A DNA stretch of 63,529 nucleotides, filler included, from Lenisia limosa (lineage: Eukaryota; Protista; Breviatea): assembly GCA_001655205.1 (NCBI GenBank). It is 13 parts of 13 records of this genome, joined end to end, with 100 filler letters (N's around TTAATTAATTAA, not from the genome) between each part and the next. Parts side by side here need not be neighbours in the genome. Positions count along the whole stretch, not along the records: positions 1 to 8,812 come from LPNZ01007077.1; positions 8,913 to 15,411 come from LPNZ01000123.1; positions 15,512 to 23,507 come from LPNZ01002638.1; positions 23,608 to 26,036 come from LPNZ01006547.1; positions 26,137 to 32,168 come from LPNZ01007581.1; positions 32,269 to 35,073 come from LPNZ01007898.1; positions 35,174 to 39,413 come from LPNZ01003404.1; positions 39,514 to 40,831 come from LPNZ01002954.1; 5 more parts are not named here. One strand, written 5' to 3'. The notes beneath the pieces were generated by a model. It did not search any database, was not told the origin of the DNA, and was given only the letters and a program-made list of their open reading frames with translations. The position numbers and the translations under genes are program-made. Below are positions 1-63,529 of the stretch, in pieces. The stretch's first letter is position 1; every line of letters begins with the position of its first letter.

Positions 1-467
1 ATGTGCGATATATCTCCTTCCACACCCTTAGCCCCTTGTGACGGGGGTGAGGGTTAGGGCTTCATTTCGGTTCGAAAAGACCGATACAATATCGATAGTT
101 TTCGACTTATCGAGAAATTCAGTCTTTTTCTGAACCGAAGTGAAGCGTGGGTATAAGTAGTTGGTGGTGGTTGGTTAAAGATCTTGATAAATATCGATAT
201 TTTACCCGTCTTTTTCGGACCGCATGTAAGCTCTAGTTATCATATAAAAGAGTATACTTTTGAAACGTGACAGTATAATCAATAATCAATATTATGTGTA
301 TGTAGTCCCAACATTAGGACCAGACCAGAATCCGACTTAAGGACTCTGGAATTCCATTTCAAACCTCCGGTAATCTAACTTATATATACACTGACCGGAT
401 AAGTCTTGACCGATTTTCCTTGGGAAATCATAGCAAATCTGTGTATCAAAAAACTCCCACCGTCGCA

Positions 468-3400
468 AGAGGCCATGAGAGTATGGAAGGATGACGTGAG
501 GTCTGCAACATCCTGCTGAGTTCTCCAGGGAATTGCCGCTGGAATTAATGAAAGAAATGCGGAGAAGTGAGAAGACTGTTTTAAGTGAAATTCGAAAAAA
601 GGAGAATAAATTGATACTATTTGAAGAACTAAGGAGAGAAATAAGAAAGGAGGAAAATGAGAAGGAGAGAAATGTGAAGAAAGGGGAGAAATAAGAAGGA
701 AGGAGAGTAATTGGATTCCACATCCTCAACTTTCAACCCCCCACATCCAGAGTCAATGGCCGCGCAAAGGTGTTTTAAGAGGCCCACGACATTCGTTGAA
801 TTCGGCGTGACTCCGACAAAATGCGTGACTGCTTGGCTGGAGGGGGAGAGGTAAAATTGGAAACTTTATTAAACAAAAAAAAAATAAAATAAACAATAAT
901 ATAAAAAAAGAACAAAAAAAAAAGAGAGAGACGAGCCCTTGCCTAACACCGCAGAACCAGAGTGAACGAGACGAGGCGCACTCTGAAGAAGTCTAGAAGC
1001 AGAAGCAGGTTTGCTATGAGATTTCCCCCCACTTTTTCTCGTCTTTTTTCGTCCATCGGTCAGCTACCTTCGCCAAAACTGACGATTTTCCGCTACCCGC
1101 GTCGCCAACAACAATCATAGGCTTCCTAAAAAGGCAAGTTAGCAAAATAATGTCATTTTAATAAATTTTAAAAACAAAAAATAGGCATAACAATACAACA
1201 AAACTGAACACGCACTCCCCCTCTCCCCACACACAGACTTTCCAACATTTATCCGCTCTTAAGTGCTACCCCCCTTTATATTCTCCCTATACTTAGTATA
1301 TTTATACTCACAACACTCCCTCCCCCCACATTCCGGTATTCTCCGTCGTCATGGCCAAGACAGAATCGACAAGATCCTGTCGACCCACAAAGGTGCCAAC
1401 TCTCCGTCCGCCAAAGGCCGCGTGGTTCTGAACCTCAGCTGCATGGACTGAGGGAGGGGTTAAGAAACAAACGTAAAAGGAGCACAAAACTAACTAACTC
1501 TGTTGGTTAATAACACACGAGGGTTGAGCTCCCATAAAAAGGAATATGTGAGTGACAAAAAAAGCACAAAATCAACTCTGTGCAACACAGTTATAGTGAA
1601 GGAAATTTTGCTGAAGAGTATGAAGAATTTATGGATGGTTAGGTTGGGAAAACGAAAAAAAAATTCAAAAAATTCAATGCATAAGTTCTTAAGAGTTGAT
1701 TATTCCTCTGGAGTAACCACGATAATTTTGAGGTTTCCAAGATTCAATTCTTTTACAAACATTGCTTGTTCCTTATGATCTACCTACGGTTAGAAAAAAA
1801 GACCCGTTTAAATATCGATTTGTCAATCGACCTTGACATCTTTGGCATATATCCATAATCAAGGACTTTTATTGTTTTCCATAATAATGTAGTTGTGATC
1901 TTGCTAAGGCCATCTTCCACAAAGATACCATTATTTTCCCTAGTCGTCTTTCTGGTGATCTTCGTTCTGGTAGGAATAGAGCCCTCGATGCCCTCAAGCG
2001 GAGGACTATGACTCGTCAACCCTTGTAGATTTGTTACTGTTTCTTTTGTAGCGTTATTCACAATAATAAAACCTTAAAACCTTCCACCGCCATTCGAATT
2101 GTGGAGAGGTCGCTTTTGTGAGTTAAAAACATGAGCTTACAAGGACTGGTTTTGTCTGTTTTTTCTATCACCAGTTTGGACAGATCATCATGCCTGACGT
2201 TCATGGATTTAATCAACTCTAAAGAACCCGGGGAAAATATTACAAAAAAAAGGGAAGAACCAGAGAAAAGTCACGGTGGGACCAGTACACACAATCACGA
2301 TGAAAAAAGAAAATTATTACTATCTATTTTTTACAAAGACAAAAAAACACAAGTTAAAGAGAATATTGTCTGTACCCCCCCCCCCCAANNNNNNNNNNNN
2401 NNNNNNNNNNNNNNNNNNNNNNNNNNNNNNNNNNNNNNNNNNNNNNNNNNNNNNNTTGCTGGAAACTCGGCATCAATGGCACCCCATAAATCCTCGGTAA
2501 CTCTATCTGCGAAAGCCTCTAGGTCAACTACCATAGGTTTGCCCTCGACAATCCCTCCCCTAAAACCTCATTAGAGTTGGGAGATCTTATCAAAATATTA
2601 GGGCTCCGTGCAATTAATTGAAAAACGAATTTCAAAATTTGAAATAGTACATATTCCATTTCAGACACTTTAAGGTGGTGGTGTCAGGCCATTTTTTTTG
2701 GGGGATTGAACATGATTTGACCACGCAATTACAATCATATTCTTTCACAGAAATCAACAGATGAGCCAAATAAATGGTAAAAAATGCAAATGTCAACCTT
2801 CCAAGAGTTTACCTGGCGGAGTGTTAAGAGCATCAATATCAAGGACTATGAAAGACATGGGGCAGGGTGATCACGAATAAGAGCAAAGACTTGTCGGAAA
2901 TGACACCAAAGTACTAATCTGTGCCGTAAAACTGCTGAGAGGCGGGGGGTAAGAGACACGAGTTACCCAACGAAAAAGGACAAAGAAAACACTAATCACT
3001 TCTTGAATACCTCTCATGCCTTTAAATATGCTTCTATTAACTAATCATCATGCAAAACTAGAAAAAGAGGAAAAAACTCGAGAATTCTCTGAGCGAAAAA
3101 ATTGGCGCGCTGATGCCAACCTTAAATGCTCTCTGAACAACTCGAGATTGTCTCTTATCTAGTTTAATCCAGTGTAGAAGCATATAAGAGAGAATCTGAG
3201 AGTGTTCAGAAGCGACTTGGGGTTTTTCTTTCTTTTCTCAACTGTTTCTTAAGCCTCTCTCTTCCCCCATAAGTCTCTTAGTGGTTTTATTTTACAGTAT
3301 TGTACTCTAAAGTGTCTCCCTTCAAGCATTTGCGGATCTTCGTTATCATCATGTCCCAAGCCTTTCGCGATCCTTGATTTTGATGATCTTCAACCCCAAT

Positions 3401-6400
3401 CAGGTAAACTCCTGGAAAGTTGGTACATGCATTATTTATCATTTAACTGGCTCATCTGTCGATTCCTGGGAATGAATAATGGAAGTAAAGCGGCCTTTAT
3501 GAGATATCTAACANNNNNNNNNNNNNNNNNNNNNNNNNNNNNNNNNNNNNNNNNNNNNNNNNNNNNNNNNNNNNNNNNNNNNNNNNNNNNNNNNNNNNNN
3601 NNNNNNNNNNNNNNNNNNNNNNNNNNNNNNNNNNNNNNNNNNNNNNNNNNNNNNNNNNNNNNNNNNNNNNNNNNNNNNNNNNNNNNNNNNNNNNTTCTAA
3701 TTGTGTCATACTCAAACAAACGCCCTCTCTTGGTACTCATTTATTGTCCATTTACAGAGAAAAAAGTTGGGCTTCACTTCGGTTCAAAAATAGACTGAAT
3801 TTCTAGATAAATCCTCGATAAATATCGAAATATCATCGGTCTTTTTGGACCGAAGTGAAGCCTAAAATAAAAGCCCCCCCCGTCCCACCATTTACAGGGA
3901 TAATTGTCCATGACTCTACCAGGCGCATTGGCCTTCAAGTATTCCTTCCATTTTGCCAGCCCTTCAATTCCTGGAGGGGGGAAAATTGGAAATTTTATAA
4001 AACATAAATAGAGCGGGCGAAAAACGTAAATTTGTGATGGAAGGAGGGGGGGGGGGGCAACTTGAACAAAATTCAATTTANNNNNNNNNNNNNNNNNNNN
4101 NNNNNNNNNNNNNNNNNNNNNNNNNNNAGAATAAAACAACAAACTTGGTTGGTAAAAGGGAAAAAAATGAAAAATAAAGAAATAAAACAAGTGGTATTTA
4201 TAGTGCTTATTCAGATTTGGTTCGGAGATGTGAAGTAAGAGATAATCTTTGTAAGTTGTGAACATTGGTACATTGTTTAACGTAAGTTTCTTTCTTTCAA
4301 TATGTAAGCTGACTACTCAGCTAGCAATCGTGGTGTAAGTATGGAGACTCTATTTGTATTGAAACTGTTAAAATGAGTAACCCTGAAGATGATAGTGACA
4401 TGAAAGTGTTGTTAGTGTCCTGTCACACCACTCGGTTGTGTCTTGTGGTTAGTCAGTATCTACGAGGTGGAACACTGAGGAGATGGTTAGATACCATTGC
4501 GGGATACACTTTGAGAACTCTGCAATCAAACTGTTTTTTCAGTAAGAAAAACTGGTTGAGAAAGAGCGATACTCCAATGTGTTTTATCAAACATAGGAAA
4601 TGCTGTTCAATTCACTGAAAGAAAAAAGGTGTGTATTTATTATTTTTAATTCCAGGTTTTACGGGATCAAAGTCGTGACAAATAATAATAATAAAGTACA
4701 TTTTTCATGTCTTCTTATGCGTTATTTTGTTGATTGTTATAGGTGTGAAATACCCCGCATGCCTTAGTTCTGTCTATACTGTTCATTTATTTATCACATT
4801 AAAAAAGAAAAAGAAAACAAAAAGATTCAATGTAATTCATTTCTAATTGCATGGCGGTGCTTTATTCTTTTGACTAGCGAAAGTAGTTCTTTAAGTATGG
4901 ACGAATTTGNNNNNNNNNNNNNNNNNNNNNNNNNNNNNNNNNNNNNNNNNNNNNNNNNNNNNNNNNNNNNNNNNNATGGTGCTGTTCCGAGAATCTCTGG
5001 AGGACAGCGTAAAATTCATGAAGATTTGGAACCTGTCTTTCTTCTGCTGAATTCAAGGAAGTGGCGAAATAGATTAAATAACCTTCCAGGCGAATGATGT
5101 GGTGAGACAGCACACAGGTAAAACACTACGTTCTCGAAGGAGTATGTCCCACGACTGTTGAAGAGATTCCCTGTTCTGAAAACAATGGTAGGTCCAGATA
5201 TCCAATGTCATTTCTATTTAGAAGCCAAATGTTTTGGATAAAGCAAGAACCCATGCTTTCACTGAAGAGCGTTTCATGCAACATATCGCCGCAATGTTCA
5301 AAATTATCTTTGAAAAACAAGTTCATCCCCAGTTAGTCTACAACTGCGACGAGACAATGGTAGATGTATCGGATAGGAAGAGTCCAAAGGTCATCACCCT
5401 CAGGGAGTATTCCAAGGTTTACAAAAAAACCACTGAAACACAACCAACGCATATCATGCTAATTGCGACCATTGCGTAAGCTATTATGTTGTTTTTTAAA
5501 ACTAATACTTCAGATCAAATCTGACCATTGCAACCCCAGTGTTCTTGACTGGTCAAGATGTCTCACAATTTAGAATTTTACAACTTGGACAGAATACGTA
5601 TTTCAGTATTCTGTGCCAAAAGTGGAAGCAATTGCACTGGGACCACAAGATGTCCCACTGGCGAGATCAGTTCAAACCTTCAAGGTAACTCCTGGTCTCA
5701 CAACGACTGAGATACGCGATGACCAAGTTGTGGTTAGCAAGTCCTTAATTTTGCGAAGAAAGCAACGCCAGAAGAAGGTTGAAACAAAGCAAGGCGCATC
5801 TCTTGGTCCTGAGATGATTGATGCTACTGGTGGTGCTACTGAGGTTCGAAAAAGGCAATTGGAAAGAAAAGCAGTTGGAGGTTTGTTTAATATCGCTTAT
5901 TTAACATCCAAGGGAGGAAGGGTAAAACGAGGAAGAGGGTGCGATGCAGGCGTGGTTGAGCTGCAAGGCAAAACGGATTGTGTAATGTGTGGAAATATGT
6001 TTCAGTTTTTCCAAAACCACTGAAAGCCTTTCTTAGTGCTCTTTGAAAATGGTCAACAACGACGAATTTGTGGTAGAAGAAACCACATTCCTGCTGAAAC
6101 CAGCTCTGATAGAGATGGTAAGGATTTTCTGCCTTTATATCAACATTTAGAAAAGTCTATAAATTCAGAACCAGCTCCCAAGAAACGGTATGCAGTAGGT
6201 TGTTATAATTTGTCCTAATTATATTCTAGATGAAGATGTGGTACCGAAAACACCAATCAGAATTCTCCCCGCGGTTAATTTCTTAATGATATCAAATTTA
6301 TATTTTAGTACCCCCAGGAAAAAAAGCACAGAGGGAAAAGACCTGGAGGATAATGTCCTTTTTTACGGCTATGTTCTGTTTTTGGGAAAATATATGACTT

Positions 6401-8542
6401 TTTGACTTTATTTTCCTCGCAAAAAAGTGCGTTTTCTCCTAGGAAATACGCATTCTGATTTAAAAGTATCAAAAACAGTTTCATCAATGCTTTAAAGCAA
6501 AAAGAAAGTGAATAAACAGGCAAAAGAAAGACTTAAAAAGTTCAAAACATGTATGTAGCTCAGCTATATAACAACCAAACCTGAATAAGCTCTACTATTT
6601 CTTTTGGAATGAAAAAAAAGAACACCTGGTATAAAAACAAAACATGTGAGACACTGTGAAAAAAAAAACGATTATGATATGATAAATTGATATTACATCC
6701 TTATTCTTTAAAACCTAAAGCAACGTAGTGCGATTTGAGCAAACCAAGTGATTTTAATGCTATTCTATAACGAGATCCCACCTTCTTTCCTTTGATCAAC
6801 AAAAGCAGCATGGATCTTGGGATCGTCAATATCCTGAAAATGGTAAATGAATGCAGGGTATTCGACAACTTTCCGAATTGCTCAGTACGAGATACTCTGA
6901 GAACAACACAAGTAATTGTGAAAAGGTTTTGAAAAATGTCTTCAGAAAACTGAAAAATACAGTATAGTTCGACACAGTTCCGATTGGACAGCCTGTTCCA
7001 GCTCACTGGTATCAAAGCATGTGAAGCGTGTGGTTTGGTGTTCCTTTCATGTTACTACGCATTATTTTACTATGCCAAATAATATTTTATAATACATAAT
7101 ATATAGTACATGTCATAATAATATACAGTGACGGGATAAGTCTTAACCGATTTGCTATATGATTTCCCATCCCAATCACTGTACATAGTATAGTATATGT
7201 ATCCAAAAAAGACCGTTGAAATGTCGACGTGATCGTCGATTCATCGAGAAATTCTGTCTTTTATGGAACTGGAAGCCCAAATGCAAAATGCTATTGTGCT
7301 ATTATCAAACACGTATTCCTCAAGTATTTCTCAATACCTGTTCCCAGTTGAATTTTTTTTTAAAAAAGCAACTACAGTCCATTCATCAACAAACACCTGT
7401 CATCAGTTTTTGTCTAGTTGTCTGTTTTCTTGAATACATCAACAAAAACATTTTATGTTGCACTCTTTATTTTTAAGAACTTCTGCGGTTGTATCAGAAT
7501 GTTGGAAGAAAGTACACTCATCACAACTTGAGGTTTGATTGTCTTGTAATTCGAAAGTTGATCACAAAAAGTATACAATATTTTCATATAATACAACAAT
7601 GACAGAATTATTTCTTGTTTTTTGCTGTTTTTTGTTGTTGACACGAATATAAATGTATGCCACATTGGTGATATGTTGTCTTTAATGCAATAGATTGGAC
7701 GCGAATCACAGGCAACCCTTGAAACCAGAGTCGCGGGGACGAGCTGAAGATCCTTTCAAATGCCAAGGTCTTTGAAAAGAAGAGTTAGGTTATAATACTA
7801 CCCGTATTTATGGCTCAACTGGATTCTCTTTTCTGCACAGAATACCTCCTCTTCCTTTGGAGAATACGCCTTCAGTAAGTCCCTTTTTATTACCACCACC
7901 CTTAACTGCATTAGCCTTTGAATGACTTGAAGCGGCCAACAATTTTGCTGGGAACAGCGTCAAAGGTTCCTGGTGGTGCTCTCATGATTGTATATTAGCA
8001 AAGATTGACATTGCTCTCACTATTAACTGTGTCATTATTTAGGAAAGTGGGCAAAGTAATCCGACCTAGTGTCACCGCGTAAGGAATAAAAATGGATTAA
8101 ATTGAGTTTGAGTGATTTATCAATACAGCCACTCTGTTATAATTCAAAAACTCCATGTATACATATTGTAGGTAATGCTTGTTTTTTTTTTGAGTTTTGA
8201 AGATGCCTCTCAAGTTGAACTAAATGAAAAGGCTGTGTATCGCCTGTCGCTTGAAAAATATAAACATGAAAAAAAGTAACAGGGAAGGAGAGCTTCAACA
8301 TCAAAAGAAAAAAGAAAAAAGCAAACCAAATGAAACATGGATGTAGGAATAAACTGACCGAAACCGTCCTCCATCAGGTTTATAACGCCAAAAGCCATCA
8401 ACACCATCACACGTTATCTCTAATATCTATAGTGTAACTTTAGGTACCCCATATACGTCAGTGTACTTTGGGTCACGAAGGTAGAAGAAGCCGCCTCTCC
8501 TCGGTGCTGACTCCTCAAAAGCAGCGTAGTGTTGCTCAAGTT
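468..8542 (-). CDS. TEP1-like DUF4062-type/NACHT (STAND-class) NTPase, partial, multi-exon
   Basis: Hand-spliced exons: 8542-8457 LEQHYAAFEESAPRGGGFFYLRDPKYTD; 3970-3889 GIEGLAKWKEYLKANAPGRVMDNYPCKW, joined in phase to 2559-2456 GGIVEGKPMVVDLEAFADRVTEDLWGAIDAEFPA; 1447-~1331 EVQNHAAFGGRRVGTFVGRQDLVDSVL; from 1125 KPMIVVGDAGSGKSSVLAK (Walker A); 836-~735 THFVGVTPNSTNVVGLLKHLCAAI. Motif order matches TEP1/NWD-type proteins from memory. Confidence 0.8.
4975..6218 (+). mobile_element. pogo/Tc1-mariner-like (CENP-B HTH + DDE_1) transposase remnant with short introns, nested antisense in an intron of the NACHT gene
   Basis: FSKEYVPRLLKRFPVLKTM|KPNVLDKARTHAFTEERFMQHIAAMFKIIFEKQVHPQLVYNCDETMVD matches the pogo/Fot1 pattern around the first catalytic D (YNxDET). 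GT-AG introns at 5188-5221 and 5476-5513 restore the frame. Later catalytic residues and TIRs were not found. Confidence 0.7.
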
Positions 8543-8812
8543 CTATCCAGGAAATAACAAGACAACACGAAAGTTCAATTCCCGTATAATATGACAGGAC
8601 CTAAAACGCAAAGTAAATATTGTCCACTAACACACGTATGGTTCTAATGGCATTTTATCCCTCTCGACATTATTCTTCGTCACTCTACCGCTTACTCCTC
8701 CTTCTCATCCTCCCATTCTTTCCCAATTGACATTTAGGCTGGATTCTAGTTCAATCTATGACCTATATAGGTTGATTCAAACGAAGTGTTTATTGGATAA
8801 AACGGATTAATC

Positions 8813-8912
8813 NNNNNNNNNNNNNNNNNNNNNNNNNNNNNNNNNNNNNNNNNNNNTTAATTAATTAANNNNNNNNNNNNNNNNNNNNNNNNNNNNNNNN
8901 NNNNNNNNNNNN
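8813..8912. other. Artificial contig-joining spacer (44 N + TTAATTAATTAA + 44 N). Identical spacers at 15412-15511, 23508-23607, 26037-26136, 32169-32268, 35074-35173, 39414-39513, 40832-40931, 44606-44705, 52736-52835, 54049-54148, 61980-62079
   Basis: Twelve identical 100-bp blocks with a six-frame stop 12-mer centred in Ns; genes are cut abruptly at them. Confidence 0.98.
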
Positions 8913-11900
8913 GGAAATATTGCAGTGAAGATGTTCCAAAACCGGAAAACTTCAACGATATATGATACGTTATCACTCTTCGGAATCTGAATGCAAATAT
9001 TCAAGAGACAAATAAATCTCTTTTCACAGGGAAAAAGATATCAGAACCAACGTTTTAGTTTTGCTTGTTCTTCCTTGATCATTTCTTGGGCCTCCAATTC
9101 AGCCTTACTGAAGCCGCCGTCAGCCAAAGTAACCTCCCTGAAGGGTCAAAGTTGCATTATCATTATGATTGTTAAAAACCGTTTTAACAGCCGCGATCCA
9201 ACGCACATCAATAAGTCGGAGCTGGCACCAGGATCATATCGCATGGGGTCCGACCAGGCCGCTCCGAGCCTCGAAATGGTGGCTACTTCCTAGACCCGTT
9301 AGAAATGCTGGTTACTTCCTAGACCCGTTAGAAATGCTGGTTACTTCCTAGACCCATTAGAAATGCTGGTTACTTCCTAGACCCGTTAGAAATGCTGGTT
9401 ACTTCTTTGGCACATTAGAAATGCTGGTTGACACAAGGTAGAAATTGGGCGAAATATGTCTCAGCCCCAATACCCCATCAATGGCATTTGCCGCAGTCGC
9501 AGCAGCCGCCTTGATTTCGCGTTTAGTTCCAGGCTTGACCTGAGGGGGGAGTAAAATTGGAAAATTTATGAAACAAAAAAGCCCAAATCAACGTAAAATT
9601 GGAATTGATGAAACAAAAAAAAAAAGAACCCAAAATTAACTCTGTTGGCTAACAACACGAGGATTGACAGCTACAAAACAAACAATGCCCAGGCCAGTCG
9701 CTCTGCAGCACCGCATCCCATCACTCCAGCATAAGTAATAATCCGGAATTAGACTATTTCCAAAAAGATACATGAGTCCTCTCACCTGGTCAAGCCACTT
9801 CATCAAAGAGGATCTTTCCTCATAATATGCCCCTAAAATAAGGTCAAGACGGAATTGAAGGAGAAACGGTGGTGGGGATTGTGTTAAACAAAACCAAAAA
9901 CCATTGTGAGACCCCCCACTGTTTGCATCAGTAATGTCAATGGAATCTTGGAAGTTCTCTTGGTCTGACTTCTCATCTGAAAGGTCAGAAATCCAAAAAG
10001 AAAACCCTCCATGGTGAAATATCCAACAATGAATTTGGAAGTGTAGAATTCAAGCATTGATATAAGAGAAATGAACGCTACCGACCTTCACTTGAGGAGT
10101 TCTCATCCTTGAAATCTGGGTTGAGGGCAAAACGATCGTCTCCTAAAGCATTAAATCAGTCTTAAATATGACTTGCTCCCTTTTGCATTCACAAAGCAAA
10201 CGATACTGAATCTTTTGCTTTGTACTTTCAATAGTAGCCATGATACTTGAGTACTGAGCCTCCTACCCTTGTATTTCTGCTGCAGTTTCAGAAGCTTTCG
10301 TCCCCTCTTTCCATCGAAAGTCTCATCATGAGCCACTACAAGGTCAAAGGAGGCAGGGGAAATAAAACCTGAACAAAAAAAATTAATGGCACAGACATAC
10401 TGAGTTTTTCTGGGTCTTCTGCGACACTTTCCTCAGTTTCGCCAAACAACGATTTTGCCTCCTTTTCTTCACGAATGAGAGAGGTTTCTTTGCCTTCACC
10501 AAAGAGAGACGGCTTCGAAGACGAATCAGCAAACAAGTCAGCCTTCTCTTCAGTCTCCATTTCTACCTTCTCAGACTCACTTTCCTCCTCTTCCCCTCCT
10601 TCATCATCTGCGTCTTCTTCATCCAGAACCCCATCTTCCGCCCCAATGTCTCCTTCCATTTCCTTTTCTTCTTCTTCCTGTGCTTCGTTTTCTTCTTTCG
10701 CCTGTTTAAGTGCTTCTGCCTCTTTCTCCTTCACTGCTACAAACACAGTCAGACAAGTAAATATGTTGGGGATGTATTGTAAACACGAGTGGTAGTATTT
10801 CGGAGAATAGGCCATTTTCATACCCCCCCCCCACAGGCTTGGCGCCATTTGCGTCTACGCTCTCTGAACTTTTCCATTTTTTCCCTCAGTTCCTCAGGAC
10901 TCAGCCAAGGTTCACTGTCACTGGGGTCAGCTCCCACTTCGAACAGCTACGTCGTGAATACATGTCAAATTGTCGGATTATCATGCTTCAATTTGAGGAC
11001 TTGCAAACATCACCCACCCCCTCACTCCTCTCTCATCACCAAGTCCGACTTGAGCGGCTCTATCGGCGTCTGAGTCGGACTCCACGTCCAAATGGAACAG
11101 CTCATTGTCGTCTAGGGGGAGGGGTAATGGGGAGAGGAAAAAGACCTTGTTGATAACATTCATGTGGCATTTTGGTTCATGTTATGAACACATATTCAGT
11201 AAAGGATTCCCGAGCATTGTAGGTGCCACAAAAGAACCCGCACCACAAACCCGAATCATAGACGTCTACTTTGCCCTCCATCAACTCGTCCTTGTTGTAA
11301 CGGTTCTCCTCCTCCTGCCGGATTCGATCCCGCCTTGCTGCGTCTCGAGAGGCGCGTTGGGCGTTCAGGTCAAAGAGTTGATCACAGATCGTGAGGTTTT
11401 TGAAGGTTCGAGGGTCAAATCGGAACTGAACTATGAGTGGGATGGTTGTGTTTTTAGAATCCCTATGTTTAATAGATTTGCTTCAACTACAAAATCGAGG
11501 TAGGAAGTTACAAGTTTCTTATGGTGTTCAGAAGTGCAAACTAAGAGTCCACCATAAAGCTTAGAAAGAATATTGATGAGATCAAAATGCTATTACATCC
11601 TGTGCCTCCCCAGCATATATATATTACATGTAAGCACTCCACAAACCATGACACCATGGCCCGTTTTCTTCTCCAGCTCCAGCACGGGGTTCGGCTCAGT
11701 ACCGGGCCCAATAATCCAGTCTCCCTTCTCCAGCTTGTCGGCATTGAATGGGGGAAGGATGGAAACTGAAACATATGAGGTTATATCGAGGGGGGGGGGT
11801 ACTGGGGAGCATGAGAGTATGAGGGATGATCCATCAATGTGTAAGATTCTTATTCCAGCGTACCCTGATTAAACTCCTTGTTTTTATTAAGTCGCCTCCT

Positions 11901-12545
11901 TTTGACTTCAATGGATTCGCCCTGCCCTTCATTCATCCGCGCTCTTGGGTGTTACACTGCTTCATTTTGTAATATCGTTCAAAAACAAACCATCCATGTT
12001 TATGAAGTACAGCTTTCCCTCAGCCCACTTGTTCTTGTAATGGGCAATTGTGGAGCGTTGTACTTGGAGAGTGTTCCCCTTCCATTTGCTGTTGTTATAG
12101 GTTCGGATACCTGCAGTATGATTTACAGCAAAAGTTAATCAAAGAAGAAGGTGACTTTATAAGAACAACTAAACAGTAGATTTGTTGAAGGCTTCAATTG
12201 CACGAAGAAATCAAAGAGCTGTTCGTATAAAGCCAGGCTTACACTCATCCGCCTTTTTTCCATTACTGAGGGTGACAAAAGCGATACCACGACAGCCAAC
12301 TCCTAGGGAGTCAATAACGACACTCTTGTGCTGGTCTTACGATCAGTGACAGCCGGGTCGAATTTGGCAACATAGACGTCCAGAATATCACCAAATGTTT
12401 CAAACCTGCTTCTTAAGAGTTCCTAAACAGTGAGAAGAATGGAATAGTGACAAGTTTCGTAAGATCTTCCGCCTCTAACTTCATCTGTCTCTTCAGGTAG
12501 TCCTTTGATAACTATTTTACATCCTGACGACTGTTTATGTGTCAT
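8913..12545 (-). CDS. NOL8: Nucleolar protein 8-like (N-terminal RRM, acidic middle), 3' end beyond contig
   Basis: ATG at 12545: MTHKQSSGCKIVIKGLPEETDE|ELLRSRFETFGDILDVYV..|GCRGIAFVTLS..|IRTYNNSKWKGNTLQVQ (RRM). Acidic tract at 10400-10740. FDGKRGRKLLKLQQKYK|GDDRFALNPDF and PMRYDP match NOL8 C-terminal motifs. Confidence 0.8.
9281..9429 (+). repeat. 29-bp tandem repeat (~5 units, TTACTTCCTAGACCCGTTAGAAATGCTGG) in a NOL8 intron
   Basis: Directly visible head-to-tail units with no spacers. Confidence 0.95.
9540..9726 (-). mobile_element. Intron 3'-end (acceptor) cassette, near-complete copy in NOL8 intron 9540-9785
   Basis: Sense: GAGTGATGGGATGCGGTGCTGCAGAGCGACTGGCCTGGGC..CCTCGTGTTGTTAGCCAACAGAGTT..TTTCATAAATTTTCCAATTTTACTCCCCCCTCAG|exon. 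Confidence 0.85.
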
Positions 12546-12849
12546 TACTGCCCAGCAGAGGCTCCTGCCTCAAATCAAATAAACAAGTTCTTCTTTTCGG
12601 TTCTCTTTCGTGAGCTCCTCCACTTCTAAATAAGTATACGTCTTCACGAAAGGAATAGAAATAAAAGGGTCAAAACCCCCAAAAATTCCTTAAAGCTTCG
12701 ATATTTTATTTATCGGTAGATGCCTTTTAGCTCAAATATTGCCCCTTGCCTGCCTTTCATCGTGCTCAGCTACAAATAGTTTTTGTGTATAATAATAATA
12801 TAATAATAATAGATAAAGTTGACTTTTAGATCACCTGTTGTAGTACAAG

Positions 12850-15311
12850 ATGGAATCCTTCAAAGAGATCAGCCCTGTTGAGGTAGAGGGACTCATTGAC
12901 TCTCTCTTTGCTCCTATTGTTGCTGATATTTCCACACCAAGGTTGGATTTTGTGAATTAAAAGTTTCAATGTTCCCCTTCTTTGACATTTGGATTTCTTT
13001 TCCCCAGTTAGACTGATGTGCATTTTGGACACAAGTCAATACTTCAACACTTTATAGTATTTATCTAAACTGACCACGCAGATGGCACCGCCAACATGCT
13101 GCAATGGAGCAGTTGAATGTTGAAGTATGATGAATGATGTGGTCCTTGAATGAATTTCAATTCACACAACTTATTGGACCCACATTACAGTTGTAGCACA
13201 GATGATCCATTTTCGTTTTTTCATCAATAACAATTACCTCTTCTAACCCCCTAGGCAAGGCGCCAAGTCAGGGCTCGGGTTGAAGAGCAAGTAGTGGAGA
13301 GTCTCATCTCCAAAGACAAGGTTTGCTTGAAGTGGTGGTGTTGATTTTATCAGATTGTCCCATCCCCTCTGTTTTCAAACAAGCTAAGAGAGTTGATTTT
13401 GTTTTGTTTCGTACAGTACCCGTTTTCGCACCACTTCCAATCATTTTTTGTTCCAATTTCTTTCATTGTTTTCTCTCCCCAGGTTCGGATTTTGGTTCAA
13501 GACTTGCTGTCCATCGAGGCTTGGAAGGCTAAGGTTTTGGAGAACATTGCAGGAAAGAAGTTTAAGAAGGTCAATGACAACAACTACTTGTCACTTTATA
13601 TCATTGTGGGTAGGGCCTTTTTTCAGACCCATTTCTCACACAAAATCATTGTATTTTTTAACTCTGCCCAGTAGCCTAGTGTGTTTAGAGGTTAAACTGT
13701 ACTTTGAAAATGCTCGGATTTTGCATTTTTTTTTGTTTTAATCCACACGTCTTGAATCCCAGCAAATAGAAAATAGCACATTTGCTTTACAGCAGGTATG
13801 TCACTGAGAACTGCCACGTCATCAGGACCAAAATCATTGAAATTTTGTGGATATTTCATTTTTTTTTAGTTTCGTTTAAAATGATTTTTAAACAGTTCTA
13901 GAGAGCATTTCAGCATTTTGAATTTTTTTAATTTGGTGAAAATTGCGTGAAAGTTGACAAAATCCGAGCCAGGTTTCTCAGTGATATACCTGCTTTAACA
14001 AGTTTGATTCTTCGAGTTTGTTGATGAACTATTTAAAAATCTGTTTTTGAGTGAGGCCATAGGCCTCTTCGATCCCCTAACTTTGACTGCTTAATGCACA
14101 CATTAAACAACAACGAAAAGTTCACAAATTCAGATAATTTTAATGTTAACGCCACAGTGTCATCACGAAGCCTCGGTTGTGAGTCTATTGGAGATTGTTG
14201 CCAATCACCTTGATATTCTCGAGTCCCTTGGTGATGCTGTCATTGACATGGCGGATTACTGCTGCAGAAAGCTAGTAACTCTACAGGTCTGATTTCCATG
14301 AATTCTGTAATGATCTTTAGTGGGAGTGGTTCACTTTTCTCTTTGTATCAGCTGTTTATACATCAGGCAATGAGTTCGCCCAAGCTTGAAGTCGCGACAA
14401 ATGCACAGGAAATGATGGCTGAGGGGGGAGGAAAGGTATGCTTCAGGAATATGTTTTTTTAGGAAGACTTGTGGTGCAAAGGTGTAGCAAAAAAAAAACA
14501 ACTCTGACATTTCCCCCTCTCCAGAGGTTCCGTAGGGAGTTCCGTAAAATTGAGTACAGCATCTGTTTTTCGTGCCTTGGTATCATGCGGTTCTTCGCTG
14601 ACCTCGCGCCTAAGTCCTTACCTCTCCTCCAACGCATCATTTCACAAAATGGTATCCAGGACAAGGTGTTGTCTCAAACTCTTTTTAATGCTCTGAATTT
14701 CTCGACACTAATCTTCAGATGTAATACTCAATGTCGTTCCTCTGTTTGCTAAAAAGCCGTGGACCAAAGTTCAGGACGGCAAAACATACAAGGTTTGTCC
14801 TGACTCGACATAAATCTCAGAGATATGGAATAGTTACATATCCTCATACACCAAACAAGGGTTATGGAAATTGATTGAGTTTATCTTGATTTGCGTCACA
14901 ATGAAGTTGCGTTTAATGATATAGTGGGAGAACAGCAAATGGGTTGAGGTCCAAAAGGGACTCGAGAGGCAAATGTCGCGATACGAGGGTAATGGTAAGT
15001 TAAGTCAACTTTTTCTGTGTTTAGCCCTGTATCTACTATTCTTATGACGACTGTACCCAATCTGTACATCACCATACTATTAACGACTCACTTGTAAAGC
15101 CTGGCTCTGCATCTATAATCTCATGATGGAACCTGAAGTACGAAGACGTTACCACATTACGGATCATAGGAAGGAGGTTATCATGACAGTGAGGGGAGTA
15201 CTGATTTCACCTTGTTTTGCTTTATCTATTTCACTGAACAGTTACGGCAATACATTAATGTGGACGTTGTTGACCAGATTCCCATGCTGGAGGAGCTGCA
15301 TCGGGCTTTGG
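12850..15311 (+). CDS. ZMYND10: ZMYND10 (BLU) dynein-arm assembly factor; MYND finger lies beyond the contig end
   Basis: Exons: MESFKEISPVEVEGLIDSLF..|WHRQHAAMEQLNVE|..EEQVVESLISKDK|VRILVQDLLSIEAWKAKVL..YLSLYII|CHHEASVVSLLEIV..VIDMADYCCRKL|..KKPWTK..|WENSKW..|AWLCIYNLMMEPEVRRRY..|LRQYINVDVVDQIPMLEEL, colinear with ZMYND10. Confidence 0.92.
13787..13998. mobile_element. MITE family D (~215 bp, TTAA-flanked) in a ZMYND10 intron; related copy at 42777-42993
   Basis: TTACAGCAGGTATGTCACTGAGAA..TTCTCAGTGATATACCTGCTTTAA. Second copy: TTAAAGCAGGGTGGTAATTCAGAAAA..TTTTCTGAGTTACCACCCTGGTTTAA. Both share CTGGCTCGGATTTT internally. Confidence 0.8.
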
Positions 15312-15511
15312 GTAGGTGGTTTTGAATCAATGATAAACTCTGACAATGACAAATGACTAGACTGTTCACATAAACCCCTTGGGATATCATATATTTGTTT
15401 GGCTTTTTTTTNNNNNNNNNNNNNNNNNNNNNNNNNNNNNNNNNNNNNNNNNNNNTTAATTAATTAANNNNNNNNNNNNNNNNNNNNNNNNNNNNNNNNN
15501 NNNNNNNNNNN

Positions 15512-16135
15512 ACCTCACCATCCAGGACAAAGATGAGTTATTTGAGGTGATAGGCCAGGCGCTTTTGGCAGCTTTCAACAGAAATGCCCTTTCGGGATGG
15601 GGTGCACGAGTGTTTATTGTGTATGTGGGGGTACTTAGAATCCTGGGCGTAACGGTTGAAGTTTATCAATGTTTTCCCTTTAATGACGCTCGCATCTTTA
15701 TTGCTTCGAGGTATATAAACAAATGCATTTTGACTTCCAAATAATATGATATCTTCACTCTTTATGATAAGAGTAGAGTTTTATATTCAATGGAGCTGTG
15801 TGGGCAGATATTTGACTTGCCTCGCCTGAACTTGTGCATTTTTGTGTTTGATTTTCACCCCGCCTGTGTGCTCATGTTTTGATTTTATTTGATAGTTGTG
15901 GTGAAATTCATCCATTACTCCTCTGGTGGNNNNNNNNNNNNNNNNNNNNNNNNNNNNNNNNNNNNNNNNNNNNNNNNNNNNNNNNNNNNNNNNNNNNNNN
16001 NNNNNNNNNNNNNNCTCTTGAATTATCAGTAGTGTTGGTCTTTGATGTCAAATGTGTTCAGTAAATGGGTAGGGGAGGATCGGATTCACTAAAAGCGTGG
16101 TCTTCCACTTCGATCCGGAAAAGCCCAGCATTTGA
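15512..16135 (+). CDS. 3' part of an unidentified spliced gene
   Basis: Exon-like frames LTIQDKDELFEVIGQALLAAFNRNALSGWGAR, ILGVTVEVYQCFPFNDARIFIAS and GFTKSVVFHFDPEKPSI*; family not recognised. Confidence 0.45.
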
Positions 16136-16390
16136 CGGATGTAGGACACCGACAGAGACAATCGAACGCGAGCTTAAGGTTCGACAAGATTAATGCAAAT
16201 TAACAAAACAAACTGGGTAACAAGGGGCGTATTTTCATGACATGAATTCATTTGTAATAGGATGTTTACACAGCATCATGATAATATTAAATGTCTTTTT
16301 TTTTTTCTCGTCTGTCCGATACTTTTTTTGTAGCAAACCATTCATTGCTAAAGGAGAACATGGGGGACATGACCATAAACATATTTGGGG

Positions 16391-18188
16391 TCAGGTGATG
16401 TAAGAGTCCTCAGCGAAGAAAGTCACGAGGTCTGTAGCTGCCTAAACAGTAAAGTATGATTCAAAAACTAAACTGGACTATATCATATACTATATTATCC
16501 TTAATAGAAGGATGTGCCGGTAGTATACCGATAATTTTCGAAGATTTATCGAGAAATGTAGTCTTTTATCGAAACGAAGTGAAGCAATAGTCAACATTAC
16601 TTACCCCACTTTTTCAACAGGTGTTATTCCACTTTGTAAGCTAGTCAACAAACTTCCACGACACTGTTTGAATAGCATGAGTTTTTAGCAAGGTCCCCTC
16701 CCACGGAATCACCCATGCCACAATCCAGGAGGGTAGATTTCGACATCGCGGTGACTTCACCCAAAGTGGAGACTCCGAGGGCTGGATATGGAGAAATGAG
16801 TAATGAGAATAATCTCTCCGCATTTTTGTTTATTTATAATGCAAATATAATACATACTACAAATAGTATATCGATCGATATATTATATTATATTGATATA
16901 CTATTTATGATTTACATCTTCCCAATGACGATATCGTATGTTTCTGACTATTATATCATTTGGAAAAACACAGCCCCCTCCCCCCCACTCGCGGCTTGTT
17001 TAAGAGCCTCGGATGAGATGGCAGATTTCTTGAGAGCTTCTTCCGCGTTACATTTCGAAGTGTTCGACTGCGAAGTTAAAGTAGATTACGTTGTATTTTC
17101 AAGGTACATTCATTAAGAGACCAATTCATGTCATACCAAGTTTTCAGGTGATATTTTGTCCTTGACCATCATTGCAATTTCAATAACTTCAGAGGTGGAG
17201 TTGCAGAAAAAAATTGTCACCTTCGTATCAGATAGTCTATTAGTTGTGAAGGTTGCCACTTGAGATTAGGTTGTTTATCTTATTATTGGCTGAAGATTGC
17301 TGGGGAATTTTACAATTTGGAGTTTTCAATCATTTGACGGATTGGCAATAAGTCAGGATACAACGGAAGCATAACCTTCAGGATTTAGGATTTAAAATAA
17401 TTTTTGAATTCTTACTATTCATCAATTATTACCCTCGGATCCACCTACTCTCTTTGAAACTCAGAAAGGCAAGAGGTACCCAGTTGTCCTGCTCCAATTT
17501 GCATCAGCACTGTAGTGTTGCGATACTTCTTACCTGAATCCCCTTTTATGTTATGGGAATACACATCAACGTCAACACTAAGCAATATTATATTGCGTAT
17601 TGCTATTATTAGTGTTTGAAATATAATTACTAGAGTGAAACTAGAGTTACACTCTCAATTAATCAAAGAAATCCTCATGATTAATACGTCATTGTATTCC
17701 CAATAACCAACTTGCTTTCATGACCGCTTGTTTGAGCTGGTTTGGGTCTTCAGCCAAAGTGGTCGAGTGAAATGTGAGATATGCCGCTCCAGTCTGAATC
17801 AAAATGATATTATTTTTGATAAAAAAAGGTGAAAATGTTTAAATATTATCAATGATATTGTACAGAAAATAGTTTTTTTTGTGAAATCATTCAGCGTAAG
17901 ATGGTTTTTAATAATATGAAATGACATGAAAAAAACATCAATGATATCATTGAAATAAAATGTAACCTGCTAACCTGAGGAAGCAGAAAGTGGGGAACTA
18001 TTCGGGACTGCTCTGAATTGAATGAGAAATAGATCATTGAATTGTGAATTGTAACTCTGCCATTGATTAAATCCACATCACAGTGAAAAAACACCTCACA
18101 TACCTCGCATTGTAAATGTGTTTGCAAAAAGGCTGATCATATCTTGTGGAGCAGAAGGATGGAAGATACAAACTGGCTGTGATGGCAT
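16391..18188 (-). CDS. Small spliced gene, possibly a degenerate ERCC4-like domain + (HhH)2 protein (FAAP24/ERCC1/SPO16-like)
   Basis: MPSQPVCIFHPSAPQDMISLFANTFTMR|EQSRIVPHFLLPQ|TGAAYLTFHSTTLAEDPNQLKQAVMKAS..FCNSTSEVIEIAMMV..SSEALKQAA|LGVSTLGEVTAMSKSTLLDCGM..DLVTFFAEDSYIT*. Family assignment is by weak pattern only. Confidence 0.35.
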
Positions 18189-18532
18189 GGTTGCGGGGCT
18201 CCTTACGAACTTGACAGCCTTCCAAACCAATTATGACTTTAGAGAAATTGACTTTGATTTGAATTTAATAATGTGTGAAGGTTGTTGATTTGATGAAAAT
18301 GGTAGATAAATATCTGATGGATGCGCGATGGATGAATATGATATGATTGAGTGAATGAAATGATATTATGCATGGATCTGAATGACAGACGAACCTGTGC
18401 GGCCGCACGTCAATAATTGAATTTTGTGTTTTTTTGTGCATTTCCCCCTTTTTCTCAATTTATTTGTTAGAGTGTCATATAATTGTTAAAGAAGCCAGAC
18501 TTTTGAATGATATTTTGCTTGTCGGAGGAAAA

Positions 18533-21500
18533 ATGAAAACCTTTCTTGGCGTCTTCCTGTCGCTGCTTCTGCTGATAACTCTTGGTAAGGATGGGGAAAT
18601 GTAAAAAATGCCAGCAACTTTCCGATTTTCTTCTTTTCCCCGGAGTGACGTGTGATCTCTCAGGTTTGGCATGTGAGAACAGTCTCAAAATAGGTTCCTT
18701 CAACATTCAAGTTTTTGGGGACTCCAAAATGGGAAAGCCCGCAGTTGTTGAGGTGCTTTTGAAGATCCTTCCACGCTATGTGAGTGGATTTGGATGTTGA
18801 ACTTGTTGAACTCGGTTAATTTCAAGTGTTGTTAGGCTTCTGCTCCTCGTGATATCTTTGTCTCTCTTTGGAATGGTTAGTCGTGTAATAGTTTGTTTAA
18901 TTGATAATTGAGCGACTTTGATTGTTGTTCGTCACATAGGAACTGTTTCCAGTTGTTCCAGTTCGCTTCAAAAGTCGCTATCTCTCATCTGTCGATTATT
19001 GACCCCAGGACCTGGTGCTGATCCAGGAGATCCGAGATTCGAGTGGCGATGCCATTGTGACCCTTTTGGAGGTCCTCAATGCGGACCAACCGGCTGAACT
19101 CAAGTACAAAGTTGGGCCATGGGATTAGGATTCAAGCACATAATTGAAAAGGGCTGATATTTATACATGTTGATATGATATCTACACTCTGAATTTGGTA
19201 TGTACATGATATATAATAATATATCATATGTAGTATATTAAATGCTACACATATATACATCTACATATGTATTACAAGAAAAGTATTAGCATTCATTAAC
19301 TGTGTTTATTCTTTGCGACTATAATCGAATGAATAATTGCGCAAGATGACTTATTTAGATACAACGTGGTAGTGGCGGGATTTATTATAGATATATGATA
19401 ATAATCATGTAGATGACTATCTCCGAGCGACTCGGAAGGACCTCATCAAAGGAGCAATACGCCTACTTCTATCGCGAACAGCACTTTGAAGTGGTAGATG
19501 AAGTGGGCTGGGGAGGTAGAATTAGGGCTTACGGTCTCATAAAAAGACTGAATCTCTCGATATATCCTCGATAAATATCGATATTTAAACGGTCTTTTTC
19601 GGACCGCAGGGAAGTCCCAGGTAGAATATGAGTTGCCTTTACATTTTTACGTAAATTACCTGTTATTTTGTTACAATCTGGACAGTTTTTGATGCTTACA
19701 ATTTTAGTACGTTTTTGATGATGGAACGGACGATGGTACTGACGCCTTCCAAAGGGAGCCTTATGTTGTTCTGGTACGCGGCGGTTTACCTTGCGTTTGT
19801 GAGAACAAGACATTACATTAGTTTGGTAATATGTTCTTCTTGAGATCCAAAAGAACACATATTTATTCCATAAACATAACTATATCCTACCTTACATATT
19901 TTACCTTTTTTGAACAAAATACATATGATATGATATCTATGAAGTTGATAATGTAACATATAAAGGTTTACAGATCTCTGGATTACAATGACCAACAGTC
20001 GATTTTGTTCTCTTCTTATTTCTAAGAAATGGTAAAATTTGATTTGCAGCCCCTTGAATAACGCTTTAGTTTAAGAACAAGCATACAAATGAAAAGATCG
20101 GCGCCATCGGGATTCATACTGCGGTGTGTGAATTGGGCTTAGGGCTTCACTTCGCTTCAAAAAAAGACTGATAAAATATCAATATCTATGATTTATCGAG
20201 AAATTCAGTCTTTTTTTGAACCGAAGTGAATCCCTAATTGGGCTCATTGATGAGAATACATTTGTCATAATTTAGTCTTTGTAAACTAGCCCCTCGAGTG
20301 TATGCTATTTCCTTCTTTCATATTGGGTATGAAAGGGCCTTCATTGACAGCAAGGCTCTGCTGCTTTATAATATTAAATTGAACATCTTACTTGAAAAGG
20401 CTCTAACTGGTTCAGCCTGATGATGCTGTGGCCGAAATCAGTCATTTGGTCGATGGTGGGTTGGTACTTGGTATTATTATTGCCCACATCAATTTCATAT
20501 GTGACCGGGATAAGTCTTGACCAGTTTGATATGATTTCCCAAGGAAAATAGGTCAAGACTTATCCTGGTCACTGTATTACTGAGAGGTGTCAAAAAGCAA
20601 TGAGTAACATTGAGTGAGTAATAGGCTTTTATCTTATCAGTATCTGTTAAACGCGTAATACTTGACCTCCTCTTTACATTGCTTTAGTATATGACAACGC
20701 CGTCACCAAGTGGTCAACTAATGAGGGCTATTTGCTCATGGTAGGAACATCATTTTGAAGTATGTGTTCCCATTCCAATGAGTGTATTCACCCTCATCCC
20801 TTATATCCTTCATTTTCTAATTCTCGCTTCCCTTAGTATCCTTACCTTTTATTCCCCTATTACCTCGCATTTCCCAGGGTGATTTCAATGCGGACTGCAG
20901 CTATGTGACTCAAAGTGAATGGCCGGATGTGAAACTGAGACAGGATTCCCGCTTTTCGTGGGGAGGGAGTGGGGGTGGGGGCAGCGAAATAGTGTTGGTT
21001 AGCATTAGGGCTTTACTCCGGTTCGAAAAAGTCTGATACAGTATCGAGGGTTTTCGAGCGTTTATCGAGGAATTCAGTCTTAATATTTGAACTGAAGTGG
21101 TTTGTATTCATAGGTCGAAGTTGTAAATGAACACCACAAATACCATCGTGACATAAGAAGATCATGATCCAAAGATATCACTATGACAAGGGTAATTGTA
21201 TTGACTTCTTAGATGGCTCATTGCAGATGACGTTGATACCACTGTCTCAGCCACTGACTGGTAGGGGGAGAGTGTTTTGGTAATGTTGTAATGGTATTGG
21301 TGTTTGACGCCAAGTCTGAACATTAGAAAATAGAAGAATATAGTATATGATATGATATATTAATATTTTGATTCAAAACCTGTACTGCTATTTATATTTT
21401 ATTAATAGTAATTACCCGGAGCTCTAAAAAAATAGTATTATCTCTTGTGCGAACGGAGTTTCAAATTATATAGTCACTTTGTAATTGTTTCATCATTACT

Positions 21501-21995
21501 ATTTTAAAACCCCGTCTTGACGCAACAGTGCTTACGATCGCTTCGTCACCGATGCGACTCTAAAAAGCAAAGTTGGCAAATGGGGGTGGGGGTGAGATTT
21601 CCTCATGGTTTTAAATGACGGTTTTTAGAGTTATGGTAGTATGATACAATTGACTGGTTCAGCTGAAAAGCGCGGTGGTATTCAACTTTGAGAAGGAGTA
21701 CTCCATGACAAATGACGACGCCAAGCTGGTGGGGGGCTTGAGCTTTTTATCTTGTTTTGTGACAAATTTTCGATATTTACTAAGATTAGCCCTTTATTTT
21801 CAATTTCGATTTTTCATTTGTGATACCTTTACGCCAATTTGATGTATTATTCCTATTTTACTCCCCCAGGTGAGTGACCACTATCCCATTGAGTTGGACT
21901 ACTGCTTCACAACGTCAAATGGCACCGACGACGGCTCACCAGCGTCCTTGGTTTCTTGTGGGGTATTGGGTGCGGTCATGTTGTTGCTATGGTAG
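18533..21995 (+). CDS. Deoxyribonuclease I family protein, signal peptide and hydrophobic C-terminal tail, ~12 exons
   Basis: MKTFLGVFLSLLLLITL|..LKIGSFNIQVFGDSKM..|DLVLIQEIRDS..|ERLGRTSSKEQYAYFYR|..DAFQREPY|..IGIHTA|PDDAVAEI..|GYLLM|GDFNADCSYV..|WLIADDVDTT|AYDRF..|VSDHYPIEL..GVLGAVMLLLW*. The catalytic E, H, D/N, D and DH motifs are all present. Confidence 0.95.
20140..20236. mobile_element. MITE family A (~95 bp), representative copy in a DNase I intron
   Basis: TIR TAGGGCTTCACTTCG(G/C)TTC(G/A)AAAAAGAC..GTCTTTTT(C/T)GAACCGAAGTGAA(G/T)CCCTA. Other copies near 55-146, 181-236, 3768-3864, 16515-16587, 19523-19619, 21006-21099, 25447-25538, 35283-35378, 36720-36778, 37817-37903, 40982-41058, 42175-42231, 43617-43720, 50566-50657, 54724-54810, 54838-54935, 55737-55823, 55828-55900, 58181-58273, 58795-58890, 60855-60950. 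Confidence 0.9.
20501..20574. mobile_element. MITE family B (~75 bp; TIR CAGTGACCGGGATAAGTCTTGACC, TA flanks)
   Basis: GTGACCGGGATAAGTCTTGACC..GGTCAAGACTTATCCTGGTCACTG TA. Further copies at about 391-445, 7126-7182, 39680-39743, 44333-44412, 53858-53935, 56177-56236, 59865-59890. Confidence 0.85.
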
Positions 21996-22181
21996 GCTGT
22001 CTTGTTTCTATGTATGGGTTTATTATTTAAATTGGAAGACAGTTAGTTAGCGTATCGGTGAAAGAACGCTCCACAAAAGAATAGAAACTAGGTTCTTTCT
22101 TGTCTTAAGATCCAAATTCGTTACCCAAACACAACACAGGAAGCAATAAGGGTTCCTCAAGCCATGTATTCCAAATACGGC

Positions 22182-22258
22182 CTAGAAGAAGCCTCCGTTA
22201 GTGAAGGTCATGAGGAGAAGGAGAGCGGCTTCGGGCTGGTCAAGGGGAACCATATGGC
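22182..22258 (-). CDS. Last exon of a serine carboxypeptidase (peptidase S10)
   Basis: GHMVPLDQPEAALLLLMTFTNGGFF* is the S10 catalytic-His motif; it follows a canonical acceptor at 22259-22260. Confidence 0.8.
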
Positions 22259-22581
22259 CTGGGGGAAGGGGGGGAGTAAAACGAAGGAAATTTCAATGAA
22301 GAATATTGGCGTAAGAATGGAAATTTTATGAAATACCCCACACACACGCAAACAAAGATTAACAACAAACATGAGGTTTGTGATGATGAACAGCGAGAGA
22401 GGAGGCGAGATTCAAACAAAGCTCAAGATAACCATATCATAAAATAATAGGTATATGATATTGCTTAGCACTTAGATCACATTAAGAGCGGAAAGGAGAC
22501 CAATTAGCAAGTTTCCACCCCCACCACCACAAAAATACCTCTGGGTTTCATTTAGACTATCTGACAGAATACTATCAGGAT

Positions 22582-22694
22582 CACTACGGCGCATCGACTT
22601 GGGATTCCCTTATTATTTGGCAATCCGAATTCCCATGTAAAAAAATGGGAATTCCCAAGTTTTCACAAGAATGCCAAGTCGATGCGCCGTTGTG
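22582..22694. repeat. Small inverted-repeat element
   Basis: CACTACGGCGCATCGACTTGG..CCAAGTCGATGCGCCGTTGTG. Confidence 0.7.
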
Positions 22695-22965
22695 AATTGG
22701 GATGGCTCAACCAGCATGCCCCCCCCCCCCCNNNNNNNNNNNNNNNNNNNNNNNNNNNNNNNNNNNNNNNNNNNNNNNNNNNNNNNNNNNNNNNNNNNNN
22801 NNNNNNNNNNNNNNNNNNNNNNNNNNNNNNNNNNNNNNNNNNNNNNNNNNNNNNNNNNNNNNNNNNNNNNNNAAAGAAAAAAATGGGGGAAATAATTTTT
22901 TTAAAAAAAACTGTTAAAACAGCAACATGCTTGGGTTGAGAAGAACTGTCATCAGAATAATAATA

Positions 22966-23467
22966 TAAGGCCGCGTTCGAAGGGTCAAGAATTCTTAGGA
23001 ATCTTAAGATTGACTTAAAGACAAAAGTTTTTGTGTTCGAAGTGCAAACTTAAGTCAGTACCCCAACAGTCCCCTGGATTGTTTTTATTATTATTAAGTA
23101 ACAAACATGTACAATAATTGTTAAAGTTCCTCTTTCTCAGCTAAAGTTGAGCAAAAGAGTACATTGTACATCACAATTACAAGAGGGTCCCATTGAAAGC
23201 AAAATTTTAATGATAGATTAAAAATAATCAAACAAAAATAGAAGCAAAGAAGCTGCAAAGAAGAGGGGAAGCAGGAGGGAAGAAGGGAGAAGGAATCCTA
23301 AGAATCTTAAGTCACCAAAATCGGGGTCTTGAAACCCAGCCAAATCTTAAGAATCACCGAACCTGGGGAGCCACTTCCGAAACTTAAATTGAACTTAAGA
23401 AAAATTACACTTCTAACGCAAAATCTTAAGATTCCTAAGAATTCTTGACACTTCGAACGCGGCCTTA
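22966..23467. mobile_element. MITE C (~500 bp, ~45-bp TIRs; PIF/Harbinger- or Tc1-type)
   Basis: TAAGGCCGCGTTCGAAGGGTCAAGAATTCTTAGGAATCTTAAGATT..AATCTTAAGATTCCTAAGAATTCTTGACACTTCGAACGCGGCCTTA. Confidence 0.9.
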
Positions 23468-23659
23468 GAGAGGCTGTGCTTTGACCCCCCCCCCCCTTGG
23501 ATTGAGTNNNNNNNNNNNNNNNNNNNNNNNNNNNNNNNNNNNNNNNNNNNNTTAATTAATTAANNNNNNNNNNNNNNNNNNNNNNNNNNNNNNNNNNNNN
23601 NNNNNNNCCACCCCTCAACCTATTTTCGCCCATTATCTGTGCCGGGTACCAAGAGGAGT

Positions 23660-25400
23660 CGTTGAAGGAAACCGCCGCTACACATCCGCTCTGGAAGAAG
23701 TCCAACTTGGTCCCGTAAGTCTTTTGCAGGTGTTTCCAGATTCTGGCAGAATGGAACTGAAAGGATCAGTTATTTTGTTTGATTTTTATCATTATCAGGT
23801 ATTTCTACAACAAAAGTATTTCTTTTTGTAGCGACAAGACATTTTCTGACGTCTCGACTATTTCTTGCTAACAATTAAAAAAGAGCACACATTATAAAAA
23901 GACAATAAAATAATCATATTATACGTGTATAAAAGAAAATTTTCAAGAGAACTCACCACCCCTCCCACATAGTGTCCCATTGGAGATATCACTGAAAGTT
24001 CCATAGTACTGCTCCTGGCGGAGAGTAAAAGTAGAAATGTATGAAGCAAAAAGAAGCCCAAAATCAACTCTGTTAGCTAGCAACACATGAGGGTTTAAAA
24101 GCTAAACATAAAAGGCCCAGGCCAGTCGCTTCTGAAGCGCCGCCTCCACACAGACCCACCCCCCATTACCATGGGATTTTACCTGATGGGTGGCGACAGA
24201 ACCCTACTAGTGACGAGTTGTCCAAGAAACAGAAGGTCTTCTATTTCGGTTTAGCAAGACATATAATTCAGCAAGGTAAAACTTCTGTTATTCCATAATT
24301 CACGTTGCAATTATGCTGCGTTTTTGTTTCTGTTCTCTACCTTATGATACCATACGAAAATAAAGTTTTTTCATGATGATATGTATGATATGTATTATAT
24401 ATTGGGCTTCCCTTCGGATTTATCTAGAATTTCAGCCTCAATTATATTATATATTATTCTACAATATATTATAAACATACACTGTACTACATGCATGTAT
24501 TAGCGCTTTGTTTTCAGTAGAGATTCTGATTATTCAAACCCTCACCCCCTGCCTCACTTCTAAGGAGTTGAAGAACTCCAAAATGTCCTGATAAGTCAAA
24601 TACGACGATCATACGTAGAGATGAGGAACAAAGATAGGAAAATAGGCAATATCTGACCGAAGCCGTCCACACCATCACGCTTTAAGAGATATTACTGGAA
24701 GAGTGGGAAATTATAGGACTATGACAAAACGATTGTTTTTTTTGTCTGAAATTAAACCACAAAACCACAACAATATTGAATCAGTTACAGAAGTAAATAA
24801 GTAAGAATTAATAGTAATTCTAAAAGTGAAGAACAATATTCGACACAACTATCAAAAAAAAAAGAGGACATATCCTCGTACTGTGACAGCCTTGCTCATT
24901 TTAGTAACGCAGCAGGCAGGAACGTCAAGCCCTTTTCGAGTTAAATCAGCGGGCAGTTCTTAAATAGAGCAATACCGTTCTTTTTGAAGCCAATTTCTTA
25001 TTACCCATTCAATTACCACCCTCTTCTCTTGCGTCTCCTCTACCTCCCTAGTCCCTCCCTCCTCTCCTCCCAACCTAAATTAACCAGGCTCTGAACAGCA
25101 CAGGTGTTCTTTGCTGCACATCCCTTGTAGAGATAGTTATGTGTCTGCTGAGTGAAAAGCAGATTATCATATCATTCTCTACTCTGATACATATCATATA
25201 GGTTGTATATTTATGTTTTCCATTTAAGTTTCATTTGTATTTGGTGTTACCATATCAGTTGTATTAGGTTGTATTTTACCTGTTAAGTAACTTACAGAGT
25301 TGGTTGAATCTGTTTTAGTGAACCGTTCTTTGATCATATAAGGAATGCTCTCCAGCTGCTTCTCAAAGCCAATTGCCCTGCAAATTGACAAAAAAAAAAC
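23660..25400 (-). CDS. Unidentified spliced gene fragment (contig 4)
   Basis: GT-AG bounded open exons such as FHSARIWKHLQKTYGTKLDFFQSGCVAAVSFNDSS, DILEFFNSLE and ELPADLTRKGLDVPACCVTKMSK; one intron (24015-24182) carries the acceptor cassette. Confidence 0.45.
24015..24147 (-). mobile_element. Acceptor cassette copy, gap-free intron 24015-24182
   Basis: GAAGCGACTGGCCTGGGC..CCCTCATGTGTGTTGCTAGCTAACAGAGTTGATTTTGGGCTT..CTACTTTTACTCTCCGCCAG. Confidence 0.85.
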
Positions 25401-28400
25401 GTAACATGTCAAAGTCTTCATGGAATGACTTTGTTATAATTATTACCCTACGGTCAGATAAAGACTGGTAAATAATATCAATATTTATCGAGGATTTGTA
25501 GAGAAATTCAGTCTTTTTTCGGCGTAGGAAACCCCTAAGTCACAATATCTGCATCTCCTGTACATGTTATATCAATGAAATACAAGGCAATATCCTCCCA
25601 TTTCAAGAACTATTCCGAAATCAATTATAAATATATACAAGAAAATGAAAGTAGAAGTCATAGAGTTTCAGTTTCGGTTCCAAAATTCAGGTTATATAAC
25701 CTAAATTAATCGATTTATTTCCTGTCAGACATCCTCCACCCCCCATACTCCATTACATGCCTGGGTATCTATAAAATAATGTATACTACATACATATCAA
25801 AGTAATATATGATAGAATGTAGTAGCTTACAGCAATACCCAAATATATTGACATCTACACGGCCTAATATCTGCCAACGAAGCCCCATACACTGTGAGTT
25901 TCAGGGGGAGTGGGGCTGGCTCGCTGTACCCCGATCGTTGGTAGTGGTCAAAGGCAGCAAACGTCATCTCGAAGAAGAATGGCCTTGGGGGTAACGAGAG
26001 AGAGAGAGAGGGGGGTGCATTATACACTGCAGTACANNNNNNNNNNNNNNNNNNNNNNNNNNNNNNNNNNNNNNNNNNNNTTAATTAATTAANNNNNNNN
26101 NNNNNNNNNNNNNNNNNNNNNNNNNNNNNNNNNNNNCTCTCCTACTATATATTATATTGTTTTGGGGTAAAATTTACACTTTTTGATTCAAAAATGCATG
26201 CATCCTTGCTGTACTGGCCCATGACACATGCAACAACAAGGGGGAATTTGATAAGAACCTGATTTTGAGCAAGATTTTAAACGCTTGAAACACATCTATG
26301 TTGCTTTCTTTCGGAACTTGTTTTGTAATCCAGGTAAAGATACGGTTAAATTAATCACTTTAAATTAATCACTATTAAAACAGGCTTTAAAAAACCATGT
26401 AATCTTTGCCCAGACCTCCTACTCTCTTCCCTCTCCATGCATATATGATATCATGTATATATAAGTTTGGGGTAGCGCGAGACCCCTCCCCTCCAAAACT
26501 TATATATGTACATGTTATCTCAATGTACTAGTTCTCAATTTTTCCATAACTATATCCGATATCATTGTTTCAGTATCATATTCTTCCACAATTTCGTTGA
26601 GAGACTCTTATACGATGTAGGGAGATTTTTCAATTCAAAAAGCAGGATGCCTTGCACTTTCAGTTGCTAGCACGGTTTTTCTTGGTAAACGGATAAACCT
26701 AGTTTTTTTTATCGCCGTCATTTTTATATGTACGTCATTATTTTACTATTCAGGTGTACAAATTTCAGTTCAAAACGAAATTGTGGCAATGGTTCCTAAT
26801 ATGATGGTTTGATGGGTGGATTAAACTGACTCTTTACAATCAATATTTTCACAAATTCAAATTGTTTTATCCCTGTTCCAGATTAAATCAAACAATGACG
26901 TTTTATTATATTTAAGATGTACATGAATAAGAGAATAAGCGTTGAGAAGTATTGAAAATTGATAATTATACATGAATATGATACTTTGATATTACTGTTT
27001 CTTTCTTCAAATTTCTGGTCCATTTACTTGGGAGATTCATGTAATATTTATGATGGAATTGGCACATCAGAATATTACCTACTTGAGCGTAATTAAACCC
27101 ATGCAAGCTGCAAATAACAGGATTTGTCAATGTTACATTTCTGCTGTTTCTTGGATCCAGTGCCATTCTAGGTGTATGTTGCTCACGTTATCCAGGATGG
27201 AACCGTTTCAAATTACTCGGGAGTAGAAAAAAGAAAGGGTCTTAAAGTTAACGGTATTTTTTCATGCTCAAAATCTGAAACTATTGAACAATTCCAGAAA
27301 GGTGACTGGTGAGTAGTTACATTTTATATATTTATTATCCTCAGGTTTATATCAAGACATGGAAAAAGCTATGGTGCCACTTTTGGCTGTGATGTTTTAC
27401 ATGTGTCCATTGGTGTAGGAAGCCAAACGTGAGTCCTCCATAATTATTGTAAATATCAGAGAAGTGTAAGCATGCTGTGGTGTAGTAATGGTTGTATGAG
27501 AGATAACCGGACTGAAGTGATGAAGACATTTGTCTGCGTCCAAGACGCACAATACCCAACGCGAATGTAGAATAGTTAAATCAAATGCATAGATTCTAAA
27601 CCCTTTGTTAAACAGAAATAAAAAAAAAGAGAAACAAAAGGCAAACTATAAATAGGGCAACGTCGCGGTTGTGCCATCCGACAAGTATGTGATATGAATA
27701 ATTTTATCTCTGTATGTAGTATGTTTATGGAAATGTAGTTCTTGATTTCTAACACACTCAAAAACATAGTCAAGTAACAATCAACAGTTGTTTGTAATAT
27801 GTCATGTTATATTTTACACAAAACATAAATCAAAGTACATTGCTTCAGTTCTCCATCAATCAACAAGTAGATTGTGGAATTATAACAGCCGATACTTGTA
27901 CTGATAATATTTAGGACCACTGCTTCAACTTCTTTTATCAATGATTTCGGATGCATGGTTCAGAAAGAAGTCAAAGTCCGAACTTCTGGCATCAAATTTG
28001 CAGGCAACCTTTTTGGATTGAGATGTTGGCGAATGTGTCTTGGTTTTAGTTGTCTATGTCTGAGATTTTTAATATTTCGATCAGCAATCAAAAAGACAAG
28101 CTTGGAAAACAAGTATTCATTTACGTATATATGTACATGTACATAGATATACTATATAATATAGTATGATATATGTATATGATGTATATGGCCTCATCAT
28201 AACATATTCCAAGCATGTAAATTAATGACATGTTCTACTATATCATATGATATATAGTAATAAATAATTTTAGCTACATAAAAAATAATATAGGTTCACT
28301 GACAGTTCTGGCTGTTTTCGGTTCCAGAACCGGAACCGCTGTAACATAATTTCATAATTTGCAATATTTATAGGGATATGTGGCTCTATACGGAGTCATA

Positions 28401-31400
28401 TTATAAAGGACTACATGTCTCAAATTGAATATAACAATATTTCGTTATGCTCAAACGACATGAACCGAAATGGAAAACGGTTTCGGTTCAGCGAAGCTTA
28501 CAAAATATTTAACGAATGATCTATTTACTGATTTCAGTCCATTTGATACAGGCAAAATGACGTTTCTATACTCTAATTATTTAGTTAAAATACCTATTGT
28601 CATCTGGAATTCGAAAAAAAAAGAATCAACAAACACTGAAGTCAACCCCCCACGGGTAAGATGTTTGCTGTCATGTCTAGTTGATAACATACTTTTAGGG
28701 AGGTGCATTTAATGAACGACCATGTACCCAAAAGCCACACTTGGCCACAATTCCTTGTGATATGGCTTCTACAGGTCACCAATTATGCCCACTTGTCGGA
28801 AACACGTCATGGTAAGCATATTCAAAAAAGAGAATCATTCAATGTATTTCTTCTTTGTTGGTAGCTTCCAACTGTTAATTCACTGCAGGACTCAAGATTA
28901 TATTTGTCTGGATGAATCGATCAAGGAGATTAATGAAGATATTGGAGGCTGTAGAGTATACTTCAATGACTATGTAAGTCAAATTCCGCCAAACCAATTG
29001 TTCAGGAGAACGGATTTCAAGTCGATCACGAATTGAGTCAACCTTGTTACTCCGAACATCCGAATATGTATCAAATTGATAGAATCCTCAATATTACAGT
29101 AAGTAGTTGATTTGGTGATCATATGATGAAATAACCACCATAATATAGCAAATAGCAAAATTGTAAATAGCATGTTTTATTTTTGTTTTTTCTATCTCAA
29201 AAGTGAAATGTATGTTAAATATATAATAGATATATTCTTTGCTCATAATTGATAGGGGAATATATAACGCTTTAGTATGTGCTGTTATTAATATGCCTAT
29301 TTTTGATTCAAGTTAATACCCCATGCATGACACACTTAGCACCGCCAATATCGTCAGCATATTTACATGAAGAGAAGGTTTGTTGGTGAACGGCTAGATT
29401 GACATCTAATAACTTTCAGAACAAAGAAACGTGGATTATTTACTAAATGGAAAGTTAACTATGAATACGAGTAAGTTTCAAACGAATACCAATGAGTGAC
29501 ATTTTAGCTTTAATATCTCCAAACACAGAGACAAACTCAAACCCCGTGAAATCAAAAGTAAAACCACAGAAACGCACTTCGGAGCCGTTAAACTTGCGAA
29601 GAAAGGCAAATCAGTATTTGAGCTAAACAAAGTAAGAGTGATAGGTGTAGTTTATTGTAGAATGTTCCTCTTAATTACTTTTGCTATCTCATTGAGCTCA
29701 CGTGTTGATAGTTGGAGTCCATTCCAAATGGAACTCGGAAAGTGAAGTATGAAGTCGGCAAAGCTATCGAGGTCGGTTACATTTACCATCCATCACAACT
29801 GGTTGTCGAATGGCCATTGAACCCTTTAACTTTAATGTTCCAGATGATATCACCTAATCAAGCATCTTTTCAGCACTCTGTTACAAAAACGCAGGTTTGA
29901 TAACTCGTTCACTGAATGAATACCATACACATATTCCACTACCAGAAAGGTTAGACCCCAATTTTTGAATATGTTAATTCACAGGTTACATGGAAGAGAT
30001 CAATGCATTCTTACCCACACGCACTGAATGGGCATATTGATGGTTTGTTGAGTTTTTTTAACGAAATTATATAAATTTTACTACATTCCCAAACAATTCC
30101 GATAATATATATTTCTGCAGTTCATCATACTTTAGATGCCAAATTACAACATAGTGAAGACGTATTCATGAAAAGCCTGGTACACTGTTCCCATGAACCG
30201 GCAGACGAAAATCAGACCTGCTTCAAGTCCTTCCAAGTTGAAAATGTCACAGCTGCAATTATTCCTCAGTTAAGATGTATGAATGAACTGGATTAGTACA
30301 TTTCTTCTACATGTTCAACATTAACGATTGTGGCGAACTCATCCCCCAATAGTAGCAGGAGTGACTCTTGATGAAGTATACCAGAATGTTCTCCAAACTG
30401 TGAGTCTATAGAATGTAACAACTCATTATTTCCGCATGATCACTCTACTATCTCATGTACAATCATCTTTCTTTCATTTGAAAGTGATTTTTTTCACAGT
30501 ATTTTTTAATTAATTGTTGTGATTTACTGGTAAATTATAAAATATCATGTGATATAATAGTTAGTATCAATCTGTATTAACTATCAAATATATAATAATG
30601 TATGATATATAATTACATATCATATATAAAAATATATAATAGTATGTATATTGTATGTGATGTATGCTCTATCTTGCTGTATGTAAATTAGAGGAAGAGA
30701 ATCATTTGAGCTGAATATGTTCATTGTCGATGATAGTTTCGTTTTTGTGCTCACTTTTTAGACCACTGTGTTCGTTACCAATGAACAGTCCTCGTCTTCT
30801 TATCAGAACAATGATAAGTATGACATTTACGCTTCATTTGTTTTGGTAATCACCATCTGATATTCTCTTATTGGCAGAATACTGTGCTGCTATTTTGATC
30901 TCTCGTTCACTTACAATTTACGCTTAATAACATAGCAACTTCGTTGAAATACTCTCCTCTCTGACCTTACAGGATTGCAGAAAGAATTGACCAATCAGGA
31001 TTCTTCATGGTAAATCCTTCGACAACTGTGAGAATATATACATGTATATTATATCACATGCATCATCATGCTATTGTAGATCTAAATCATACTAATAAGT
31101 ATCAAATACATGCACTATGTGTGTATATTATGTGTATTTCTTAATCTGTTGACTAATCTAGGTGACGTATTCATATGTTACCCAAGACAAAGATGGTTTG
31201 TCATTCATATGATATGATACTAAGAGAAAACAAAACAGTATTAGGCATATTTCTTCAGTCCTTTCCACATTTTATTGCTTCCTCTATTACCCTATAAACA
31301 TCGATGTTTAATGACTGAGTTTGATTTGTCTTTCTGTTTGTTTTGAAAAGGACTCAAGCCAAACATAAAACATTTTATTTGGAGTTTTTTTATTCCACAC

Positions 31401-32469
31401 CTTATATGGGTTATTCATTGAACGTTGGAAACAATTTGAACAGTGGGTAAAACAGTATGAGGACTGTTATGCTTTATGATTGATGAATAATAACATGTAC
31501 TTCGTACCTTCCATATGGCGTTTTTCATTTAGGAAACTAAATGTGTGACTCAAAATGAGCGACAATGACCTCTTCAATGAGTCTTTACGAGAAAAATCGT
31601 CTATTGTCTATGGAGGAATTGTGGCGAAATCGAGATTACAATAGCGAATCAAATCATAGTATATATCTCAATTTGAAGTGTTAGATATTCTAATTCTTCA
31701 GGAAATAAGAAGTTCCTTGATGCGGCGACATTTTTCATCAGCAGCCTGAATGAATAAATTTTCTCAAGATATTTTATTTTGTATACATGATGCCAGGTCA
31801 ATCAATCAGAAACACGCCCCATTGAAGTGAATCTGCACTTCCTCCATTTATAATACCTTTGTGTACTTTATCTAGTATTNNNNNNNNNNNNNNNNNNNNN
31901 NNNNNNNNNNNNNNNNNNNNNNNNNNNNNNNNNNCAACCCCGCCATATTTGAGAGGTGGTCAATTAACAAATAATATATACAGACCGCAGGGAACCACTA
32001 CTTCTAAGAGATATTGGATTAAAAACTCCTAATCGAACAACAGTCCAACATTGGGGTGACAAGTCCTACTTCCTTTGTCGAACTCAGAAACAGAAATACA
32101 TTAGACACCATAGAAGCCCTCTCAGGGGCGAATTACATTCTATCCATTTTCGAGGCTTGTACACGGAGNNNNNNNNNNNNNNNNNNNNNNNNNNNNNNNN
32201 NNNNNNNNNNNNTTAATTAATTAANNNNNNNNNNNNNNNNNNNNNNNNNNNNNNNNNNNNNNNNNNNNAGCCCCCACCCCCCTCCCCTATTCATCGTGAT
32301 TTCTCTATCTTCATTAAAAACAGCGCAACAAACAACCCTCAAACATCAATCTAATGTGATTATTTTGGAGCCACATTATCCCGCTTATAAGAGGTATTGA
32401 ATTATAGTATAATATCATCCCGCTTCTCTTTTCATCACTAGCATAATCTTACCCCCATACTTGCTCACA

Positions 32470-35040
32470 ACCTCCTCCAGAATATCAGTAAAAGCGGCCT
32501 TGTTTTCCTCCAACGGCAGCGTGTCACAAACTTCCCTCATTGCCTCGTGTATGAAGAGGTCGCGGAGGAGCAAAGCAGTGGGATTATCTGGGGCGAAGTT
32601 AATAGGGAAAATGAAGAGACGTTACATTTCGGATTGTCAGGGTACTTAGACCCCAATAAATCCACAATTAAACCGTGATAATTCATCAATAAACCCGGTT
32701 TGTTCTTCAATGCTATCACCCCCTCTCCACTCTAAAATAATCACATTTACTAAGCCCCCACTATCAAGCATCAAAAAAAAAAAAAACCAAAACAAGAACC
32801 TCACCCCCCGACCAGCACAAAGGGCTAATCTCGAGCACAAACGGCTCAAATCATTGGCGCTGAGTTTAATAATGGCGGCGGAGTGGTTCGGGTGGTACGG
32901 CTTGAACGTTTGGCGACACTGGCGGAAAGTAAGACATAATTACTAGGTTTGTTAACTCGGTAATTCCTGTGGACGTGTTAAAATCAATTTATCCATATCC
33001 CTAAATAACCCTCAAAAACACCCATCTACCCCCCTGTCCCTTATAATGTTAACTCCCAGATACCTTAATATCTCCACTTTTTACCACAACAATTTAACAA
33101 TTTAACACCAAACACCTCAAAAAAAAACCCCCAAAAAACCCCATATATCCACATACTACTGAAAATAGCTCGACCGCGGCCGTAACAACAGCACGTGACA
33201 AGGAGGCCGGAACATGCCGCCGATTCAACGCTGAAAGCACCGGTGGCAGGAAAGCGGCAGTTAAATCATCGTCGGAAAGGGGGGGACAATAAACTGGGAC
33301 GGAAAGATTGGCGAAACGCTCGAAGATCACGGATGGAACTCCTGGGGGGGCTCCCTCAATGGTCGGGCCGGGCGTGGAGGATATTGTTAAAACCTGGGGA
33401 GGGGGGTGAAATTTGGGGAATATGAAATAATAATAATAAAAAGCCCCAAAATCAACTCGTGCTGGCTGACAACACACGAGGGTTGATGACAACAAAACAA
33501 CCAAAGCCCAGGCCAGTCGCTTTTGCAGCACCGCATCCCATCGGGGGGGGGGGGGGANNNNNNNNNNNNNNNNNNNNNNNNNNNNNNNNNNNNNNNNNNN
33601 NNNNNNNNNNNNNNNNNNNNNNNNNNNNNNNNNNNNNNNNNNNNNNNNNNNNNNNNNNNNNNNNNNNNNNNNNNNNNNNNTTGGCTCAGCATTTGGGAAA
33701 CGCTCGGCTGTTCTTAACCTTCCTCCCCCTACTTGCAGGTTCTTAACCAGAGCCATTCTAGTTCCGGGTACTCCCAGTAGACGTTTGTGTGATAAAAGCT
33801 GTATGTATTAGATGAAGAAAAAGGGGGTTGAAAACGACAAATTTCTGATGGTGTGATTAAAGCTAAATTATTAGCAAAAGAAAAAGTCTTGAAAAAAAAC
33901 AAAAACAAAACAAAACAACACCCCCCCCCCCCAACGATACGGAGNNNNNNNNNNNNNNNNNNNNNNNNNNNNNNNNNNNNNNNNNNNNNNNNNNNNNNNN
34001 NNNNNNNNNNNNNNNNNNNNNNNNNNNNNNNNNNNNNNNNNNNNNNNNNNNNNNNNGTCTACTACGAGCAGGACACTGGGGGGTGAAATTGGACAATTTA
34101 TGACACAAAAAAAAAACAGCATAAATCAACTCTGTTGGCTGACAACACACGAGGGTTGATAACAACAGCACTGCATCCCATCACTCCATGTAAGGAATTT
34201 TCAGGAAGGTGGGTGGTAATGTGAGCGGGAGAGAGGAGAAAGAAAACATGAAATAACAAAAACTATTAAAAAATAACAAGAAAATTTCAGGTTAAATATG
34301 ACACCCCCACCCTGCGCCCCCACCCCGCGCCTCTCACTGTGACGTATTTTTCGGAGAGAGCACTGAGGGCAGACGAGAGTGGCACGATGCATGGACGGCT
34401 TTAGAAATCTGCGGGGAGGAAACGATAAAATACCAGGTTCTACAACAGGAAAAACTCCGAGGACGTGTATGAGTTATGTTGGTTTTGATAATTTCACCAA
34501 ACCAAAAATTCCCTCAACCCCCCAAAAAAACCATTAAAAAAAAAAAAAAANNNNNNNNNNNNNNNNNNNNNNNNNNNNNNNNNNNNNNNNNNNNNNNNNN
34601 NNNNNNNNNNNNNNNNNNNNNNNNNNNNNNNNNNNNNNNNNNNNNNNNNNNNNNNNNNNNNNNNNNNNNNNNNNNNNNNNNNNNNNNNNNNNTGCAAAAT
34701 CGGGCTTGATTTAATGAGGTCGTCTGCAGGTGACGGTGTGGTTGACTCTGATACATCCGGTCCTTCAAAATGTTAGTATTGGTAAAGAAGGTGCGCTGTA
34801 GTAAAACGTCCTTCAAAATGTTAGCAATTGTGTCAAAACCCAATGATCAAGCAGAGTATCATTTTAAAACCCTAAAAATATCCATATACTCCCCACCAAG
34901 ATTATCCCAATTGTCCAGGCGCTGCACGTGATACGAAGACATGCCTGCTTTAGCACCGGAGTTTAGCATCATCGCCACCACTCGGCCCGCTACAGATTTG
35001 CCGCTCGTGGGGGCACCGTGAATGAGAGGACTTCCACCAC
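32470..35040 (-). CDS. Divergent dynein heavy chain-like motor fragment (AAA3 into AAA4 region)
   Basis: In dynein order: SPLIHGAPTSGKS (Walker A-like), VLLVVD (Walker B-like), PGVPSVIFERFANLSVPVYCPPLSDDDLTAAF, SANDLSRLCSRL and LLLRDLFIHEAMREVCDTL. Confidence 0.65.
33394..33542 (-). mobile_element. Acceptor cassette copy in the divergent dynein gene
   Basis: Same core; its 5' end (GATGGGATGCGG) directly follows a poly-C run and a gap. Confidence 0.85.
34076..34186 (-). mobile_element. Acceptor cassette copy with internal deletion
   Basis: GAGTGATGGGATGCAGTGCTGTTG..TCAACCCTCGTGTGTTGTCAGCCAACAGAGTTGATTT..CCAATTTCACCCCCCAG. Confidence 0.85.
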
Positions 35041-35559
35041 CTGAAGACGATGTCAAAAATTGATGTGTGAGGCNNNNNNNNNNNNNNNNNNNNNNNNNNN
35101 NNNNNNNNNNNNNNNNNTTAATTAATTAANNNNNNNNNNNNNNNNNNNNNNNNNNNNNNNNNNNNNNNNNNNNATCTGCCATTTTGACGAAAGAAAAAGT
35201 TATAGTAGTAGTGCTTCCCTAATGATGGTGATGAAGGTGCTGTTGATGATGATGATCATGCTAATAGGCTAATAGGTAGAGATAGGGCTTCACTTTGGTT
35301 CGAAATAGATCTGTAAAGTATCGATATTTTTCGAGAATTTATCGAGAAATTCAGTCTTTTTCGAAACAAAGTGAAGCCATAGGTAGAGATGATAAATAAA
35401 AAATAGAGTGTATTTGGCCGAAGCTGTTGACAGCATCACACTTATCACATGAATTAACCCAATATAATAGTAATGAGACTGAAATTAATACATTAAAATA
35501 AATAAAAATAAAATAAAAATAAAAATAAAAAATAATAATTAATAAAAACAACAAAAAAG

Positions 35560-38500
35560 TAATAATAGGGGTTACCTGAGCCCAGCCAAGTCCGATCGTT
35601 TGCCCTTTGTTCAGGTATATGGGGTAAGTCACGCCTGTAGTGGTTATATATTTTATGATGTAACATGTAGTAATTATATGTTTTTGATCTCCAAAAAATA
35701 CCCCATACCCATTGTCCTGTCTCCTCCTGGTCTGGGACCATAGTCAAATAGTTCCAAGTATTCTCCATTGTAAGGAATTGCACCGTCCAGGCAAAACTGA
35801 GTTAAATATCTTGAGGATGAAGGGGGTGACTAGAAGTGTGAGGGGAAATGCATATTGAATAAAACCCTTTCTGTTGTACTATGAAAAAGGAACTACTTTT
35901 ATGTTAACTACATTTATGGTAAAACCAATTAAGGTGGTTCAGTCCTTTTTTAGTTTTGGAAAACAATCTTAAAGTGTGGTAAGTAATTAAAATGAGCCTT
36001 CGGGAAAATTCTGCAGAGTAGTTTTTCTTATTTTTATCCCATTATTACATCATTATGATTTGCCTAAAAAAAAAAGTCCCCCGCTCTTGATAAATCCCTC
36101 CTGCATACAATATTACCCCCCTTTGCATTTTATGCGGTTTTTTTTTCTCATAAATTTTCCATTTTTACTCCACCTTGCATCACAATCCCCACTCCTCATA
36201 AATACCCCCATTCCCGCCAACAGTAGATCGGACGTTGATTAAGTACAGGCCGGTTGAGGAGATGGTAAAGACTCCATTTGAACCTAATACAAGGTTGTCG
36301 TTCAGTATCCCATATCTGGGGGGGGGGGGGNNNNNNNNNNNNNNNNNNNNNNNNNNNNNNNNNNNNNNNNNNNNNNNNNNNNNNNNNNNNNNNNNNNNNN
36401 NNNNNNNNNNNNNNNNNNNNNNNNNNNNNCACCGCATCCCATCACTAGTAAAACGAAGGAAATGTCGATGAAGAGGTACTATAAGAACCGAATAATTTGA
36501 AACTCCAAACAATCAGAATCAACTTGATTGCCTTAGGATTTGGGAAACACACAAGGGTAAAAAAAGCCAAATGTCAGCGGGGGGTAAAATAAAGAGAATA
36601 TAATCAATTGGGGAGGTGTAAGAGTTTTCCCAAAGCAACACAGCACAAAACAAAAAGCAACTCGGAGTCTCTACATTTCAAAAGAAAAAATTGCTGATAT
36701 TTACTTTTCCACTTTCAGCTAAATCCTCGAAAAATATCGATATTTTACGGTCTTTTTCGGAACGTAGGGAAGCCCTAGTGATAAGTCTTTAAGGTATCCC
36801 CATTTATTTATTTCTCTGTTCAAGACGCACTCATCAGCCACTGCTTCATTTGGCATTGCACGGGAGCCGCAGACAGCTGAATTGGTAAAAAGGTGTGATG
36901 ATGCTATTTTATAGCGTTCACGTCCAAAACAAGTTTAAACGATGCTCACAGCCTTTTTTTGTTGTTTAATTTGACTGGAACAGTAATGAGTGATAGAAAT
37001 ATATATGCTCAAGGTCCAAAATTATGTCGTTATTTCGAATTAATGTCGTTAATTATTTACGGTCGCCAAATCAGCTATTCCCCTTCAAAACAGTAATATA
37101 TTTCTGAGATATACACACTTAATTTGTTTATGAAGGAAAACAAAGAAAAATATACCTTTCAATTTTTTTGCAAGATCAGCACTTTATCGTGGAAAATTTT
37201 TTAGCGCCACGCTTGCGCAATTTTTTTCAGTTTATGCTCGCATTTTTCTCATATGTCCTTTTTTACGAGTTAAANNNNNNNNNNNNNNNNNNNNNNNNNN
37301 NNNNNNNNNNNNNNNNNNNNNNNNNNNNNNNNNNNNNNNNNNNNNNNNNNNNNNNNNNNNNNNNNNNNNNNNNNNNNNNNNNNNNNNNNNNNNNNNNNNG
37401 TATATTCGGAATAATTTTGGTGAAATAAATATGATTCATGGGGTTCCTACTTCCATCTATTGCAAACGACGACGCCGTAACAGAATGCAACTCTACAAGG
37501 GTTAATCCAGTAAACTATGGCTAGTCAACTTGTGAACTGGCTAGTCCATATCAGTGGTAGGATCCCAGCCATCTTTCACTCCAATAAAAATATACAGTGG
37601 TTAATTCCCTGAAATTCAGGGATTTGACAATATTAGACAAAGTCAGTTCAGTAATTACCAAACCGAACCGAAATGAAACACTATTTCAAGGTTACTCTCT
37701 GATTCGTAAAATGCTCCGTAATGAAGGATTATGTAAATATTCAGCAAAATGGTTAATCCTTCATTTTTCTTATATTTAGAAATACGCAAGGGAAAAGCCG
37801 ATTTTGTACCCTCTTGTTCCCTACAGTCCCAAAAATAATTCCTCGATAAATCCTCGACAAATATCGATATTTTGACGGCCATTTTCGGAATGTAGGGAAC
37901 CCCAATATGTGTCCGGTGAATTTTGAATGATGTTCGGAGCTTTGACTATACATATAGTATTTATCATATCTCATAAACCGGGTTTGTCAACTTGCGAGCG
38001 GACTCGTATTTTATTTGTGCTTCTTTAACTATCGAATACAAAAGATAATTAGCAATCAGAATACAAAACAAGGTCCACACCATCACGCTTATAAGAGATA
38101 TGGGATTATAGTATTATATTAATTCACCCAAACAAAAGATAATAGTCACATAAATCCCCACCATTAGTGGACAACATTTGAATGGAAAGGCGAACGGAAG
38201 AAATGGAATCTGCATCAGCTGTGCACGATGTGGTAACACTCAGAGCTTGTCCCTGAATTGTAGTGAACCAAGACGACATACATATTCTGCGGTTTTTTTA
38301 CTATTTCCAGTGTTTTCCAGGATATTTTGAGACAAAAAAAAGAAGCTATAAAACGGGAATTTATATAGCTATATATCAAAAATCGCGTAAAAGCAGTTTT
38401 AGTGCCGGTGGTTTGTGGTAGTTATTGACATGTTTGGCCTACCTTCAGGAGTGTCAGAAGAACTGAACCGGTGTGAATCTCCTCGTAACCAAATCCCGGG

Positions 38501-39279
38501 GCTGGGGGAGTATTAATTTGTGTGGGAAAATAGGAGCATGCTGAAAAATAAAACACGCAAATACCTGCATTTGAAAATCTATGGATGAGTAAAAAAAAGA
38601 CAACAAAGGCGATATACATGGAGAATAATAATAAAAAAGATGTTAAAGGTTCTGAAATTGGCCAGAAGAGACCCACTTAAACTGTAAACAGCTTTGATGA
38701 AAAGGTCACAATTCTACTGACCTTGGGCCTGCGGACGACTCGGAATGACACCGTCCACCAAAATGTAAGCAGAACATACAGTGGATGCCGCGCTTTGAGT
38801 GTGAAGAACAGAAGACAAACAAGCGGTAAAATGGGAACATTTTGGCTATGAGCTCAGCACTATCCCCCCACCCCTCTTAGAAAAAATAGAATCCTCAACA
38901 AAAAGAAACACGCAGCCTTTCCTTCAAACAAAAAAAAGAAAAAGACAAAAAAAGACAAAAAAATAATCAAAAGAAACACGCAACCTTTCCTTTAAACAAA
39001 AACAAATAAAAAGACAAAAAACAAAAAGACAAACTGAAGAAAATGAAACACGCACCCCGTTCTTTTTAAACAATAACAGCCTCGGACCACCCCGCCCCAT
39101 GACTCTTGTTTCAGACTTTATCTTTATGATCATCGTTTCAATAGAGATGCTATCTCTATGACCCTAGCTGGACCCCCCACTGTTCGCTTGTATACGAAAC
39201 AGAGGCGGAGTAGACTCCGTCAAGAGGAATGACCAGAGTGCTCGAATCGACACAAATAAAACCGCCACATCCGTTTGGT
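35560..39279 (-). CDS. Protein with two or more C1q/TNF-like beta-sandwich domains, partial
   Basis: Exons GGFICVDSSTLVIPLDGVYSASVSY, EIHTGSVLLTLLK, SNGVFTISSTGLYLINVRS and GVTYPIYLNKGQTIGL resemble repeated C1q-like motifs (F..P.dGvY; sv.l.L.kG). Confidence 0.5.
38901..39058 (+). repeat. ~68-bp A-rich tandem duplication (2.5 units) in an intron
   Basis: The motif GAAACACGCA recurs three times, twice followed by (G/A)CCTTTCCTT. Confidence 0.7.
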
Positions 39280-39413
39280 CTGGGAGGGGAAAGTAAGATA
39301 GGAAAATTTATGAAACAAAAAAAAGGCCCAAAATCAACGCTGTTGGCTGACAACACACGAGGGTTGAAAACAACATAACAAACAAAGCACAGGCCAGTCG
39401 CTTCTGCAGCATC
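39280..39413 (-). mobile_element. Acceptor cassette copy in the C1q-like gene (cut by contig end)
   Basis: Same core and the same CCCAG acceptor before exon RPNGCGGF. Confidence 0.85.
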
Positions 39414-39513
39414 NNNNNNNNNNNNNNNNNNNNNNNNNNNNNNNNNNNNNNNNNNNNTTAATTAATTAANNNNNNNNNNNNNNNNNNNNNNNNNNNNNNN
39501 NNNNNNNNNNNNN

Positions 39514-40810
39514 GCGGTTAAGTCGCCCCAAGTCAGAACAGCTCTGATGTCAGCCTCCTGTGTTGTATTAGAGGACAGGGTGGCGTTAAAAGGATGGGGG
39601 GAGGAGGGGCGCGACATAGGAAAGTTGTGTGTGTATGATGGGCAAAAAGGTATGGTGGTATATACAATGTACATCTGATGACTGGGATAAGTCCTGACCG
39701 TTTTGTATGTAATTTCATCAGTCAAGACTCATCCCTGTCACTGTATAAGTAATGCTCATATGCCCACCGGGATGGAAGCGGCTTGGACAAAGAAGGTGCT
39801 CTCTGACAGGCCATATTCCGGGACTACTGTGGATGACGACAGAAGCCTCCATCTAATAGGTGATTTCGGGGGAAAATGCCATGACGATCAAATTCGCTAC
39901 ATCAGGTCGAAGCCAGCAGAAAGTAGATATATAATTTTAAGCGGGCATAAATATGACTTAAGGCTATTTACCTATTTATTTCCCACGTTAATTTCCCTAT
40001 TTATTGACATGGTATTTATCATACTTCTCAGTGTGACTGTAGTTCTATTTACGCATGTTGATATTTGCCATGATTATTTGCATTGTAGTATGCTCTGCAC
40101 TATGACTCTGTGCAATTAACCTTTTGAGGAAATTCGATGCCAAAATTTGAAATATAAAATAATATAAGATTGCGGTATTCCAGTACACCTAAAATTATAC
40201 CCCCCTGTACTGGGGACCGATAAGTATCATAAATGGAGTTCTGGTTACAATATTTCCCATGTTTTTCCCCAACTTGTTGGCGGGGTTAACCGCAGTCGCA
40301 TCAGCGAAGAAGAGTGAAACCTTCAATCATGAGTGGAATGGGGACGAGGAAATGAAAATTAAGAGAATGGTGAGAGAATGATGGAACGTTAACCTTCTGT
40401 CCACTAGTGATATGATCATTTGCCCGACTTCCTAGTCGAAATGATTAATGAATGTCTTTTTTTTCAACCCCCCCCCCACCTTGAACAGGGAGTCCCCAGG
40501 AAGGGTTGAGAAGGGAGCTGGGGTGACCAAAGTGACCGTCAAAGAAACGTCGTTCACTGCAGTGACAGTCATAAATTAGCAGGACTTTTGTTGGAATTGT
40601 GGAGAACCCAAGAGCTTGTAATTACGTTTCATTTTGAGAGAACAAAAAAAGAAAGATATCTTTGTGTTTTTTTCTTTAGCTGTTACCACCCCCAAATACC
40701 TTGACCAGGGTTCGCTGCCCAAGTCAGGTCCTTGAGTGCGGGAGTGGCAGGCAAGGTACGTACAAGGTTATTCGAGGTATCTTCGCATTCGGCAATGTCG
40801 TTGTTGCCGT
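39514..40810 (-). CDS. Fragment of a probable extracellular/surface protein
   Basis: Exon-like frames DNDIAECEDTSNNLVR (EGF-like start), VTAVNDVSLTVTLVTPAPFSTLPGDSLFK and FNATLSSNTTQEADIRAVLTWG. Confidence 0.35.
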
Positions 40811-41184
40811 CCACCTAAATTGTAAGTGTTTNNNNNNNNNNNNNNNNNNNNNNNNNNNNNNNNNNNNNNNNNNNNTTAATTAATTAANNNNNNNNNNNNN
40901 NNNNNNNNNNNNNNNNNNNNNNNNNNNNNNNCCTTACCCACTCCTCCCATCACACAACAAGCAATCCACATAAGGTATATGTAGGGCTTCAAATGACTGG
41001 ATTTCTCGATAAATCCTCGACTGTCATTACCGTTTTTTGAATCGAAGTGAAGCCCTAGGTGAATATTTAATTATCGAGTCTTTTTCATCCATAAGACCGT
41101 TCGGTGAAATTTCTTCTTTCAAGTTTGCGAATTCGTATTCATATGACGTTTTCACTCCTCCCATCACAAAACAAACAATCCCAT

Positions 41185-42012
41185 ACGGCGTGGTCGGGAT
41201 GACGAAAAGACCAGTTCAGGGCTCGGAGGCATGGGAGCGGATTCCTCAACTGCATCGTTAGGATGGGGGGGGGGGGGGNNNNNNNNNNNNNNNNNNNNNN
41301 NNNNNNNNNNNNNNNNNNNNNNNNNNNNNNNNNNNNNNNNNNNNNNNNNNNNNNNNNNNNNNNNNAAGGTGGGATATCGCAACGGTGTTGTTTTGTTCTC
41401 TTTTCGTAGCACAAGATTTTAGGAAGGCCAATTATCATTTTTGTTTTTGTCAAAATTATCAACATCCCAGTGGTTATCGATCTTTTGTGATTTAAATATG
41501 TCGATTTTTGGCTTGTTCACGGTTTTAATCATGTTCGCGGTTTTGTACACCAACCTATATAATATAATAGTATGTATACACACTCTTTCATGTTGTGGAT
41601 GGAGCTTTCCAAGAAGTGGATGAGGATGGCCTCGAAGAAACTTTAGCACCATCTCAGGTGAGTAAAATCATAAACAACTTTCAAACTAGTATGTATATAT
41701 ATGATATGTTGTAAACCATGTCACTTATCATTTCAGCAATCCCTGTCTAAACCATTGGGGGAGGAGGATGTCGCGGGAATCAACGCTTATGAGAATGCCA
41801 CCGTCGTCAGGTCCATGTTCCACTCACTGAGTGTGTTTCGGTCACCAAGGAGCAGTATAGGAACAAGATTTTTTGGAGAGACCCGCTGTCCGGTATTTTG
41901 TTCCTTTTTATCTGTTTCCCTTGATTGTTGTGGTACACCCACTAATGTGTTTCGGCAAAGGTGCAGTACTCTGAGCTTGTTAAGGCTAAGCTGTTCTGGT
42001 TTTTGTAAATCT
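41185..42012 (+). CDS. 3' part of an unidentified spliced gene
   Basis: VVDGAFQEVDEDGLEETLAPSQ|QSLSKPLGEEDVAGINAYENATVV|EQYRNKIFWRDPLS..YSELVKAKLFWFL*, with GT-AG boundaries. Confidence 0.45.
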
Positions 42013-42373
42013 ACGGGAGGAACCGTCGTTTTGCAGTGTCTTTTCCGCATATTTTAAAAACTGGGTTTAGTTTGAGCTTTGATCCAGCTGTATTTTTTTT
42101 TTTGTGTGTTTTTGGGACCGAAAGTGAGGCTCTACAAAATAGGAATGAGGCTAGTACCTCATGGCATAATATAGCTAGGGCTTCACTTTTGGCCAGAAAA
42201 TGACCGAAACAATATCGATAGTTTTCGAGCCTAAATGACGCACAAGATAAAAAAGGAGGGATCAATAATGTGTGTAAAAGGAAACAAACAAAGAACACCC
42301 CCTACAATCAGGGATTTGATGATGATCTTCAAAATGACGGTCCGGGGTAGACCCCCGGGACCCTCTTGATCTC

Positions 42374-44005
42374 AATACTTCATGACCAGTGTCGTCTTCG
42401 AAGACCAGGCCTGAACCGTGCCGGGATGGCAATGGTCCTTCGTCTGTGGGGTAAAGTCGGGATAGCAGGGAAAATCGGTATATTAGCTACGTAAAAGCTG
42501 AAAAAATACGCTAACATAATGGAAATTTAGGGGAATCAGACAAAATCGGAATATTAGGTCTCATCCTAGAAGCTAAAAGAGGAATATTATATTCTCAGTC
42601 TTATCGTATAATGTAAAAACGAAACACACAATCGATGAACTCTGTTAGTCATCAGAATGTTAAATTCAGAATTAAGCCAGAATCAACTCCCACCTTCCGA
42701 AGCTGGCTGCCCCCACGAGTCAAGTGCGGGTGATGGCGGACGCGCAGCTACTGTGGCGTTAGCGCAATTTTGGTTTTTAAAGCAGGGTGGTAATTCAGAA
42801 AACTGGCTCGGATTTTCGTTCAAATTTCTCTAAGATTGGCAAATATTGAACGTGGTTTACGCCAAAGCTTGGAGTCTTCCAAACAAAAGTAACAGGTAGT
42901 TATTAACAAAAAAAAAGGAGTTTCAAAGAAGGCGTCTTAGAACAATTTCTAACAGCATCCGTGACAATTTTCTGAGTTACCACCCTGGTTTAAAACAGCA
43001 ACTACTCTAAATAAAATCTAGGTTCATAATTGTTAAATTTTTACNNNNNNNNNNNNNNNNNNNNNNNNNNNNNNNNNNNNNNNNNNNNNNNNNNNNNNNN
43101 NNNNNNNNNNNNNNNNNNNNNNNNNNNNNNNNNNNNNNNNNNNNNGGGGTGCACGACTTGATGTTCCCGTAACTCGGAGGGCCCCTGAACTGCTTCCTGT
43201 GCTTGATGGTCGTGCCTTAAGGGGAAGTGAAAAATGAAAAAATGAAAAAAAAAAAAACATGGAAAATATGAAACAAAAAAAATAACTCCAAATTCAACTC
43301 CATTGGCTGAGGCCAATCGAGATATAAAGGTAGAATCGGCCAAAGCCAACATCAGTATCCAAACCATCTCCCCCTATGCAGACCTGTCTTTGGCTGCTTG
43401 TTGTTCGGCTAGGTTGTCTCTGCGATTGCGACGTATTCGACCGCATTGATCTAAGTAGAGTGAAAACTTGTATGTTGTCTTCCTCAACTTTCTGAATTCA
43501 CGTTATGTGTCCTCCTCTATGTTCTTCTCTGTATTCTTATTCGGGAACAGTTTCTGGAAATCCTCTGAAGGTATGACATCATTTCAGACCAGCTGAGACT
43601 CTTGGCAAACCCACGAACCCCTACGGTCCCAAAAAAGACCGGTCAAATATCGATATTTATCCAGGATTTATCGAGAAACTCAGTCTTTCTATTATTACCC
43701 TCTTTCGGCCAGTAGGGAAGACCTCAATCAATTCGCCTATCAGTTACCCCTTCTTCATGGGGTTCCTTTGTCTTCTTTTTTTCTTATTATTTTCTTGTTC
43801 TTGACAAAATGCTTACCTAGCTGGACTTGGGCCTGGGGCTTGGCGGCCGATTGGGGATGGACTTCTTCTGGTACTGGGAGGGGAGGAGGAATAAGATTGG
43901 AAAATTTATGTAACAAAAAAAATAAAGGCAAATGTAACTCCATGCCCACTTTCTTGCTGATGACTTGTCAGCTGGGTCTCTGGAGTACGGCGATGATGCC
44001 AACCT
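42374..44005 (-). CDS. Unidentified Ser/Pro/Arg-rich spliced gene fragment
   Basis: LASSPYSRDPADK|YQKKSIPNRPPSPRPKSS; ARPSSTGSSSGALR; ARPPSPALDSWGSQLRK|TKDHCHPGTVQAWSSKTTLVMKY*. Confidence 0.4.
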
Positions 44006-44705
44006 AGAAAATCAATTCGAAATAAGAATGGACGTTAGAATATCTTAAACAACGAGGTCAATACAAAAGAGAAAGACGCTGTTCACCCAAAAAAAAGACA
44101 ATACCCAAAGATATTCTATTTTTTTTTGAAAACAAAGGCGAAATACTATGTTCAAATAGACCAGGAAAAATCAAGACTAAAGAATGCTGTTTAGCAAGAC
44201 TTTTGTCATTTATAAAAATTCCTCCTTGTGTCTAATTTGATTCAAGTTTCAAGTTGCTGAAATGAAAAAACAACAAAGCTAAGAAGCCCATGGCGAATGA
44301 GTAAACCCAAAGAACTAAATTCCAGAGCTTCATACAGTTACCAGGGTAAGTTTTGTCCTATTTTCCTTGGGAAATCACATTGCAAATCGGTCAAGACTTA
44401 TCACGGTCACTTTACATTTAATCCAGAAAACAACAATCAAAACACATCACCCCCTCCCCCCTTCATCGTATATTTTTCAATACTTTGAACTAAATTTGGT
44501 CCAGGGGGCGGGATGGCAAAACCCAAATAAAAGAAAACAGCAAGCAAACCGTCTACTTGGGGCTGCAGGGGAAGGCGAGCGGCTTGTTGCTGCGGTGTGA
44601 ATTGGNNNNNNNNNNNNNNNNNNNNNNNNNNNNNNNNNNNNNNNNNNNNTTAATTAATTAANNNNNNNNNNNNNNNNNNNNNNNNNNNNNNNNNNNNNNN
44701 NNNNN

Positions 44706-47700
44706 CGGTACTAAGAAGAGAGAAATGCCCTTATTTGAGCCCACCATAAGCGTGACGTTGTAGTTGATGATCATAGTGGTAGCAAAGACGGACGGTGGGT
44801 ACGCAGGATTGGCGAGTTTAGTGGTCAGATACAGGCGGAACGAAGGGTCCCAGTCGATCTGATTTGTAAGATGACATATCCGTAGCAAGAAAGGGAAAGC
44901 CAAGCAACCTCCTTGTCTCCGATAATGATGTACTGTCTTGACCCGGCCTTGATGATTTCCTTATTCAGCACCGGCGTGATGGTTGGGTCCTGGGGGGGGG
45001 GGTAAAGCGAAGGAAATTTNNNNNNNNNNNNNNNNNNNNNNNNNNNNNNNNNNNNNNNNNNNNNNNNNNNNNNNNNNNNNNNNNNNNNNNNNNNNNNNNN
45101 NNNNCCGAATAATCTGAAACTCCAAACAAAAAAACAAGCAATAATAAACACAAGCAACCAAAGCTAAAACCAGACAAAAGTTATACATTGCATTACAAGG
45201 ATATAATATGATGGGGGCAGTAGAAAGAGCAGAAGGTGGCTTACAATATGCTCGTCCACACCCTCCAGGAGGAAGGGGAAGCCGAATGTGATGGACATTT
45301 CGAGCTGCTTCAAGAAGTCAGCATCATGGAACGACGAGACCCTGAGGTTGTTGGCAGCTTCCTTCCTCTTGACCCATGCCACAGCCTGCTCTTGGGGATC
45401 AACACACAGTGGCCATCTGGGGGGAAATGGTAAGAGCTGAATACCTTATGATATGAAAAAGCTGAACCTTTATCTCCATCCATGCGCAATACAGGCCAAA
45501 CAATGCCTACTTGCTAGCCCGGACCGTGAGAATTCCGTTCTGCAGCGAAAGGTCGTCCGGAGGGAGACCCTCAGACGCCCATTGCGTGACTTGAACCTCA
45601 CTCGTAAGCCGCCGGTCTGGGGGGGGGGGGGGGGGGNNNNNNNNNNNNNNNNNNNNNNNNNNNNNNNNNNNNNNNNNNNNNNNNNNNNNNNNNNNNNNNN
45701 NNNNNNNNNNNNNNNNNNNNNNNNNNNNNNNNNNNNNNNNNNNNNNNNNNNNNNNNNNNNNNNNNNNNNNNNNNNNNNNNNNNNNNNNNNNNNNNNNNNN
45801 NNNNNNNNNNNNNNNNNNNNNNNNNNNNNNNNNNNNNNNNNNNNNNNNNNNNNNNNNNNNNNNNNNNNNNCAAGAGAAGCCTCAAGGACTGGAAGCCTAC
45901 CAAGCCTGAAAGTGGTGCTGACGGGGATGTTATTCTCCTTGATGTTGGCCATCCAGACGTCATCCATGAGATACTGTCGGTACTCGAATGAAAAGGGGCC
46001 TAGGTAACTCAGGAATCCAGCACACATGAGCGCGTCTCCAATCTGCGAAGGGGTGAAACTCTATCCAAACAGTGTCAGCAGTATATATATGATGAACCAT
46101 GACGACCGGATTAGTAGAAGGCTTACCAGGAATAGACGGTCCTCTTGGAGGTCAGCCAACTCCTGCTTCCATCTCGTTTGCTCGGAGGAAAGGCCTGAAA
46201 ACGTAAGGAAGTCTCTTTGATTTCTGATGAGGCAAAATCTCCCCCCCTTCCACCGGTAATCAGCTTTGACGCTGCCACAAGTCGGCGCTCCATGATTTCG
46301 GCCTCGGACTTGAGCTCCAACTGCTCGATGGTGGCCTGGGCGTAGCGGTTCCCAAGGGTCTCGAGCTGGTCACTCAGCTCCTTCACCTGGGGGGGGGGGG
46401 GNNNNNNNNNNNNNNNNNNNNNNNNNNNNNNNNNNNNNNNNNNNNNNNNNNNNNNNNNNNNNNNNNNNNNNNNNNNNNNNNNNNNNNNNNNNNNNNNNNN
46501 NNNNNNNNNNNNNNNNNAACTCTTTTGGCTAGCAACACACGAGGTTAACACCAAAACATAGAAAGGGTTCGTGATGATGAGATTACTTACAAGTTGTCAG
46601 GATTGCATAAAGTCGGTTCTAAGTCAATCCTCATACCTCTTGTTTGATTTGGTCAAGGTCCTTTTCACTCTTTGACAGGCGTTTCATATTGTCCTCAACG
46701 GCTTGCTTCTTGGGGTTGACCTGGGGGGGGGGGGNNNNNNNNNNTCAACTCTGTGGACTGACAACACGAGGGTTGAGAACAACAAAACAAACAAAGCCCA
46801 TGCCAGTCGCTTCTGCAACACCGCATCCCATCACTCGTGAGAAGACAGGTTGCCCCAGGGTTTGGAATAATCAAAAGGCACGTACCTTCTTAGCCACTCC
46901 GAAGTAGTTGATCATTGCAAACACCCAGGACAACAGTCCAGCACCAGCAATGGAAATGTCCCGCATGCGCGCCGGCGTGATATCAAGTCTACACGTATGA
47001 CCATGAGAAAAACTATTCCTAGGCACAAAATCCTCACAATCCCAGTCCCAATAGAGCAGACGTACTTACCTCTTCAAATACTCCTTGACCTGGCGGGCCT
47101 GTCGATCCGAAACTGAGTCTCCGTTGAACTCCAAAAGCTCAGACAGGAAGTTGGGACCTNNNNNNNNNNNNNNNNNNNNNNNNNNNNNNNNNNNNNNNNN
47201 NNNNNNNNNNNNNNNNNNNNNNNNNNNNNNNNNNNNNNNNNNNNNNNNNNNNNNNNNNNNNNNNNNNNNNNNNNNNNNNNNNNNNNNTTGGCACTCTTCC
47301 AGGAGACCTCCTTCACACCCTTGAGGATGACCACACACTCGCAAACTGCTTGGACCTTGCGGGAGTGAAATTGGAAAATTTAGATGAAACAAAAAAAGCC
47401 CAAATCAACTCTGTTGGTGAGAGAAAAGGGCTGAAGAGATTGAAGGAGACCATTGTTCTAAGAAAACAAACAAAAAAACATTTAGTGTGATATTTGATAA
47501 AACATTTAGTGTGATATTTGATAGAAAGAAAAGACCCCACTTGGACAGGGGGCTTGGCGAAGGATCGAATCTCAGTCAAGTCGTTTTTACTCAGATTCTT
47601 CAGAGCCAATCGAGCCTCTTCGAGGGCAGGTAGAGCTTCCTCCAAAGCCTCTTCAGCCTCAGCCTTGTCCTAAATCGTCAGCAACTGTTGCATCGACAAC

Positions 47701-50700
47701 CACAACCGTCCTGCAAACCTGAAGGATTTCCCTGTTCTGAACGGAGAGCTCAGCCTCCTTCTCAGCAGCCATTGCCTGCTTCTCTTCAGCCTTGGCGGTG
47801 CTCACACCGATCTCGTCAAGCAACACATCGCAGGCCGCTGTCTTCTCCTCAACCTGGGCGGAGAGTAAAATTGGGATAATGGATTAGTTTGACCACTTCA
47901 GCTGTGTTTCAACTCAATGGATTTTGGCCTTGTTAGAGCGAATCATTTCTCACGCGAAATAGTGACAGTATGCCTACCTGAGCCTTTTGGACGACAAGAC
48001 GTTCGTTCAGGGCCTCCAGTTCCACTGCCGCATCGGCAAGTTTCGTGAGACCCCCTTCGAGACGCTGGCACTACGGGGTAAAGTAAATCCTACTCAAAAG
48101 TAACAATAAATATAAAACATGAATAATTTCCCCGTCATACCTGTTGTGCATTGCCGCTTCGCATATCACTTAGCAATTTGGTGTAGCTCGCAATGAAGGC
48201 AAGGAAGTTATTGGGCGTGACATAGTTGACCCTTCGGTGCTCTTCCTCGAAGCGTGCGGACGACTCCACAACCGACAGGTGCACTAGGGGGTAAAAAGCA
48301 GTACTGTGCAATGGGAACACCACAATGTGTAGCAATTATGTGCCTGTTCTCACTAACAATGATGCATTTATCATGTGCTTTTACTGATAAAACAGCAAGA
48401 ATAACAGAGACCCGCGCACCCAGTTCGACATGCTTGAGAAGATGCGGTCTAATGTCCTCCGCAATGTCCTCGTTCTCCAACAGGCGGTCGGCAACTGCAT
48501 GGAGAGCCTACAGCGTTAGGTGGGGGGGGGGGCACGCTGGGTTACCTGTTGAAAAAAATAAAATAAAATAAATTTTTTTTTAAAAAAATCCAATTTTTAA
48601 GAGACTGTACTGTATGTAGCATCTATTCGATCACGAAAAATCATCAGAGAGGTCAGAAAGAAACCCACTTCTCCAGGCCACTTGTCGAACCAGTTGATGG
48701 TGGTGGCCGAGATCAGTCCCGGGAAGTTGCGACACCTGAAGGGTCAATCGAAATGGCCTTATCCCCCTCGGATGGTATTACATAGAGATAAAAAATAAAA
48801 CAATGCTGTATCCTCAGATGGTAAAATGAGAAGATTGTAACCTAAGCGAACGCACCGTCTTCGCAAAAGGTCCCCTGAGGGTGACATGCAGAGGACAACG
48901 TGGATGTTGTCACGAGCACGCTGCAGGAAGAACTGCCACAGCACGTCCCGAGTGTCGTAGAGGCCTGAAGCGATGGCAGCGTCTTTGGCGGTCAAAGAAG
49001 CGAATAATCAAAGCAATTCTCTGGTTACAAAACANNNNNNNNNNNNNNNNNNNNNNNNNNNNNNNNNNNNNNNNNNNNNNNNNNNNNNNNNNNNNNNNNN
49101 NNNNNNNNNNNNNNNNNNNNNNNNNNNNNNNNNNNNNNNNNNNNNNNNNNNNNNNNNNNNNNNNNNNNCAAGCTCCAGGAAAGACTGTCGTGTCAGAACA
49201 AGGCAACAGTCGAGTCAGAACAAGGGCAACAGTCGTTTCAACATTTAGGGTAGGTCAATAATTAGTCCTCCCCCCCACCTCCTCAACCACTTGCGTGTCT
49301 TGCAGAAGGAATACAGTAGGCTGGTTGTCGGCACCGGCTTGGAGGTAGAGTGCCTTGAGGTCTTCCTTGAACTCCACCTCGCCGTAGTTGCGACTCAGAG
49401 AAATCTCGTATCTAAGCGCAATTAGCAGTCAAGTTTGCAGTGAGTTTGAGAATACTCCTATCAATAATGCTCAAATAATAAAGCAGCCCAAGACGTCAGA
49501 ATTGTCCAACACATCTACATTATTACATTGAATAATCCCCCACGTCTTGCACCCGGCAATGTAACTGGCAAGGCGTGTCATTGAGCTCTTTCCGGAACCT
49601 GTCAACGGTAAGGGAGAGAAAAATGGGAGTGAACATGGGATAATATACTAAACAAAAAAGNNNNNNNNNNNNNNNNNNNNNNNNNNNNNNNNNNNNNNNN
49701 NNNNNNNNNNNNNNNNNNNNNNNNNNNNNNNNNNNNNNNNNNNNNNNNNNNNNNNNNNNNNNNNNNNNNNNNNNNNNNNNNNNNNNNNNNNNNNNNNACC
49801 AATAAGGAGACAGTGGCCACGTGGCATGCGGATGACACGCAGAATGCGTAGTAAATGCATCAGAGCGTCTTGGAAGATGACGAGGTTCATGGGTGACGTG
49901 GGGTGGGCATCGTTATATTCCTGGGGTCGGGTGAGGAATAGTCATGGACATTCTTTGAGAATGTAAAAGAAGGGTATAACACCCCAGGAGCAACTCTCAC
50001 CTCCAAATACTCCTCAATGATTGGCCGGGCGGTGTCATGATCTAAGAGATCGCGATAGGCTCCGGATTCGTCAGTTGATAACGAGAGGTTGCCTAATAAG
50101 GTAAGTGTTATGAATAAGAGAGTTTCCTAATAAGGCTAGTGTTTCGATGGATAAAGCCATTCCTAGCCCCCCGAACCGAAAAGAGTGGGTTGACGAAGAA
50201 CCTCTTCCGCGAAGCTTGGAGCAAGATCTCGCACAATATCACTCATGGCATTCTGGGCGGTCAGGGACTTGAGGGGGATAGAACAAGAAACAAGCTGAAG
50301 CTCTCACCTCCACAATATCTCTATCGTTGGTTGAAACAAGACGGTCGGAGAAGACGCGGGTAGTCTCGTGCTTCCACATTCTGACAAAGCTGGTAGGGGT
50401 GTTGATGGCGGTTGACTTGGCTTGGAACAGCCCCTCAACAACACGCGACAAGTCCCTCAAGTTGAACTGGTAATGGAACTTGGCCGGTGTGGGCGGCAGA
50501 GACGTTAGCGCAGTGTGGAAGATCTGGATGGTGAGATGGCACGCGGAATTAGGAGAATAAATGGCACGGTCCGAAAAAGACCTGTAAAATATCGATATTT
50601 ATCGAGGATTTATCGAGAAAAGTCAGTCTTTTCGGGACCGCAGGGAAGGAAGGCCTAGTAATGGCGGACCTTTAGAGTGCTGTTGACGACCGAGGGCACC

Positions 50701-52735
50701 AGGTCCCGGACTTGGTCATTGAAGCCGGCCATGCTGTGCTCCAAANNNNNNNNNNNNNNNNNNNNNNNNNNNNNNNNNNNNNNNNNNNNNNNNNNNNNNN
50801 NNNNNNNNNNNNNNNNNNNNNNNNNNNNNNNNNNNNNNNNNNNNNNNNNNNNNNNNNNNNNNNNNNCCCAGCAATATAGTGAACAAAACTCCGATATGAT
50901 AATGAACAAAACAAGACGAACCTTCTGAGAGAACTGTCGCTGGGGAAGGTGATGTTGAACACACTGAAGAGACTAATGAATCGAGGGTCTACAACGTGCC
51001 GTCCTCCGCCTGTCCAGTAAGTGGCGTGATGAAGGCCCTATCATAACAGTCCCACCCACCAGGAGGGGCCATGGCGGCAACGTACTGCACGTCCCTGAGG
51101 TTTTTCCAGTTAAGTTCCTTGGCTCGGTCGTAGAAGCCGCCACGTTCGATGAGTAGCTGGAATGTCATTGTTAAGTGGGGATGCAACAGATCCGCTCATA
51201 TTTAACCTTCAGAAGAGCAACTCAACATGGACCCACCTTCAGAAGAGCAACAGGCTGTTGTGTGCCGTATTTGTCCTTTTGCGGCATATTTAGGTCGTCG
51301 ATGCTGATGACAAGCTTCCGACCCGGCATGGGTCCGAAGGTGTCTTTGGTCCGCTTCTCCACGTTGGCCTGAATCGTTAATACAGGTTGCCAATACAGAA
51401 AATTGTCACGGATATCCGAACAACAAGTTTCGGTGACGTTTTTTAATAAAATTCACACAGGTTGCGCTCAGTTTTGGCATGCAGACATGATGATTTGGTG
51501 GTAATCGAGGCAAAGCGGCAGACAAAAGTAGACCCTCCCACCTCAATAACATTCTGCACATCCATGGACGAAGTGCGGGAGGAGAAGTTGAGGCCGATCA
51601 GCTGGGTAGAGTCACTGGGTAGGTTGCGCAGGTAGTGTTGGATTGTAACGGTTTTCGAGGTTCCCGAGTCTCCAACCCATAGAACTGGGTTACCTAATGC
51701 GGTCAGTTGTGAAAGCAATTTGGCACAAGGCACCCTCCCCATACTCATCCGAGCCACGAGGTCGAGAACAAAAGTATTCCGGGCGGTATCAACAGTCGGT
51801 ACCAATGCGTTGTAGAACATGCCATCTTCCGGCGGCGTATAGGCCGGCACAGCCTGAAACGTCACAGGAGTGAAAGAGCAAGAAATATCATAAAAAAATA
51901 TTGGAAAACCTATAGAGATACCAAAAAAAAATTACCATAATTATCGCGGGGATTACATGGGCATTATTTGGAGCTGTGGTAGACAAGGGTGAAGAGCCCC
52001 CCACCCCTCACCTTCTCCCAGGCAACCCAGCATTGATCCTCGAGGCGGAAGAAGTACTCGTAGAGCGTAGGCAAAACACCTGTGATGTAATTGACGTTGG
52101 AATCAGATATAGCGGGGATAATAGTACTATGGTGATTTGTTTATGGTATCCTCATGTATTCTTATGAAATATATCATATGTATTCTCTTACTCAAAGTTG
52201 CCCAATTAGACACAAAAGCACATACCAGGCAGGGCACTAGGGCCGGGAAGGATATCGGGGCTTTCGATGACACTCAAATCCGCAGCGCGCTTCAATGCCA
52301 CATCAAATCTGCAGGTGGTAAGGAATTCGTCCAGGGTAAACAAGGGAGAAATGGCAGGACGTTACGCTCATCTAACCTTGGCCGAGCCTCAAGCACCAGG
52401 GGACCTCCAATAGACCAAACCAGACAGAAAATGAAAATGGCNNNNNNNNNNNNNNNNNNNNNNNNNNNNNNNNNNNNNNNNNNNNNNNNNNNNNNNNNNN
52501 NNNNNNNNNNNNNNNNNNNNNNNNNNNNNNNNNNNNNNNNNNNNNNNNNNNNNNNNNNNNNNNNNNNNNNNNNNTACATAGAACAAAATCATTATATGCG
52601 ATATAACACACGAACCTGGGGGTCCAAGAAGGCCTTGTCCTGAGACAACATTGATGACAGAAGAACACACAGCTGACGAACGGCCGAGAGAGGGTTAATA
52701 TCCACTACGGTTCGGAGCGGCTTGGTCACAACACC
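44706..52735 (-). CDS. DNAH10: Axonemal inner-arm dynein I1/f alpha heavy chain, internal fragment (end of AAA2 to AAA5)
   Basis: [15 protein letters not shown] (GTSKT as in DNAH10 AAA3); [19 protein letters not shown]; [31 protein letters not shown]; [32 protein letters not shown]; [39 protein letters not shown]; [19 protein letters not shown]. Confidence 0.93.
46721..46836 (-). mobile_element. Acceptor cassette copy in DNAH10 intron 46721-46885
   Basis: Same core; the intron splits ..GVAKK|VNPKKQ in frame. Confidence 0.85.
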
Positions 52736-52835
52736 NNNNNNNNNNNNNNNNNNNNNNNNNNNNNNNNNNNNNNNNNNNNTTAATTAATTAANNNNNNNNN
52801 NNNNNNNNNNNNNNNNNNNNNNNNNNNNNNNNNNN

Positions 52836-53480
52836 CCACCTTTAGATTTAGCCATGATAGTTGCTTCGTCATTAATGGTAGTTAACATCTCCATGTTCAC
52901 TTTGCCTCTAAATTAATAAAGCGTGAAGAAAATCAATCTGACCAAAGCCATCCATACAATCACCCTAGTGGGTAATAGTATAGTATTGATTCACATTGTT
53001 TACTCACAACTATATAAAAAAAAACCAAATTCCCCACACCCGAAACGTGTGGTACCCCCCAGCAGTAGTCCCCCCAAACCTGCAATAATAGCCAGCAGGG
53101 GCAGTGGGGCAAAGTTCAATAGCTGGGGGAGTAAAACGAAGGAAATTTCGATGGAGAATACTGACGTAAAGGTACTAATCACGAACCGAGTCATCTTAAA
53201 CTAAAAACAAACACGAGCAACCACCAGATGACAAAAACACAAAAACAAAAACAAGCCCGAGCCAGCCTTTGAAGAGTCCCACACCGCTCGATCACCCAAA
53301 CGTACCTGTAAGGCGTTAAAAAAGTAAGGGGGAATTTTAAAAATCCGACTTATTAACCGTCACAACCCAATCAAAACGCTGAGAGCCGTCCCAAGCATAT
53401 GACCCCCGAGGGGATCAAAGCTGGATGGACAGAGCAGACCAGACCAAACTGCAGAAAAGAATCTCTACAGGTACGAATAA
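52836..53480 (-). CDS. Fragment of an unidentified membrane protein
   Basis: Hydrophobic exon LLNFAPLPLLAIIAGLGGLLLGGTTRF (53122-~53045) after an acceptor cassette; flanking open exons. Confidence 0.35.
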
Positions 53481-54289
53481 TATGGTGCCAAGCAAACTCT
53501 GACTATTTTAAACCATACTGATGCTGAGCAAAAAAGTAGTAATGATATCAACAAAAAGTGGCTGAACAAAACAAACACTCATACAGCAAACATTAAAATC
53601 AAAACAACAGCACAAAAAAAAAAACAAAGGGGCACAAGTCAAANNNNNNNNNNNNNNNNNNNNNNNNNNNNNNNNNNNNNNNNNNNNNNNNNNNNNNNNN
53701 NNNNNNNNNNNNNNNNNNNNNNNNNNNNNNNNNNNNNNNNNNNNNNNNNNNNNNNNNNNNNNNNNNNNNNNNNNNNNNNNNNNNNNNNNNNNNNNNNNNN
53801 NNNNNNNNNNNNTATATGATATGTGTATTCATTAAATCAAGGGATATATGTATTATACAGTGACCATGGTAACTCTTGACATATTTTCCTTGGGAAATCA
53901 CACAGCAAATTGGTCAAGACTTATCCCGGTCATAGTATTAATATACCTTTGGAAAATGACTCGACCGCAGAGGGGTGGCTCATGAGATCTCTTTGCGCGG
54001 CTCTGGAGTGTTAAAGCGAAAAAGATAATTGATTTTGAGGTTGAATCANNNNNNNNNNNNNNNNNNNNNNNNNNNNNNNNNNNNNNNNNNNNTTAATTAA
54101 TTAANNNNNNNNNNNNNNNNNNNNNNNNNNNNNNNNNNNNNNNNNNNNACGACTGATATATATATCCGATTGAGCTGATGGTTTTTTTTTGCATTTTCAC
54201 CCCCCCCCACCATGGAAACAGTTTCCCTCCCAAGTACGCTTCATATCTCAACTCTCTAATCAAATATATCATATCAAACATGGAAAAGC

Positions 54290-57200
54290 AAACAGTCAAA
54301 CAACCACCCTGCTTACTTGGTCATTTCTGAGGGTCTTGGTAGAGGAACCACCTTCGTCTCTGAAAATTGTAAGAGTTAACTTTGATCTTTGGATAAAATA
54401 CAATGCCTTTTGAAAGCAGATTCATTACACAATCTTAACTTTGCAACAAATCCAAAGTTAAGGTCAAAATTATGTTTAGGGCAAATGGTTTGGACAATTT
54501 CTCTTCCAAACATGTTGTAAATGGCTTAGTTCCCCCATTGAATTCAATCCCAACACTGCATTCCTACCTGAGTTGACATGATACTCCAAAAGGGCCCTAA
54601 AAGGTCAGTCGTAACAAAGCAGCCGAGTGATGGTGTAATAGTGAATTATGTTACGTTACTTCATTTGCTTATTATTTTGCTCTCAAATAATGATACTCAC
54701 CCAGGAGTATCAGTTAGAAATAAGAGGGCCCAAAAACGACCGAATATCTCGATAAATCCTCGATAAATATCGATATTAAAACGGACTTTTTCAGACCATA
54801 GAAAACCCTAGAAATGAGTTCTAAAGGCCCCTATTGTACTTCATTTCGCTTCAAAAATGAAAGGACGGAATTTCTCAATCAATCCTCCATCAATCTCGAT
54901 ATTTTACCGGTATTTTTTGGACTGAGTGAAACCCCTGATACCTGGCTTGGGCTCGTGTAGTGAGGTAGCTTCTGACCACTTCTGCCGACTCTTGTGTTTC
55001 CTGCAGAAAACAGTGAATGACCAACACGAATAATGCAAGCAATATCGTCCAGCAATATCTGAAAAGAATGGCCTTGCTTACATTGAGTCTGTCTTTCTCT
55101 TGTTGACGCAGTTTAGCAATAGCTGCTTTATGTGTTATCTAGTTAAGTGAATATCATAAAATATACATGTATATATTGTAAAATATATCCAGAAATCCAT
55201 AAAACAATATTTATACATGTATATGATATGTGTATATATCAAGGAAAGGACTTCCAATATGTGAACGTGAAAAAACCTTCTATAGTGTATACCACTAATT
55301 GTTTCTGATGTATTTATTTTTGGTCAAAACAATTCAATACCTTAGCTTTTTCAATTTTGTCGACCAGAGACTTGTATGCCTTTTCTCTCCTTTTTGTGTC
55401 CTCTTTAACACTTTTCATAACCTAGAGGTTGGTCAGAAACCAGTTTTATGAATTCATCATACATTACAATTAGGGGTTATATCAATGAGATAAAAAAAAA
55501 ACAAGGTTGTATCTNNNNNNNNNNNNNNNNNNNNNNNNNNNNNNNNNNNNNNNNNNNNNNNNNNNNNNNNNNNNNNNNNNNNNNNNNNNNNNNNNNNNNN
55601 NNNNCTTGTATGGGGGGTTATAAATATTATCTCTTGCGTACCTTCTCTTTGCCGTCTTCAAGAGCGTTACTCAGTGTTTCGAGGGAAGAGTCCATGTCCT
55701 TTTGGAGCTTGGCGGCGCTGAAGTGTTGTAACTACGACTTCACTTCGATTCGAAAAAATACTGAATTTCAATCTTCAAAAACTATCAATATTCCAGTCTT
55801 TTTCGAACCGAAGTGAAGCTCTAGTACTAGAGCTTCCATATGGTCCCAAAAAGACCGTCAAAATATCGATATTTATCGAAAATTTATCAAACAATTTAGT
55901 TTTGTTTAAAACTGTGGGTCATATATCCGAGATAGTCCAGACCTAACAGAAAGCCCAATATCCTTGTCAGGACTTATCGCAATCAAATCCAAAAGTGATA
56001 AAATATAATATATCATATACATGAATATATGTATATACANNNNNNNNNNNNNNNNNNNNNNNNNNNNNNNNNNNNNNNNNNNNNNNNNNNNNNNNNNNNN
56101 NNNNNNNNNNNNNNNNNNNNNNNNNNNNNNNNNNNNNNNNNNNNNATATATAATATATATTGCATTATAGTACCGAGTGACCGGGTAAATCTTGACCGAT
56201 TTGCTCTATGATTTCTCAAGGAAAATCCCGGTCAGTAAGCATTGAATATAAAAACAGAAATGCTCTAAATAGTCAAAAAGAATACCTAAGCGCATTGACT
56301 TCTTCCCTTCTCGCCAAGTCAGCTTTCAATGATTGGTGCTGTGCTTTGGCTGGAAGGTAAGAGTACTTCATATCAAAATACTATCTTTTACATCACATAT
56401 ATTTGGGGCTGACAAACCTTTGGTGACATCGGTATCATACGCTTGGAGGAGGGCGGAGTAATCCTCTTCAACCTAATTGCATGAGCCAAAACCCAACGTC
56501 TGTTTGAATCGACACACCAAATTCCAGGCACTCCGAGGTTTTATTTTGCTTTACCGGTCTTCTTTCAAGACCGATATTATATGCATCATACTACATACAT
56601 GTACATGTACATATAATATACTAAATAGTTCATATCATATCTAAGAGAGAGAGATAGACGACGTACATCTGTGGAGTGTTTGTTAACTGTGTTTGAAGTT
56701 ACATTATATGTTTTCTTAAATCCCTAGACGTCTTTTTTAGAAATAAAAACACAGAATCTTGAAACTCAAACCTGCGCGCGATCTTCATCATAGACACGCA
56801 AGTTGTCCAAAATGGCGACATTGGGCAGGTGCTTGATGACAAACTGCTTGTACGTAATTGCAGCAGAGACGGGGGCGGGGGCAAATTGGCCGTCATTGAG
56901 CGACAGGTCGAAAAGCTGGGTGAGCCCCTTTAATGGCTAGGGGAGGGGGGTGAAACGAAAGAATTTTTACAAATAGTTTGGCGCGTTAGNNNNNNNNNNN
57001 NNNNNNNNNNNNNNNNNNNNNNNNNNNNNNNNNNNNNNNNNNNNNNNNNNNNNNNNNNNNNNNNNNNNNNNNNNNNNNNNNNNNNNNNNNNNNNNNNNNN
57101 NNNNNNNNNNNNNNNNNNNNNNNNGAAAAGTACAAAACAAAAATTAACTCCATTATTGAAACTGGGTTGAAAACATCAAAACACCCAAAGCCCAGGCAAG

Positions 57201-58790
57201 TCGTTTCTGCAGCAACATCCCATCATAAAAATGAAAGAAATGTTGTTGAAGATTTAATATATGTATATGATATATGCATTTGTATTATCTACATTGACTA
57301 CGATAATTTCAGGTCTGATTGTCTAACTGATCAAATCACTCATGAAATACCCCATACTACCTTGAGTGGCGCAATACTCTGAATAGGGTTGTCAGAGGCA
57401 CCAAGAATTTGCAGATCATGAAGGGTTGACAGCGGTGATAGGTCCGAAATATTGTTCGACTGGGGTATGGGATATTGTTATTGACATATTGGTATCATAT
57501 AAAACTATATACTATACTGGATAGTATAATATTATTGTGATGCAGCATGAATGATTGATTTGACATGTTATTATTACCCGTTTAATATTCCTTTAACAGT
57601 TTAGAATGGTGAAAATCCCTAATTATTGCTTGTAAAAAGCCCGAAAACAACCACAATTACCTGTATCCAAAGTTCCTTTAGAGTTGTAATAGCGGATAAG
57701 GGGGTCAGATCAGAGATCTCGTTTGTGTGGATCCAGAGCTTGGCAAGTTTGGAGAGCCTAGGGATTGTGAAATGAGCCATATCGGCATATTACTGAAGCC
57801 CTAAACATACCTGTCAATGCCCGTAATGTCTTCGAGTAACCCATCGGTGAAGTAGGCCTGTCTAACGTGCGGAAGTTCTGGGAGAGTTTCGAGTGAAGTG
57901 AAGGGCTGACCGCTGATGTTGAGGGATCGAAGCGTGTCTGTCAAGTCAATGGGAAAAATATTGGTAAAGAAATTGTAAAGCTGACAAACTTTTAAATTGG
58001 ACACTGTCAAAAAAGAAAAGTAAATTTTACAAAACCATAATTAACGACGGTTTCTCTTAATGCATCAGGTTTGGTTAAGTATATTATTTATCATAAATGG
58101 CGCCCTATAGTCCCAATTATGAACTAAAATATAGTCTACCAGAGTCACCAACTTGATGCTCCCCATATTCACCTTATTCCTAGGGCTTCACTTCGGTCGA
58201 AAAAGACCAGTAACATATCGATAGTTTTCGAGGATTTATTGAAAAATTCAGTCTTTTTCAAACCGAGTGAAGTCATACACATATCAGATACCAAGAACCC
58301 CACCTTTTACCAACACCAAAGCAGATAAGTCTCTCAAGCCAGTTTCAATCACTACACGATCAAAAGTTATGCGCTGTGATATGACAGAATATTATAATAC
58401 CGTATCATTACACTTTTTCAATGGGAAAGGCTGCTGAAAGAAGATGAGGCCTTTTCCTGGTTACTGTATATCAAATTATAACACCATAATATATTGACAG
58501 ATAGAAATAACCATGCGGTCTTCTCCTCTTACGTGTTAGCGACTTCAAATGAACAAACACCCCGATTCCTGCCAAGCTAAATTGGTGAGACACTTAATGG
58601 CAAGGCTTCAATTCTGAAACCTGATTTCCAACCTGTTGTTTTTCGTTTTGAAAAAGAAAGAAATGGAAATAAAGACCACTCCTGTTCTTACTTATGAAGT
58701 GGCGTAAAGAGAATATCCAACTTCAAGACCTCCTCTGGCGCTTCGTCCGTGCTGCTTTCCTAACAGAAGTTATCATCGTTATTGGGACTC
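54290..58790 (-). CDS. Leucine-rich-repeat protein (SDS22-like LRRs + LRRcap, then coiled coil; possibly LRRC9-like)
   Basis: TLRSLNISGQPFTSLETLPELPHVRQAYFTDGLLEDITGID|LSKLAKLWIHTNEISDLTPLSAITTLKELWIQ|SNNISDLSPLSTLHDLQILGASDNPIQSIAPLK|..YKQFVIKHLPNVAILDNLRVYDEDR (LRRcap). Confidence 0.8.
56937..57224 (-). mobile_element. Acceptor cassette copy (gap inside) in the LRR gene
   Basis: TGATGGGATGTTGCTGCAGAAACGACTTGCCTGGGCTTTGG at the 5' end; ATTCTTTCGTTTCACCCCCTCCCCTAG at the 3' end. Confidence 0.75.
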
Positions 58791-59015
58791 AGTGCAGCTC
58801 AATGAGAAATTAATTTTGAATTTTGTCGATAGTTTACGAGGATATAATGAGAAAATGAGCTTTTTTTGTTGGAACCGAAGTCAAGCCCTACTTACAATGA
58901 GTTCTTCTGTCAGGGAAAATGAGTCGCTAATATCGGCATGACGCTTCGCCATTGTACCGGACAAAGAAGGTTGAGATGTAAAGGGCAGCTGGACAAGTGC
59001 AACTGCACAAGAGCG

Positions 59016-59520
59016 TTATGCAAACTCGTAGGAATACCAAATTCTCTTCTTGAGCGTTGATCGGAGCTCCTGAAGGGTGCAGAGTAAGTTCTGTTGGTTG
59101 TGTTGTTTGTGATATACAAGACTGTCAGGGCTGTGGGAGGGTCTATAATGAGCATTATTTATCAACAACTCTGATTTATTAAACAGGACCAACAAACAAA
59201 TAACAAAACAGTGCAGTTTGACCAGGCCATCATAACACCCCCCCCCCCCAACCCTTGGAGGGGGNNNNNNNNNNNNNNNNNNNNNNNNNNNNNNNNNNNN
59301 NNNNNNNNNNNNNNNNNNNNNNNNNNNNNNNNNNNNNNNNNNNNNNNNNCCATTCAACAGCAGAGCTTCTTCCTCAACCAATAATATAAAGCAACAACAA
59401 AACCCCAGAAGATTATTATTTTCATTCACCAAAATGTCACCAAAATAGTTTTCACCAAAAAAGGCTGGCTCGGTCAGAATGCGCGTCACCCCCAGAAAGC
59501 GAGAGCCAGCAGGAACAGGA
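59016..59520 (-). CDS. 3' end of an unidentified gene
   Basis: LFLLALAFWGVTRILTEPAFF, LVEEEALLLN and a terminal exon ELRSTLKKRIWYSYEFA*. Confidence 0.35.
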
Positions 59521-60238
59521 AGACTAATTTATTAGAGAAGAGAGAGAGAAAAGTAGAGAGAGACAAGTAGGGAAGAAAAGAAGAAATAGCATAGAAGAGA
59601 AGAAGTCCCTGAAACACAAAGAGAAGAGCGCTTCCACTCCAGTATGTCGCACCTAGTTACGTTACTAAGCCTGCTGCTCTTCGTACTCACAAATCATTGT
59701 TGTTTCTCAGCCAATATCATGTGGGTCCGCTTTGATCCGCCGCTTTCTTTGGTTTTAATCTTCTCATGTTACAGATCAATCGCCACTTTGACTTCGAATT
59801 ATTATTATATATATATATATATATATATATACTAATTGCGATTAGATATTGAGGTTCATCTTTAGTCAATCAGGACTTATCGCGGTCAGGGAATCATATG
59901 ATATGTGCACCTTGCTTAGTGACATAGTTTGTTAATGACTGGAATGAAGTAAAGTGGGGGCTTCACAGATACATAAAAGAAGAGGGAAGTAAGGTAGGGA
60001 ACCAGGCAATTTGCATGCGGGATTTTCAAATTTCAAATATTGCAATTTTCACTTTTATTCCTCAATATTCAGCTGAAATCTGAAATCGTATTAACCTGGT
60101 CTACCTGGATATAGTATATATATCTGTGCACACAGCTTTCTGCGTACCTCCGCAGCATACCAGGATAAACATTTCACAAAAAAAGTGCAGATAGCAGATA
60201 TAGTCCCCCCCCCCTCCCCCTGCTTACCCTGTAGTCTA

Positions 60239-61927
60239 CCAGCTGGAACGTCCTGCCATGAACCGACCGGAGATGACGAGGTTGTCCCCAAGAAATTGTT
60301 CGACCAAGTGGGGGGGGGGGTCNNNNNNNNNNNNNNNNNNNNNNNNNNNNNNNNNNNNNNNNNNNNNNNNNNNNNNNNNNNNNNNNNNNNNNNNNNNNNN
60401 NNNNNNNNNNNNNNNNNNNNNNNNNNNNNNNNNNCTACTTGAACATAATGTAAATGTTCAGGTTTTGATGATTAATTTGCGGATAAATCCTATTTGCATC
60501 ATACACTTAAAATCCTATTTGATTCTACACTTAAAAGACCATTATTTTGAATTTCTCGTAATATTTGTGATGGTGTAATATATTTATTTATTTTTTGACA
60601 AGAGAAATAATATTCATTAGAAATCCTGGGAAACAAATAAATACATAGGGATACCAGAAGCAAATTACCATATTTCCGAGCTGTATATCACTCTAATTGA
60701 ACACTGTGTAACCCCCTCCCCCACCACGTTTTTTTTTTTATTGTTTAGGTGGTGACACGTCTCACTGAACTGGAATCCCATGTTCAACAAGTGTGGGGGT
60801 GTGTTTTTGCAGATACAGTATGTCTGATGAAGTAATTAAATACGCCATACTACTAGGGCTTCACGGTTCGAAAAAGACCGGTAAAAATCGATAGTTTTCG
60901 AAGAATTATCGAAAAATCCAGTCTTTTTTTGAACCGAAGTGAAACCCTAACCCCCACTTTCTTCACACTGAAGTTGAACCAAACGGTAGCCGACTCTTTG
61001 ATCCCTGGCTCTTTTATCAACCCCCTTTCAAGCTGCCAACAAGCTGCAGATGAGTACCTTGGTGGGTGGTGGTGGTTAATGAAAATCGTTTTAATCTGCT
61101 CTTTTTTTTATATTTATTGATGAAATAAACAGAAGAACAGATTTAATTTCAACTTAATAGATGGATAAAAGTAGTGAACTACAAAATCTGAATTTGTGAA
61201 TCACATGATTTAAACGAAGTCCAATATACATGTAGTACATGATATTTGTATGATACTATCTGAAAATCACTTCTTGTTCTTCATTGAAGCGAAGTCCAAG
61301 AATATATTCCCTTTGACACACCCTCATGTCCATCCTATTTAGTCGTGTTTTTATACTACATAAAATCACATAGAGTTTTATTGTCCTACTTTTCTTGTAT
61401 AAATAAACGTGCTAACCTTTATCAGGATCTGGAACCTACTACATTATAATCGAAAGCATTGTGAGTTCAGGGGAGACCTTTAAAGGACATAACACGGGCC
61501 AAAAAGATCATAATATCTCGGGCTCCGTGCAGTTAATTTTTTGAAGAAATTAATTGACAAAATTTGAAATTAAGTGTCAGAAATTGAGTTTACATTACAA
61601 TATGTCGCACTTCAAATTTGTATTATTTTTTCAATTAATTGCACGGAGCCCTCTTGCTTTGATTTGCGGATGTTAGTGTTTTCACTTGACCTCCCAATAA
61701 TTCCAGATATCAGCTTTCTTATTCTACTGATTTCTACATATCGTATTAGTAATGTTTCTCAAGTCAATTTTTTGTGATATCATCGTAAATTGATGCAGCA
61801 TACGGTAGATGCAACCAGTTAACAACACCGCAGGTGACCCAGGCCTATTGCGATGTATTGGATAACGAAGGCTGGACTTTAGTGATGAACTACTACCACA
61901 AAAGCGGAGTCCTAAACAAGGATAATG
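60239..61927 (+). CDS. Fibrinogen-like (YCDxxxxGW-type) domain protein, partial
   Basis: PGSFINPLSSCQQAAD|GSGTYYIIIESI|VTQAYCDVLDNEGWTLVMNYYHK follows the NP.SC..SG.Y.I..YCD...GWTLV signature. Confidence 0.75.
60855..60950. mobile_element. MITE family A copy
   Basis: TAGGGCTTCACGGTTCGAAAAAGACC..GTCTTTTTTTGAACCGAAGTGAAACCCTA. Confidence 0.9.
61519..61652. mobile_element. MITE family E (~135 bp); partial copy at 2600-2672
   Basis: GGGCTCCGTGCAGTTAATTTTTTGAA..TTTTTTCAATTAATTGCACGGAGCCC. Confidence 0.8.
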
Positions 61928-62129
61928 TGGTTTGTTGGGAGAACAAGAATAATTTGATTTGTTGGTGGTTTTTTTTTTTNNNNNNNNNNNNNNNNNNNNN
62001 NNNNNNNNNNNNNNNNNNNNNNNTTAATTAATTAANNNNNNNNNNNNNNNNNNNNNNNNNNNNNNNNNNNNNNNNNNNNAAAACGATAATATGACTTCAG
62101 ATACACGGTCTCAAAACAAAACAGGAAAG

Positions 62130-63400
62130 CGCGGATCTAAGGATGCTGACACCTCTTTGATCTTAGGGTTGCAGCCTACCAAGCTGGCGAAGGTCATGAG
62201 AATGTGGGGCGTGGAGAGGGCAAACAAGGTCTCAATGGCGGACACTGAGTTGGACCATTGCTGGGGGGTCAGGGATACACAATGAGCTCGGTTTAGGGAT
62301 CCTTTCGGTTTGGATAGCACAAGGTCTTTGTTTACAGGGATGAAGATCAAGATGGATGCCCCACCCCCAAGGAAAGCTGCGCAAACATAGAGGAATTAAG
62401 GTAATTAGCTAGGTATAGGCCTCACATTGAAAACTGCTCAGGGATACTAGAGCAATCACCATCACCATACATACCTCTTCGCTGAAGTTCTGGGCGTTGT
62501 ACTGGATCAAAACAAGCAGGCACTTGATAGCCAATTGCGCAACCCTGTCACGGGGCTACAACGTCAGACTGGACCCAGGAGAAAGTCTATGTAAATGCGT
62601 TCAAATACTAGTTCGGCTTATCTGGGGGTGCTTCCTTCATGGAAACGAAATAATACGAATTTAGATGGGAGTGCTAATAATTTCGATGACTGGAAAAAGG
62701 GAGGGCAAACAAACCTCTAGACACGCGGCGGTGATGATGTGGAGGGCAGNNNNNNNNNNNNNNNNNNNNNNNNNNNNNNNNNNNNNNNNNNNNNNNNNNN
62801 NNNNNNNNNNNNNNNNNNNNNNNNNNNNNNNNNNNNNNNNNNNNNNNNNNNNNNNNNNNNNNNNNNNNNNNNNNNNNNNNNNNNNNNNNNNNNNNNNNNN
62901 NNNNNNNNNNNNNNNNNNNNTACTATCGGGGGAGTAAGCAAATTGATGACACCCCACCTAGTCCCCTCAAGGCAAGTGACAGGCACTCAATCATGACGTC
63001 ATCAACTCCCGGGACCGCCTGAGGACCAAGGGGCGCATCGTTGGATTCTGTGGTGTCAAATGGGAATTCATGAAAGAAACTAAATAGTGGCATTGTCAAT
63101 AATGACGGCATGCAGCGGCGTCCGCGGTCGGAAGTGGCCACTTCGCGCCAGCGCTCAATTACACGCGGACATAAGAAAAGTTATCCCCATATATTCCACG
63201 TTTCAGCAAAATAAACAGATATGACAAAAATAATAATCCTAATGATTCATCAAGGGGCTACGACCACCCACCAAGAGTGAGTTTCTGCAGAGCCGGCGAC
63301 GGGTCTTGTGGAACGGGAGTGGAGGGCATGGAGGGCGGGATGGGTGTCGATAATGGGGTCTGAGGTCTGGTCCGGGTTAGCGTGCTCCAATCGCGTACTG
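62130..63400 (-). CDS. Unidentified helical protein fragment (contig 13)
   Basis: Exons VAQLAIKCLLVLIQYNAQNFSEE, QWSNSVSAIETLFALSTPHILMTFASL and HEFPFDTTESNDAPLGPQAVPGVDDVMI. Confidence 0.4.
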
Positions 63401-63529
63401 GTGGGAAGCTTTCATCCCCCAAATATATATGTGGGTCCTCAAAGCTCCGGACATCATTCAAAATTCCCTGACACATCAAAACTCCCGGACAGCTTGAAAT
63501 TGACACCTTGTATAGGCCATTGCTAGTGT

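Follow-up and report, generated by a model that had tools for sequence, protein, structure and literature searches.

Introduction

How does a repeat of ∼150 bases come to form the 3′ ends of introns in unrelated genes? The question is raised by a window of 63,529 nt, which joins 13 short, intron-rich contigs from the flagellated microbial eukaryote Lenisia limosa. The intron-related mobile elements known to us either form whole new introns or land in introns regardless of splice signals. A sequence-only reading of the window had proposed a single dispersed, introner-like cassette that either targets the 3′ ends of existing introns or creates introns by means of a cryptic upstream donor. Here we examine this repeat, and we favour as its likeliest mechanism a non-autonomous retroelement primed at branch-point/C-run acceptors, to which we give a probability of about one half.

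Results

Modules at intron 3′ ends

A profile of the body of the ∼150-base repeat (F1), built without the terminal C-run and AG, was used to search the window. Of its 23 matches (E ≤ 10), 12 were significant at E < 0.01, a threshold that no match reached in ten block shuffles. The 12 significant matches comprised seven seeds and five non-seed copies (1479-1528, 13338-13401, 43273-43315, 46518-46565 and 47388-47420), and F1 copies were 68-89% alike. F1 is a real repeat, and the 12 significant copies lie in nine genes. Judged by their sequence, the modules form two related families, F1 and F2, and not the one consensus first described: the units at 22259, 44990 and 53123 and the acceptor at 56937 were assigned to F2 (Table 1). 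F1 sequence was present at all 11 positions originally listed as clear cores. At 56937, however, an F2 unit ends the intron and the F1 copy sits ∼200 nt upstream, and at 36316 only a 17-nt F1 head, unreported by the profile, is readable beside an N gap. Among ten positions called degenerate, those at 43216 and 43874 proved significant, those at 837 and 3971 fell inside the shuffle range, and those at 32588, 38502 and 47854 matched none of three profiles. The plus-strand copy at 13338-13482, the existence of a second family and the serial stacking had been overlooked in that reading. The gene names proposed for the hosts stood for dynein, through its homologues, and weakly for LRR; the others were without Pfam support from single exons, 17 of which yielded almost no names.

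Table 1. Module units in the window, with positions counted along its whole length.
Feature	Position	Strand	Remarks
Possible F1 tail only	837..881	-	E 0.81, inside shuffle range
Three stacked modules	1448..1620	-	F2 remnant 1598-1620; truncated F1 1541-1588; truncated F1 1448-1528 ending at AG
Possible F1 tail only	3971..4007	-	E 0.17, inside shuffle range
Second F1 unit, 5′-truncated, stacked behind the 9593..9733 copy	9540..9592	-	Gives the RNA-verified acceptor
Full-length F1, head to branch-point motif	9593..9733	-	Intron 9540-9785; older TTAC precedes
Degenerate F1, plus-strand gene	13338..13482	+	E 0.007; ∼80 more nt to AG
F2 unit at acceptor	22259..22340	-	Follows F1-like 3′ end (that end by eye)
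Diverged full-length F1	24015..24151	-	∼30 nt from donor 24182; no older branch point upstream
Near-full F1	33394..33542	-	Starts directly behind C-run; N gap adjoins
F1 with internal deletion of ∼33 nt	34076..34187	-	Starts 3 nt behind TTAC
Weak F1 tail fragment, antisense to host	36136..36174	+	No AG behind; BLAST E 1e-5, profile E 0.33 (inside shuffle range)
F1	36316..36446	-	Head readable, body in N gap, then C-run and AG
Older F2 composite	36447..36590	-	Ends TTTTACT directly upstream of F1 head of 36316..36446
Still older branch-point/C-run remnant	upstream of 36447..36590	-	By eye
F1 cut at contig end	39280..39413	-	
Degenerate F1, 5′-truncated	43216..43315	-	Profile
5′-truncated F1	43874..43943	-	Occupies nearly the whole 76-nt intron (donor by eye)
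F2 module, dynein acceptor	44990..45160	-	Length of RNA contig fits its use
5′-truncated F1, dynein acceptor	46387..46565	-	N gap inside
Full-length F1 directly behind TCAC	46721..46836	-	49 nt from donor 46885
5′-truncated F1, dynein acceptor	47356..47420	-	
F2 module, F1-like head (by eye)	53123..53296	-	∼10 nt from donor 53305
F2 unit	56937..56989	-	Acceptor of the intron that also holds F1 57136..57226
Internal F1, behind F2-like end	57136..57226	-	Not an acceptor

The claim that the repeat is always sense to its host was true of all 12 significant copies (binomial p = 5e-4); the exception is the weak fragment at 36136, on the plus strand inside the intron of a minus-strand gene. A C-rich AG lies downstream of each of the 12 copies. 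The F1 tail is itself a C-run, and the C content of the last 10 nt was 6.9 at module acceptors vs 3.4 in 23 ordinary introns (p = 4e-6).

This polarity, which we counted in favour of the retroelement, weighs against an ordinary DNA transposon (MITE) that inserts at random and of which selection keeps the splicing-neutral copies. A MITE would lie in both orientations, in introns and between genes. MITE-like repeats are indeed abundant in the genome. For F1, however, neutral antisense and intergenic copies are missing, while a near-palindromic repeat in the same window is unpolarised, with six copies in one orientation and seven in the opposite one within minus-strand genes (host genes judged by eye). 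Of all parts of F1, the head gives the best pairing with the tail of the element (7 bp), yet this pairing did not exceed that of shuffles (p 0.17-0.68). In addition, five copies had no terminal inverted repeats (TIRs), target-site duplications (TSDs) were not found across the junctions of 17 introns, where the longest duplication was 5 nt, and the ends are ragged. A TIR-bounded element was rejected, and the MITE explanation as a whole is very improbable.

Use of the module acceptor and integrity of the protein

RNA contig 9 of run X2 joins position 9537 to 9784 with 0 differences, which after a 2-nt shift corresponds to intron 9540-9785. Thus, the cassette does end at a used acceptor AG, the direct RNA proof being this one junction in one X2 contig. 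Among the X2 contigs listed none covered 46387, 46721, 47356 or 47854, which carries no weight either way. The X2 contigs that contain the repeat may represent pre-mRNA or DNA and did not reveal a discrete transcript, a point against the retroelement.

We then asked what the module introns do to the protein. When dynein was compared with 12 homologues, all of them intronless there, no residue was missing at five of six module or C-run introns. At intron 47356, six of the 12 homologues aligned without a gap and the gap in the others lay ∼15 residues away. Since no residues are lost at the dynein module introns, a cryptic exonic donor is refuted there, and the proposed creation of introns with a cryptic upstream donor is not supported. 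The best dynein homologues were ∼50% identical over the stalk region. Intron positions were compared over 80 dynein loci, of which 74 matched the stalk region, two had >300 extra nt and five were put through a spliced aligner. Four credible introns emerged, in two of the 80 loci. One matched the non-cassette intron 45417 in position and phase and none coincided with a cassette intron, a comparison that has little power with two loci.

These data bear on whether the modules are introners that make new introns at AG|GT, their unrelated 5′ part having been captured or having decayed. AG|GT occurred at both ends of 5/17 module introns vs 0/23 ordinary ones (p = 0.009, post hoc, with eight donors placed by eye), which hints at new introns and counts against the retroelement, and only 6-10 nt separate the donor from the start of the module at 43874 and 53123. 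The cassette intron positions were not seen in homologues either, but with four credible introns that test is almost powerless. Against this explanation, the duplications across junctions never exceed 5 nt, the donors are of the ordinary type and each is different, there are older branch points and modules upstream, and the coding sequence shows no loss. We therefore regard it as improbable.

Stacking, ragged 5′ ends and the probable original intron

The modules are stacked: the start of a newer one closely follows a branch-point motif, C-run or module that is older. Four of the six heads that could be placed start ≤10 nt behind T[TC]AC, which was the case for 90 of 1070 background windows (8%; p = 6.5e-4), whereas a C-run precedes the fifth head and an F2-like end the sixth. 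Outside these six, no older branch point lies upstream of the heads at 24015 and 53123, which counts against the retroelement. The 5′ ends are ragged while the 3′ end is fixed; from our reading of the profile matches, eight units are headless and none is tailless, although the lack of 3′-truncated copies could be due to selection alone. Insertion behind TTAC is also the habit of IS608-type elements, a likeness that we dropped in view of the ragged ends.

As had been stated, the host introns share no related sequence in their 5′ parts. The donor-side bases that precede the module end in a branch-point-like motif, TCAC or TTAC, at base 49 (donor 46885) or base 51 (donor 9785), and the shortest ordinary introns in the window measure 49-59 nt. 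For this reason, the small intron that stood there originally is the best reading of the 35-60 unrelated donor-side bases. The element probably enters introns that are already present and gives them a new acceptor and, consequently, it is not an introner as defined; the label introner-like was misleading, given that homology does not extend from one splice site to the other. In contrast, the description of a module without TIRs or poly-A that brings in the branch point, the pyrimidine tract and the acceptor, and that is aimed at existing intron 3′ ends, was supported.

Copy number and the head boundary

Read depth was taken from X1, a DNA run that is probably the source of the window itself. 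With single-copy DNA at a depth of 39.5, summed depth was 60 in the exon bin 9520-9539, 228,000-444,000 over 9540-9579, 155,000-175,000 over the F1 head, 52,901 in bin 9720-9739 and 98 in bin 9740-9759. Summed contig depth is no copy number, but it points to thousands of copies in the genome. At 9544-9546, 636 X1 contigs leave through a G-run into unlike sequence. Head-to-tail joints occur elsewhere in the genome (9726 to 9544, 9730 to 9545, 9733 to 9544 and 9580 to 9544), joints pile up at the head boundary at 46836, and no empty allele was visible among the joints listed, which are a minority.

The same data address ectopic gene conversion at the DNA level, in which breaks at C/G-run acceptors would be followed by one-sided invasion of the end of another intron through the shared branch point, C-run and AG, with a variable length copied upstream and neither RNA nor any element-encoded function involved. 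Conversion would also yield a fixed 3′ end, ragged 5′ ends, strand bias and composite F1/F2 units, and it is in keeping with the clustering of module introns among the final 12 of the dynein contig and with the failure to find a reverse transcriptase in the 13 contigs. However, random conversion tracts would not end at one place in very many copies, and the head boundary is sharp, both in the fall of depth from 52,901 to 98 and in the pile-up of joints at 46836. Moreover, ∼15 nt of shared sequence, which is what the acceptors have in common, is short for homologous repair. Conversion seems a rather unlikely source of the modules, though it is the chief alternative to the retroelement.

Origin of the repeat

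At ∼150 nt F1 is too short to code and encodes neither reverse transcriptase nor endonuclease. That the 13-contig window yielded neither a reverse transcriptase nor a partner element counts against the retroelement. The F1 head is not tRNA-like, and Rfam gave nothing at gathering score and nothing with a useful E-value; derivation from a snoRNA or tRNA was rejected. The best Rfam E-values for an intronic C/D snoRNA were 4.4-8.5, on the other strand. F1 does not fold beyond shuffles (z -0.96 to +0.58), which disposes of an internal hairpin as well. A C-box-like motif is present at the head, by eye only. Motif scans of metagenome contigs and viral contigs gave no match to the element, and no relative carrying it was found.

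Junctions just behind branch points and C-runs would also be produced if the post-splicing spliceosome joined intron RNA to the branch-point tail of another intron, or reverse-spliced it at an acceptor, the chimera then being reverse-transcribed into the locus. Joining of lariat tails, trimmed to variable length, to a 5′ splice site is reported in yeast and human (PMC10996645), and merged introners occur in Micromonas (PMC3879977). But in this chemistry the junction would retain a complete 5′ splice site, whereas the head GTGATG lacks the +5 G found in 20/23 ordinary donors, and heads begin several nucleotides either side of its GT. We consider this route quite improbable.

Discussion

The retroelement reading rests on the observed position and strand of the modules, the use of the acceptor at one junction, the stacking, the ragged 5′ ends and the absence of TIRs and TSDs. 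An RNA that begins with the G-rich head and ends at the acceptor would be provided, most simply, by host transcription and splicing of a copy-bearing intron. Its C-rich 3′ end would pair with the G-rich antisense DNA strand at the acceptor of another intron, and this pairing would prime reverse transcription by a putative retroelement enzyme. Copying would often halt early and the 5′ end would be attached close to the previous branch point or C-run, with loss or displacement of the old AG. Insertions would be tolerated because the new end would restore splicing without a change in the protein, and each would offer a fresh target, building stacks. More tentatively, this may be a promoterless, intron-borne retroelement that obtains its RNA by host splicing, targets branch point, C-run and AG, replaces the acceptor at each insertion and has serially rewritten a large share of intron 3′ ends, proteins remaining unaltered. 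The literature searched contained no such case.

If true, targeting and renewing existing acceptors would be a new safe-haven strategy, and one repeat could reshape the splicing signal of a genome, module acceptors having twice the C content of ordinary ones. Such elements are screened out in introner surveys, so they may be overlooked elsewhere. As stacks keep the order of insertion, the mechanism (RNA-primed, conversion or reverse splicing) is testable from one genome and transcriptome.

Like introners, the modules are spliced out, as seen at RNA junction 9540-9785, and leave the protein unchanged, as seen at the dynein junctions. Unlike in introners, the similarity of most copies does not extend close to both splice boundaries, only 43874 and 53123 starting within ∼10 nt of the donor, and in 17 introns no TSD supplies the other splice site. 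Symbiodinium-type introners (bioRxiv 2022.06.06.494994) carry TIRs and TSDs, take their donor from the adjoining TSD and make new introns. The likeness is a repeat that gives a spliceosomal acceptor without a donor of its own; here, in contrast, there is no TIR or TSD, and the donor lies 6 to ∼380 nt off with remnants of older acceptors between. Since homology close to each of the two splice sites was a requirement of that survey, it would filter F1 and F2 out. The introner elements of Micromonas (PMC3879977) likewise number thousands, some inside or merged with other introns; each is a complete intron that carries its own donor, and their remnants in older introns lack both splice sites, whereas an F1 or F2 copy becomes the working acceptor of its host intron.

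Target-specific non-LTR elements insert at a defined site with a 3′ junction that is precise and a 5′ junction that varies, and TSDs can be absent (PMC4640811); a defined site with such junctions is what we find. With R2, Utopia, Keno and their SINEs the modules share 5′ truncation, tandem insertion and a harmless target. The targets described there are multicopy RNA genes and microsatellites, in contrast to the acceptors of unrelated genes, and no ORF, RNA-gene head or partner was found in the 13-contig window. As in SINEs, the 3′ end is fixed, the tail is simple sequence (the C-run) and 5′ truncation is evident in headless units and higher tail depth, but a tRNA, 5S, 7SL or snRNA head is missing. 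Finally, antisense SINE insertions such as the canine merle SINE also provide an acceptor, contributing the AG and its pyrimidine tract where intron and exon meet. These are rare accidents, made from a reversed poly-A tail and disturbing splicing, whereas for F1 and F2 the supply of acceptors is the regular state of the family, and the protein stays intact.

F1 is a sense-oriented repeat at intron acceptors

The window consists of 13 contigs and spacers with many N gaps, and comes from a eukaryote whose genome is rich in introns and encodes an axonemal dynein. We built a profile of F1, the main ~150-nt module at intron 3′ ends, from seven copies, excluding the terminal C-run and AG. Searching the window gave 23 matches at E ≤ 10 and 12 at E < 0.01 (five of the 12 non-seed), while ten shuffles of the window gave none at E < 0.01. 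The F1 repeat is a real and unusual feature. The 12 significant copies are spread over nine genes (~200 per Mb of readable sequence), and pairwise likeness among F1 copies is 68-89%. Assembly gaps coincide with module C-runs at 33558, 36331, 45020, 45637, 46402, 46735 and 56990; since many gaps fall at such runs, the number of copies is underestimated and the length of a C-run next to a gap cannot be trusted.

All 12 significant copies, including the plus-strand 13338-13401, are sense to the host (P = 5e-4). The near-palindromic repeat of the window (see table) splits 14 to 9 by orientation, and strand polarity is therefore special to the cassette. Terminal inverted repeats were absent from the five copies examined, and a MITE combined with selection is a highly improbable origin. 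The claim of the sequence-only reading that copies are always sense holds for the significant ones; its exception is one antisense piece at 36136, whose tail-profile score, like those of 837, 3971 and 38320-38346, lies inside the shuffle range. As for the other degenerate copies it listed, the tail profile recovered 43874 (and resolved 9540 into two units), whereas 32588, 38502 and 47854 matched no profile used.

Nor is there a single family, as had been proposed: a profile of F2, a second, related module (six matches, five of them seeds), found it closing the introns at 22259, 44990, 53123 and 56937. F2 is also internal at 36449-36483, with a weaker internal match at 1598-1620 (E = 0.05). By eye, an acceptor at 21770-21869 (+), missed by the profile, has an F2-like stretch; we take its plus-strand host gene to resemble DNase I.

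Coordinates of composite introns and of other repeats and features in the window
Feature	Coordinates	Module order or remark
Intron 1448		F2, F1, F1
Intron 36316		older remnant, F2, F1
Intron 56937		F2-like end, F1, gap, F2
Near-palindromic MITE-like family, ~95 nt	55-146, 3769-3862, 20140-20236, 35283-35380, 50567-50647, 58181-58274, 60854-60949 and 16 more loci	23 loci in both orientations; very deep in X1; copies 20140 and 35283 have flanking direct repeats of ~9-10 nt, by eye
Third short repeat family	385-442, 7120-7169, 20501-20579, 39679-39746, 44332-44421, 53854-53941, 56146-56226	ends look inverted; presumably resembles a pogo-type miniature element
Open frame	5258-5476 (+)	probably a transposase remnant, with a motif we take to be that of pogo/DDE_1 transposases; no Pfam support
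Tandem repeat, 29 nt	9273-9429	~5 copies, within the intron downstream of the 9540 exon
Further inverted-repeat-bounded elements	22966-23467, 42775-42995, 61507-61663	150-500 nt

The cassette is a working acceptor and is anchored at its 3′ end

Two sequencing runs of one study, X1 (DNA) and X2 (poly-A RNA), both contain window sequence; X1 is probably the source of the window and is not independent of it. In X2 contig 9, pieces 9473-9537, 9784-9831 and 9919-9978 lie at consecutive record positions with zero differences. The 246-nt skip is intron 9540-9785, and the cassette is its working acceptor, which bears out, for this junction, the earlier proposal that the terminal AG is used. In the dynein gene, two listed pieces of an X2 contig are separated by 80 unlisted letters; this length fits an 81-nt exon and suggests that the exon starting at the F2 acceptor 44990 is spliced in RNA. 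Listed RNA cover was found at no further cassette junction.

Summed X1 contig depth, which is not a copy number, is 39.5 in single-copy DNA. At intron 9540 it rises from 60 in the exon bin to 228,000-444,000 across the final 40 nt of the intron, is 155,000-175,000 over the F1 head and drops to 98 just upstream. Together with the density in the window, these depths lead us to infer thousands of F1 copies in the genome. Moreover, 636 X1 contigs exit the stretch at 9544-9546 via a G-run into dissimilar sequence, so the C-rich end is general (the AG itself is unreadable there). By our own count, eight units in the window lack the head and none lacks the tail: F1 is anchored at its 3′ end. The sharp head boundary in depth and joints suggests a template whose length is fixed. 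A 7-bp pairing between head and tail exists but does not exceed that of shuffles, and we found no RNA fold beyond shuffles, Rfam family match or tRNA in the cassette.

Stacking of modules on older acceptors

As a control, we used 23 of the 35 introns called by spliced alignment on the dynein contig, namely those that lack a module and can be read at both ends; the others ran into N at one end, were uncertain, or contained a module or C-run. These ordinary introns are 49-173 nt long, with G at +5 in 20 of 23 and a TNAC motif with its A 9-10 nt from the end in 16 of 23. Within the 10 nt that precede the final triplet, 16 module acceptors hold 6.9 C versus 3.4 in the controls. The six introns of this contig that have a module or C-run are all among its last 12 (44990-47977), with none upstream. 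Intron 45417-45510, which has a C-rich acceptor but no module, matches intron 13009-13092 of a distant homologue (locus L010) in position and phase; one intron at least is therefore ancient.

Four of six placeable F1 heads begin 0, 1, 3 and 8 nt behind T[TC]AC, compared with 90 of 1070 intron-body windows (P = 6.5e-4); of the other two, one follows a C-run beside an N gap, the other an F2-like end. Two diverged heads (24015 and 53123), outside this six-head test, had no such motif upstream. The donor-to-motif stretch is 49 nt (46885) or 51 nt (9785), which with a normal tail is a typical small intron size. X1 contigs from other loci show the same head-to-tail joints as the composite introns, with 9726 to 9544, 9730 to 9545 and 9580 to 9544 among the 15 joint rows listed of 79. 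The motifs and ends that precede heads, the composite introns and the joints show that modules stack on older acceptors, and the sequence-only reading was right that existing intron ends are targeted.

Its other option, a cryptic exonic donor, proved wrong. Against the best 12 of 19 full-span intronless dynein homologues, no residue is lost at 47854, 46721, 46387, 45617 or 44990; at 47356 none is lost in six of the 12, and the other six show a gap ~15 residues downstream. The longest duplication across the junctions of 17 module introns is 5 nt. Counting against the existing-intron reading, AG|GT occurs at both ends of five of 17 module introns versus none of the 23 ordinary ones (P = 0.009, post hoc, eight donors by eye); three of the five lie in one coiled-coil region.

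A putative retrotransposition mechanism and known systems

An RNA copy of the cassette would be reverse-transcribed by target-primed reverse transcription at an existing acceptor, as for target-specific non-LTR elements. We give this reading a probability of about one half, with its RNA, its enzyme and any present-day activity being putative. It is favoured by the fixed 3′ end, the target-like simple-sequence tail, 5′ truncation, the variable 5′ junction, the lack of target-site duplications and tandem stacking, traits described for such elements in PMC4640811. Conversion at the DNA level is an unlikely route to the same copies.

Transfer mediated by the spliceosome, for which we compared PMC10996645, is very unlikely. 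Some introners share with the cassette an acceptor supplied by the repeat, but introners are defined by homology at both ends, which the cassette lacks, and an introner origin is decidedly doubtful (PMC3879977, bioRxiv 2022.06.06.494994 and bioRxiv 2024.06.04.597373). Searches of mostly non-subscription literature listed no element known to appropriate acceptors that are already in place. Although it lacks the RNA-gene head of a SINE, the cassette behaves as a target-specific SINE directed at 3′ splice sites would.

Follow-up and report, generated by a model that had tools for sequence, protein, structure and literature searches.

A stacked, introner-like repeat at intron 3' ends of Lenisia limosa, and the origin of the AG in front of its cassette

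Did a mobile intron-end cassette insert itself behind a splice acceptor that was already in place? The question is raised by the minus strand around positions 36316-36480 of the window, by which we mean the whole stretch of DNA that was analysed: 63,529 nucleotides of Lenisia limosa, filler included, in 13 joined parts. The part concerned, positions 35,174 to 39,413, comes from LPNZ01003404.1. Read on the minus strand, the order is ...CATCGACATTTCCTTCGTTTTACT, AG, TGATGGGATGCGGTG, 99 N's, C13, AG and then ATATGGGATACTG... from 36315, exactly the strings that an earlier note on this DNA had described. That note took the first AG and its flank for an older, intact-looking acceptor, and suggested that the cassette inserts at or just after such a site, possibly with a duplication of the AG, and extends the intron. 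It also gave an alternative, namely that (G)AG is simply the 5' end of the element. The features on which the decision depends are collected in Table 1.

Table 1. Layout of the window locus around cassette copy B, with the window part of copy A
Feature	Position	Strand	Remark
AG before the cassette core	36446-36445	minus	Last two bases of the cassette leader GTAYGCTGGAG, of which this copy lacks the other nine
Cassette core, first 15 nt, TGATGGGATGCGGTG	36444-36430	minus	Identical to L123:461, L125:4112, L125:4447, L125:4499 and L126:786
Assembly gap, 99 N's	36429-36331	.	Abuts a 13-base homopolymer
Cassette 3' end, C13 and AG	36330-36318 (C13), 36317-36316 (AG)	minus	Putative working acceptor
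Module U	36447..36506	minus	Alignment A2, with six other copies
Putative exon Bx	36206..36315	minus	Beta-strand-like ORF, frame from 36314
Degenerate relic of an older cassette core	36484..36559	minus	Directly upstream of U; nhmmer, model positions 98-168, E = 0.013
Copy A cassette, last 134 nt	39280..39413	minus	Ungapped; exon A1 from 39279

Only 30 nt of the window cassette (copy B) are visible. Exon Bx has a 36-codon open frame that runs to a donor-like GGGG/GTATTT near 36206, and its phase is that of exon A1 (39279 downwards). The next exon-like ORF follows at like spacing in both sets (offsets 2,964 and 2,968 nt), and the two exon sets, A and B, each with a U and a cassette, have the look of a tandem duplication. 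The relic core upstream of U has a block, ACCCTYGTGTGTT, in common with copy A by alignment. The intron before Bx can accordingly be read, in order, as a decayed cassette core, a truncated U, a leader-trimmed cassette and a cassette terminal box, a reading that is partly reconstruction, the middle of the window copy lying in the gap.

For comparison we used an independent assembly of the same organism (ENA ERZ3820729), from which six contigs were taken, L121 and L123-L127. L121 (NODE_4393) was reached via one window ORF on public record; its positions 1741-3754 are 100% identical to window positions 39413-37400 over 2,014 nt, and it reaches 1,740 nt past the end of the window piece. It carries copy A complete (L121:1730-1874, 145 nt), beginning with TAATGGGATGCGATG and ending with ...CTTACTTTCCCCTCCCAG directly before exon A1; 5' of this cassette stand ATTTCTTTCGTTTTAC, C13 and TGGAG. 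Copy A had been considered as an empty paralogous intron site, which is ruled out, as L121 shows that the window piece begins within copy A's cassette. The ORF through copy A led to five further ORFs in ERZ3820729, with a conserved start of ~38 residues and divergence thereafter, and L123-L127 are the contigs of those five. The survey set is the six contigs together with the B part of the window, 23,950 nt in all; the density of copies in it is biased upward, as it was by ORFs running through the cassette that the contigs were picked out. Exact look-ups with ORFs near the gap, six in number, brought up no ungapped contig of copy B on record.

In this set the 5' motif of the cassette occurs 12 times, and nhmmer gives 25 matches, full or partial (E < 0.05), on 7 sequences; 24 of these are in gene sense, and on each contig all cassette copies share one orientation. 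A complete cassette measures 142-148 nt from TGATGGG to AG. Its first ~90 nt are ~90-95% identical between copies, and it closes with TTTTAC, a C-run and AG. The ending C13-then-AG is also found at L124:446-460, with C-rich variants on L123, L127 and L121, each preceding GC-richer exon-like sequence; altogether, in ~11 cases a cassette-type C-run and AG are followed immediately by exon-like open sequence. Inspection of the gene models exon by exon placed L125 copies in two successive introns: the one that separates exon 1981-2061 from exon 2399-2552, two exons that join in phase 0, and the one after it. Within the first of these introns (2062-2398) are found a cassette, the tail of a U and the tail of another cassette; judging by the frame, splicing on L125 may in fact use an AG 11 nt downstream of the one that belongs to the cassette. 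In the L127 intron 4615-4799, the first 57 nt are other sequence and the cassette makes up the rest. In short, many introns have this abundant, non-coding repeat as their final ~150 bases; the element is dispersed and occupies the 3' part of introns, among them internal ones of a gene with several exons.

What, then, is the AG in front of it? The observation in the earlier note that an AG precedes TGATGGG elsewhere extends to the same-organism contigs: AG stands before T[AG]ATGG in 11 of the 12 copies. In six of the 12 it closes a full leader, GTAYGCTGGAG. The remaining six show a C-run followed by TGGAG (two copies), GGAG (one, an internal duplicate), GAG (one), AG (the window copy) and nothing at all (one); the copy at L123:2399 is without any AG at this point. 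With G at position -3 in 10 of 11 copies, the context is GAG, which is a poor and in fact the least acceptor-like one. TAG is found in the window copy only, and this is because nine leader bases were lost there relative to L125:4436-4446; the same junction of U and cassette as in the window is found with its leader complete at L125:4419-4461. Since a conserved GCTGG precedes the AG in most copies, whatever their context, the AG belongs to the element. Judged by this comparison of copies, the AG before TGATGGG is the end of the cassette's own leader and not a duplicated target AG. It is thus the alternative offered in the earlier note that stands, while the AG duplication finds no support.

The flank upstream of that AG is also repeat sequence. 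The earlier note had matched it to a second variant of intron end, and rightly so: it is a module, U, of which eight copies were found by the core ATTTCYTTCRTTTT, all eight in gene sense. A stand-alone U at L124:1610-1695 ends in TTTTACT and C14, with C-run and AG kept (L124:1665-1695), and on that contig (L124:1477-1695) U is the 3' part of an intron without a cassette. In the window, 16 nt are deleted from within U, and the module breaks off after TTTTACT, with neither a C-run nor an AG of its own. By alignment, the last ~25 nt, which we call the terminal box, are common to U and the cassette. Four loci have a U followed by a cassette, and the junction differs in each: TTTTACT/AG, TTTTACT/GTACGCTGGAG (with the full leader), CATTTTC/GAG and TTTTAC-C13/TGGAG. 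Four junctions at four loci mean that intron-end modules truly stack. As far as the alignments go, the "older acceptor" is the cut-off tail of U, a related intron-end repeat, and not an intact independent splice site. Being parts of repeats, the upstream AG and its flank provide no independent evidence for insertion at a pre-existing acceptor.

In our opinion, the structure, working and origin of this locus are best explained as a whole by a stacked family of short, non-coding, gene-sense modules, and we would give this reading a probability of roughly 60%. It would work as follows. The spliceosome would find its branch point, C-rich tract and AG in the exon-proximal box. The upstream U tail would be a disabled former intron end, given that it has no C-run and that the AG lies 4 nt after the putative branch A. 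Whether by insertion or by local duplication, new modules would be added where an intron end already has its terminal box, either at that box or within it, and the survivors would be those arrangements that keep a working box beside the exon, so that older boxes would move upstream and decay. Near-identical cores among unrelated genes on six contigs indicate dispersal and not just local events, and such dispersal argues for mobility. At copy A the C-tract of the cassette is weak and the U before it has kept its C13, and there the upstream C13-TGGAG could still compete as an acceptor.

A bolder proposal may be built on the same modules, although we regard it as speculative and rather doubtful. 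Here the cassette and U would be mobile 3'-splice-site modules that home to the branch-point and C-run box of resident introns, older copies of themselves included. Each arrival would replace the working acceptor and lengthen the intron at its 3' end. The C-run would pair with a G-run near the donor, by which the element would come equipped for intron definition, and the whole would represent an introner-like class that remodels existing introns instead of generating new ones.

It is also conceivable, if in our view unlikely, that no transposition took place, and that the stacks arose only from tandem duplication, replication slippage and unequal recombination or gene conversion between the ~25-nt terminal boxes and the homopolymer runs of neighbouring introns. 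L125:4447-4550 contains an internal 52-nt tandem duplication (4447/4499), which tells us that slippage also occurs. The many internal deletions, the single orientation of all copies on a contig, the terminal box common to U and cassette, and the tandem-like exon sets A and B, each with both modules, fit local events. However, local events do not easily place cores that are 90-95% identical in introns of genes with unrelated exons on six contigs, and the junctions vary on both partners at each locus.

We consider improbable the model with which the earlier note began, that is, a mobile cassette which inserts at or just after an intact acceptor, duplicates the AG as a target-site duplication and extends the intron. 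Part of it holds: about 7 of the 12 cassettes do stand directly behind acceptor-type sequence, which is U in four cases and the TTTTAC/C-run tail of another cassette in about three, and the U upstream of copy A has TTTTAC and C13 shortly before the AG. Scored as acceptors, as the note had proposed, the upstream flanks are pyrimidine-rich, all but one lying between the 72nd and the 98th percentile of AG sites; the AG itself sits in the unfavourable context described above. When the 177 AG sites on the minus strand of the piece are scored by pyrimidine content and YAG context, the upstream AG of the window comes out at the 91st percentile, with 9 sites equal or better; it is acceptor-like, not exceptional. 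The window cassette is, moreover, flanked by the 11-nt repeats AGTGATGGGAT and AGATATGGGAT, and the nine bases after the two window AGs are alike (TGATGGGAT and, at the exon start, ATATGGGAT). However, no such repeat is seen at any other copy; the other copies have the same cassette start and unrelated exon starts downstream, and for this reason we rule the 11-nt repeat out as a target-site duplication and regard it as coincidence. TTTTAC-like bases flank many copies, and they are not identical within one copy. Together with the GCTGG that precedes the AG in any context, the G at -3, the copy that has no AG and a window U that lacks both C-run and AG, this leaves neither the intact acceptor nor the duplicated AG supported.

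Very improbable, in our judgement, is the suggestion that a family of secreted proteins has the cassette as its conserved first coding exon (start codon and signal peptide), with a mini-intron after it, the upstream AG being a 5'-UTR or trans-splice acceptor. It is an understandable suggestion, for in copy A a frame that opens with ATG encodes what looks like a textbook signal peptide and has GT sites in phase, and six ORFs have a common N-terminus of ~38 amino acids before they diverge. Against it, variable sites are spread 5/5/5 over the codon positions in both ATG frames, with no third-position excess, and the copies carry frameshifting indels (4-nt and larger) and internal deletions; on these two grounds the signal-peptide first exon is rejected. 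Moreover, that ATG is GTG in 8 of 10 copies, there are several tandem copies per gene, and some copies lie in internal L125 introns whose flanking exons join in frame.

Pfam had no match for six exon-like ORFs, nor for eight ORFs of the contigs used for comparison. With the exon as query, a word search returned no match, and HMMER returned only weak multi-stretch matches to repetitive Ig-like, SprB and cadherin proteins, with no true homologue among them. As for the cassette, no Rfam family matched it at E <= 0.1 to 1, either in the window or on the six contigs, the number of compensatory pairs by RNAalifold was 0, and a C/D snoRNA, suggested by a UGAUGG box at the cassette start, received no support. 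A metagenome scan for a 17-mer from this locus yielded more than 120 chance matches. One of them, on a termite-gut contig (L101), has C8-AG and then the 17-mer inside an antisense mariner/SETMAR-like remnant; it diverges from the cassette consensus right after the 17-mer and is therefore a coincidence, and with no significant alignment of the flanks the mariner-type fragment is ruled out as a relative of the cassette. A scan for bacterial promoters and terminators was irrelevant here.

The gap itself deserves a word, given that much of copy B lies in it. The 15 nt before it correspond to positions 1-15 of complete cassettes (13/15 against L121:1730-1744, 15/15 in 4-5 others), the C-run and AG after it to their last bases. 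With complete copies of 142-148 nt and 30 nt visible, the expected content is ~112-118 nt, and the gap probably hides that much of a single continuous cassette, slightly above the 99 N's written. A 110-aa ORF that spans the gap is an artefact of N translated as X; a reading frame across it is meaningless in any case, as the cassette is non-coding. That the gap edges were scaffolded together from different loci, with no single cassette at the window site, is hardly credible: a 13-base homopolymer does abut the gap and the gap length is merely estimated, but a single repeat family accounts for both edges, its 5' end and its 3' end standing in the right order and orientation; the distance between them differs from that in a full cassette by no more than about 15-20 nt, and the layout of U, cassette and exon is also present ungapped at copy A.

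How does the stacked family of modules compare with known systems? Introners are intron-generating transposable elements, and some of their families, among them a Symbiodinium type, come with a 3' splice site (Gozashti et al. 2022, PMC9860276); introners derive from diverse transposable elements (2025, PMC12130899). Like introners, the cassette is multi-copy, near-identical, non-coding and found in introns of unrelated genes, with a strong bias to the sense strand, a full 3' splice signal at its end (branch-like TTTTAC, C-rich tract, AG), and subfamilies and truncated copies. Introners are, however, recognised by similarity that reaches both splice boundaries (Gozashti et al. 2022, PMC9860276), whereas the cassette is a 3' part only, beginning 57 nt (L127) or ~120 nt (L125) after the donor in the few introns delimited, so its similarity does not extend to both ends. 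Further differences are that no target-site duplication was found and that cassette copies stack behind one another. Because similarity at both ends and a target-site duplication were not found, we would place the cassette outside the introners, and would describe it as an introner-like variant that would remodel intron 3' ends rather than as a member of that family.

Transposable elements also insert into pre-existing introns, and antisense Alu/SINE copies can supply a pyrimidine tract and an AG, which leads to exonisation. The likeness is that an intronic repeat brings a ready pyrimidine tract and AG usable as a 3' splice site. In contrast, the cassette lies in sense and has a C homopolymer for a tract, and a normal exon seems to use its AG as constitutive acceptor, with no new alternative exon created.

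Stwintrons, that is, nested spliceosomal twin introns (PMC12403724), resemble our case in that a unit which bears splice signals lies inside or beside a splice signal of another intron; the two-step splicing considered in the earlier note is the same idea. Most cassette copies have a GT-led leader (GTAYGC), which is lost in the window copy. Joining the window TTTTACT(A) to the exon start yields no AG, and an outer acceptor would not be rebuilt in this way.

In teleost introns, GT/AC repeats pair across the intron ends and bring the splice sites together. The introns studied here are similar in having complementary G-runs in the 5' part and C-runs before the acceptor: G-runs of 10-14 and C-runs of 10-18, which often alternate along a contig. 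At the ends of the L127 intron they form an inverted symmetry, and in one case, on L121, a G13 and a C13 agree in length. Unlike the dinucleotide repeats of teleosts, the runs are homopolymers, and the pairing here is putative.

If the stacks do represent serial addition of acceptor-bearing modules, then intron 3' ends in this organism would be replaced and pushed upstream, and the old acceptors would be left behind as decaying fossils. Work on introners has so far centred on the birth of introns and not on their remodelling. As dozens of near-identical units occupy different genes, this genome offers a clean system for the study of the choice among tandem acceptors, of C homopolymers as a pyrimidine tract, and of intron definition by the pairing of G-runs with C-runs.

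The exon-like open reading frames at window 39279-38127 are spaced almost identically to those at 36315-35700, with an offset of 2,964 nt between the starts of the first exons and of 2,968 nt between the VDGVIP and LDGAIP motifs, and both first exons are in the same phase. The two sets are weakly similar at the protein level, with p of about 0.01 to 0.1. Probably they are units (or genes) that were duplicated in tandem and code for beta-rich domains. The intron immediately downstream of exon Bx, the putative exon that follows the gapped cassette, carries the sole antisense match of the cassette profile (window 36134-36179, plus strand; 3' part of the profile, E = 0.018); the same interval is also inverted repeat I3, with its partner at 39292-39334.

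An upstream gene starts at 560-906 of L121, a contig of an independent assembly of the same organism. Its ATG at about 629 begins a signal-peptide-like sequence, and a TACTAAC branch-like motif with CAG stands 10 nt ahead of this ATG; the gene has a short first intron with a C-rich AG at its end. With an acceptor directly ahead of its start codon, the gene may have a 5'-UTR intron or be trans-spliced. The same contig extends 55 nt into the second gap of the window (37275-37399) and ends there in a short GTCGTTAATT-like repeat, which is also present at window 37019-37054.

In the termite-gut metagenome contig L101, the 17-mer and the C8 run ahead of it agree with the cassette by coincidence; positions 50-590 hold the foldback remains of the C-terminus of a mariner/SETMAR-like transposase. 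Database reading frames with the common start MGCGAAEATGL... (L121:1732-1995 and P0012-P0016) are not a protein family, being gene-caller 'proteins' made by reading through the cassette repeat.

G or C homopolymers 10-22 nt long are very common, and runs of at least 8 number 33 in 24 kb; examples are tabulated below. Along the gene strand the two kinds tend to alternate: the G-run stands in the 5' portion of the intron and one or more C-runs come ahead of the acceptor, an alternation that may represent intron-bridging pairing. The runs also account for assembly gaps located at them.

Positions of G/C runs and repeat copies in the window and on contigs of the independent assembly
Feature	Location	Positions	Remark
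G/C run pair	L121	1313/1712	equal lengths: G13, then C13 400 nt further on
G/C run pair	L124	1190/1682	
G/C run pairs	L125	1606/2299; 3869/4097	
G/C run pairs	L126	1651/2099; 2382/3065	
G/C run pairs	L127	956/1227; 3694/4078; 4617/~4790	
Homopolymer run	window	36318-36330	
MITE-like repeat	window	35282-35382; 36720-36777; 37816-37906	
MITE-like repeat	L125	1455-1557	
MITE-like repeat	L127	970-1065; 2954-3052	
Third module	L125	2066-2120; 1672-1720; 3127-3185	
Third module	L121	90-150	
Third module	L127	~282	minus strand

A palindromic, MITE-like repeat with the core TATCGATATTT is also found. The microRNA hairpin models mir-1285 and MIR319 match it on both strands with scores under the model thresholds, as would be expected of a foldback repeat. 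Further, there is a third repeat module, containing GGTGTGGACGGCTTCGGCCAGATACAACC. Because one of its copies begins 16 nt past a donor GT, this module may be a 5' counterpart to the intron-end modules, the cassette and module U, which form the 3' parts of introns.
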